Assembly (NCBI RefSeq): GCF_964204645.1
Contig: NC_134036.1
Span: forward strand, 2,108,001-2,172,000
Reading direction: 5' to 3'
Length of the DNA: 64,000 nt
From: Tubulanus polymorphus
Taxonomy: Eukaryota > Animalia > Nemertea
The translations under genes and the position numbers were made by a program. Of the stretch, positions 1 through 64,000 are shown piece by piece. The notes under the pieces were generated by a model. The model was not told where the DNA came from. It did no database searches and worked only from the letters and a program-made list of their open reading frames with translations. Position 1 is the stretch's first letter. The number at the start of each line of letters is the position of its first letter.

Positions 1-741
1 ATAAATTGTATGATTTATTCGGGACTCGAACCCGATCGGGAATGAGGAACACATTGAACCAGAATGCGAAACAATTACGATTAATACGAGCCGTTGTAAA
101 AAATCGATATTGTTTATGGTTTTTGATGATTCGAAATTCGAATGAATGATGATCAAAAGGGAAATGCGGGACTCGAACATAAATGGGTGATTCATCAAAA
201 TGTTGTTGACACAGTTCGTTCGCATTCAAAAATTCAAAAATACAACAATGGCGACCGCTGTTATAAAATGCACGACGCGCAGCACGCGTTATTGGCTTCA
301 TAATTGAATTGTCGAGTCGTCAATGTCAAACAAAAATCGACTGCTGCGAACTGCGATTCAAATATCAATATTTATTCAAACGACAACAGACGCGGCGGTG
401 GCGCCTAGCAGCAACGACAGCAACAACCGGAGAAATGGATTTTATGATGCGAAAATAAAGCGATGCGAATCGTATTTTAAATGGATTGTAATATCGGAAT
501 TGTCGGCGCAATTGTCGATAAATATTTGATTTCGAATCAGTAAATACAAAAGGATAAACCGATTAAACCGTTAACTCCGCTCGTGTTTGTACAGATGGCG
601 CTTTCGTCACCGGAAGTGGGGACACGCTCCTCAGGCTCTTGGGCAGTTTGGATCCAGATTCACAGAAAAGTCTTTTTAGTAATTAAATCTCCCATTTCTA
701 GAGCCTCTTCGGATTTGATCTTCGTTAAAAAAGATTTTAGG

Positions 742-1130
742 AAATTAAATATGGCCGCTATAGAGCCAAAATGATAAGATCATGGCGGCCCTTTACATTA
801 AAAAGAAATCATTAAATTAAATTTGGCCGCAATAGAGCAAAAATGACTAGATCGTGAGCCTTAAGCGATAGAACCTTAAATATCGAGTACTTTTAGAAAT
901 CAAATATGGCCGCAATAGAGCTATATTGATATTTGAGACATTATGTACGCATATTGAGAAGATAAACTCATCAAAATATTAAATATGGCCGCTATGTAGC
1001 TTAACTGACATTCATAACGACATCATTCACGCATTGTAATAAGATGAACATTTTGAGAAATCAAATATGGCCGCTGTATAGCTATAATTATATAACTATA
1101 AAGCTATTGATCGACAGTGGACCCCTATAA
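742..1130. repeat. Degenerate ~78-bp repeat with YY1-like AAATATGGCCGC core (5 units)
   Basis: AAAT(A/T)TGGCCGC at about 747, 819, 902, 981 and 1063. Confidence 0.8.
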
Positions 1131-1459
1131 ATTGAAGATGAATCTAATTTCTTTCCGGGGGCTGCAAACGTTAATGAAAATGTTTCCCGTCTCATGCGAT
1201 CTATGGCGACAACGTTAGGGTCAGAAACTGACCGTATATAACGTCATTTACGTTTCTGCGAACGTAACCAAGCGTTAACGTCGCGGAGAGTGAGGATACA
1301 GTGACGTTTATTGCCTATCAGTAACGCTCCGTCGGATAAAACGAATAGAAGGAAAAATTGGGTTTTTTTTCTATTTTTCGTTCTTTTCGTGTCGAAGCTT
1401 CCCGATTAAGACTTTCTGATCTATGTCTCAAGAGAAAAATAACTGACCAAGAAAAAAAG

Positions 1460-1816
1460 GCGTCGATATTTCTGATAAAGAAAAACTCATGATATCTGCA
1501 GGTTTCTTGGGTGGAAATCACTCGAGCTATCTGATATCTAATATTGTTAAACGCTAAAATTAACTTATAAAAAGGTTAAGTGGTCAGAACTTTAGACAAC
1601 ACGTTACGTGTTCAGAATTACACCTCAGATTTTCACGTGGCGTCGATTTTTCAGATAAAAAATCCTATGGTATCTGCACGCTTTTTGGGTGATATCACAT
1701 GAGTCATCTCATATATCTGATATTGTTTAATGATATATCGCCTTTAAACGATACATAATAGTGGTCCGAACACATTAAGCTACACATTTAAGTGTTCAGA
1801 ATTTCACCTCAAATTT
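1460..1816. repeat. Diverged ~180-bp tandem duplication
   Basis: GGCGTCGAT..GATAAA..TATCTGCA..GTGGTC..GTGTTCAGAATT.CACCTCA occurs twice. Confidence 0.8.
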
Positions 1817-4800
1817 GTGGTTTAACATCTATTGGTAAAACCTTTTTTTTCATGAAACAGAGCCCAATAAACCTCGCCTAATCTAAACCTGAACCCACGA
1901 CTAGATTTCAAAGCTAAAACGGATGAATATCGAAGACTCAATTATACTCCATAGCACGGAATAATGATTAATTGCCGCTGTAGCTAATGACAATCTTCCA
2001 TTTCTGGGAAAACAAATTCTGTCGATGCCTAATCTGACGTCACTTAAGAAGTCACGTGACGCGATTCTATCACCGATCGCTGCTTGACAACCGTTTAACA
2101 ATGATTAATACGGTTGTCAATGGATACGAAAGCGGAATTATCGCCGTCACGTGAATTGTTGTTGTTTCGCGAAATTATGAAAAATGACGTTACACAAAGT
2201 TTCATAGCGGATTGTGAAGATCGACGTTACATCGCGGCGGCAACTACGTCTATTTGTCACGGTAATTTACAAAAACCGACGCAACACGCACTAGCGCGAT
2301 CGTGCGATTGTTACAATAGTGGCGATCGTTACCGCGTAACTGGGGTTATTAATCTCGGAGTATCTGCTGATTAATGCCGGGATTAACTGACGGTCGGAAG
2401 AACGGCGTGAAAAATGGCGCCCTCACCGGAAGTTCGTTAGGTTAGGAGAGTAGGTCTGTCTAACAAGCGAGTTAACAATAGATTGTGGTTGCCCTACTTT
2501 AGAAGTGGAAAAGATATCCGTGGCTCAGTGGAAATGCTGACCGTGATTCAGGCAGAATTTCTATCCATGATCCATTCAAAATGATATCCTTGGTTCGGTC
2601 AAAATTCAGCCCATGATTCAGTGACAATTCTGCTAATGGCTCTGTTAAGATTCTGCCCATGGTCCAGAAAACTTTTCAGTACTTTACATTAGTAAAAACC
2701 TAGAAACCAGACAAAGCCATTTCGAGACTGGCTTTTAAGATCTCATTCCCAGATAGCAGCCTTTACCAGCACCCAGGCTTAGCCAGGTACAATAACGAAA
2801 TAATTCAAAATCAACCAGAACAAAAAAAAAATTCATTCCTAAAATATTCCAAGCACAAGGTCGAGTCCAAGGTCAAAGCGTCGATTTTCTGATCATCGAT
2901 AATAACCACGATATCCCGGAACCCCGTCGCCACACAACGCGGTACAACCGAAAGTTCAGCAAGTAGGCCACGCATGCGCATCGATCACTGTCCGATGGCG
3001 GATATGATACAGATCGATCATCGCGCGCGCGCGCGGTAAAATGTGTCGCCTGCCTCTCTACGAGCAGACGATGATTTATAACGTCCTATTCACAGTCGAA
3101 TCTATCTCCCGATATGTAAACAAAACCTTATCGTACTGATTAGGTAAACAAACATATTTGGTCCCTTACCCAAGTGGCTTTAACATAAATCAATTAGGAT
3201 GACCAATTTACTAATTCCCCGAGATTTCCATGTTATGATACGAAATTTCCTTTATGATTCTGCAGCATGTGAATGATAAAATTCCAATAATTCCAGGTTT
3301 TTTCAAATTCAAAGTTTGTCAAAGTTTTTTCCTCTAATTTTCTTTCTAGAATTTTGTTCTGATTTGCCGATTTTTGAAAGCTTTCTAAAGGTTTTTCGAG
3401 TAAAATTGGCGAAATTCCTTTTTTTACTTGACTTTTACTTTTTCTTATTCAGAGAATTTGCAATATACAGATTAAGAACAGCAGCAGTTAGTCTGGCTGT
3501 GTTATAAAAGGAAATAAATGTGGCCATTTTTAACCATTCCGGGACAAACTGAGCACAAAAATCATCTTTTCTGTAAGATATCAGAATAACACTGACGACT
3601 TATGACTGATGACCGATGACGAAGATTGATGAGACTTACAGGACACCTAATCTCAACCGTTGAAAAATATCGAGTACTTACGTAAAGTTTATTGGCCAAA
3701 TCAACCAACCAATCAACGAGGCGAACGCGGTGACATTTATAGTCACGTGACACGCGTCGACGTCGTTAAAACTGAAGTGTTGTCGTAACCGAGTAAAGTG
3801 TTAAGGGCGATGTGGAGCCCATTAGAGACGGCGCACTCGAGAGAACCCTGATGGGAATCAGTTTTACACCTATCGACACCCGGAGTGGTTCTTTACTGGG
3901 CGAAACTTCTTTTTTTTCGTGCGTTGAAAAGTCTCGCGTTACCGAGCGACGGCGCGTGCGCGCGATCTTCAACCGTTTCGATTATTGTATAGTCGTGTCG
4001 GATTATTACCGTCGGTTGCCTGGTAACCAGGTGCGTGAAATGGCGATAAAAATACCGTAAATGCGAGATATATACGGATATACAGGAGTAAAAATTATCC
4101 CAAAGCTCCGGCGTGACCTTCAGCTGCGGTGACAGTAAATTACGGCAAAGTGGCTCCAATATAGAAATGGTTTGCACCGACACCTTACCTGTAGAACGTT
4201 GGGCTTGTAACATACCGTATATGGGTAATGCAAAGTGCTTACATGAGCAAGCAAGAATTAGAATATTCTCGACAGAAACATAAGAAAATCTGGACAAAAA
4301 ACCCGACTGTCCACACATTGAGATAATGGGAAATTAGGGAATTAAGGAAAAGATTTTTTAAAATTGTTTAAAAACTTACCTACACGGATAAGACATCAGA
4401 AAGTACCGGAAAAGATAAAAACAGAATTGCATTTGTTAGAATTAAGTTAGAATAGAAACGATTACATTAAGAAAGGCAATCGAGCAAGGGGAGTGGGTGA
4501 GGGTAAGGGCGTTTATGGGGAAAGGTCGTAAAAGTTAAGGAACCAACATCTCCATTTGCCAGGTCAGTTTCCTGCAGCGCGATAAAAAACACAGTTAAAA
4601 CAGACGACCTCTAAAAGTTGGACAGCAGACGAATTAATGAAACGTTGTCATCACTTCATCAACGAAATGCGCGCGCGTTCAGTTCGTCTCAGTTCAAATC
4701 TCAGCGCTACCGGCACGAGGCTAGTTACAAACGGTCGTACCTGTTGAATCGTACGACGGTGCGTAACCACGGCAACCGCGTGCCGGAGCGTTCTCTGATT

Positions 4801-5425
4801 ATTATTGTGTCGAGGGTTGTTTTTTTGCGTTGTTGTCATTTTCTCTGGAAGCGACTTTGCGAAGATTCGAGTTTCATGTTTCGCAATTTGAACAGTCACG
4901 AAAGTTTGTCGTAGCGCAGACGATGCCACGCAGGGAGAGGTGGCAGACGACTGCTTACGGGGTTAATTTCACCCAGTCCTCACCAAAATAATTTACTCAC
5001 TAAAGAAATTGTTACTTTATGTTTTCAATGACGGAAGTACTTCAGAGTGAAACGTTGCGATCATTAGCTTTTTTCAAATGCCGTTGAACGAGCCCATTTC
5101 ATTTTAGTGCCACCAGATGGCGTCACCCGTTAATTTACCTTTTTCTTTTTTTTCAAATTAGATAAAACCTACACATTTTTTACCACACAATTGTTGATTT
5201 CAACAAAGCATTTGAACCCGGTTTGTAGGCAGGAAGGGTAACTTTACGAAAGAAATAACTGACTAACATATTACAGGAAACTTTTAAAATGTGGTTAAAA
5301 AACTCGTCGAAATCGTGCGTAAAAGTTTAATGGTAGCACTTCACAATATTGCGCAGCAGACCGAGGCTGTATTTCGCCTTACAGCCACCAGATGGCATCA
5401 CCGGCCGGTGTATCCTACTACTTAC

Positions 5426-6236
5426 TTCTAGCTTGGTGTTTAAGTTGGCTGACGATCTGTTTAAAACGTCGTCTTTTGAGCGGCAACGGAAATTCCAAGT
5501 TGAATTTATGGATATGTTCGCGGGCCACCATTTTCTTAACGATTTTGTACAGGGCCTCTAGCGCGAAAAAGCAGGCGGTATGTTTCTGATCCGGGTACTC
5601 CTCGTAAACGAACGCCAGACGATTCCAATCGAATTCCCGCAACGTCAGATATTCCATATGCGCGAACGTGTCGTAATTACCGACGATACGCGTCAGCAAC
5701 GGGAATTCCGTTTTATCGGCGAACGCGTGTACTAAAGCCCCGCTCGAGATTATGGGGATTCCCCAGAAAACGCTGAAACGTGCGACCGGCGCTACGGCGT
5801 AGTCACAACTCGGTCCAATAAACACGTGCGCCTCTTGTTGTATGTAGAAGTTAATAGCGTTCATCGGACCGTAGGTTTCCGAACAGCGCGAATCGGCGTA
5901 GTTTAACTGGAACGTATAGCCGTCCAGTAGTCCCGACGTCCGTTCCACAGTATCGACCGCTATTTCAATAGCGGGCGCTACTTTATACGTCGACCACATG
6001 TATTTAGTAGCGGTCGGTAGGTTGATACCGATTTTTATCACTTTATTCGGATCGTACGTGACGTCACTGTCACCGCCGCCTTTAAACGCGCCACCTAGCG
6101 GCGGTTTATTCACCGTGAACGACGACGTCTGATCGACACGTGACATGGCGACCGTTACTAGAATAACGGTAGAAACGAAATTCAAAATGGCGGAGTCGTT
6201 ATTCAGCAGTAATAGACGGCAACGAGCGTTAAACAT
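5426..6236 (-). CDS. First coding exon of an atrial natriuretic peptide receptor (NPR1/2/3)-like / receptor guanylyl cyclase: signal peptide plus N-terminal part of the ANF_receptor ligand-binding domain; partial gene, continues left of the window
   Basis: 272-aa ORF with an AAAA-ATG start and an N-terminal hydrophobic segment. Family motifs: VAPAIEIAV, YADSRCSETYGP, VFIGPSCDYAVAPVARFSVFWGIPIISSGA, EFPLLTRI, FDW, CFF. The ORF runs into a consensus donor AGAA|GTAAGT (GT at 5425-5424) after ...LKHQAR, giving an 811-nt phase-1 exon, the same point where vertebrate NPR exon 1 ends. Cyclase versus clearance-type receptor cannot be decided from this exon. Confidence 0.93.
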
Positions 6237-6273
6237 TTTTATCGAGGTTATTATGCGTCTGTCATGATTTTCT

Positions 6274-6579
6274 CAACCAGGCGTCGCTAGTCTCTTTTCA
6301 ATCTTTCTTCTCTCACAAGGTGTCGCTAGTCTCACGACGACCCTAATCTCCCGCAAGGTGTCGCCAGTATACCTACGACTTTCTCCCGAAAGATGTCGTT
6401 AGATTCAATCAATATATATGTTTTCTCTCGATGCAATCGATGATGTACCTCCAGATTCATCCACCAGGTGTCGCTTGAATCCCATCTATATATTCCTGAC
6501 TAGATGTCGCTGTATTCGTTACCTCTTTTTTTATCTTGAGCACTCTGATAATATTATTTCACTCACTAGAGGTCGCTGA
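6274..6579 (+). promoter_or_regulatory. Cluster of seven co-oriented CTCF-like motifs (~37-bp period) upstream of the NPR-like ATG
   Basis: CAACCAGGCGTCGCTAG 6274, TCACAAGGTGTCGCTAG 6313, CCGCAAGGTGTCGCCAG 6351, CCGAAAGATGTCGTTAG 6386, CCACCAGGTGTCGCTTG 6461, TGACTAGATGTCGCTGT 6497, TCACTAGAGGTCGCTGA 6563. They resemble the CTCF core CCACCAGRKGGCGCTA. Function is inferred. Confidence 0.55.
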
Positions 6580-9500
6580 TTGTCGTCCTAATGCACACAC
6601 TCACTCACGTGTACGTGCGCACGGGAAGTAGGTCCTCAATTAGTGCTTGTATTTATCCGCGTTAAAATAGTGACGCGGTTCGAGCACTTTGCGGTTTCCT
6701 GTCAATAATCAAGAGTTCACTTGTTGCCATGGAAAATATGAATCCTTTTAACAACTCGGAATATTCCGCCGTTCTTCGCGGGGGAGATAGCTCGGTGTAC
6801 GGGAGGAACCTAGATCGCGTTTTCTATTCTTTCCGTTAGCTCGTGTCGAACGTCGTAGATCGTATGTCGCACGACTATCACCCGTGAAATTGTTTATCGA
6901 ATGATTGAATATCGTAAGTCGTAAATCTTGGTGAATATCGTTTAATGATATGTCGTGAATCGTATGTTAAGAAATCGAATGTCTATTAAAAAATTCTGAT
7001 CATGAGTTGAGGTCACTTTTCGGTACATTATACAACATTCCAGCTAGTTTTAATCGTAGCTTAATTTGCATAACTCTGATCGAAGGCGCCACCTAACGGG
7101 GTTATTTGCGTCACTTTTCCCGACGTATTACGTCATTGTTTGATGAGATCTAATTTGAATCGCATTCAGCGGACGTAGATCCGTCGTACGTGTCGAGTGT
7201 TTGCGTACTACGTCATTTTCACAAGTCGCTACCAACATGGCCGCCTATTGAAGCGAGAAAAACTTTCATCTTAAAAAATTGTAGGAAAAAGCGAAAATGA
7301 TACATTTTTCGAGCAGGTGACTTTTAGAATGTGGTTTCCGTCCTTAGAGTAATGAAAAGCCGATAATTCTAACTAACTAAACGCGTTACGAATATGTGAC
7401 TTAAAAAAAAATTGCCAAGTCAAACTTTTTTTCTCACGTATAAATGAAAATGTGCCCAAAAATATAATGATTCAATTGACTCACCTATTGCACTCATCAA
7501 ACCTACAATCAAGCGAAGACCTTAACTTTTTATTTTCCGGAATTTTACTCATCAATTCAAAACTTATAACGCAAAAAGTAAAGGTAACGTTCTTTTGTGA
7601 AAAAATCACCGAAAATGTCAGTAATAAAGTTTCCTTTGATTCAGGAAACTTTTCGCAACCATTATTTGCCCCCTCGAGGCGCACAAACAAATTGACCTGA
7701 TCTACAAATTGATTTCATTAAAAAACACCCAAAATGACATTTCGCCCGGAAGCTGGAAGCAAACGAACGCTCTTACGAATAATCAAAAGGGAGAACGACC
7801 TTGATGCAAATCAGCGCCTCTAGCTTACATCACTTCGTAACCGTAAAGTTAATGAGGTATACAGAGGTGGAGAAAGCGTCAAGTTTTCATTGAAACACCT
7901 TCAATCCTCTGAGGCTCACAACGCCTGATATCCCGCATAAAGGCGAGTCCGGTGGACGGGAACTGGTTCCGTCTACCCTCGCCCACCTGACCGGCTGTTG
8001 GCTCTTAAAGGAGCCATACTCTGGGAACTAATCAAAGGCAGGTGAAGGCTAAGGTGATGTTACTTATACGTTTAACAAGTTCCCTAGAGTAGTCTGGGCT
8101 TCAAAGGTTAAATCCCAATGGGAGCCATCTAATTATATTCAACTAATTAATATAGATAACTCTCGCATTTCGTTCGAAAAAGGAATGACTTCTATGGCGA
8201 CCTCTATCGGTGACAACTATGACGTCAGTGTGCTTAGTAAAATCCCAGAACGATGTCATTTGGCACGATGATGCTCTTTGGGAAACGGGAAGGTTAGCCG
8301 TACCCTCACAAATAGGCTGAACATGCCTTATGGCATAGACGAAGTGAACCGTCTGCTCTATGCCTATAAGGACACTTGAAATACTGGTCACTTGTTTGAA
8401 CCCAGGCGAGATTGACCGCACTCTATGAGGAAATACTGGTCACTTGTTTGAGCTGATTACCGAACAAGCCGTTTGTTTATCAGATTTACTGCATTAACGT
8501 CGTAGCCAAGAGAAACGACGTCTTAACCATAACTAACAATGACAGACGAGTCATTAACGTAAGCGTAACGTAAAAACCTCTCGACGCGTTTATCAACGTC
8601 TCGATTACTACGTCATTAAGTTATATCGTTTCGCGATCTGATATTTTTACGTTAACGTCTGACCGTCAACGTCAGTTACGCAACGTTAACGTCTCGCACG
8701 CGTATAAATTTACGTTAACGCGATATTGAACGTCGTCCCCAGCGTAGGTCGGATTACGGTAACGGACGTCGTCAGGTGTTTTGGTTTTTTCGCAGCGCTG
8801 TCATCGGCGGCGAGTTTGTTTTCTAGTCTCGAGGGATGCGTGCGCATCACCGCCCGATATCGGAGATCCGATTGCGGATGTCGTCTGCCTAATCCGGGGG
8901 CAATACGTCACAGCTGTCGTCGATGGATTTCAGACAGAAACGGAAACTGGAAATGGAATGCTTCGAGGAAATAAAAAAAAATAATCGGGATAATGATCAA
9001 TTCCACAATATTTTCTATTTTGCTGGTGACGCGACGATTTTCGAATATTTTTGGCGAATGGGTGACATTCAAGGAATTGTAGCAATTTGCTGCAGTTTGT
9101 CCTATGAGAAAAATCAATTTAAAAACAGAACCTCCTTCATGAGTTACGGCCATTAATCCTACAAGTAATAGGGAATAATGAGCAATCAAAAAGTTTATTT
9201 TTTTGACAGTTCGCTTTGCTTAATTCACTGGAAAGGTCTCAATATACTGACGACTTCGGCTAGATGTAAAGTTATTGTAGCGACAATATCATAGACCCTA
9301 CAGCACCCTATAGTATGAGGTGTTTCAGGAGCTGTTATATTGCATTATAAGCCTCACTCGAACTGAAGGTGTATAATACTGCAGCGTGCACGTGACTCGG
9401 AATTGAAAACGCTAATAATAGCTACGAAAGATCGTGACTGGAATCCGGAACCACGTGACCGGAATCTGTCGGCTATGTCGTTATTATCGTTTATTAAAAT

Positions 9501-11224
9501 GGGAGATAAGTTCAACAAGTTCTAGTTTTTTTTTTTTGTAGGAAAGGTATTATTTCCGGGGATGATTAATATGTAACGCAAGGAACCTGCAGCCTTTCAG
9601 AATTCCATGATTTGTAGCGAGGAGTGTGGACGATCATTTTTAGAATATTTAAGTCGATGCAGGTGCATCTTTAAGGAGAATCGGAATTAGTTTTAATTTC
9701 GACGTTTAAACTATGAATATAAGATTAGAAATTGGATTGAGAATGAAGCATCAGATATCTTGGAAGATGAGGGGGTTCAGGGGGTTCATTACAAAGACGG
9801 ATCCGGGAAAACAAGAAGACCAGTTTGACCTTTTGACTTTCTAAGTCTTAAGAAAAAGGGCCACCTTAATGGGAAGGCTAGGGTTCGGACCCCATAGACC
9901 ACCCAACACTCATCCACCCCCTGCAATAAATATGCTGTAAAAGCCCGTTTGCAAATTATTAACCAGCAGACGGCTTGGCAAGTCTAACAACATTTCATTC
10001 GTCGGTTATAAATATAGTTTTGTTTCAGCCTCGTCTGCGCAGTGTAATGCTATATAACCTAAAAGTGTTGTTATCGATTTCAAATCGATCAATAAAAAAC
10101 AGTTGATACCATAAGCAGACGACATCGAGAACAAATCGTTTTTTAACGACCAGTTTACGTGCATATATATAGAGATATAGTAATATTTATATGTCAAAGT
10201 TTTCGCACGGCATAAAGGCAGCCAGTTACAGTAGGCAAGGTGGCTTAGATTAGAAGACCAACTTCGGCTTGCAAGTCTCCGGTTTAAAGGTTATGTTTAC
10301 GGTGTAACACTTGACTGTTATCAATTCTTGTATGGCTTCAATTGAGTTAAATTTACATTCAGTCAAATTTAACCTTTACCACAATACGAGTTTCTACAAT
10401 TACAAAGCATTTCATCTCTGACTCCTCCGCCAGTCCTTTGTGTCCCATCCCTTACAACATCTCCATCTCTCTCTCCTGGCTCTCCCTCTCTACTCTCCCC
10501 TCTCCTGGCTCTCCCTCTCTACTCTCTCAGCACCCCTCTCTACTAGTCCCTCGCTCCACACTCTCTCCTTACCACTCTTACGCACCGACATTCGCTCAGG
10601 CCGTTGTGTCTGGTGGAGAGGATCAGTGGAAGCAACATAAATTCACTCAAACACTGTGATGTTAAATTCAACAGAGCAGCAGCCATCCATTTTTTTATTG
10701 CCAACTCACTACTAACCTACATTGTTTATACCAGGGGGCAGCACTAGCTGGACCAGCAAAATTCTCTCCTTATCAGTGTCCCATTCCATCCCTTTCAACA
10801 TCTCTATCATTTCTGGTCCCTCTCCTGGTTCTCCCTCTCTTCTGGTCGTTTTCCCTCACCATTTCCTAGCCCCTCTCTCTCTCCACTCTCTCTCTCAGTC
10901 CCCCTCTCCCTCTCTCCACTCTTACGACCCACTCACGTTCGTTAATTCCGTTTTTAAGAACGCGCAAATATAGAACGCAAATATTTATACGAATCGGTAA
11001 TCGATAACTAGTTGGATAGAGAGCAATGTTGTTTATTCTGCGCTGTCGCCTCCACACACACACACCGGGTGTGTCACTCTCGTTTCGCAGTGGTACATTA
11101 TACCCTAAACCTCAAAAACACCGCTACTATATGGCCATGCTTGAAGAAATACTACCGATTCCAAAAATCATGGCCATTAATGCGGGTGGCCCTGTGTTTA
11201 ACCAGTTTTTATGAAGACCCTTAG

Positions 11225-11338
11225 GGCCCAATTTCACAAAAATGTTTAACACCTAACTAGATTTAATTATTTAATTTCTTCATTAATTCAGTTTATCTTA
11301 AATCGATTTAGACCTTTATCCTTTATGTGAAAGGACTG
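11225..11338. mobile_element. Harbinger-type MITE family B, degenerate inverted copy
   Basis: Left end GGCCCAATTTCACAAA. The core ATTTAATTTCTTCATTAATTCAGTTTATCTTAAATC is the reverse complement of the core of 61967-62073. Right TIR decayed. Confidence 0.72.
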
Positions 11339-12076
11339 TAACTATTACATGAAATCCCCCCCCAAAAAAAGACCGGAAATATTTCTTTGAACTAGTTATG
11401 GTCTGCATTCGACGACGTTTCGACAATATCTTTATAGTCATCTTCAGAAGAGCACTTCCGCGTAACATACGAAAAAATTATGAAAAATAATAACATATCA
11501 TAAATATGGCTGCTATAGTAGCCATCTTAGATTAGAAAATGAAAAAAAAACTAATCTTTAGTCATGTGTAAGAAAATGGCTAATGGCATTCGAGTCAATT
11601 CGTAATACTGCATTCTCACCTTTTTTCGTTTTAACGTAGCATTTTTTTGCTATTCCAAGAACAGTGATTACAGTCTATCACTTATATATATATAATCAAC
11701 ACGATGTGTGAGTTCCGTATCCGGTGAAAGCCATACGCGGATCGTGATGTTGAATTATTATCAGCGAGAGCGCAAGGTGTGAACTTTCATGAATAATTAA
11801 AAAGAAATTCGTGAGTCAGGCGAGCAATGCACGTTCACGACGCATTCTTAATATTGCTCGTTCCTGTTGTACAGAACTAATCAAATAATTTGACACGATA
11901 TATCTTGCAGAGTCGGAGGCTTTCTATATTCAAACTAACGAATGTCATTTTTTTGAAGAGCTGACACAAGTAGATACTCTAATTGTAGAAGTCATGTTCA
12001 CTCTTCGATGCAGTTCTGAGTTTCAATAAAAAAGTTAACAACCCATTGAAAATCAGCTTATACCAACTCAAGAGTT

Positions 12077-12625
12077 AACCGTGGAACTGGATTCTGAGTT
12101 CAGAGTTAGCTCTTACTCACAACTGACACGAAATATCTTGCAGAATTTTTCAATATTTATTAAAACCAACGAATGTCATTTTTCGAAAAAATGACAGTAG
12201 ATACTCTTGTAATAATAGTCATGTTCACTGGTATTCAACAGTTCACAACCCATTGTAAATATGCTTATACAAGCTCAAGAGTGACTGTGCAACTGTATCC
12301 AGATTTCAGAGTTAGCTCTTACTCACAACTGTGGAACTGAACCCTGAGTTCAGAGTTAGCTCTTACTCACAACTGTGGAACTGAACCCTGAGTTCAGAGT
12401 TAACTCTAACTCACAGCTGTAAAACCGGATCCCAAGTTCAGGGGCCGGTTGTATAGTCATGGCTTAGACTTAAGACCAGTCTAAGACCAACTTAGTTCTA
12501 TAGCCAATCTAACAACTTAAGACCGGTCTTAAGATTTATGACCACTTTTGGACTTAAGTCACGACTGTGCAACTGGCCCCAGAGTTTTAAGTCTAACTCA
12601 GTAGCATAGAATTGGATCCTGGTTC
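12077..12625. repeat. 44-bp minisatellite interrupted by MITE-A
   Basis: Unit AACTGTGGAACTGAACCCTGAGTTCAGAGTTAGCTCTTACTCAC. It overlaps a larger ~230-bp duplication (11890-12120 versus 12123-12330). Confidence 0.85.
12442..12579. mobile_element. PIF/Harbinger-type MITE family A, copy 1 (138 bp)
   Basis: About 25-bp imperfect TIRs GGGCCGGTTGTATAGTCATGGCTTA / TAAGTCACGACTGTGCAACTGGCCC, flanked by a CAG...CAG duplication. Near-identical copy at 44265-44400. Confidence 0.88.
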
Positions 12626-15600
12626 GGGAACTCCACCAGCTTCGAAGACTTTGAAAAGCCACCTTCCCTTAAGTTTACATTCAACCAAAGCTGATGTCGC
12701 GTACAACGACTCAACACTTTCAGAAATCCCATTTCCACTCAAGTACTCGTAGCTTTCTAACTTCCTCGCTTATACAAGAGATTTCGCTGGTTTTTGAAAT
12801 GAGATTTGTACATCCCCGCAACCTTTATGGCTACACTAGGCCAATTAGGTTTTATCAGCCAACCGATACATCTACGTACAGCCAGGGAAGTGTGATGAGA
12901 CTTCCCTGGTACAGCATAGAAAGATATAAAAATGCCACCGGGCATATTTCTTTGTCGACTATCGCCAAAGTGGCTTCAATTTTTTTCCATATCGTCGTTT
13001 GGCAAGAAGGTAGATTGCATTACAGTTTATGTTGGCACCGGCGAAGCACACGACACTGCATTAATAGCGAATGGTGCAGTTTAACGAATCGTCCATTAAG
13101 ACGAGTTTATTTGTTTTAAAAATGTTGGCGCTGTGTGTAAAGTGTGGGTTAATTAGCGGAGAAAGCAAGATCGAAGAAGTGGCTTTTAATGACATCGTTT
13201 CCAGAATGTTTGCCAGCATCGCCTTGTTGATACCCCAGCTAGCGAACAAGATGGCCACATTGTTCAATAAAGTATAGATTATGATAACAAAGAAATAGTC
13301 TAATAACAAGCCTTTATAATAAACCAATAGATGACAAAGACCAAATAATAACTCAAGTCTCGCTGAAGCTTAATTTACTGATGTCCACAGTGAATGGGAC
13401 GTAAGGCTGGGATTAAGTCAGGGTTATGCCTGGGCTAAGGTTAAACAAGGTCTTTTTGACAAACCAATTGATGGCAGAGATGAACCCAAAGAAATCCGCG
13501 TACTGGAGTCGCTACCATGCACGAATAGGTCATGCGGCGTTCTACACCGACAAGTTCATCATTGTGCCTGATTTAAAATTCACCTCCAATAAACCTCAGG
13601 ACTGATTGAATACGAGCAGCGCGAGTGACACGTGACACGAGACGTGAAGCAGACGACTTCAAACGGTTCACGCATCACGACAGACGACAATTCAATTTCG
13701 TGCCCATAAAATCCTAACAAAGTCAACAACCTCAATCGCGCCCCAAACTACTGATTCCTCGGGAGAACGACCAGACATCTAAAGAGGAACCATCAACCTA
13801 CTTCACGATTCTCAAAGGACGTTCAAAGTCCTTGGGTTCAAGGTCCTTGGGTTTCGTTACTTACTACTTGATAAAGATCAACTATAATTTCTGTAAAGAA
13901 GGATTTAGTCCAAGGTGCATTCAGTTTAGTCGTTATAAGTTGGTTTGTTTTCTTCTAGCCGGCTTTGTCCAAGTTTTTTTTTTTCATCTTGGCGACATAT
14001 AACCACCAACCAACTTTATGACCTAACAAGGACAACCAAGCTGATTCCGTTTTGTCACCCCTACTTCCTTAGCAAGATTTTCCAAGCTCGACGATTAGAG
14101 GCGTATTAAGCATAATCACCGTTAGCTGATATGTTCTTGGCTCTATTTAAGGAACAGCAGGACCTTCCCCTGTCATCAATTCCTATGGAGACACGAGCTA
14201 CAAACACCCCTCATTGGTGGTATATTATTTTTTTCCAAATCTCAATTTCTCTCTTGAATGTCCCAATATCGTTTAAACTCTATCAATCGTAAGAGCTATT
14301 TAAGAGCTAGCAGTTCATCAAGTACTGTTTACCAATCAAATTATAAACATGACTTCTTCTCCCAGCAGGTAGTAAATAGAAATATGTTTTTTTTACTGAT
14401 TAACTCCGCGCGACGTGAGGTCCTTAACAGTTATACTAATGTCATTCATTGACGACGCAGCGACGACATCGTCATTGACGGCGGTGGTTTCATTACCAGT
14501 AACTTACAATCGATAATTTATTGAATCGTTTAATTAAACCAGTAGATTACATATGCATACACCTTGGCAGACGACAAGCTGTGATGGTCGCATGAGTTTT
14601 TTCGATACACTATTCCCGCTATTCAAACTCCCGATCTTGCTCGAAGGAGAAAAACATGCCCACCATCTGTAATAGGTCCCTTTATGGCATTCAGCATAAA
14701 GGCTACGACAGAACACTATATCGCATTGCAATATCACCCAGATGTTCCTAAATATCACTTTTAAGATATCGTCGAAATATTGAATAAACATCATCTCAAA
14801 CAAACACTTTGGTCATTACTAAGTGTACTGTTTAATCTAGGAATAATTCATATTGTTACGGCAGTTTATACCGTATTTGAAATTACAAAAGATGTTTGTA
14901 TCAAATCTTATTAAAGTCATAATGAGTGTTATTGTTCTGGTCAGTACGTTTTTATATTACCACTAATTTGTATCACATCTTTTGCTTATTGGGATTAAGT
15001 CGAAACGTCACGACATTCATACTAGATCATTATGGTTTAACACGACACAATAATCATCACATAAAGGAAGGGTCCTTAATGTTATACGCATTTCATCATT
15101 GACGCCAAAAGTCCAATATCGTGATGTGCATCTCTTCGTAGCGATAACCGAAGCTATTGTTGCAGCGTCATTGTTGTGTCATATATATATTGACGTTAAA
15201 ACAATGTCTACTTCATGTGACGATAATGGCAACAATAAAAACAACAACGGCAACGGCGACAACGTGGAGATTACTCGACAACGTTAAAACAACGTTAAGT
15301 ATCATCGTGCCGACGTATCGTGTTATCACGTACGTATTGTTGGCGACGGACGACGGCGATTGTTGCGTTAACGCTGTATCTAAGAGGTTCTCGTGTGACA
15401 AGAATACCATATGTTTATATACGTCTAAACGGTGGCATAGTTTTCATTCTTGGATACACATATATATAGCCACATGTTTATTGTACAATAGTCTACGGTT
15501 GCGATGCTTATGAGTCCGATCTCCCCTTCAGTTCATTTTCTACTGAATCCACACAACTTTCGCACGTTTTACGTCACGCGTCTATATCCGCTATCCACTT

Positions 15601-15933
15601 TTTCTCAAATTCCACTTTATCCATGTAGAGAGAATCCCACAATTATAACGAAAAAGTCCGAAAATGAAACTTCGAGATAGTGGTTTATTTCAACGTTTCT
15701 ACTATAAATAGTCATCTTCAGGAATAAGATTATTACTGATTGCACGCGATCCACATTTTTATTGTATTCTACTCATTAAGGTTCAAAAGAGACCAGACTC
15801 ATTAACAAACTCTCTGCTTCCAATTCGCTCCTCTCAGCGCTCCCTCCATTCCATCACTCTTGAGGCTTTCTTTAATTCGTAGACTCATTACCTTCTAAAG
15901 AGTTTCTCGGGTTGGCTTAAGATCTATAAACCA

Positions 15934-17565
15934 CTCTCTCTCTCCCTCTCCCTCTCCGGCTCTCCCTCTCCCTCTCCCTCTCCCTCTCCCTCTCTCTCTC
16001 TCTCTCTCCCTCTCTCCATTTCACTCGTCCCTCTTTTTTTCCTCTCTCACTTACTCCCTCCTTTCACTCCCCCTCTCCCTCACTCACTACCCCCTCCTTC
16101 TCTCCCTCTCTCTCTCTCACTCACTCACTACCCCCTCCTTCTCTCCCTCTCTCTCTCTCACTCACTCACTACCCCCTCCTTCTCTCCCTCTCCCTCTCCC
16201 TACACCCTCTTCTCTCCTTCTCTCCCTCTCCCTCACTCACTACACCCTCCTTCTCTCCTTCTCTCCCTCTCCCTCACTCACTACACCCTCCTTCTCTCCC
16301 TCTCTCTCTCTCACTCACTCACTACCCTCTCCTTCTCTCCCTCTCCCTCTCCCTACACCCTCTTCTCTCCTTCTCTCCCTCTCCCTCACTCACTACACCC
16401 TCCTTCTCTCCTTCTCTCTCTCTCACTCACTCACTACCCTCTCCTTCTCTCCCTCTCCCTCTCCCTACACCCTCTTCTCTCCTTCTCTCCCTCTCCCTCA
16501 CTCACTACACCCTCTTCTCTCCTTCTCTCCCTCTCACTCACTCACTACCCTCTCCTTCTCTCCCTCTCCCTCTCCCTACACCCTCTTCTCTCCTTCTCTC
16601 CCTCTCCCTCACTCACTACACCCTCCTTCTCTCCTTCTCTCTCTCTCACTCACTCACTACCCTCTCCTTCTCTCCCTCTCCCTCTCCCTACACCCTCTTC
16701 TCTCCTTCTCTCCCTCTCCCTCACTCACTACACCCTCTTCTCTCCTTCTCTCCCTCTCACTCACTCACTACCCTCTCCTTCTCTCCCTCTCCCTCTCCCT
16801 ACACCCTCTTCTCTCCTTCTCTCCCTCTCCCTCACTCACTACACCCTCTTCTCTCCTTCTCTCCCTCTCCCTCACTCACTACACCCTCCTTCTCTCCCTC
16901 TCCCTCTCTCTCTCACTCACTCACTACCCTCTCCTTCTCTCCCTCTCCCTCTCCCTACACCCTCTTCTCTCCTTCTCTCCCTCTCCCTCACTCACTACAC
17001 CCTCCTTCTCTCCTTCTCTCTCTCTCACTCACTCACTACCCTCTCCTTCTCTCCCTCTCCCTCTCTCTCTCACTCACTCACTACCCTCTCCTTCTCTCCC
17101 TCTCCCTCTCCCTACACCCTCTTCTCTCCTTCTCTCCCTCTCCCTCACTCACTACACCCTCCTTCTCTCCTTCTCTCTCTCTCACTCACTCACTACCCTC
17201 TCCTTCTCTCCCTCTCCCTCTCCCTACACCCTCTTCTCTCCTTCTCTCCCTCTCACTCACTCACTACCCTCTCCTTCTCTCCCTCTCCCTCTCCCTACAC
17301 CCTCTTCTCTCCTTCTCTCCCTCTCCCTCACTCACTACACCCTCCTTCTCTCCTTCTCTCCCTCTCCCTCACTCACTACACCCTCCTTCTCTCCCTCTCT
17401 CTCTCCCTCTCCGGCTCTCCCTCTCCCTCTCTCTCTCCTCTTCCCGCACCCCGTGTCTCGAGTTCTCTTTCCCTCTCCCTCTCTCTCTCCTCTTCCCCCA
17501 TCCCTGTCTCGAGTTCTCTCCCTCTCTCTCTCTCTCCTCTTCCCGCACCCCGTGTCTCGAGTTCG
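15934..17565. repeat. Complex pyrimidine-rich (CT/CTCACTCACTAC) minisatellite
   Basis: Mixed units such as CTCACTCACTACACCCTCCTTCTCTCC and CTCTCCCTACACCCTCTTCTCTCCTT. Ends in three copies of C(C/T)GTGTCTCGAGTTC-like sequence. Confidence 0.95.
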
Positions 17566-18053
17566 GCCAGACGCTTGTTTTCCTGTCGATCCCGATATTT
17601 CCGCTTTACAACTGTTTGACATGAAAAGAACGACGGCGAAGAGAACGGTCGCTTGCCGCAGTTAGAATTACGCGCTACACGACCAGCGAGCAGACGACAG
17701 ATGCTGAAATTCTCAACGACCGAAAACACGACAATACGATATATCAATATCAATATCAAACAACGCGGCATTAATTTCGATATTCTCGGTTTTTGTAGCT
17801 TTTGATTTGCGGCAATATCAAACCAATGTAATAAAGCGCGGTCTTAATAATAACAGTTTTCATTATGATATATCAATATCAAACTGCACAATTACGATAT
17901 TCCATTTTCCCATTCGATATTTACTAAGGAAAAAACAACGACGATATTGATGAATATTTATGATGAGGCTATCTTTTTAAGATTTTCGAATTTTCGAGTT
18001 GTGCCAGATTAGTGTCTGTTAAAAACTGTATCAGGTCGTCAAACCCGCCAACA

Positions 18054-18125
18054 GATCTATTGGTTCAATGGTTAGCACGCTAGCCTTTGAGCTGGGGGAC
18101 CCGGGATCGAGTCCCGGTGCATGCA
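18054..18125 (+). pseudogene. tRNA-derived relic (pseudo-tRNA or tRNA-SINE head)
   Basis: A box TGGTTCAATGG and B box within an intact T arm CCGGG-ATCGAGT-CCCGG at tRNA spacing. The anticodon arm CTAGC/GCTGG has only a 6-nt loop and the acceptor stem does not pair. Confidence 0.65.
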
Positions 18126-18719
18126 GGTCATTGCTTTAAAGAAAAATTCCGCCTCCATGAAAATATTTTTATCAAAAAGTCCGAGGACATCGTATCATCC
18201 CCGTAATATCTCAAGTCCGAATGATATTTGATATTCGAGCTTTTGATATCATCATGTACCATAAGATAGTTGACCTAAGGTATTTCAAATCTGAGACAAA
18301 AGCCTCTTAGATGTCCTCTTCCGTCCGAAGGGCAAACCGACTTTCACCAGACGAGTTCGAAAAATAAAAATCGAAATTTCTTTTCAAAACGAAGGATGTC
18401 TGTCTGCTGCAACCAGCGCAACCACAGCAGCAGCAACAGAAGCAGCATCACAGCCAGCATCCAAGATCAGTAGATACGGGGATGAATTATCGCTGGACCA
18501 ATGAATCATCATCAAACGTTTTCGAACACGGAAATGCTTTTTCAATCTCGTCTGCGCGTAGTTCATTTAAAGATCGTCTGCTTCAAGGAACTGGTCTTTA
18601 GATCTACAGTCAGACCAGAACCGATAAATAACTACCTAGCTACCTGTCTCTGTGATCTGTGAAAAAAACTACACTGTCTTATCTATCGACTCTGTAAAAT
18701 CGATAGCCACGGGTTCGTC

Positions 18720-18940
18720 GGGTTGTAGCCAATCTAACAACTTAAGACCAGTCTAAGCGCATCATGGTTCTATAACCAATCTAACAACTTAAGACCAGTC
18801 TAAACTCATTTTGATTCGATAACTAATCTAACAACTTAAGACCAGTCTAAGCTCATTTTGTTTGTAAAACCAACTTAACAGCTTTAAACCAGTCTAAGCT
18901 TATTTTGGTTCCGTAGCCAAGCTACAAATTGAAGACCAGA
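18720..18940. repeat. 47-bp satellite, opposite orientation, about 4.5 diverged units
   Basis: Unit CCAATCTAACAACTTAAGACCAGTCTAAGCTCATTTTGGTTCTATAA is the reverse complement of the 31.2-kb array unit. Confidence 0.9.
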
Positions 18941-19924
18941 CAATGGAAGAGTAAATACAATATATTAATCTTTCCTTATTAAAGCATTCTTCTTCTACTC
19001 AAGAAAAAGCCCTGTTTTCAAAACGTTTCGGACCAAAGTTTGTTCTTTTTTTGCCAGCACCGGCCATAAAACTCAGCCGGTCTATATTTATTAGCCCGGC
19101 GTAAAACGAACAATGCACCTGATAACGCCGTTACTAAGGCGATTACTACGTTTGACGACACCTTCGAGTGACGTATAACGTAGATTAACGCTTACGGTAA
19201 CGCGTTACAATGGCACCTTAGCGACGACGGACCGCTCGTCCTCGTTCCAGTAAAACATAACCCGGCCGTATTGTCTTATTTACGAGGGTAACACCTGTTG
19301 TGCGTCGTTGCCTGGCATCGACGTTTGACGTTCACGTAATGATTGATGTCCGGCGTTTCACGACGTCTCAGATTAACGAATGAATCAGTTTCAAATATCT
19401 TTTTCGTCGACGATTAGAAATATCGAAGTCATATCCGATTAACAAGAGAGTTAGATCATTATTTCAGAGTTAATGAGCAAAATCCACCGTTGACGGTTCG
19501 ACAATTTAATTTCTGACGGTTTAAACTTCATCAACAAGAGAATCGAAATCATTCATCGTTTTCGAGCAGAAATCGTTCTAAACCAGGGTTATATTTGACT
19601 GTAGTGAACTGATATAAATCTCAGTTAACAAATAAAAAATCCACAGCAGATTTGTGGAAAAAAGTATATATTCTAAACTTCATCTTCAGAGGAACTAATG
19701 TATCTATATATAATATATTATGAAATATATTACTTATTTCCTAAAATAAATAATATTTATTTATCGGTAATTATAACGTTGAACCGAGATGTTGTATCGT
19801 TTATTCTTGATATTGGTTTTATACAAAATCCCCATATGACGTCATCGAATTGAAGTGTTGATCTAGACGACACTTCTGAACGGCTGGTTGGTAATTGGTA
19901 AGACATTAGGCACAGACATGTCGG

Positions 19925-20114
19925 ATGTCGCAACGATTTCCGTTCGTCATTAGACCTTCGACGAAACCAGCAATGCGACCAGACGAAAAAAAAGATGCCA
20001 TCACCATTGGCGACGACGATGTGATTGTTGAGAAACAATCGGTGTTCGTTCAACGTGAACGTAGAAATTCATGGCACGACGAGTCTTCGGTAAGCGAGTA
20101 TGAGAACGTCTCTG
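19925..20114 (+). CDS. Possible first coding exon of an unidentified plus-strand gene
   Basis: Non-repetitive protein-like ORF (MSQRFPFVIRP...RRNSWHDESSVSEYENVS) with two GTAAGC donors (20090, 20115). No recognisable homology. Confidence 0.25.
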
Positions 20115-20444
20115 GTAAGCGAGGAAAGTGTCAACGACATTTGCGACGTAGTAGACGGGTATAGATAAGGAGCTTATTGAGTTAACGGTTTAGGGAGGCA
20201 CCGTGTTCACTACAATACTATTATTACTATCAGATTTAGATAAAAAAACGATCGTCATTTCAGCATTACGCGCTGCCTATACTGCACGATTGCCTAGCAA
20301 CACAGCATCAATGTAATCACCGATACAGCAGCTGCAGCAGCAGCAGCATCGGCGTAGCTGTGATTGTGATGGATTAATTACTTTAAACTAATTAAAGATG
20401 ATATAGTGAAGCGAAAGGGCGAGATAGGATTTGACTTCCCCGAC

Positions 20445-20820
20445 GCTAGCACCACATCTGGTGGATTCTTACGTGCTACAGCGGTTTATACCTGTACTGC
20501 ACGCTAGCGACAACTGGCGGATCCTCACGTGCAACAGGAGTTTATGCCTCTACTGTTCACTAGTGACACCTGGCGGATCCTCACGTGCAACAGGAGTTTA
20601 TGCCTCTACCGTTCACTAGTGGCATCTGGAGGACCATCACGTGACAGTAGTTTATATCTGTACTGTACACTAGTGACACCTGGCGGATCCTCACGTGCCA
20701 CAACATCGTTGCCGAGTGATCCTTTAAACGGTCTGTCTTATTAAGAGACTCTCAAATAGAATTCCCAATTTTTATAATAGTTTATATGGCCTACAGCACA
20801 CTAGCGACACCTGTTCAGGG
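20445..20820. repeat. 56-bp minisatellite carrying a CTCF-like motif and an E-box in each unit
   Basis: CTAGYGRCAHCTGGMGG at 20504, 20560, 20616 and 20670 (looser at 20446, 20801), each of the four followed by TCACGTG. Confidence 0.88.
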
Positions 20821-21218
20821 CAGCTTCACTTGCCACAATCGGGTTGCCGGAGTCAGAAGAAACCGAATCATTGAATAGACGCTTCACTTGACACAGAAGG
20901 TTTCCCGACGATTGAATGAGAGTTAATTAAGTGAAGTGAGATCTCGATAAATAGGATTAATTCGTCTGCGATTGAGAGATTTACCTGTCATACGGATTAA
21001 CAGGGAGAGCGCTCCACAATCTCTCGGGAGGTCGTGACTGAATGTGACCTTCCTCACGAGTAATACGTAAATACGACGCCGACAAGTCGCGCACATTTAT
21101 ATCATCCAGATACCGGATTCACACAAGGTTTCATCTAATCATCTCCACATTATATTAAAATGTCTCAGTTTTGTATATCTTTATGTCATGTTGTAATTCA
21201 TTGTGGAAATAAATCATT

Positions 21219-21219
<1 letters not shown>

Positions 21220-21258
<39 letters not shown>

Positions 21259-21315
21259 TAATAATAATAATAATCAATATTATTAATATTATCATTATTA
21301 TTATTATTATTATTA

Positions 21316-21362
<47 letters not shown>
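21220..21362. repeat. (AAT)n followed by (ATT)n inverted microsatellite
   Basis: About 17 AAT units, a short AT centre, then about 25 ATT units. Confidence 0.95.
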
Positions 21363-21364
<2 letters not shown>

Positions 21365-24046
21365 TTTCAATATTATCTCCAGATACCGGATTCAGCGATG
21401 AGTGTTTTACTGGAATTTAGTTCAGTCTGATGTGAAGAATGGATAATCAGTTATCACGTCTTTCTAAATGTTTCAACTCCAGGAACCAATTGTGAGCTTA
21501 GATTCGACTAGTTTTAAAATCTACTATATACAAAATTAAACGATTAAGCGCGATTTAGAATCAGGTCATTCGAAAAGTTGCTTCGATTCCAGAATTCAAA
21601 CTACTTTAAGGACGACAGGGTCACGAAGTCCGCACCTCAGGGAGAAGATCTTTATCAACAACGATTTTGGGATGAAATCAATTTCGTGTAAAATTCGTAG
21701 CCTCGCATTTATCGGAATAGCTTCCCACTCGATACACGCAGCAGCAGACGAAGAGTTCACGACGAGGTTATCGCCGATTCGAATCATAAATCGGGATTCG
21801 AACCCAATCGAATTACAATCAGTTAACAACGATTTCGTTCTGAATCGATCGATCGATACTCGCACCCGCCGATAACGATCTATATATATCTAATTGCATT
21901 CCGACGATAATTAAATCACGTGATGCGTAATTACTTACTACTAGCAGTATACCACGTGAGCAATAAATCGACGTATGCTACTTGCGGGGACAGTCGCCAT
22001 TGTGTGAATTCGACAAAACGTCTTCAAATATGTGATGACGTCATAGGGGGAACTATGAAGTCGGCCATCTTTCCCGGAAAGTCTCTATCGACTTGACAAT
22101 TTTTAGAAGCAGTCACCTTTTGCTATAAGTGTTTATTATCGGTATCAATTTGCAGACGACATTCAAAGCAGCTCAATCACCGAATCAAATAGATGCCGCC
22201 ATTCTGAAAGCAGCGATCCATTCACTGACACTAAAGGGGGATTCATGGAGGCAGCCATGTTTTCTAGAAGTTTTTACGTTATCATTTGATTATGTCAAAG
22301 AGGGATTAAAGGAAGTGGTCATCTTTCCTGCCATGCCAGTATCACCAAATCAAGTTGTTGATATAATAGGATTTTGAATAGGCGGCCATCTTTTTTTTTC
22401 TCAGTTACATCACATTGATGATGTCATAGGGGGATTTTGGAGGCAGATATCTCCTTCGTAAGTATCACCACTAGAACTTGATGACGTCATTAGGGGATTT
22501 ACGGATGCGGCCATCGATTCTGGCGATGTCTAAATCGCCGAAGGCCTTGATAAGCATCATTTACATATAATGTCATAATCCGCCCAGAAGGCGTGAGGGA
22601 AAATCAATTCAATTCATGAATTTATTCATAAGTCATATCTATATGTATATATACACACGCATATATCGGCATAGTGTGATTATACTTACTCCCGGAGTAG
22701 CGTATGGCGCCTGGATTAAATTCCAACCCCGAGAGTAAGCGACACTTGATTACCTTAAATTCATTAGGCGAACGACATTGAAGTGACTTAAAACCGATAA
22801 TAACAACTACGCGGCCAACAATCGAGTCAGTTGGTAACGCAGGGAACCACGAGCCGGTTTGTTTATTTATTCACGAATGCATTTAGTAAATTATCAGTTT
22901 CATTGTCTCTCATCTCACAATCTCACTATCACTCTCACAATCTCCCAAAGTGAAGCATCCACTCAAAAATACAAAAACATATATAGCAATTAACACGACT
23001 CAGAAAGCTATACAAGTATGAGCGTTATGGCGATTAAGTCACGTTTTAAATCGCTCCCCGAAGAATCGCGCTGTTTTTATTGAGAATTTCAGCGAGAATT
23101 TCATACGAGTCGTTTACACAATAACACTCAATCCTCTATAATACAGACAGGGCGGGTACAAGGCCTATTTGTGATGGTCTTGTAACGCGTTCAAGGGTAT
23201 TTCTATCGTTGAAACGGTATTTTGTGTGGGCTTTGAAAATCGTTGATGGGAAATAAAAAAGCTAAGAGGTCAATTCAAAAGAATCTAAGTAGAAAGTTAA
23301 GCATTCTTTAAGAAAGGGGCAGCTCAAAACAGGTTTTGGAATTAAGGATCACAAAACAGCATAATTGTTCCCTTCAATAAGTAATATTTATGTCACATTT
23401 TCCCATCCGCCAAAGCGGCGCTAGTCGACTCCTCATTCTAGTTCCATCTTTCCATTTATGGCTCGACGCCAGAATAATGCATCGCTAATGACAACGCCGA
23501 CGAAAAATAACGACACTACAACAATACAGACGGTTAACAATGTGCTGATTCGATTATCTCTCTCTCTGTCTCTGTTTCTGTATGCTACTCGGGGTGATGG
23601 CGAGTGCGCACGCCATCACCATCACGTGTTTTACGAAATATCCTAATTTGGAAGCGAAAGTCGAGTTATTACGGATCGTAAAATTATTTTTATCACCGCG
23701 ACCAGGCGATGGCGTAGGTCTGGAACAGACGGTGCGCGCATCCCTAAAGCGCCGCGGGGACTGCGAATACGGGATATAAACGGATTTTCATGTCGGCGCT
23801 ATAGCGGACCTACCAGACCGGTGGGAGGGAGAGAGTTGAGAGATGGAAGGTCAGGTTAATAACAAGCGGAAAGAAGGATATATGGTTTTATGCGCCGTTT
23901 ACTGCCAAAGGTCTGTTCAACGTCAGAGATATTAAAAATTGATTCGTGATAGAGTTAACAGTATGATTCGATGATTTTCACATTCTTTATTATAGAAACG
24001 TCTATATAATAGCCCCCCCCATAATTGAAGCTATGGATGTGGATTT

Positions 24047-24437
24047 ATGTTTATATCATCCATTGCAAATGTTTCCACATCAATTTGCTGATGTCATAGG
24101 TAGATTTCAGAAGGCATCCATTTTGTGTTTATATCATCCGTTGCAAGTGTTTCCACGTCAGTTTGCTGATGTCATAGATGGATTTCAGAAGGCATCCATT
24201 TTGTGTTTATATCATCCGTTGCAAGTGTTTCCACGTCAGTTTGCTGATGTCATAGGTAGATTTCAGAAGGCATCCATTTTGTGTTTATATCCTCCATTGC
24301 CAGTATTTCCATATCAGTTTGCTGATGTCATAGGTGGATTCCAGAAGGCATCCATTTTGTGTTTATATCATCCATTGCAAGTGTCTCCACATCCTTTTGC
24401 TGATGTCATAGGTGGATTCCAGAAGGCATCCATTTTT
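24047..24437. repeat. 78-bp tandem repeat, 5 copies
   Basis: Unit TTATATCATCCGTTGCAAGTGTTTCCACGTCAGTTTGCTGATGTCATAGGTAGATTTCAGAAGGCATCCATTTTGTGT; period 78. Confidence 0.95.
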
Positions 24438-27400
24438 CTGTCAGCAGTGTCGTACAGTGTACTCAGAGCACCAGCAGCAGCCGCGATAAAACATTAAACC
24501 GTTTAGTCAGTCGTGTTAATTTATCGATTCGACCAAACGATGCTTGATACTCCTCGCCTGTGTTAAACGCGCCGTATAATTTAACCATAATGAATCCGAC
24601 TTGAAAAGATTGTTGTTCATGACAGAGAAAAACGACACTACTCACTCTCTCTCTCACTCTCTCACTATGAGCTCCTCGATGTTAGCAAGTCCATTCATCA
24701 GTAACAGATCTACTAACGATGCTGTGTTCTAGTTCATGTAAATGATACTGATAATCAAATAATCAGATGAGTCGACACCAGATAAGTCGACATCAGAAAA
24801 GTCCAATTAATCAAAACATCATTGGTTACATTATATTGAATTTGTCTCTATTTTGAGTATTAATTTATATTTTGCTTTCAAACTTGCTAATGACGTACCG
24901 GTAAGTCGCCATTTCGTTATAAGTCATCAACAAACTATCCAACACAACTACGACGACTTGATGGAGGTTGATTGTTTCTAGAATCAGTGCTGCTAAACTC
25001 TCTTCTCTCCATCCATTCGCTTTACTGCATTATAATTACGAATTTTTGAGTCCCAATTTATGAGTGCAATTTAATTTACTAAAAAATCGCGTAAGTCGTA
25101 ATTTGGATGAAGAGCAACATAATAATCACGAGCATGGTCCGAACAATGACTAATTAAACTGCTAGTTTTATTGTAGTCTTATGTTATGAAGATGCCATTT
25201 TCAGCCATAAGATTACATCGATGGCAAGATGAGTCGAGTCGAGTGAATGAAGGAGATGAACATGATCGAGAGATTTGTGCCGATGTGGTTACTGGTGCGG
25301 ATGCCGGTTGGGCGAGAGCAAATTCGAAAAGGAAATGAATATGGGGAAAACAGGACAGAATCGAAGAGCTGGTTGTTGGGAGTAGCATCAGCGAGCAAGA
25401 AAATGAGGAGAAAAAAAGGATAAAGCGTGGTGGGCAAGGAAATGAAGATAAGAGGGGAAAAAGGGGATGCTTGAAGTTGCAGCGACATCAGCGAGGTATG
25501 GTGAGGTGACAAGATGAGAAAAGGGAAATTTCATAATTGAACTTGCGGCAGCAGCATCAGAGGGGATGGTGTGGTGAGCAGGGTGACAAGAAAAAGAGAA
25601 ATCTTAAAATTGAAGTTGCATCATCAGTAGTGATGGATGATAGACACAAGATGGTTAGCTGATGTGTTTGATGGTCCATGGTAGTATAGGCGACGCGAGT
25701 TAAGTAAATGAGGAGACATGTGCTATTGTAAGATTTTGGTGCGAAAGCTGGAAGTTACATCAGTATTAGTAGCGATGGAGAGAATAAGAAGAACAAGATG
25801 AATGATGATGGGTTAGCAGGTGAGGGATGGTTTGGACAGGGAGTGAAGGTAGTTTACCACCAGTGTGGCAGGTGGTTAAATGAGGTTGCAGTCGGCATAT
25901 TTCCCGAATCTAGATAATGATAGCCATCTACAGGTAGGCGGGACAAGGTAAACGCACTCGATAAGACGGTGAAATTGAGGAGGGTGTCATTACTGTAGTG
26001 GACAGCTAGATTGAGACATAACGCCTCGCGGGATAATAGTCCTCGAAGATTGAGTTTCTTCTCTTCGAGCGAGAAAAGGGAATTTGACGTCTTGTGTCAC
26101 TGGTCGCACAATTTACAACAACTAACAACAATCTGTAAGCGTGAGAGGAAAGAGAATACACGTTCGGGGCTGTAAAACGAACAGTGATATTTCCTCTAAT
26201 ACTCGAGAGGTTATTTATCCAGTTGGCGAAAGATAAAAGGCATAAAAACTACTCGAAGGTGAAGGTATTATTTCGTGTAATGCTATTCGCCATTCAGCCA
26301 TCGCTCCCAGGACATTCGTTGCCATTTCCTTCGCATACCCCTCTCCATATCCTTCCTTCTATATTCATTTCCTTCATTACTCCACTCCTTATTTCACTTC
26401 CTTTAAAGCCCTTCTACTTCCAGCATGTGAATCCTTATAACGAATGATGATTTTTACATAGCCCATACGCATACTTGTGCCCATACGCAACCCTAACTAC
26501 CCTAATAATAATACAAGCGCGTATCACATTTACTAATACATCGTTACCCTGCGTTAACCCTGCCATCTCCCTCCACATGGGCACGTAGGACAACAAACAC
26601 GTAGTTTGCCTCATCTTTAAGATTCCCAAATACTACAATAGCTCTGCATTCTTGTCCTAACACACGGAATAGAAGATGACAAGCCAACAGTTCACATCAC
26701 AACGAGATTTATGTATCAGCATTCTTTTCCCAACATTATCTAGTTACCCAATATCTTACTACATAATGGATCTGCATTCTTGCTCCAATACTTGGGATAG
26801 AAGATGACTGATCGCAGTGAGACAGTGGCTCAGCATAATGGCCCCAACACCTTTGAGCATTGAGGTCCCTCACTAGGCAATTATTCTCGATAAATCTTTC
26901 ACTAGCCCACGGATCGCCCTCGATTTAGAAACAGGCAATCGCATGTCCAACAGTTTACAGTTTCACACCTAGATGATGTTTCGGCATAATTTTCGCAACA
27001 CCTTTAAGTTTTCATATATCTTACAATGCAAATTTTCAATAAATCCTCCTGACTCAGATCCCAGATATGGGAACAGAAGATGACAAGCCAACAGTTATCA
27101 TCACAGTAAGACATAACTTTCGAAACACCTTTAAGTTTTAAGTTTTCGAAGCCCATTACTATGCAACTATTCTTAAACCTTCATCACCGGCTCTTGAGAC
27201 CTCCCTTCACACAGGAGATGACAAGCTCGCCATTTGCATGACAGTAAGATAAATGGCGGCTATCTTTACATACACACAGAGTATCGGTTCAGTTATATTT
27301 ACTAATCACCCGTCCCTTACTGATTGGTCTATTAAACGTCACTCCATCAAATATATCTTTAACCACGAGTCATTAATGACAATTCATCACCCTGGAGGGT

Positions 27401-30193
27401 TGTTTATACGCGCGGTATAAAGCCTTCTTTCAACGTCGAACGCTGAAGCTATCGACCCTTACCCTCCTCCTTGATATAGCCACACTTACGCGAGTTAGAC
27501 GGGTCCTCGGAGAGAATGAAATGTAACCGCATTATCGTCGCAAGTCAAGTTGACTTTGTGTTCCAACAAACAAACACCAGTGGCGACCACGGTCATTTCA
27601 TATAATGATGTAATAAAGCGGATAGTCTTCGGCTTAGACTCCAATGAGCGTTTAAATTACAGTAATGGCCTCGATAAGAAGACGATGTACTAAGAGTTCC
27701 AAGTACGTTGAATGCGAAATAACTGATTCATTGACAATTAGAAATGAATTGTCATAATCTCATTTATCCTGCTGATTACCTTGGTGTTTAAGCTTTCCTT
27801 AAACAAAGTCATCCATATTTTGTCAGTTGAACTTCATGCGAATTGGGTTTTTATCTAATTGCTTCGTAACAAAATATGGGCCATCAATCTAAATAGCGCT
27901 GTGCAACTGGCTAAAAATCTGCCAAATAAAAAGAACGGCCTAATTGACACAAGGCTTAGACTAAAAATACAAATTGAGATCTCTTTTATGAAGTTGTAAG
28001 CCCCAGAAAACCCGTCCATAATCCATCATCAGCAATCTTGACAAAGATTACGATTCAACAATGCGCGTCGATAATGTTTGAATATAAGTCGCCATGGTTA
28101 AAATATTGAGTGAGAGTATAAACACGTCTGCGTGCTTAAAAGCCCGTCCCTTATCTATCATTACCGAAGTTGCCAAAGGTTGGGCTTCAACAATGCCTTT
28201 CGTTAATGTTTGAATATTTGTCGCTATGGTAAAACACCGTGGGAGGGTTGTATAAGGAACGTCTGCGAACTGAACAAAAAATGAGCGGTCGAATTCGTCT
28301 TGATAAATCCAACCATCTATAACTAACCGAATCTAGTCGTCTGCGCGAATTTGAATAAAGTGATTTGACGGTCTCAACGGAGCACGATACAGGAAATCTA
28401 AATGATTGAGAGTGCGGAGAGAGTGAGAGAGAGAGTGAAAGGGAGAGGAGAGAGAGGAGTTGTAGCTAGTGCTGGTGTTGGAAGTGTCACGCTTCTCTTG
28501 AGACTATACTACGCGAGACATAAACGAATAAATTCATTCGCTACGTTACGGAAGTGCGAATCACTTTTCTAATACGACGTTTGTATTTGAGTTGTAAGTT
28601 GTAAGTTGTCGTTCGTTATTCGAGTTCCGACGTTAATTCACAAGAAATGATGCAAGTTCACAAATTTTGTAATTTAAATGTCAAATCGAAGTAGCATCGA
28701 ATCCGGAAGTGTACCAAACCCGGAAGTAAATATTCCTAAAGTTCAATGTAAAAAAGTTTTGTTTTAGATCATCGTCAATGAGAAAAAAACTTCAAAACTT
28801 CAAAACTTCAAACCGTATATCAACATAATCAAGTTAAATGCCGAAAAAAGGTTTAACCAATCCAAACCTGGAAGTTAGATGAAACCGGAAGTGAAAATGA
28901 CAATTACTTTCTTCTGACAGCGAAAAAAAATGATTAAAAAGTCTCTTCGTATCAAACCCGGAAGTAGAAACGAATTCAGACTGCTCCAATAAACTACATC
29001 ACTAATCTAATAGAGATTTCCGATATTTAAGTGTGAGATTGAATTTACTTTTTTGACCAAATCTTATTAACGTCTGGTCGTCTGCTATTGATACGAAATC
29101 TAATTCAGCTGATGGAAATGTGGTGAAGTAGAAAGGATGGGAAAGGAGGACAGGCAGGGAAAGGAGGACAGGCAGGGAAAGGAGGTAAGACAGGGGAAGG
29201 AGGAAAACAGGGAAAGGATGATAGTTAGTTTTGAAAAAAAAAACTCTGCAAATGTCAACGGATTTTTTGCTGTCGTCTGCTCAGAAACGGTATCGATCAG
29301 TCAAGAGGAGGATGGAGAGAGAGAGAGGATCTTCCTGACTTTTATCAGTTTCAGACAGCTGTAGTGTCGACCACACGACCCACGAGTGTCGCGTGAATCA
29401 AATCAGTCTATTCAACACCGAAATTTGTTTTTACACATCGCCGAACACAAGTCGATGAGGCGTGGTTGAGAGCGAGAGGGGAGATAGAGTGGAAAGGCAG
29501 AGAGGGGAGAGGAGTGAGTGGGAGTGAAAATCGGAGCAAAAATTCGATTTCAGATCGAGCATGTCTTATAGATGTATCTGTTTTGGATTCTGGGTAATTG
29601 GAGATGTGATGATGGCTCTGAATCAGATGACATTTTGGATGGCTGCACGAAAATAGTCCAGGCCCAGCTCAGATTCCTTAGCATGAACATCAAATATTTA
29701 GGCCTAGGACTAATTTAGTCCCAGGTGATTTTTTATAAGACGGATAAATGAAAAGAGTTGAAATCCGATATAGCCGATTACTAGACCAACTAAATCGATA
29801 CTGGTTTCTGATTGGCTGACGATATTTAGCGATCGTCTGCTCTATCCGTTGTCACTGTAGGTACATCGTATTTACCCGTCCACATCCGGGACATCAACGC
29901 AATAACCGGCAATCTACAGCGATCGATCACGTGACATCCGGCGAGACGGCGCATCAATCAATGCTAACTTCCGGTCCCCTACGGGGGCGACACGTACCGC
30001 GAATTAGAACGGTATTTGTTTACCCCGAAACCTAAACACTCACATTCACAGCGATCGAGAAGTTTTATTGTCTTTGACATGGACGTTTTAGATGAAACAG
30101 TTTGATATGCTGGATATTGAAATCTGAAGACTTGGCCTTGCGCCGCTCTACCCTGGACCCCAGTATCCGTGCTGCATTCTTCTAATTGGTGAA

Positions 30194-30730
30194 CGTCCAC
30201 ACTTCACATATTGTGTTCAGTGCTTCACCTGAGACATTTCAAATTGAAAATGAACTACAAACACCAGATATTAGACATTTTATCAGCACACTTTCAAAAA
30301 CTGATCGTCCACACTTCACATGTGTTCAGTGCTTCATCTGAGACATTTCTAATTGAAAATGAACTACAAACACCAGATATTAGATATCTTATCAGCTCGC
30401 TTTGAAAAACTGATCGTCCACACTTCACATGTGTTCAGTGCTTCATCTGAGACATTTCTAATTGAAAATGAACTACAAACACCAGACATTAGATATTTCA
30501 TCAGTACACTTTCAAAAACTGATCGTCCACACTTCACATGTGTTCAGTGCTTCACCTGAGACATTTCAAATTGAAAATGAACTACAAACACCAGACATTA
30601 GACATTTTATCAGAACACTTTCAAAAACTGATCGTCCACACTTCACATGTGTTCAGTGCTTCACCTGTGACATTTTTAATTGAAAATGAACTACAAACAC
30701 CAGATATCAGCACACTTTCAAAAACTGATC
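30194..30730. repeat. 109-bp tandem repeat, about 5 copies
   Basis: CGTCCACACTTCACA recurs at 30194, 30306, 30415, 30524 and 30633. The last unit is internally deleted. Confidence 0.95.
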
Positions 30731-31174
30731 CTGTAGGTTCAATCCGCTATCAAATGCCTAAGATTTCAACGTAATTGCAACGCGAAATGATTACGTAGCA
30801 CTTAAATGTCTAGCAAAAAAATGCACAACGTTTGAAAACGCTATAGAATTTCATACGAACAATCGTTACCGTTAGAATTTAAACATCTGTTGCCATAGAG
30901 AATACAATGTAGTCGGTATTCATTGTTTATTGTAAATCTTCTTTAACTGACATTAATTTCGATCGAAACAAAACCGCCGAGCAGACGATCTGAAATATTC
31001 CCGACGATAAAAATCTAATAAACAAAGTTGCACACCTGTGACAGACGATATTGCAGGGTTATCTTGCAATAGATTGTTGTCGGTAAAAAAAAATTGCGAC
31101 GAAACAAAACGTTTAACACAATCCAACGAGCTTTAGAGTGATCTAAAATGTGCTAAGTTTTTAGATCACAACTA

Positions 31175-31815
31175 CAATGAGCTTAGACTGGTCTTAAGTT
31201 GTTAGATTGGCTATAGAACCAAAATGAGCTTAGACCAGTCTTAAGTTGTTAGATTGGTTATAGAACCAAAATGAGCTTAGACTGGTCTTAAGTTGTTAGA
31301 TTGATTATAGAACCAAAATGAGCTTAGACTGGTCTTAAGTTGTTAGATTGATTATAGAACCAAAATGAGCTTAGACTGGGCTTAAATTGTTAGATTGGTT
31401 GTAGAACCAAAATGAGCTTAGACTGGTCTTAAGTTGTTAGATTGGCTATAGAACCAAAATGAGCTTAGACCAGTCTTAAGTTGTTAGATTGGTTATAGAA
31501 CCAAAATGAGCTTAGACTGGTCTTAAGTTGTTAGATTGATTATAGAACCAAAATGAGCTTAGACTGGGCTTAAATTGTTAGATTGGTTGTAGAACCAAAA
31601 TGAGCTTAGACTGGTCTTAAGTTGTTAGATTGATTATAGAACCAAAATGAGCTTAGACTGGGCTTAAATTGTTAGATTGGTTGTAGAACCAAAATGAGCT
31701 TAGACTGGTCTTAAAGTTGTTAGATTGGTTATAGAACCAAAACTTAGACTTAAGCTGTTAAATTAGTTATAGTACTAACTAGGTTGGTCTTAAGCTGTTA
31801 GATTGGCTATAAAAC
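31175..31815. repeat. 47-bp tandem satellite (about 12 good units plus a degenerate tail), MITE-A related
   Basis: Unit AAAATGAGCTTAGACTGGTCTTAAGTTGTTAGATTGGTTATAGAACC; period 47 (31221, 31268, ...). Confidence 0.95.
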
Positions 31816-34800
31816 TGTGGGTCTTAGATCTGCAACCCAACTCCAGACTTTGGAATATTTCCCAGAATAGTTGGACTCCTAAGAATGCGGCAGAAATGAA
31901 GTGATATACCCACTCCATCCCCTCCCCGGGTCTACAAAAATAATCATCTCAGACGAGTTTATAATTATCCGCAATCCAATCTCCGCGTCTATCATCGGCG
32001 CGTCAACTTTTTTTTTACAACGTATTCAACGCTTCAACGTCATCCACCGGAAGTTAGCTGTCGTTATACGTTAACGCTACATCGGTATTTATCACCGCAA
32101 CACGAACGCGTCGAAGCGTTTTTACGTTATCAACGTTACGTCGACGTAAAGCGACGCGAAATGAAAATTATCCAGCGGCAACAACGTCAACGCCGAACGC
32201 AGACTTCTACGTTTCTCTTCCGGAAATGTTCGACAATGAACAACAATGCCGGCAGTTTTTTTTCAATAATAGAAAACCTCGAGCGCAACAATCGAGTAAA
32301 CGTTTCGACGTCTGATGATGAAGTTATCATCCGTTAAAACGTTTCTTTTTTCCCGATTTCGTTAACGTCTAATTTAGGAAACGTTTTGACGTTAACGCAT
32401 GGCAACGTATACGGATTAGCGTTGACGCCACTTATCGTCGATTGGCGTTATTCGATATAAAAATGAAATAACGTCTTGGAATGATATTGATATATCGATA
32501 TCAATATCCGATATTTCAACAGCGCGTATTGAGAGCCGTTTTTTTTCGATTGCGCAAAATAGAAGTAATTTCAACGTACAATAGACAAGAGCGATACTCG
32601 ATAGAACGTCGTTGCGAGGAGACAGGAGAACAATGACTGGGTAGTGTTGCGGATAAGATCGGCGTGTTTTGCGGGGAATCGGGATGATGCGATCTTTTGA
32701 GTCAGTCTGCAATTTGAAGATGAAGATTTCGAAGATAAGACAGATGAAAGCATATCTTCTGCCGTTGCTGCTGCTGCTGCTGCGCTACTTGTTGATAGCC
32801 AGCGTTTTGAGATAATAATGAATATAAAGCCATATCCGTCTATTAGCGTTATCCAGTCGGCCGTCGATAAAATCAATTCGGATTTTTCTTTACTGAACCT
32901 ACTCCCCCCATATCCTCCCTCTCCGCCCCAATCTCCCCCACTCCTCTCAACTTTCATCCTCCCTCCCTCTTGCCTCCCATCTCCTCTCTATCTATCTCTC
33001 CCCTCTCAACCTTCAAAATACAACAGCGATTGTTGTACGTATATACGTAACGCTGTATCGTAAACTAAATATCAGTTTTTACGTTAACGCTGAAACGAAC
33101 GAACGAGTAAGTGGGTCCACTCGACGTCGACGTAAGCGTAAACGCGCATCCTCGCTGTAATTATCAATACGTCACTGTAGTATTCGATTACCAGTACTTA
33201 TAACGGTATACTCGTCCGCTTTCTCGCTCAATGATCGTTAACTTGGGCAAATATTTTTTCCCGATTTTCCAATCTAGTCAAGTATTAAAAACGATGTTTA
33301 TTAGAAAATCACGTTCGCCAGCTATTATCGGCATGTGTAACTATCGATCTCACATCATCCCCTTCCTGTTCCTCTCTCTCTCTCTGCTTTTGTCTTCCTC
33401 TCTCATTCTCTCTTCTCTTTCCTTTCCTCTTATCTTCAGCCTCCTCTATTCTCCCTCGCTCTCTCTTTCCTCTCCTGTCTCCTCCATCATCCTCTCCCCT
33501 CTTCTCTTCCGCCTCCTCTATTCTCTTATCACTTCCGCCTCCTCTCTCACTCTTCTGATAATTACTCTACCCTTTTCTCCAAACATTATCCGTTGTACAC
33601 ACGTATATTATAACCGTCGAGCTATGAGACATAATTTATCTAAGAAACTATTTTTAACATTCAGTTTCAACTAAAATGAAAAGTCAACAGTCGTTCCTTT
33701 AAAATCCCTCAACCCCAACGCTTTCGCGAAAAAACCCAACAATCTCCTTCATCAGAAATCAGAAAGGCCCCAACTTCAAATATTTTGTTCTCCCACGCTT
33801 CTAAAAGAAAACATCGATGGCCTTGAAAATACTTCAAACTTTTCCATTTTCGACAAAATTCAACGTCGAAAGTAATTATTACTTCGAAAAAAAATTTAAT
33901 TACGTTATCTCGCCTTTTTGATTCTGACGTTGACGTCACACGACGTATTTTACGGTCGACGGCGTTCGCGACGTTACCGCTGCCGCCGACGTCGTTAACG
34001 TAAAATCGACTCTAACGCTGTTCATCTTACGCTTCGACGGACGACAAATTGAAATCACGTTCCGGCGTTGATAATTACGTCGAACAGCGTTTTTACGTTA
34101 ACGGCAACAGTGTATTTTTACGCTACGTTGATTCGCGTCGTACGCTGAGAGTTTTGACTTCCGATAAGCGTTGTATTTTTCAGGAGAACACGTTTTACCG
34201 AAGTGGTTTTCATCTCGACGAAGAACCTTCAAGCGAACCCCTTTAAATCGAAAATACTTATTTACGTTAACGGAAAATGGTCCGTCGGACTATCTGATCG
34301 CGGACTAGTCACCGAAATGGTCCATGATTTGAGCAACGGCCTTTTACACCTGAGACACACATAATTCAACCTATTGAAACACTTTTGCATTCATTTTTAT
34401 AACATTCCATATCTTATATCTGTCACTTCAATAACTTGTGCATTATCCTAAAGATCCTAAGAAATCTAAATTTTTCTCTGATATTGCTGGAAACAAGACT
34501 TGTCTCCAGCACAGCTAACTGAACCAAAAATTTCAGATTCAAAAATAATTTTTCGCGAAGCAAATGTAAGTAATTTCTTTTTCTATAAATAAAGCTTTCC
34601 ATAAAATATTACTGCATTAGTCAACAGAACCAGAAAATTCGAGATTAAATTTTCGATGGAACTGGGTTCCTTCTTCGTGAACATCCAAATGATTATCTTT
34701 CAGAATCGGAAGAAGCCTTCATTAAGCCATGACGACTATTTGTTTAAAGCCACAAGAAGATCCCGACGGTGATATTTACGTTTGATATTTACACTTAAAC

Positions 34801-35149
34801 GAAAACATTTCGAGATCACAGTCGAAATGGAGTCCAAACAGACCCAACACCAAATTAAACCAATATTTAAACAGACAGATAGGCATATAATTATGAAGCC
34901 ATGTATGTACTATTGAATTAGGAACACACTATATCGACGTGCCGATGTTTTAAAGCGAAAATCCTTGAACAAAATTTTTGAAAATATTTTCGAAAAATTT
35001 ATTGAAAATGTAACGATAAAACTCGATGTTTTTCAATAATTTCACCGAAAATATTTATCAGATTTTATTCCGAGGATTTCTAAATTTCGATATTGGCAAA
35101 TTAATCTCAGGTAGAATTTTGAAATCGAGCAAGTCGCTCAAAACTCCAA

Positions 35150-35246
35150 GGGCCGGTTGTAAAGACTGGTATTATCTTTAACTCAATTGATAATGAATTG
35201 AGTTAGCCCCGGGGTTAAAGGTAATACTAGTCTATAAAACCGGGCC
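35150..35246. mobile_element. Fold-back MITE family C, copy with internal deletion
   Basis: GGGCCGGTTGTAAAGACTGGTATTATCTTTAAC...GTTAAAGGTAATACTAGTCTATAAAACCGGGCC with CAA on both sides. Matches 46289-46397. Confidence 0.75.
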
Positions 35247-35863
35247 CAACGCTATAACAATTGAAAATGCATTTTAACCATGGTATTTGTCCAACAATCA
35301 ACCTTTTGAACAACGTTATCCCTAGGAATAACTTCTACTTTAATACAAGGTCTTTCGATCCGCGCCCAATTAGAAAGATGTCTGGTCTCATGTTTAGCCT
35401 AAGAACTAAAAGCCTATATTGACTTTTAAACCTAGACACTACAGAGGTTGACATTCGACCAAAGCACATTCGGACTAAGTAATGCCATCCATCCTTTAAT
35501 CTCTGTTTACAAACATTATGATTTTAAATAGGGTAATTTACACCCATAACTCCTACTCGGGATGAAAGGACCGATTGCCTTTATGGGTATCAAGTCGATT
35601 ACCGTCAAATAGGCGGATAATTGCGCGCGCATGATGTCCACACCGTTAGATCGTATACTGTTAATTATACCAGTTTTATGGATGGCAGATACTGTAGATG
35701 CTTAATACACAGTTATATAGAGCAGCCCGGTACACTTAGGCTGTGGAGAGAATGATGGCCGTAGCATTAAAACCACGATTAACTTCAAATATCTCACGGC
35801 ACTGTTCCGAGATTACCTATAGTTATAGAGATTGTCAGAACAACAATGGCACCGAGTATGACA

Positions 35864-35936
35864 GGGGAACTAGCTCAGATGGTAGAGCGCTCGCTTAGCA
35901 TGCGAGAGGTACCGGGATCGATGCCCGGGTTCTCCA
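35864..35936 (+). tRNA. tRNA-Ala (anticodon AGC), intact, intronless
   Basis: 73-nt cloverleaf. Acceptor GGGGAAC/GTTCTCC with the G3:U70 alanine identity pair and discriminator A; D arm GCTC/GAGC; anticodon stem CTCGC/GCGAG with loop TT-AGC-AT (35897-35899); T arm CCGGG-ATCGATG-CCCGG. No encoded CCA. T-runs (Pol III terminator) about 15-25 nt downstream. Confidence 0.97.
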
Positions 35937-38900
35937 TGAATTTATTTGTCATTTTGTTTTTTAACAAGACTAAAGGCTCGATGGGAGAAGGGGCGCGATA
36001 AGGGAACGGGGAGTCGATTGTGTAAAGTACCATTGATCGTTTTTAAGTCTCCACTAACACGAAGTCAACACAGCTGTCTATGAAACCAGTGATTACAATA
36101 GGAGGCTTCGATATTAGCTTCGCTGTTAAGCTTCGGTTCCATCTCGAGTATAAAGAAAATACTGAACCTAACTACTAACACGCTCTATTTAGTCGCGGTA
36201 TCCGTCTGCGGGCAAAGGGTGATTCGTGAGACATGTTAGAGAGAGGGGGAGAGAGAGAGGGAGAGGAGGGGGAGGGGGAAATATTTGGAAGCAGACAATG
36301 AAGGCAAGTCGATGAACCAGGGCCTTCACCCATAATCACAATTCCAGCAACAATTTTATTGCCCGTTTTCGCGCTATTTCAGCGCAACGGTTCTCATTGT
36401 TAACGGCTGCTACGGTACACGCCGTCGTTAGGCGTCGATAACAAACAATTATTATTATTACGCAATCAATTCCAAATCTCGGAGTAAAGCTAATAATAAT
36501 AATGATGATAATATACACCCGAGTTAAATATTAATCGCGTGAAAACATTTATTTTACTCGAGAGTAAATATTTAATAACCATTAACAGCGCGAGAAATGA
36601 CGAGATTTGAACGAGAGCGGATTACAGGGGTGATTGTCAATAGGTGCTCCTCGCTTTAGGAATCCAATTCCACAATTTTACGGTAAAGTTCCAGATCCAA
36701 AGTTTTTAGGGCGAAAAAATTAATTAATTAAAAAATACGATTATTTTTAAAATTTGGGTAACGATTTTATACTATTCAAATTCAATTGAAAATCCATCAC
36801 AAAAAGAAAATTAGATTTCAATTTAATCTTACCTCTAACCGAAATAAAAATGAATATAAGGTATATTTAGTTGAAAAAAATTCTAATTTTCTGAAACAAA
36901 ATGTTAAATTCAAACGATAAAACTATAATTCGATTTCACAGTCAAATCAACCTACAAAAATTCGAAGTATCAAAAAGAGACAATTCTCTGTCAGACAGAA
37001 ATATTGAATTTTAATTTTACGAAATAGATTTTTGCCTTTGTCGCTGAATTTGACAAAAACATAAAACAATTCCAAAGACAACTAGTCTTAATGGCGAGAC
37101 AAAGAGAAATCGTTTGTTTGTGAAATTCCAAATCGAGTAGGCAGAGACGACAATTCGCAAAACCGATTGAATTTGTCTTCAAGGCAAAAACAACAGTCGT
37201 CTGCTGTATCCGTTTTCTCATTGACGATATACACAATATTTTACGGGGTAATTTAGTTATCGATTTTCCAATCATTTTAAGACCGGTTTTATCAATATTG
37301 TTCTGTAATATACTAATAAAGAGACCTGTAGCGAAACTTCGAAATCAAACTCCGATAAACCCTGTGCTGAAAACATGGCTGCCACAATCGATCCACCTAT
37401 GACATCATCATCCATCAAATTGATATGGTGACATTGATACTTCCTGAAAAATATGGCTGCCTCCATTAACCTCCCTATACGACCACAGCATTATATTGAA
37501 ACTTCCAGTAAAGATGTCAGCCCCTATAGATCCACCTATGACATCATCAAATAGATGTAGTGATATAGGTCCTTCCTGATAAGATGGCCGCCCTGACAAA
37601 TCCACATATGACGTCATCAAATTTATGTGGTGATGATTCCAGAAAAAATACTGCATTGATAAATTCCCCTATGACGTCATAAAATTGTAGGATTCCGGCT
37701 CTGGTGCAGGTTGGGTAACGGTCCGCGGGAATTCCGTGCCGTTGGGAAACCCCCCTCCCCCTCTCTCTCACTCCCCCGACTAAATACACACTATAGACTG
37801 TTAGTAATCAAACATCGACATGTGATATGTAAATATATTTACTCATATCGTTAATTCGATAAACAGAATTTCGAGCTGTTGGTATTAGATAGCGAGTTGT
37901 ATGACGATGAAGGAGAGATAGGGCGATGGCAGACGAGAAGGCTTTTAATCCAGCCTACATAAGACATAAGACATAATTCGTTATTCAAAGAAAAAGAAAA
38001 AAAGAAAACGTTTGATGTAATTGATATGAGAAAAGGCAAGAGGGAGGGATGGGGGGGGGGCTGGGTGAGGGGGCAGGATGAAGAGGTGACTGAGACAGGG
38101 TGAGGGGGGTTTGGAGGGGAGTTGGGACATGTATGATACTTTTCTCCGATATAAATAAGTTCACAATTGATCAGCACTTTTTGAAGAACAAGCCTTCTAT
38201 GTATATGCATTATTCTCAATTCGCGTAAACATTAATTACAAAAAGAAACAATGAAAAAAAGTGTTTCACTTAAAAATACAAGAACAACAATAGACATCGT
38301 TAGCGCACAACAATAGACATCGTTATAGTTCTAGGCAACACGTTTTTTAACGTTTATAACGCATAAACAGTCGGCTTTTTAATCTACTGTCTGTTTTGAA
38401 CGCTGCTGAGTTGAAAGGCACCCCTGGCAGGTGGTATTGAGCCCACAAAAAGGCCGCCACACGCCACAGTTTAGCCTAGCTCCGGCACAACGGCTGCTAA
38501 AGTACCAGCAGCAACGGTACCGGTAGTAGCGGCCTCATCACGGCATCTGCGTTAAAGACAGGCCAGAAAACAGATGAGTTTTTAACGATGCGGGTATATA
38601 TGAACTGTCTGCGTGTGTACTGCAGGAGAGAGTGAGGGTAAGATAAAACGGCGGCAGTTTTTCCGTTTTTTCTTTCCTGAACCGCGATCGAGATTCTGTT
38701 CCGCGTTGAAAACGAACACACGTAACAGCGTAAACAACATTTCCAACAATGCTGAACGTTTTTCACACTTTGAAAGCCTTTTATTTTGAAACGTCGTAGT
38801 AACAGAGTTAAATGGATTTAAATTCGTGATGTTTTAGTTTAGCTACCCTTCTCCACCCTTCTCCGCTAGTTCTTTAAAGATATGAGCTAGGACACCTTAA

Positions 38901-41900
38901 GTCAGGTTTAAAAAGACATCATAGGCACACAAGTTGTATCTCCATTTGAAAAGCATGTACCGGAACGCAAGGCCGCACGCGTGGGCTCCGCAGACGGCGG
39001 ACACACTCCGGACACGCGAGTTGACTCAAGCCGAACAGGTTTCAACTCGCTTTGACATTTCTAGCGATGACAATAACACGCGATTCGTTGTCACGCCACG
39101 CACCTGCGTAACAGGTTGACAACCCTTAGGCTAGTATAGACTCTTTGACTTAAATATCAATCTGTTGAACTTTGTTTGGAGCTTACGAAAGGGACACGAA
39201 TCAGTGATTTACTCCAAGGTTTAAGGCACTATCACTATCAGGAAGCTATGTAAACATTTAGGTTACACACACATGTCCAACTTTTGTCCATGGGCAGCCC
39301 ATTGCCCTTGTAGGCATATCGGCCAGCCAGCAAGTAGAAATCACTATAAATACTTTTCGGGCAAACAAACCGCGAGCAAGGCCTCCATTTCCGCAAAATG
39401 ATTTTACAAAGATATAATAATGTACAGCGGTGTAGCCCAAAACTTGCTATTTAGGCGTATCGGCCAACCGGCCAGTAGTACTCAAAGTACATAATTTCTG
39501 GACAAAGCGTTATTTTACCCACAGATTGGCCCAAAACTAGCTATATTCTCGCCGATACAGGGGAACACTATCTGTAATGTAAACCTATAGGCTACACACA
39601 CGCGCGCATGTCCTGGTCTGATATAGATCTGTAATTAACAGGTCGCGCGGACAGTTTTGTCTCTTTATGAACAAAAAAGAAACCGATTTGTCAATTTTGA
39701 CATTTTTACGACGAAGCTTCTTTAACAATGTACAATGTATTATTACACTGTGGGGAAATTCTAAGTACACAAACTCACACACATATACGGCGGCAATAAA
39801 ACTACCGATATACCCCCTATAGACTATACGTATGCATTTTTATGGACATTTTTCTAATACGTTTAATTCCGAGACTTTGCTAGAGAAATCTGAAGATTTA
39901 TTGAGTCAGGCATCTTTTCTGGAAGGTGTCATGAAATCAATGATGTCATAAGGGGATTTATGGGGGTAGACATCTTTACTAGAAGTGTCAATTTTTAGTA
40001 TCGTTATATATGATGATGTCATAGGGAGGTTCATGAAGGCAGACATCTTTTCTGGAAGTGTCTATATCACTTCATCTATTTATTGATGTCATAGGGGGAT
40101 TTATGGGGCAGCCACAATCTCTAGTTTTGTCTCTTTTGAGAGTAATGGAGGCTACCGTCTTTCTCAGAAGCAACACACTCATTTTGACAATGATGTCATA
40201 GGTGGATCTTATGCAGGTTGCCATCTTGAAGAATAATTTACAAACAGGTTACTGCACCCACTTTCAAACGGAAGTCACGTGCCAGTCAGTCAGATGAAGT
40301 CTCGGTCCGAGGGGAAAAATTATCGTCGTTTCGTTCAGAAATCATTTATTTACGATAAAAAAGGGAACCTAACACCGTCGTCGTTTCGCGTGGGAGTTTT
40401 AACGATTTTATTTATTCACACACAGTCTCGAGTCCATTAGCCAGAGAACACGTGACCGGAAACGCTGATTACTTGCACAGCAGACGAAAAAATGATTTCC
40501 ACGACTGCGGAATTCAAGAATAGTAATTTTTTGAAAGATTTTTATCAAAACCTCTTATCATCGTGGGGGAGGGGTGGCCATTGCCGTAGTTGATATGAAA
40601 GTTTAGCTAGAAAGTTTAATTAGATAAGAATTAGGAAATTTTAAAAAAAAGAAAAAAAACTAGCAATGCAGTTCATGAAGCTTCGATAAAAACGTAAGCT
40701 TACTTAGTTTAAGCCCAGTCTTGAAAATTAATTGAGTTAAATTATGTCAGATTAAGCCTAAGCTTTCAAAGATAAAGTTTAAGCTTAGAGAAAATCAGAG
40801 TTTGATGTTTTTCATTAAAAATGAACCCAAGCGTTCGGAGATCATCTCTTAACATTCCGTTATCTACAGATGTAGATAATTTCAGCAAGCGACACCTGTT
40901 GGCAGCTTTTGCAAATCCGAACGAATTAATCTCGAATTAGAAAAAGTAAAATTGCAAATTGATCATTTGAAGCAGATTTTTTTTCCAAATGAATCGAAAA
41001 TTAAAACTTCCCATTTGAAGTTACTTTTACAACAACTAATTCTTAAAAAAAACAACTTTCGACATCCAACGTTCGCCGATATTCAAGCCGTTATTAGCCA
41101 GAGCAGACGATCCCCAAACCGCTCAAAGATACGGATTAGATTTCAAACTGATCAAACATGGGATTCGTGAAAAAAACCCGCAATTTCAATCTAGTACCAT
41201 CATTTTGCGTTGGTTGCGCGGAAGACTGTCTTTTCAATTTCCCTTTGACGGAGATTGTGTAAGAAAATCCCAACAGCGAAAAGAAATTAGCACGGAATCA
41301 TTAGTCAATTGAGGCAAACCCCCCGCGGTGTCGAGAAACTCGAATCGAAAATCTGAAATCGTAAATTCTCCTTTTGTTAGGCGGTTTATTTTGATGTCGT
41401 TCGCGAGGCGCGCGTCGCAGGTTTTTTCCCTCGCCGAGATTAAAATTGCTTTTAGAATCGAAATTGTGAATTGAATAAAAAAGTTCCTGCACAGCGTTCG
41501 AAAGCTGCTTCTATGGCGATGTTAATTACCGCTGCGCGTGCGTGTTCAAATTGACGCTGCCGCGCTACAATGTAGTCGGTTTGTAACCGTCGGGTATTGT
41601 TGTAAATTCGTTGTCACGTCGACGCAACTGCGGAAAATTTGAAAAATGGATATCTTTTCTTCGTTGTCAATGTTAACTTTGAAGTCTGAATTAAGCTTTT
41701 AAAAGATATTAAATCTACTTTTTGGGTATTTACTTTTCTATAACTCTCGGCTACAATGCTGTCGGTTTTGAAAAAAAGGCCTTTCTTTCCTTTTGTGCGA
41801 AAACCTCGAACAGTCATTGTCGTTTTTATCCGGTTGCGTAGCGACTGAAATCGATCGCAGACGACATTCCCTTAGCGCTATACACTTCAAAATACCGTCA

Positions 41901-43675
41901 GAGTTTTCGAAAAAATATAATAACCGAAATATTGTCCGTTTTGAGGATTAACAACAGGCAACACGACCCTTCACCGGACTTTATAATGGTATTATCATGT
42001 CTGGTTTATAACACAGACGCGAAAAGGTCTGGAATAACATGATTTTGGTCTTTGTTGCCACTGCTGCTGCTGCTGATGGTACAAACTCTTAAAGGTTTTT
42101 TTTTAATTTTCCTGCAAACTGCGGTCGTCGGCATTTTATGGATAATATTTTGAACGTGTAACAAACAACAGCAGCGACCGTTACTTATGGTCACTATGAG
42201 ACTTTTTTGTGAGGTCATTTTGATTAATGATAATATTTTATCTCTTAGTAAAAGATATCGCTTCTAAACAATTATCAGCGTCGATAGAATATTGACATCC
42301 ACTCTGGTAGGAACAGCAGATATTTTTCAAGGTGTAGCTGATTTTCTAGGAGGTGTCTGATTTTCAAAGGGGTGGATGTAAAAGTGAAAGTGTTGGCCAG
42401 CCCTCGAAAACCAGTTGTGGGTAACACTGAACTGATCTATTTCTTTATCTCTTAATAAAAGATTTCGCTCCTGAACTTATGAAATTGTTCATCATGTTAT
42501 CAGTACATGGCCGAATATGAGTTACTATTTGTCGAACCTTCTACAGCTAAAAGTTCACGTAGATTAAAACGCGCACTTCAAATTTCATCGTTTCGTGCAA
42601 TTATAAATCAGTTTGCGCTGGGTAAATATGAACAAACGGCTGGAAATGGCGCCTAGAACAGGCTATCCATACGATATGCACACATAAACCCCTCTAGTAA
42701 ATATAAGAGAGATATAAGGGGGGGGGGCAGGTGGCCGAGTCATGGAACACCTTTACATTTCGTTGTCACCTCTCGAATCAGAAATGAATTGATTTTTTTT
42801 TCGGTAATATTTCATTGAAATATGACGAATTTAAAAGTTCAGATTAATCAGTTATGAACAGTTACAACTTTCATATATCTCTGTTCTAATAGTAATCGAC
42901 AGTTAGATCCTCACAATTTACATTTTACAGGGGATGGTTACAGCACCAAATAAGGAAGTAAAAGGATTTACGAATAATTCTCGGTAAATTTCTCGATTTT
43001 AGTTGAAATGTCTCGAGTTTCGAGGTAAATAATTGACGTCGGAAGAAAGGTGCTAATTATGCAGAGAATTCTATCAGCAATTTACAGAATTATTGAGCCT
43101 GCGTCATGAGTAACAGGTTTAAATGTCGTCTGTGAAATAGTTTGAACCCGTCCTGGGGGTCCGGTGATACAGTGGCACAGTTTTGCTATGAATCGAAAAA
43201 GCAGCACCGTAAATATTGTTTGGTATCTGAAAGATTTTGGAATGGAGTTTTGACTTAACATTATAGGCACCAAGTGAAGCTTCCCACTGGTATACCATAG
43301 GCAGTTACTATAAGTTAAGCTTCCAATTCTTAGCCAAGTATTTGTAGAAGACACCCTGTATTTCTAGGAGATTTTCTGACGCAGGTTTATGACGGGAATA
43401 TCGTTTGCTATATGGTGAAACAGGATTTAATCTATGATGGATGTCCGATGTAAAACCTCACAGTTCAAGGAGATAAAAACCCGTTATATATATACCGATA
43501 TATTATACCAGGTTTTATCGGGGAACCTGAGCAATAAATTATAGAACCGAAATGTTTTCCCCTAAAGCGATTTCTTTATCAGAAAACTGTGAGGAAAAAG
43601 GCAGCACCGATGCAGCACATGTGTGTTCGTCTGGCCTGTTAATCTCGGTTGTAAACTAGAATTACTAGTCACACT

Positions 43676-43688
43676 ATTGCTGTTGCTG

Positions 43689-43728
<40 letters not shown>

Positions 43729-43796
43729 TATAGTATTCGATTCGATTAGCTTTTAAAATTGTCAAATTATTTTCATGATGCTGCTGCTGCTGTTAG

Positions 43797-43837
<41 letters not shown>
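43676..43837. repeat. (CTG)n trinucleotide tracts
   Basis: Two TGC/CTG runs. Similar tracts at 43975-44018 and 56332-56410. Confidence 0.92.
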
Positions 43838-43838
<1 letters not shown>

Positions 43839-44264
43839 ACAATTACATCTTGCCAAGTTCTAAATAGTGAAATTAACCACAATCTACACTTTGATAAACC
43901 CCTGTTTTACAAAACAGTGTTAGTAGCCCTTTAGTATTTCAATCATAAGTACAATTTAAAGATCCAAACAATAGCAGTGCTGTTGCAGTTGCTGCTACTG
44001 CTGTTGTTACTGCTGCTGAATTCATCACGTCTAAATAGTCAAATTGTTATCACGGTTATCCCTGTTCATTCCCCTCTGATCTGTGGGATCGATTATCACG
44101 GATTTATCAGGTATTACAAGATTTGCACCGCTAGCACTGCGGAATAAGCTATCCTTAATAAAACTCTTCACCCACAAGAGAACGCATTGATGATATACAT
44201 AATCTCATCCATCAGTTACATCACCATGTTTTGCAATCATCAAGTCAAAAGTCATAAGCCACAG

Positions 44265-44400
44265 GGGCCGGTTGCAGTCATGGCTTAGACTTAAGACCAG
44301 TCTAAGACCAACTTGGTTCTAAAGCCAATCTAAAAACTTAAGACCAGCCTAAAGATTAAAGACCACCTTTAGACTAAAGTCACGACTGTGCAACTGGCCC
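44265..44400. mobile_element. PIF/Harbinger-type MITE family A, copy 2 (136 bp)
   Basis: Same TIRs and interior as 12442-12579. CAG at 44262-44264 and 44401-44403. Confidence 0.88.
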
Positions 44401-45197
44401 CAGTAACAAAATTCATAAGCCACAGGTTATAAGTCACAAGCAGCTGAAATAACTAAACTTAGCTCGCAATAGTAGTTTCAAAATAACTAGGTCCTTACGG
44501 GGACTATGGTTTGACAGTGGATTAAGAATAAAACAGGGATTTAGAAAAGATTAAGCTCGGGTAAACCCTCGTAAAAATGTGGGCAACGCCCACTGGGGCC
44601 AAATTCAAAACGGCCGCCAAAATATGACCTACAGCCCATATTTGGTAAGAGTATCTAAAAGGAAAATGTGCATTGGTAACAATTACAAACTTCTTGAGCC
44701 GACGATTGAAGCAAGTTCATGCTTTCAAAGCTTTGTTAGCAAAATGGAAAACTACTTGAGCTGGGACTCTAACTTTTAGAACCAATTTACCGAGCAGAGA
44801 GCTTCTTCAAACTGGACCGACTGATCATTTTCAGAACCGAAACGATTCTTTCATTTTGCATTATTTCATTCTGATAACACAACATTTGCACCTCTGTGAA
44901 AAGTCGACGATAAGTCGATGCGTGATAACCTTATAAAGAACACATCACAGCAGATACCGTTACACTGAGGTTGGGCGTGTGTGTGTTTATTCAAACACGA
45001 TCTAGCGAATTGATATAACACCCGCCCCGGGGAACCCTTTCTTCCATCTCCATCTCTCGCTCTATGGCAGACGACATTATTCTAGCCTATGTCTATTTAT
45101 AATAATAATAATAATACTATTTTATATCCGGAGGAATCGATTTTTTCATTTCGTTTAACGTTCGACGCTTCGAGCTCTGAGCAGAAAAAAAAGTGAA

Positions 45198-45279
45198 AAG
45201 GGGAGAGGAGAGAGAGAGAGAGAGAGAGGGAGGGAGGGAGAGAGGGAGGGAGGGAGAGGGAGGGAGGGAGGGAGGGAGG

Positions 45280-45355
<76 letters not shown>

Positions 45356-45357
45356 CA
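45198..45357. repeat. (GA)n/(GGGA)n purine microsatellite
   Basis: Direct observation. Confidence 0.95.
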
Positions 45358-45961
45358 GAGAAACATGGGAGTGGAGGGTGTGAAAAAAAAGGCATAGCCA
45401 TATCAGTTTGTGTAACATGTTAAAATGTCAATGAAAGAAGGGAAATGTGAGAAGGGAGAATGGTAAAAATACCGCCATTTTATCTTTTGTCATAAAATGT
45501 CATCTAAAGTGAAAAAAATTTTAACAATAATTGAAATAATATAAGGATATCATATTTGTTATTCGGTATTTTGTTGCCGAGGTTGGGAAAAAAGGTTCAA
45601 CCATATCGGTTTAACTTGAGTCATATCAAAATGCCAATCCCCATCAGTGAAAAAAATATTAATGATAATAATTTTAATGATATAAAAATATTAAATTTAT
45701 TTCTTAGCATTTTGATGCCGATACAAATGTCGCCCACACACATGTATAACGTGATAGCAGTCTAAAGGGCTTATATTGGCGTGACGTTGCCCGAGCCTGA
45801 AGCACGCCCAAGGGCGCCAGAAATTAAAGGTCTTTATTGATCGTTGTCTTAAATCTGTTCCATCTAATCGAAAATTATATTTGTATCTGCTGTTTTCGTG
45901 ACGTTCGTCACCGCATAAGTGAATACTTCGTCACATTTTACTGAAGCCATGAGAGAAAAGA

Positions 45962-46064
45962 GACTCCATGATTTGAAAGTTTAACAATATGTTTCCATGC
46001 CTACCAACTGAAGTTTGGTACGTAGGCATGGAAACATATTGTTAAACTTTCAAATCATGGAGTC
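45962..46064. repeat. Perfect 43-bp inverted repeat with 17-nt spacer
   Basis: GACTCCATGATTTGAAAGTTTAACAATATGTTTCCATGCCTAC (45962-46004) and its exact reverse complement (46022-46064). Confidence 0.95.
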
Positions 46065-46288
46065 ACATCTCATCATTTAACCCCTTTCAGTGAAGACTTT
46101 TTGGATATCCTTCAATACAGTTTCAAATGGATTAAAGAAATGATGATTTAGGTCGACTGCCCGTCCTTTCTGGTCCTATTAAGACCATTATCAGGTATGT
46201 ACTACCAAAAATGAGCGAGCTAAGCCACTCGGAATGTTCTCAAGTCAGGTTGAAATAGACATTAGGAAGTATATAAGATAAATACCTG

Positions 46289-46397
46289 GGCCCGGTTTTA
46301 TAGACTGGTAATACCTTCAGCCCGAGGGCTAACTCGATTTAAATTAAATTGAGTTAGCTCCCGGCTTAAAGGTAATACCGGTTTATAATACCGGGTC
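46289..46397. mobile_element. Fold-back MITE family C (near-complete palindrome)
   Basis: GGCCCGGTTTTATAGACTGGTAATACCTT...AAGGTAATACCGGTTTATAATACCGGGTC, self-complementary along its length, with CTG/CAG flanks. Homolog at 35150-35246. Confidence 0.78.
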
Positions 46398-49300
46398 CAG
46401 ATGTATTCCTAGGTAGGCCTATATCAATTTACAAAATCATCATCTGCATAAGTTGTCACAATACTGAAGTCATCTCTATTTTTGAGTCTCAATTTGTATT
46501 AAAAATTCAATTTACTAAGTGTATGTCATTATTGGTATTAATATAAGTCGTCACATTGCTGAAGTTAAATCTCAATTAGTTATTCTGATGATTGAATTCA
46601 CTTACAAAATACAAATCATTATAATATAAGTGGTCACATGACCGAAGTCGAAAATATTTTCTGATCCCAAATTGGTTGCGTCTCTAATTCAATCTACAAA
46701 GTTTACACCTGATAAGAAATCGATGACTAAATGATCGCCCAAAAATTATCTATTTTACGATTCTAAAAACGAAACTGAAACACCCACACGATCGATATCT
46801 TTAGGGTTACTAGAGTTTACGATTATTGATTTTTCGATTTATTGCCATAAAACGAATATATTCAAATAAAAAATGAATTACTGAACTTCACTTAACCTGC
46901 TTCATAAGTTACCGGAGAAATTTTCACGCCTCTCATTTATTTCTAAACGAAAACCACGATCTAAAAGTCACCAGAGTCGATATATCAAATTTCGCGTTTA
47001 ACATTTTGATATATCACATATCAGCATATGAATAGCAGCAGATTTGGGCGAATTGGAAAAAGAAGTTGCAAGAGACTCTCTTTGGGAATCGATTTTCGTC
47101 CCAGTTTATCACCTATGATCCAAGCAGGCCCCAGTTTCACGAGAAAGCTAACTGAAAGTTTATTGGTTCAATAGCTGACATTGGTTTCAAACGAGAACAC
47201 AACAATATTCAAACTTAACGGTTTTAAGCTTGTAAACTTGTTCATGGAACTGTCGACCGTGATCACGTGGTTTATGCCTTTAACATTTTCAAGAACTATT
47301 ATGTAGGCGTTATCAGAGAAGAATGCTACATTCGAAAATTCGAATTAGAAATCTTTTCGGACCTTCGGTGAAATTCTAGATTCGGTTTAAATTGGTATTT
47401 TGCTCTCGAAGAAGGTTGTTTTGAGAGTCATAACATTTTCACGAAGGACCCATAATTGAGGGTTTTTACAGGGACGAATGCTACATTCGAAAATTCGTAA
47501 TTGATTTCGGACTTGGTATCATTCTAGAGTAGTTTGGTTTAAATTGGCATTTTGCAGAATGACTTTTAAAAAAACCGTCTTCGTGAGCGAAATGTTTTGG
47601 ATCCAGACAAACAATGATGGATTCAGTTCCAAAGTTATATGAGTTAAGATTTTACTCGAAACAAAGTTGGAAATGAAATATTCTGACTTGATAAATCTCG
47701 ACTTAATAATAGAATCAAAACATTGGCAATAAACTTTATGATTCGAACTTAGATGATTTGGAATCGAACTCATTCACCGAACTAAACTGAAACTTTTCAA
47801 GAAATCGAAAAACAACTTTTCCAAAAATTTTCCAATTCGCCCACATCACACATTTTTGATTAATTCCTACGTTACCCCAGGTGATACTACGAGAGTAGTC
47901 GCGTCGATGTTATTATCTATCGAGGATTAGTTGCCGAGCGATCGGGAAGAGTAATTCGGATTATTGCGAACGAAAAAATTAATTCACGTTTCACACGTCG
48001 AGTAGATTAGCGAATACTCCGAGATTAAATCCTCACGGGCCTAGTAGCCATAGCAATCATAATCCGTGGAGTAAAAAAATAATCCGGGATTAATCCTTTC
48101 TCGCGCTCTAAGTATATAGATACATGTAGACGTAATCCGGTGGTAAAGTAATCCACGTGCAGCAAGCGCGCTTACAACCGAATGTCAACGCTTTACAACA
48201 ACGTAAGCGTTGGATAGCGTTATTATAACGTCAACGTCGCACACGGCGGTAGTAACGTTGCGTTTACGTACGTTTAAAAGCTGCACGAGTCGACCGCAGC
48301 GCTCAGCGCAACCGGCGAGCGAGGTATTCACCGTCGACTCGATCGCCACCTGGTGACTTAACCGAGAAACATTTGATTCGACGCATCGCACGCGTAGTTA
48401 GCGGTTAATACGATAGATGGCGCAGTAATTTAGGCAGGATGGCGTTAAATTGACACCAAAATAGTATTTAGATTTTTAACTAAAAAGAAGTAATTTCCTG
48501 ACTAACACTCTTAGACATTTCAAAACCAACCTTGTGACCCTCGTTTAAATATACCCTTTGCTACCATGGTGTCATAATAGTTAGATTGACATAGCCATAT
48601 CTCACTCCATTAGCGCCGGATCCAAGGACGTTAAGACTTATTTTCATTTTTAACAGCCTTCCAAGTAAGCACAATCAAGAGCCTGAAGACGGAACGGACT
48701 CTGGTAAAACCTTAGAAAGCCCAAAGACAAAGCCTTATATTATTACATCAATTAGAATTTCTAACAACTTCGAGATTTTGCATCTCATTATTTTTAGCAT
48801 CTGAAAAAATCGATTGTAAAATTCAACAAAGGTCTATTTTATCACGGATAACAAATGCAACGACGTCCAAAGAAGAACTCGGTTTTGTCGGCCGTATCAG
48901 TCTAATATCGTGTCTTAAAGGCGAGTGGAGGTAAGGCTGTTGTCATAGTGAAAATTATTTGATCCAGTCACCTCCGATGATGAAAGGCAGACCCCTCCCC
49001 CTCTATCTCAGCGCCCCTAAGGTGCTACCAGGTATATTTACAGAGACAGCGCGCGAAGACGATACGCACCGATAAAGTTCATCTGTCTCATCATATAACA
49101 TGTAACATTTAAGGTCGTCTGCTTAAAAAGAGACGTAGGTAGTTTTTTTATCGATAGAGAAGGGCAGACGATTTTTTTACTTTCTGCAGAGCGGCGATTG
49201 TGAGTGCGTAATTACTAGATCTAAAGACGGATAGATTCAGGAGAGGAAAGGGTAGAGAGGGAGGTGAGGAGGGAGAGAAAGCGATGGGAGGTGATGGAGA

Positions 49301-50194
49301 GAGCAGGGGAGAGAGGAAAGGACGACAGAACGGAACGGAGAAAGAATAGGAGAGGAAGAGGGGGCGGCGTGAGAGAGGAGGGAGGGAGATAAAGCAGGTC
49401 AGGGAGAACAGAGGATGGAGAGAGGGTCAGAGAGAGAAGGAGAGAGCGAGAGAAAAGGGGAGAGCAGGTCAGGGAGGGAGGTGAGATGAGAGCGAATGGA
49501 GAATGGCCAGAGAATGGGTGTGAGATCCTAGTCGAAGACTTAAATAGGGCGGGACGTAAATGGCAAAAAAGGTGAGTGAAATAGGGATAGTAAAAGTGGG
49601 ATGAAAGGTCAGGGAACTTGACAAGTAGCCCCTATACAACAAACGAATATAGTCAATAGTTCGTTCGATTTTGTTTTGATCCTCGTTTTTCCGGAAATCG
49701 ACTATTTGTACAATAACAAGATAATAGAGACAAAAAAACCCGGGCAGAAAACAATTCGTAGAAATCTGATTTGCGGCCGTCGTGAAGCCGTTTAACCTCT
49801 GATAGCCGCGTGAAAGGCTGCCTGGCTGGATACTGCCTCTGCTGCTGCTGCTGATGTTGCGGTTGATTTGATGATACGGCGCAGATAAAGTAGCCAAATA
49901 AAACCGTTACATCTTACCCGCAGGCGTCGAAATAGTCCGTCTCCATATTAGGCATCGGCAATTGAATTAGGTCGGCTTTTTTTCTCCTTTCTTGTTTTAT
50001 TATTGGCTTTGACCACACGACGTCCAAGCAACACGTATTCGATATATCCCCCTCTAGGTGCAATTGCTCTCTCTCAAGAGACTGACCTCGATCGTGAACA
50101 AACGTCAAACGTCATGAAAGCGACAATGAAAAATCGCCATGGAAATAACGGCTACATTTTTTCTTGTTGTTTGAAATAGATTTCACCTTTAAAA

Positions 50195-50692
50195 TTAGAT
50201 TTATGGGCATTACTAAAAATAGATTTAATTTAAGTCTCCAAATATTGCATTACTAAAAATAGATTTAATTGAAATCTGCAAATATGGGCATTACTAAAAA
50301 TAGATTTAATTTAAGTCTCCAAATATTGCATTACTAAAAATAGATTTAATTGAAATCTGCAAATATGGGCATTACTAAAAATAGATTTAATTTAAATCTC
50401 TCCAAATATGGATATTACTCAAAATAGATTTAATTGACACTTACAAATATGGACATTACTAAGAATAGATTCGAAAGATCCAAATATGGGCATTACAAAA
50501 AATAGATTTAATTTAAATCTCTCCAAATATGGATATTACTAAAAATAGATTTAATTGACACTTACAAATATGGACATTACTAAGAATAGATTCGAAAGAT
50601 CCAAATATGGGCATTACTAAACATAGTCATTGACATACTTACAAATATGGACATAACTAATTATAGATTCAAAATATCCAAATAAGGATATT
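50195..50692. repeat. ~40-bp AT-rich minisatellite with higher-order structure
   Basis: CAAATATGGGCATTACTAAAAATAGATTTAAT core, about 12 units. A related remnant lies at about 54885-54945. Confidence 0.92.
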
Positions 50693-51147
50693 TCTGGAAA
50701 TCGATGTTGGGAAATGTTCTATACAATTTCGGCAGAAAAAAAAAACAAGATAGATGCCACCAACTTCGTGAGACTCAAGAGGAGAAAGTGGAGAGACAGT
50801 TTGTGTCAAGTGGATATTTTTTCTTGTGGCAATATTTTCTTGTTGGCATCGCGATTATGTTGACAGTAATTTTACGGGTCACGTGAGACAGCCGAGTTTA
50901 GGTTCAGCGCACCGCACTGCGCCAAACTACGTTTTGTATGTGTAAGATTAAATTGTTTTTTTTCCTGCGAAAGACATAAATTTAGAAGACAGTTTTATGA
51001 GTCCCAAACAATGCAAACAAACACGTTATGATTACAGATACGCGGGGATGATTTATAAAAGGACCACAAGAGGAAAAGATCCAATTGTTCTTTCGACATG
51101 TGGATTCTAAGGAAAAGATCCAATTGTTCTTTCCACATGTCGTTTAA

Positions 51148-51590
51148 TTGGGGGTATGCAATCTTCCAAAGCTAGATAATTTATTGTACAATAACTTCAC
51201 GAGACAAACCATTTGGCAACTTTTAAGCCAGTTATATTATGACTGGTTGAAAAGTTGACAAAATAGTTTTTTGGGGGTATGCAATCTTCCAAAGCTAGAT
51301 AATTTACTGGATAAAAGCATCACGAGACAAACCAATATATAACTGGTTAAAAAGTTGCCAAAGTAGTTTTTTTTTCGGAGGGGGGAGGGTTGCAATCTTT
51401 CAGAGCTAGATAAATTACAGGACGTAACATAGGTTTACGAGACCTTTGAGAGAAACCATGTATTATTACATATATAACTAGTTAAAAAGTTGCCGATTTT
51501 TTTTTTGGGGGGGGGGGGAGGGGGTGCAATCTCTCTTTCTGAGATAAAAACAGTCAGATAAATTATGGGGCAGTGTTTTACGAGACCTTT
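51148..51590. repeat. Degenerate ~120-bp tandem repeat, 4 copies
   Basis: GGGG..TGCAATCTT..AGCTAGATAA..ACGAGAC..AACTGGTTAAAAAGTTGCC recurs, with expanding T/G homopolymers. Confidence 0.8.
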
Positions 51591-53159
51591 GAGAACGACT
51601 CGTGCAAACAGCAAAACTCTCAGGGTTACTGTAAGATGATTTATACCAGCAAGTCGCCGTTTCGGGCACACGCGGAGGCAACAAATCTCGGTTCTCATTT
51701 TATGAAATCCCGGCGGAGGTCAGAATCGATGAGGTTTTTATATAAACAATAATACCCGCCGACGAGCGAACGCTTGACGACACTTTTACGACTATATCAT
51801 CCCGAATAGATTTTACGACAAATGACCGTTTTGTTTTACGGCTTATTTCGTAAACGCGGATAATGGTGTTTTATTGGACGATATTGGATATCTGTCAGAT
51901 GGATAGAGAAGGTGGTCTGGAAGTCCAATCTCTCGATCGAGATCTATGTGGAAACGTTTCCACAATGTGTCCTAAGTCACAGATGGGTCGGACGAAATCA
52001 TAATATCATGAGTCTGGGTCTACAATATTATCTCAATTGGTCCCAATGACGTTCGGAAGTTCAAGCTCTGGACCATGGTCCATCTGAAACCCTGTACAAA
52101 CCATGTCCAAAGTCACAGCTGTAGAAATGGATGCAACAAAATCAAAATATCATGAATCTCAGACAGGGGGGTCTGGGAGTCCAAGCCATGGCCCAGATCC
52201 ATCTGGAACCGTGTCCAAAGTCACCACAATTGGGACAAAAGTCTCAACTCGGGCAAAAGTGAGAATTGTGGAAATCGTAGAGCTAAAAAAAAGGGTGTAA
52301 TTGAGTTTATGTGCCCATAGTGACGAGTCTTGAATCGAGTGCAGAGCCATAACTTCAGAACAGAGTCCAGAATGCCATGCGTGGAGTCACAAGTGTAGAT
52401 CTAACGAAACGAGTCCAAAGTGATAACCGTGAAACTTAATCCAAAATGTGACATCAATCATTTCATTTTCTGGGAATCCAAATGCCGTGTTTGAAACCTG
52501 AGTCCGAAGTCATAAACTTGAAACAGGATCCTGAATGTGACATCTTTCATTTGGTTTTCCGCGAAACCCGTTACCGGGGTGACTGCACTAATAGGACAAC
52601 AATCAACGAATCGACGTCACAAATCACAAACGACGTCCGCGCTGGAGTAAATTCACTCTCGGATTTACGACCATGGAATTTACTACTCCGGTAGTAATTT
52701 TACGACGCGTTAATATTGGATGTCGTAAAATCTGCTATCTAACGACGGCCGTAAAACGGTCGGAGGATGCGGAAAGTTACGGGAACGGCGAGAGAAACGG
52801 ACAAGTACCCCCGGTATCATCGACTCATAAATCAATAACCAGAGCAGACGATAGGTTCATAATGGAAGATCCTATTGCATTGTTGTCCAAATAACAGAAT
52901 AAACAGAATGAACACTAGTAGAATAAGAAGTACTTTCAAACGGAGCTCCTTTTTATAATTGATAATATGCAAATACGTTCGTGTAACATTTTTTATGAAT
53001 TCTTCTTTGGCACAAAAACTGAAAAAAGTTGTCTACTGTTTTTTTAATGTAAAATTACGATATTGGAATTGGGTCCTCATTGAAATTTCTATCCGACTAA
53101 TTTGAGATATCTGAGACGACCCGAGGAAAATGTGGTCTACAATATTATTGAACAACCTC

Positions 53160-53400
53160 TTTTCCCTCCATATCTATGGTAGCAGCGCCTTCCGCTCCAT
53201 TCAGAATAAATCTAATTTTCTATTTTCAAGAACATTTTTTTACATTTGCCTCCACATCTATGGAAGCAGTGTCATAATTTACAATCCCCTCCATTCAGAT
53301 AATTTCTTATTTATTCTTTTCAAGAATATTTCTTTTTCACATTTCCCTCCACATCTATGGTAGCAGCGCCCTACTTAAACTGCCACTCCATTCAGAATAT
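53160..53400. repeat. Degenerate ~90-bp tandem repeat, 3 copies
   Basis: CCTCCACATCTATGG(T/A)AGCAG...CTCCATTCAGA three times. Confidence 0.78.
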
Positions 53401-56400
53401 TTCTTATTCTTTTACGAAATAAAAGTCAAACAAATGGACAATACAAATCATATTAAACTCCCAATATCCAGTGCATCTAGGCACCCGATTGTTGGGAATC
53501 GTTGCTACCCAACGTATCTAACAACAAAATGCTCTTAACGACATCGCGGAACGGATCGGAACATTTTACCGGGTCCTCGCATTATCGATCGTGTATTCTC
53601 AGTAGGACAGTGTCGCCAGGGGGTAAAAACAAAACATGTCATGTCATGTCGCAAAACTAGAAATAATATCAGACCTCATAAAATCTGGTTTTTAGGTTTC
53701 TTCCTGGACAGGGTGTGTCGTTGGAGTAGGTGGAATGGCACGGCTTGTGGTAAATAGGGATGTATGGGTTACCGTGAGAACATGATGGGAGAATTTGAAA
53801 AAAAAAAAAAATTTAACTTACCTGTTTTTGCGTGTGCGACAAGTTTAAACAGCACCGGAAAAGAAAAAAAAGGAGAAAAACAAATTAGTTTCGAAATCGA
53901 AAATTTTAAAGGAATTAATTTTTTACATGTGTCAAACAATTTTTTGGTTGGGTTTTCGAATGCGTTGACTTAAAATGGACCAGTTTCATTGAACCTTTAT
54001 GATAACAAAATTGAGTTAGCCACAAAGGTAAAAGTTTATACCAGTCTAAAAACTGGGTACAAGATATTTCACATTCTGCCACCAGAAACGGTCTCTTTAA
54101 GGCCAAAAAAAAATTGATACCTTGTTTCTCCGCTCTGCTGAGCTTAAATGTTGACCCGGCCGGCCGCCTATCTACCCTATACATTACTTTTTTTAAAATC
54201 GTGATCAATTTCACCATAACTGACCCGGCCGCTATAGAAATGAACTGTTTATAAATTTTATCATATTTTACAAAAATGACCCGGCCGCTGCGGAGAAACA
54301 AGGTATCATTTTTGTTTAGCCTAAAAATTGAAAAAAAACCCTTGAAACACGGGTGATGATTTACTTTCATATTCATTTGATTTGTGTGTTTTATTTGGCC
54401 ACAAAACAGTCCAATGAATTTTTGCAATTTTTGACCTGCCAATAAAACGTTTCGTGGCATTTCTTAGAAAGACAAGTCCAGAAAGGTAAAAGGCTTCTTC
54501 TGTGAGAGAGCAATGAGATAAACGGAGGGAAAGTGTGATGTTTTATCGTCTGTTGAACACCCCGTAAATTATTCATCTACACTAAAGTGCGCGTGTCTTC
54601 CGTCCATTAACATCCTACAGCGGATAATAGGTGACGGTAACGGGCGCCATTTTACCGATTGTAAACAGACAAATGACCCGTAATGACGTCTATTTACTGC
54701 CCAGTGGTCAGCGCTAGTCAAACACTGGTCAGCAATGGTCAATAAAATAACCAATAGGCAGTTCATCACGTGTAGTCATCAGGACACAGAGGACATGGCT
54801 TTTTTTTCAAAATAACTTCCGAATGTGAACATTTCCTAAGATGTGATTCGTCAAAACCCTAAAATGCACATTTCTTAAAAAGGTAAGATTTACTCCCAAA
54901 TATGGACATTCTGAAAATAGATTTACTTCCATATATGGAAATTTCGAAATCAAAATGGAATTCGTCAAAACCTCCAAAATATCTTAAGTCCGAAATAGAT
55001 ATGACCGTGGCCTGATAGCGGCCATGTTAGAAAAAGTAATTCTTACAAAACCTGTTTCCTAAACATCTTGAATGCAGCGGATATATTCACAACTTATAAC
55101 TGATGTCGAATATCTAATGACTGATATCTGAGACTTATAACTAATGACGTGATTTTTTCTTAAACAGTTATCTCTTACGACTTGGTGAACGAATAAATGA
55201 CCCGCCGGCGTTCTGTCCCAGGGGACAATTTTACTAAATCGACAACGTCGCTCGCACCGTCGTTAATCACGACGTTACGTCATTTACGTCAACCGACGTA
55301 AGGAAACCATTTATTTCATACGTTATATAAACCGTATTACATACGTTAACGTTAGAATCCTAATCAAACGTTCAACAATCGCTACGGTTATTTTTCCCCG
55401 AACGTTAACGCTGCCGACGGGGTAAGAATATTCCGAACGGGTGACGTCATCGGCGGAAACGCCGACGGTACTTCCGGCGAAGGTAACGTACGCGTTGGGC
55501 TTATCTTTTACGTTAAATTTCCGGCGTTACCCGTTAGTCGCCCGTCGTCTGTTGGCCGCCGTTGCCGGGAGATATTTTCTAAGTCGCAGACGAGCAGGTA
55601 CCCGCAGACGACTGTAAAACGAGAACCTTTAAGGCGGTGCATGAAACGACGGGATTTCTGTATTTTTATCTCATCTCACCCAGGGTCGGTTCGATATTTC
55701 AAAGAGGAAGTTTTCCTTTCATTATTTCATCCAGTTGCGACTGCGAAGGTTTTTTCTAGCAAAGATTGAACAGCACTTCACAATCACGCGACTATAATTT
55801 AGATTGTTCGAATAAGTAACCGTTTGAAATTGGATTTATTCAACTTTGTTTCAGAAACCCGGCGAAATCTTTGTTTCTAGAAATCTTATCTAAATACAGC
55901 AAAAAGATTAACTTTCATTCTTTTCATCTCGGTATCATTTTCAGATATTTTTTTTCCGATGTAAATTCTTTAATGCAGTTTTCAAAGAGTTAAATGAACT
56001 TTCTTATTTTATTTTTTGTTTAAAAGTCGCTAGCAATTGGATTTTAATCTCAGCGAAAAACTGTGAAAGTTTCCTTTTGATTTTAACCAAATCCAATACG
56101 GTTCGAGGCTACATTTGTTTAAAACGGAAGCTACGACGACGTTGCAGGCATTTTTTTCAAACAAAGTCTAGAAGAAATTTTCTTTTGAAAGCGAGTTATT
56201 TCTTAGTCTTTCATCATAACAAACAGACATTAAACCATTTTTTTTATCCAGGCCCCGAGCGAACGAACTTCCCTTAAACGCAGTCGAAATGGCCTTTAGC
56301 ACGTGAACGGAAGAAGATAGGATATCTTTGTAGCTGCTGCTGCTGTTGTTGTTGCTGCTGCCGCTGCTACTGCTGCTGGTGCTGCTTCTATTGTTGCTGC

Positions 56401-58387
56401 TGCTGCTGCTTTGTTGATATGAATAATGTACGGGGATGATTTATTTGACGTTGCGGTGCGTTACATCATTTTAGTTGACGGTTATTCGGCTAATGCGAGC
56501 GCATTAATATGAAATATTCGTGCGCAGCGGTCGCGTCGCTAATCCGGAATTATTTGTCAACAATGTCGCCTAATGCGACAATTAACGTCAAAACAAAAGA
56601 CAAACTGTCAGACGAAACGCTGAGATGGGGAGATACAGAGAGTTATCGAGATGGCATTTTGAGAATACAACTGTACTTTGTATTTCAATAAGAGATGGAG
56701 AGGGAGAGAGTGGGGAGGGAGAGGGGAGAGGAGGAAGGGAGGGAGAGGGAAGTGAGTGGGGAAGGAAGGGGGATGGAGGTAGGGGGAAGATTACGGGGCT
56801 TTTTGTCGCTTACACAAAGATGATGTCAGTCGAAAGTTGATAGAAAGTGGGAGAGGGAGTGGGGGAGAGAGGGAGACGGAGAGTGGGAGAGAAAGAGTCA
56901 AAGGAGTTGATTCTTCTTTGACTTTTCAGACGATAAAATGTCGACGCAAAAGCGGAAATTACAGTTCTTCCGCACCAAAAAACCGACGGACGAACTTGAT
57001 AATAAAACTACAGCAGAGTTCTTTCTCAAGAGTCTGAATCTGATAAACGGATTAAAAGTTTCGTTTTTCTCTATCAAACTAAAATCATCGAAATCGTTCA
57101 AAAAAGCGAGACGCGATTGAACACGACGAAACTCGTCTGCGCTTCACCTCATCTCTCCGCTATCTGTCTATCTACCCCTCTAACTCACCGACAGATACCA
57201 CACAAGTGTTTGAACGCGATCTCGAGGTCTGACGAACCCGACTTGTTCGTTTACGGCGATTTAACCCAAACAAGCGGCTAAAACTTTACGCCGTCGTTAA
57301 TACCAGGGTAACGACGTTTGATTGATGGCGCGGATAAACCTGCGTCATCAGATACCGCTAAAGTTTATAAGCGTTAACGTGAAGAAAATATGCCGCTTAC
57401 GTTCTAACGGTATCTGATCGTTAAATTCGACGTTATTTTTTCGCGTCCGCAATCTTTACGCAATTAATCGTATGTTTGAGGCGGATGGCGTAACGTTGGA
57501 TTAGACGTAAATCGACGTTTACGTAAAAAAAAGTTACATCCGCGAAGACGTGTTTACACCGCCGACGACGTAACGTCTCAATAACAAACCGCTGATAACG
57601 TTCGTTACGTTACGTTTACGTGAATTTATCATTCGCGGTTCAATTCATTCCGCATCATACGCCGTCGCGAGTTTGAATTTGACGTTAGTTGACGTTGACG
57701 GCGGAAGAAATCCGTATAAACTGATGATGTGTTTTTTTCGAAGGTGTCAATTTGAGAGAATATGGCAAGAACTCGCAGACAAAGGAACTGACGAAACAAA
57801 TCGTCGAAGGACAAAGATGTAGCCATTGTTTCATTCAATAATTCAGATTGTTGTACCTAATCCTGATAGAAGTTGTCTGTCTGTTGGGGGTTATACAGCT
57901 CAACGGTGCAGTGATTCTCATCCATCAAACCTCAAAACACTAATTACGCTCAGACTTATCATATTGACGTTCATTGAGACCCTCACTACAGGTGTCTATA
58001 GGTAATGGCTTTTAGTAGCTAGCGCGTCCTCCTGTAGTAGCCACATCGTGAATGGGGCTGTGACAGAAATCATTGTCCTCCGGTAACACATCAACCGAGC
58101 AGCTCCACGATCCCCACGATCATGAGGAGAAATCGTTTACCTGTCGACTGCCTGGTTGAATTTACGCGTTGGAATTGGTCAACAATTCAAACAGTTGACA
58201 CCCGTCTGTTGGCTCCAGGACACGGAGAGTGTCTGATACGGTTAGTTCCCAGGGGCAGACACCGTAACCGAGGTAATTACGATAACGACCCACAGGGGAC
58301 GCTGCAGTGTTCCAGGTGAGTAGGTTTTAAATGGACGGTTGGTGGCAATTGACAAAACGCGCATTAATTTTGAAGTAGGTGGTGCAG

Positions 58388-58750
58388 ATCGAAAGTAGAG
58401 GTTGCAAATCGAATGTAGAAGTTGGAAATCGAAAGTAGAAGTTGGAAATCGAAAGTAGAAGTTGTAACTCGAAAGAAGAAGTCGTTACCCGAAAGCAGAA
58501 GTTGTAACTCGAAAGTAGACGTTATAAATCGAAAGTAGAAGTTGTAACTCGAAAGTAGAAGTTGGAAATCGAAAGTAGAAGTTGTAAATGGAAAGTAGAA
58601 GTTGTAAATAGAAAGTAGAAGTTATAAATCGAAAGTAGATATTGTGACTCGAAAGTAGAAGTTGTAAATCGAAAGTAGAAGTTGTAAATCGAAAGTAGAA
58701 GTTGTAACTCGAAAGTAGAAGTTGTAAGTAGAAAGTAGAAGTTGCAGAAA
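58388..58750. repeat. 20-bp tandem repeat, about 18 copies
   Basis: Unit GAAAGTAGAAGTTGTAAATC. Confidence 0.95.
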
Positions 58751-60311
58751 GAAGGTAAAGATGTTCGAGAAACTAGAATTCCATTACAACAAATCACAGC
58801 ATCGCTTCTCGTCATCCTATACCTGCCAACAGTCGTTGTCATGCCGATAATTGTTGATAATAACGTTATTAACGTCGTTGTCATCGTCGTTTACTCCGCA
58901 ACAATGCAACAGAAACGCAATAATACGGTTAATTATTGCTAGGTGATTTTTCGTTTGTCTACAGTTCCAATTAGCATCGTTATCGTCTGCCTCGGGATCG
59001 CGGTTGCTAATGGAGACAGAAAAACGAAACGAGAAGGACGGCGCGAAAAAAAATCAAGGTCAAGAATTTTGTTTTTCAAACATTTGGACTTGATTGGCAT
59101 TCCGGTAATCACAACTTACTGCATTGCTACAGTTGCATTCAATGATGTTTACATCTTTTAAAAGCTTTTGAGCAAATGCGTCCAGAGCCTTTTTGTTGGG
59201 TAGATTTTACAGCATTGTAATGTTTTTAACAACGGAGCCGTTAATGATTTAACGGAATTGTCGAAATGTTGTCAGCAATTTTCTAACTGTTCATTTATCA
59301 GTTTTTGAGGACAAAGGACCTAAAAATTAGTGAGTTCCATTTTCGAAACGCTTTAAGAAAGTTACAACACAATGGTCGACTTGTTTTCAGCAATCTTTTA
59401 ACCGTTCATTTATTGGTTTTTTACTAACTTTTCTCAAAACAATTCCGGAGCGTCGGTTAAAAAAACAGGGTCAATCCAAATTCAGAGAATATTGGCAAAA
59501 ACCAAGGAAGGAAGTAACGATTTCATCAGGAGAAGCATAAACTATTGGGTGCACAGAACTCGAAGGAAATATGAGTTCCATTTCTGTTACATTTTGAGAA
59601 CGTCACAAAACATTTGAGATCGTGACGTTTATCTTTTATTTTAGAATATGGGCGATTCATCAGGACAAGCATGCTTTACAGCATCTGTTATCCTTTATCT
59701 TATCGTATCTCACCGTTATCTTATCGTAAAGAGGAGAGGAGAAAGAAAAACAAACTTTCATGAAAAAAGTTAAATCGAACACGAACGCGAATTAAATCTA
59801 AATCTAAATCTAATACCGACAGCAGACGGCGGAGAACCTGTCACGTGTCACGCGCATTAACGTCTAGGTACAAATTAACGGATGATGGTTGCTGTGTTGC
59901 AGTTAGCAGCGACGTGGTGCACGCTCGGTTGGAGATTAAGTTCGTCTGCTGGTACACGCCGGTACGGTGAATAATGAGCCGTTCGCGTGACGCAACTGGT
60001 ATCGTCAGCCTCGGTCGTAATAATTACCGCCGTGTACCGTTAATAATTGGGATAATGATTTAAAATGTGCTTTGCACGCGGCCGCGGTGACAGCAGCGAC
60101 GTGCGTAGACTTATCACCCTAAACTATCGGAATCTCTACAGACCGGTAAACAAACATGTAACGCTATTTTGAGATGGTGCTGAAAATCGGCGAGATGTGA
60201 AGATAAAGAGATGAAACGTGTTCGATCGGTCGTGACTCGCGACAAGATCGGGTCAAGTTAAGAATGAGTCGACCCAAGACCAAGTCGAGCAGATAACAGA
60301 TGAAGTCAAGC

Positions 60312-60482
60312 TCTGGTAAAGCCAAATTCTGCTAAAGCCAAGACTTTGTAAAGCAAAGTTCTGGTAAAGCCAAGGCTTTGTAAAGCCAAATTCTGGCTAA
60401 GCCAATACTTCGTAAAGTCAACTTGTAAAGACAAATTCTTGTAAAGTTAAGACCAGGCCAAGTCAAGATCCAGTAAAGCCAT
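60312..60482. repeat. Degenerate ~16-bp tandem repeat
   Basis: Recurring GTAAAGCCAA(ATTCT/GACTT). Confidence 0.75.
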
Positions 60483-61751
60483 GATATCAAACGGATATTG
60501 GCTTTGGTCTAATCAGAGATAAGGATAGCCAGGTGCCGGGGATTCACGGATACTTCTGATATTCTACATTAACTTTTATTTGTATCAGTTATCAATAAAT
60601 TAGGCACATAACACAGCATCTAGTAGTTCCCTATATTTCTTGATAAATACTCATAAGTATTCGATATATCAAGAACGACAACGATTTTTAAACGTTCCCA
60701 GGAGCAGACGACTTGTCTCACAATCTCTGAAACTCAGAGGCGCTTTAAAGCCGGTTACGCAATATTAAAACTGCAGCATTAAATTTCCCGGAGGAGCAAA
60801 ATTTACAAGACTTCGCGAAATTTCGTTACAGCGCGAAAAAAATTACTTTCTAGATTTCTTAATTTTCTGCGTCTATTTCTCAACGGGACCGTATATTGCC
60901 GACCGACATGCGCCGACAAATTGTATTCTCGTGTTGTCTCGTTAACGACGAGATTTAAGACGGGATCGCTAATTCCCGCGCTGCCCGTTTACCGACAGCG
61001 AACACATGCGACACGTGTGAAAGGGTCATAAATTCGAGAAATAGACCCCGAAATCGAATCCGGGTCGACGGAAAATGGTTAAGTAACTTTCGCTGTTCGG
61101 AAAATGGACGGAAATAATAAAAAAACATGTTCTTTTTTCTAATTGCAACCCAACGATTTTTAACTGATTTACAATTTCCGGTACAAAATAACGATTTGCT
61201 GAAATTGGGACCAATTGCACATAGTCATGACTTAGAGATTTGAGACCAGTCTATGTCCAACACAACTAATTTTTTGTAAGCAGCCATTTTCTAAAGTGAT
61301 TCGCAACACTTCAAAAGGGAGGTTTGATGGTCAATTCAATAGGGAGGGTTCATGGAGGCAGCCATTTTTTTCTTGGTAGTCACAACATCACCACATCAAT
61401 TTGATAATGTCATTGGGACTTGTTAATGTAGGCAGCCATTTGACAAAAGTTGTCTGATAAAAATAGCTCAGAATATCATAGAATAATTCTATAAAATATC
61501 ATATGAAAATGAACTATGATTTCACAAAGCAATATCGACGTTTCGACTCTCGATTTACGTCTTGTCCGTTCGTCGTTTCGTCCGACGTAATAATATATAA
61601 ATTCCCGATTTTCTATCGCCGTCGCCGCCGGTACCGCAGACGAAGATTAATTCAGTTTTAGCAATCGTCGGAAATGTACCGAGTCATCGAGAATGAGACG
61701 ATGAATTCGGACCCCGCGGGCACCTGCCCGTTTATATAATGTCGCTATGCA

Positions 61752-61782
<31 letters not shown>

Positions 61783-61966
61783 GCAACGGGTGCTAAGTAA
61801 CGGATCCGTTCGCTCTGTTGTAATCTCGTCTGGAGTCGGAGGTCGGTAACATAATAATTTAATAAATGAAAACAGCCGAAAATATCTTGAAACATATTTC
61901 CATTTTTGCCTCGAGCATTCCGAGCGTTTGTCAAAGGTTACGGCAAACATGGTCACGACGAGTCTG

Positions 61967-62073
61967 GGCGCAGTTTCACAAAAGGTATTAAGACCTAAAT
62001 TGATTTAAGATAAACTGAATTAATGAAGAAATTAAATCGATTTAACATTAAATCCTATTTGTGAAACTGGGCC
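61967..62073. mobile_element. Harbinger-type MITE family B (107 bp)
   Basis: TIRs GGCGCAGTTTCACAAA / TTTGTGAAACTGGGCC with CTG...CTG duplication. The AT-rich core is shared, inverted, with 11225-11338. Confidence 0.82.
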
Positions 62074-64000
62074 CTGGAGTCAAAACTGGAAGGCCTATCT
62101 TATGAGAGAAGCTCCTATATTTACTTAGGTGATCGAGGCGTTTGCTAAAAGTTACGGAAACAGCTTTGAGTCAAGTCAAAACTGGTAGCTCGATATAGCT
62201 CAGGACAGAAATGACTCCAACGCGTGTAAAGCCAGTTAGAGCTTCTCTGATTGGCTAAATTTGTTTTGTTGGTATCACAATACCTCAGATGCAAAGAAAA
62301 CTACCAGGCGAAATTATCTCAGGCGAAATGAGAGCCAACCATTTGCACTGTCAGATACAGCTCAAGGCCTGGAAACGAATGTTGTAAGACTAAAGTAGAT
62401 GTTACAAAAGTAGTCAAAGGTTAAGAATCTCTTCGGGCGAATGAATCATATTTTCTTCATAAGCACGTTACGTTTCACTTTTCCGATTTAACTCTTAAAA
62501 CAGGATTAATTCTCACTGTTGAACCGAGGCGGACAGTCGAGATTTAGAGAATGTTGCCATCGGCGACAGACTTTTCACTTTAATAAAAGGAAATGAGAGA
62601 ATAACTCTTACTGTTGAATCGGACTAGGATTGTCACCACGAGCAACTGATAATAAACCATAATGTTGCTGCGTGTTGTTTCCGAAGACAGAAAAAAAAAC
62701 CGGCAGCGGTCGGGTTGAATTCCACATCAGCAGACGATCCCCGGGGTCCGTACCCTGGATGCCAGACACAAATACCGGAAATGTCAGCGAAAACCGGAAA
62801 GCAAGAAAACAAATTGAGAACAGTGGGAAAGATTAGAACCCTGGAAGTAAAACCGGATCGCTATGTTTCTGAAGTTAGTTAATCCCGGAGTAATATAACC
62901 CGCTACTGCTGGATAATCGTCACCGTTACTTATTCACGAATGTTGCTAGAAATAAAATCCCCAGGGAGACGAGTTATCTGATATATCCGATACCGTTAAA
63001 ACGATATCTCATTGTTTATAACGATGTAAAGTTGATATTTCTGTATAGTGAATTATTCAATATGTGGTCGACTATCAATACTAGCCGTCTCTTAGCTGTC
63101 CATTATCGGCAACCATTATTAGGCTGGTTAGTAGTCCACTTGCTCTGTCCACACGAGTCCCGGGTTCGAATCTCAATCAAGCGGTCATTTTTTTTTCAAT
63201 TTAAGGATTTTATTTTGTTTAAATAAAGGATAAATTCAAAATATTATTGCGCTTATTGTTATTCTATTCACGTCGTTTTTGCTACGAGACGAAGTAATGC
63301 AACAATACGCTCGACACACGCCGCTGCTACAGCAACCAACGGTCTCCTTAAGCAACAGTCAATAAATAAATTCAAACCTAACGACTTCCCATATTTCCCG
63401 TCATCCATCATTGTGGCTTTGTTTAAAATGGCGGTTTCTAATCTACGGTTCGCTGGGAAGTTTTTGTCGGAACAGGATTCGATTTGAATAGAATTGTTTA
63501 CAATCGGAGAGACTGTACGGAGATTAAAACGGAATCGGGTTGAATGAGGTAGAACCCAAACAGCGGAAGGCAATCGGTTTATTTTACCTGAGCAGATTTT
63601 TTTGAAAAAAAAATGTTCAAGAGTTCAAGCGAGATCACTGGTGGGATTTATACAACCAATACCATCATCGATTTAAAGGAAGTAGGCTATTTTGAAAAAT
63701 GCAAACATTGTCTATCTGATGACGTGTGATATTTATATAACACCTGAACTGCCGAAGCAAGTCAGTTATTCAAACTGGCGAAACATCCAAAAGTTCCACC
63801 AAAATCGTTGATGGCATTTACAGAAATAGCTTCGTACTAATCGTGTGGCAATTTGTACTCGCACAGAATTTTTGGCCATCTCTCCCTCTCTCTCCTTCCC
63901 TCATCTCTCACTCTTCTCATCAATGTAAGCACATGACGGAGTGAATGCCAGTAAATAAACAGCCGAGATCACGTGATGAAGTTTGAAAAGTTCACGCGTT

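Follow-up and report, generated by a model that had tools for sequence, protein, structure and literature searches.

The 64-kb stretch of Tubulanus polymorphus DNA analysed here, referred to below as the window, raises the question why one short word should recur in it so often and so exactly. Counted on both strands, GCAGACGA/TCGTCTGC is present in 37 exact copies (Table 1), 22 in plus and 15 in minus orientation, and ranks first among the dispersed 8-mers of the window. Dinucleotide shuffles gave an expectation of 1.22 copies (largest 5) and an order-3 Markov model one of 1.91 (Poisson P <1e-33). The original prediction had put the excess at about 30-40-fold with about one copy expected, which agrees with these figures, and the 36 positions that it listed are all exact copies; a 37th at 20962(-) had been overlooked. 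Only at Markov orders 5-6 (14 and 33 copies expected) was the excess lost. This loss is judged to be circular, because 37 of the 70 occurrences of CAGACG in the window, and likewise 37 of the 44 of GCAGACG, are the motif itself; at order 3 the excess is retained.

Table 1. Copies of the word and of its core in the window (positions counted from its first letter)
Feature	Position	Strand	Remark
GCAGACGA copy	3064..3071	+	intron/downstream part of receptor gene
GCAGACGA copy	4625..4632	+	
GCAGACGA direct pair, 27 bp apart (4916, 4943)	4916..4950	+	spacer, flanks unrelated
core copy, 8th base G, GCAGACGG	8349..8356	-	
GCAGACGA copy	8881..8888	-	
core copy GCAGACGG	9966..9973	+	
GCAGACGA copy	10031..10038	-	
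GCAGACGA copy	10115..10122	+	
GCAGACGA copy	13649..13656	+	
GCAGACGA copy	14567..14574	+	
GCAGACGA copy	17690..17697	+	
GCAGACGA direct pair, 26 bp apart (18548, 18574)	18548..18581	-	
GCAGACGA copy	20962..20969	-	absent from earlier list
GCAGACGA copy	21744..21751	+	
GCAGACGA copy	22152..22159	+	
core copy GCAGACGT	28124..28131	-	
core copy GCAGACGT	28259..28266	-	
GCAGACGA copy	28337..28344	-	
GCAGACGA copy	29078..29085	-	
GCAGACGA copy	29273..29280	-	
GCAGACGA copy	29833..29840	-	
GCAGACGA copy	30981..30988	+	
core copy GCAGACGG	36202..36209	-	
GCAGACGA copy	37197..37204	-	
GCAGACGA copy	37929..37936	+	
core copy GCAGACGG	38990..38997	+	
GCAGACGA copy	40480..40487	+	
GCAGACGA copy	41103..41110	+	
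GCAGACGA copy	41857..41864	+	
GCAGACGA copy	45067..45074	+	
GCAGACGA divergent pair (49115 minus, 49164 plus)	49115..49171	.	41-bp spacer
GCAGACGA copy	52844..52851	+	
GCAGACGA direct pair, 18 bp apart (55586, 55604)	55586..55611	+	
GCAGACGA copy	57133..57140	-	
GCAGACGA copy	58983..58990	-	
core copy GCAGACGG	59822..59829	+	
GCAGACGA copy	59942..59949	-	
GCAGACGA copy	60704..60711	+	
GCAGACGA copy	61636..61643	+	
GCAGACGA copy	62730..62737	+	

With a density of about one per 1.5 kb, the copies fall in intergenic DNA as well as in introns and exons and do not cluster into islands; their spacing is Poisson-like with the exception of some close pairs. The single clear coding exon of the window, 5418-6236(-), is free of copies, as had been noticed before. 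When 80 bp on each side were scanned, significant columns beyond the word were found at -2, -1 and +9 only, which gives g-V-GCAGACGA-Y (about 9-11 bp) as the local extended site in the surrounding block of chromosome C12. Searches of the sites for a partner box, a hairpin, a switch in strand skew and a hidden exon were all negative. Local CpG was slightly raised (6.2 versus 4.8 per 100 bp, about 0.5 SD), so the earlier statement that most copies lie in or beside CpG-rich segments holds in a weak form. With this weak link and the Poisson-like spacing, the roles suggested earlier, namely chromatin opening, methylation protection and nucleosome positioning, find no support.

The word is sharply defined. 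Each of its 24 one-letter variants occurs 0-7 times in the window. The many 1-mismatch copies mentioned in the original prediction do exist (47 in total), but the interior variants do not exceed expectation, either in the window (25 observed versus 31.7 expected) or in the other C12 samples (54 versus 55), and enrichment is confined to the two edge positions, where it is about twofold. Because interior variants are at background, neutral copies would have to be less than about 2% diverged. This clashes with the surroundings of the copies. Local alignment of the 60-bp flanks of 93 sites gave a mean score of 7.4 versus 7.1 for random controls, the sole related pair of flanks lying outside the enriched domains, and the spacers of the close direct pairs in the window are unrelated to each other. 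Young DNA lacks the word: none of the 37 copies resides in the tandem or interspersed repeats that occupy 15.9% of the window (5.9 expected; P=0.0017). The flanks are therefore as unrelated, and the copies as foreign to repeat families and satellites, as was originally claimed, and to judge from the sequence the copies look maintained rather than decaying. About 16 kb of long ORFs hold 3 copies (0.3-0.5 expected), which read Ala-Asp-Asp or Gln-Thr in frames that differ between copies. These in-frame copies cross coding boundaries and hence point to substitutions and not to 8-bp insertions.

The 30-fold excess is not genome-wide, which changes the kind of experiment that makes sense. The 268-Mb genome contains 9,275 copies of GCAGACGA, about 1.9 times as many as the matched control words, which have 5,723 and 4,169 (about 5,000). 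For the 7-mer GCAGACG the count is 24,038 against about 15,400, an excess of about 8,600; on these sequence counts the 7-mer is the true core and the final A a local flavour. The excess is concentrated in mostly distal blocks, in which one site occurs about every 1.5-3 kb. The window lies inside such a block on C12 (0.25-3.0 of 11.5 Mb), of which 184 kb sampled contained 56 copies, whereas 70 kb sampled beyond 3.25 Mb contained 0. Other blocks were found on C9 (0.2-3.7 of 16.5 Mb), at both ends of C10 (0.4-2.8 and 10.1-14.2 of 14.3 Mb) and in the right half of C8 (8.2-16.1 of 16.7 Mb). The large chromosomes have smaller clusters near their ends, the first 4.1 Mb of C1 are at background, and C11, a small chromosome, is poor in pairs and little enriched. 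The domain map was built from close pairs, which scale with the square of the density, and from sparse sampling; read in this way, most chromosomes have one dominant end, C10 with two blocks and C11 with nearly none being the exceptions. Of 71 tight A-form pair loci, 55 are within 4 Mb of a chromosome end (37% expected), and their density is 4.8 times higher on the small chromosomes. Core pairs spaced at exactly 15 or 18 bp are in large excess (68 and 49 versus about 1 expected) and mostly derive from the leftmost 3.7 Mb of C9 and the two ends of C10. At loci on C3, C9 and C10, 7 extra sites were present in 21 kb within pair-defined blocks, while the 24 kb that lay elsewhere had 0. The earlier description of the word as a genome-wide landmark is thus abandoned.

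The part of that description in which a sequence-specific protein recognizes the word still fits best with the sharp definition of the word, the missing halo of decayed variants, the location in unique DNA and the unrelated flanks. We therefore propose, with a confidence that falls a little short of even, that GCAGACG is a putative double-stranded DNA site for one sequence-specific protein or a few related ones, by which distal chromosome domains would be marked. Three or four zinc fingers could span the extended site. Point mutation would create the copies one at a time within unique DNA, whether coding or not, and they would then be retained through selection or transmission bias, so that they accumulate to fill mostly distal multi-Mb blocks, the window belonging to the densest block of C12 with its 'A' flavour. 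The sites would most likely act jointly, on the level of chromosome domains, and are unlikely to be switches of single genes. A protein coat on distal regions might serve meiotic behaviour (pairing, attachment to the nuclear envelope, placement of recombination) or subtelomere-type chromatin. The use of both strands fits reading at the DNA level, and the rarity of very short spacings (6 of 51 pairs at 8-12 bp) fits two bound proteins that are unable to overlap. On the other side, the literature offered no factor with a GCAGACG-type site, and three distant homologue loci of uncertain orthology contained 0 copies in 35 kb. In a search for PRDM9, KRAB and SSXRD profiles gave no match in the genome; both are short domains, and no positive control gave a signal.

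The word could instead be a functionless by-product of regional molecular drive or repair bias, for example by gene conversion in favour of word-bearing alleles in distal DNA with high recombination, or by short-range copying from neighbouring copies; a domain function mediated by a protein would then be superfluous. We consider this unlikely, but it has several observations on its side. The distribution, distal and denser on small chromosomes, matches a process linked to recombination, although C11 is small and yet poor in pairs. The 8th base differs by block, being A in the C12 block of the window and G or C on C9 and C10 (A share 46/55 versus 10/23 between blocks, P=0.0007), which is awkward for a single reader protein and would suit local copying better. 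More than ten different and otherwise unrelated minisatellite array units carry the GCAGACG core, as is the case with the human minisatellite core. However, a generic bias like GC-biased conversion cannot pick out one 7-8-mer and leave its interior one-letter neighbours at background, so that a sequence-specific agent is needed here as well. The in-frame copies in ORFs speak against the insertion of short patches, and rapid copying should also have reached the repeats, in which copies are lacking.

Ordinary transcription factor sites, that is homotypic clusters for a Smad-like or other factor controlling the tandem genes of the natriuretic peptide receptor type and other gene clusters, appear distinctly improbable. 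The densest stretch of C12 (pairs at 2.09-2.26 Mb) does overlap five tandem ANF-receptor paralogues at 2.11-2.43 Mb, and other regulatory-looking words (CGTTAACG, CRE, E-box and CTCF-like) are present in the window. The blocks on C8, C9 and C10, however, are without ANF-receptor paralogues and contain diverse genes, among them those for an MFS transporter and an ankyrin-SOCS protein. A near-Poisson spread without islands is not what such clusters predict, and a 20-30-fold enrichment with almost no tolerance of interior variants far exceeds the usual statistics of factor sites. The link to the Smad-binding element made in the original prediction comes down to the shared CAGAC/GTCTG, which is also common to BMP-response and silencer elements. 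Unlike these, the word is not part of the palindrome GTCTAGAC, none of 70 sites had the BMP-element partner box GNCGYC 5 bp away, and conservation was seen in no further column; in density and exactness the sites far surpass signalling-response elements.

It is very doubtful that the word is a signal at the coding or RNA level, such as codons of a repeated peptide (Glu/Gln-Gln-Thr, Ser-Arg-Arg), a small-RNA promoter, the core-promoter element DPE (AGACG) or a structured RNA. Pair loci of the G/C flavour number 8, 29, 13, 3 and 22 at spacings of 14 to 18 bp, a preference for 15 and 18 bp (P=6e-6), and these pairs, from C9, C10 and the large chromosomes, often follow GA or CA, so that one open frame reads E/Q-Q-T. 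Some of the excess of the core across the genome may thus be coding, and many of the C9 and C10 copies may simply be codons in repetitive genes, with a cause unlike that of the non-coding copies in the window. A-form spacings are not biased toward multiples of three (13 of 36), the ORF copies differ in frame, and open frames around the window sites are no longer than in matched controls (p=0.12). For the window copies the coding or RNA reading is refuted at the sequence level. The DPE, which calls for an initiator about 28 nt upstream, was rejected because an Inr-like word accompanied 1 of 70 sites and a strand-skew switch was lacking. A piRNA promoter of the Ruby-motif type was likewise rejected: downstream AT was 0.577 versus 0.597 in the background, T reached at most 0.41 of the letters in one column, and a fixed downstream signal was not seen. 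As to structured RNA, the only Rfam match was one tRNA, and the sites folded with an MFE of -17.8 versus -15.1 in controls (about 0.4 SD, as their GC predicts) and an equal fraction of paired bases.

Descent from a decayed transposon, MITE, SINE tail or microsatellite, or an origin as footprints of DNA-transposon excision, which the many copies on both strands might bring to mind, is scarcely credible and is largely refuted by the control-like flanks and interior variants, the lack of copies in detectable repeats, the absence of extended inverted termini at divergent or convergent pairs, the in-frame ORF copies and the occurrence of just two zero-gap tandem copies of GCAGACGA in the whole genome.

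Apart from nematode pairing centres and the dosage-compensation sites of sex chromosomes, we know of no animal in which one exact short word is kept in thousands of copies within particular chromosome domains. With 7-8 letters, an excess of about 8,600 core copies and sharp contrasts between domains of the same chromosome, the word is a candidate that is easily assayed. If a protein reads it, this would be a second, independent animal case of chromosome-domain identity encoded in sequence, and could reveal how distal regions are set apart, be it for meiotic pairing, for recombination or for subtelomeric chromatin. If transmission bias is responsible instead, the ribbon worm would present a rare eukaryotic analogue of the self-promoting words of bacteria.

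Bacterial words such as matS (read by MatP), Chi, KOPS and the DNA uptake sequences are exact 8-13-mers that occur far above chance in coding and non-coding DNA; some architecture words are restricted to one chromosomal macrodomain, whereas Chi and KOPS are polarised by strand with replication. A strand-polarised word of the latter prokaryotic type was rejected for the window, given the 22:15 split and an orientation order that deviates only marginally from random (13 runs versus 18.8 expected, P=0.04). The human minisatellite core of the Jeffreys type is G-rich and degenerate, is common to many unrelated minisatellites and is concentrated distally. The ribbon-worm word resembles it in being one short core within differing array units, and differs from it in being exact and, in the window, mostly solitary, with no copy in a tandem array. 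In Plasmodium falciparum, SPE2 arrays are bound by the ApiAP2 protein PfSIP2; SPE2 is bipartite, and its regular arrays are found upstream of a single gene family as well as within telomere-associated repeats (PMC2829057). Here too a sequence-specific motif is regionally restricted, SPE2 being subtelomeric with a dedicated factor tied to chromosome-end chromatin, but the ribbon-worm sites mostly stand alone, occur in unique DNA and extend several Mb inward.

The closest known parallel is the set of meiotic pairing-centre motifs of nematodes, reportedly described in C. elegans by Phillips et al. in 2009. To our knowledge, the ZIM/HIM-8 protein family is specific to nematodes. The C. elegans motifs are read by the zinc-finger proteins ZIM-1/2/3 and HIM-8 and are 11-12 bp long, for example TTGGTCAGTGCA (PMC11605055). 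They are thus longer than the ribbon-worm word, have another sequence and possess known meiotic readers, whereas for the ribbon-worm word a binding protein and a meiotic role are hypothetical. The two blocks of C10, the near absence from C11 and the small clusters on large chromosomes also differ from the nematode arrangement of one region on every chromosome, and because of C10 and C11 the rule of a single marked end does not hold cleanly. In common with the pairing centres, a short specific word is enriched over a Mb-scale region toward a chromosome end, in dispersed copies and small clusters, with variants that seem to differ between chromosomes, on both strands and not carried by transposons. 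It is conceivable, though we regard it as a long shot, that a pairing-centre-like system exists outside nematodes, in which a small family of paralogous proteins would read the block flavours, coat one distal domain on most chromosomes, tether it in meiotic prophase (e.g. to the nuclear envelope) and organise homologue pairing or the placement of crossovers, the sites being kept in coding and non-coding DNA alike.

The octamer GCAGACGA (reverse complement TCGTCTGC) occurs 37 times in the window, 22 times on the plus and 15 times on the minus strand. All 36 exact copies listed in the original prediction were present, and one more was found at 20962 on the minus strand. Dinucleotide shuffles gave an expectation of 1.22 copies (largest value 5) and an order-3 Markov model one of 1.91 (Poisson P < 1e-33), and the octamer is the top over-represented dispersed 8-mer of the window. 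Under Markov models of order 5-6, the test that had been proposed for it, the enrichment was formally lost (14 and 33 expected), but this test is circular because the sub-words CAGACG (37 of 70) and GCAGACG (37 of 44) are mostly motif copies. A cleaner test is provided by the 24 one-letter neighbours of the octamer, each of which occurs 0-7 times in the window; the 18 interior variants total 25 (31.7 expected) and the 6 edge variants 22 (10.2 expected). The reversed word was unusable as an independent control because GCAGACG is mirror-symmetric and reads the same backwards. It was replaced by independent words of matched composition with one CpG.

For the anatomy of the sites, 70 oriented copies were taken from the blocks, i.e. 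the octamer- or core-rich, mostly distal regions of several Mb on the chromosome-size contigs C8, C9, C10 and C12, the last being that of the window, which spans C12:2,108,001-2,172,000. Apart from the eight fixed letters, information was confined to position -2 (G-rich), position -1 (A more than C or G, with T avoided) and position +9 (C or T); none of the other columns up to 80 bp on each side was beyond chance. Spacing in the window is near Poisson; the exceptions are a handful of direct pairs placed close together (at 27, 26 and 18 bp), in which spacers and flanks are unrelated. The feature is genuine, and its definition is sharp.

The octamer had been described as a genome-wide landmark; its distribution is regional. 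In the 267.8-Mb genome (12 chromosome-size contigs) 9,275 copies are present, compared with 5,723 and 4,169 of the matched control words, an excess of about 1.9-fold, or some 4,300 copies. C1 is at background over its first 4.1 Mb, with 100 copies. On C12, 10-kb samples between 0.25 and 3.0 Mb gave 19 copies in 120 kb in a patchy manner (0 to 9 per sample), and those from 3.25 to 10 Mb none in 70 kb. The other C12 samples had no dispersed 8-mer of their own, by which a different word per domain was rejected. Beyond the 200 kb and 15 small loci of which the sequence itself was read, the chromosomes were mapped by close pairs taken from pattern listings, since such pairs are very rare by chance; the resulting domain map is pair-based and sparse. 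Direct pairs of the octamer with a gap of at most 14 number 51 genome-wide (Table). Together with inverted pairs they form 71 loci, the density of which is 4.8 times higher on small chromosomes, and 55 of the 71 lie within 4 Mb of a chromosome end, where 37% would be expected. Around inverted pairs, 3-kb loci contained 7 extra sites in 21 kb inside blocks versus 0 in 24 kb outside. At the very start of C12 a degenerate repeat was seen, with no recognisable TTAGGG-type telomere array.

The core 7-mer GCAGACG is present 24,038 times genome-wide, where composition predicts about 15,400. Its eighth base, here called flavour, is A in the octamer (the A-form). It was A in 46 of 55 cores from the window and the 2.25-Mb sample versus 10 of 23 from the other C12 in-domain samples (P = 0.0007), and in none of the 11 cores that crowd into 5.8 kb towards the left end of C1, the largest chromosome. 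Pairs of non-A cores with a gap of at most 30 (477 entries) lie near the ends of large chromosomes and are densest in the C9 and C10 blocks. Irrespective of flavour, 68 core pairs are spaced by exactly 15 bp and 49 by exactly 18 bp, where about 1 is expected. These two spacings are favoured by G/C-flavour pairs (P = 6e-6); among A-form pairs, multiples of three are not favoured (13 of 36). More than 10 distinct mini-arrays were found with units of 13 to 90 bp, several of them 15-18 bp, and the core is their sole common part.

Table. Location of octamer and core pairs, arrays and other sequence features (C, chromosome-size contig; L, sample of C12)
Feature	Location	Number or remark
Direct A-form pairs, gap <=14	C12 1.50-2.39 Mb	8
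Direct A-form pairs, gap <=14	C10, two blocks	12
Direct A-form pairs, gap <=14	C9	8, 7 of them at 0.2-3.4 Mb
Direct A-form pairs, gap <=14	C8	8, 7 of them at 10.5-15.4 Mb
Direct A-form pairs, gap <=14	C11; C1; C2-C7	2; 0; 13
15/18-bp core pair loci	C9 0.2-3.7 Mb	21, all in range
15/18-bp core pair loci	C10 0.39-2.8 and 10.5-13.1 Mb	24
15/18-bp core pair locus	C12	1
Short arrays of 15- or 18-bp units, each with GCAGACG, otherwise different	C9 0.5-3.7 Mb	e.g. C9:1038752-1038831
Short arrays of 15- or 18-bp units, each with GCAGACG, otherwise different	C10 0.39-1.2 and 10.5-13.1 Mb	e.g. C10:1199248-1199327
Core cluster	C1:196,289-202,111	
Palindrome CGTTAACG	window 1273, 8650-8720, 15366, 32069-34272, 55344-55410, 57372, 60940	
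CTCF-like words (GCGCCACCTAGCGG and variants)	window 6088, 7086, 397	
CTCF-like words	C12 1.25-Mb sample, L006:3424-4577	five in 1.2 kb
Open frame, minus strand	C12:1,253,201-1,259,218 (L006:3201-9218)	2,006 codons, uninterrupted
47-bp satellite	window 18729-18939 and 31176-31815	opposite orientation, 12 kb apart
Words related to the 47-bp satellite	C12 0.75 Mb (L004)	
109-bp satellite	window 30190-30707	recurs at C12 3.5 and 4.0 Mb
C/T-rich array, 1.5 kb	window 15934-17441	unit lengths near 41 and 112 bp; GC skew -0.82
CTCTC/CACCCTGT-type repeat	C12:1-170	contig start
tRNA-Ala	window 35864-35936	

We tentatively favour, with slightly less than even confidence, a sequence-specific reader of double-stranded DNA covering about 9-11 bp, the sites of which would collectively mark distal chromosome blocks. 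This putative reader might be a small protein family whose members differ in flavour preference. An unlikely alternative is that the sites are the functionless product of recombination-linked drive or of a local copying process, which would still require a sequence-specific agent. Long in-domain ORFs contain three octamer copies in about 16 kb (0.3-0.5 expected), all of them in frame as Ala-Asp-Asp or Gln-Thr, which argues against the insertion of 8-bp patches. The large open frame of the Table carries two in-frame GCAGACGA copies; it belongs to no Pfam family and had no homologue in a word-indexed protein search. No match to PRDM9 hallmarks was obtained in the genome, in a search that had no responding positive control.

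That the octamers are ordinary factor sites for clustered genes is judged quite improbable. The window does contain part of a gene cluster: the exon at 5418-6236 on the minus strand (NCBI 'atrial natriuretic peptide receptor 3-like', 290 aa; Pfam ANF_receptor domain) is the first of five ANF-receptor paralogues in tandem (C12 2,113,421-2,427,102), each of them on the minus strand, with identities of 27-45%, and a guanylate-cyclase exon is found near the first paralogue only (C12:2,071,244-2,072,025). A link of the octamer to the receptor guanylate cyclase/ANF-receptor family was rejected, as genes of this family lie both inside and outside blocks. No composite elements (Inr+DPE, BMP-element partner or Ruby-type downstream signal) were found at the sites, and a seeming asymmetry of A and T up to 100 bp away, as for a start-site or origin-like strand-skew switch, failed a site-wise test. 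Of the association with CpG-rich segments that had been claimed, a site CpG density just 0.5 SD over the window mean was left. CTCF-like words were seen directly upstream of and within the first-exon region of the receptor gene. The palindrome CGTTAACG (often TTTTA-CGTTAACG-Y), to be considered apart from the octamer, has 16 copies in the window against about 0.8 expected, with unrelated flanks and a grouping in three CpG-rich islands; in 200 kb sampled elsewhere on C12 it is nearly missing, and its copies resemble ordinary homotypic sites of a dimeric factor in local regulatory islands.

Coding or RNA-level signals are very unlikely as a general explanation. They are refuted for the window, where open frames at the sites are no longer than in matched controls, so that hidden exons were dismissed, where Rfam gave only a tRNA-Ala and no RNA context at the sites, and where a slight elevation of GC accounts for any hairpin context. 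On C9 and C10 they may apply to the arrays: GA or CA frequently stands before the core there, which would give the reading Glu/Gln-Gln-Thr. The preference for steps of three letters may mark many of these arrays as coding Glu/Gln-Gln-Thr repeats, or it may follow from the three-base stepping of a reader with several zinc fingers.

An origin from decayed repeats is hardly credible, as 60-bp flank alignments are at random level (mean 7.4 versus 7.1 in random controls), which bears out the unrelated flanks of the original prediction, and as tandem and interspersed repeats, 15.9% of the window, contain no copy (5.9 expected; P = 0.0017), by which a hidden repeat is excluded as the source. Among the repeats themselves, the C/T-rich array is the source of most raw GAGAGAGA/AGGGAGAG 8-mer counts. 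Because a decay halo, flank homology and copies in young repeats are all absent, the octamers are best read as having arisen independently and having then been retained by selection or transmission bias, and the word appears to be maintained. By a rough estimate, each of some 30 precursors in 64 kb that were one letter off needed one specific substitution, which suggests accumulation over a long evolutionary time; relatives should therefore share the feature. With the single receptor exon as query, the nearest homologues were about 50% identical, and three loci of distant, possibly non-orthologous homologues contained no octamer in 35 kb.

In the literature no described motif of this sequence was found, matches to the octamer being primer or oligonucleotide noise, nor was a genome paper for Tubulanus polymorphus, a palaeonemertean ribbon worm. 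If a reader of the octamer exists, it would most likely serve the behaviour of chromosomes in meiosis or a chromatin of subtelomere type, in view of the distribution of the sites, the minisatellites with a shared core and the analogy with the pairing centres of C. elegans. In these, clustered motifs of 11-12 bp by one chromosome end recruit the zinc-finger paralogues ZIM/HIM-8 (PMC11605055). The nematode motifs are nearest in kind to the octamer, but it cannot be assigned to their family. A second analogy for the octamer blocks is offered by the subtelomeric SPE2 arrays of Plasmodium, which are bound by PfSIP2 (PMC2829057).
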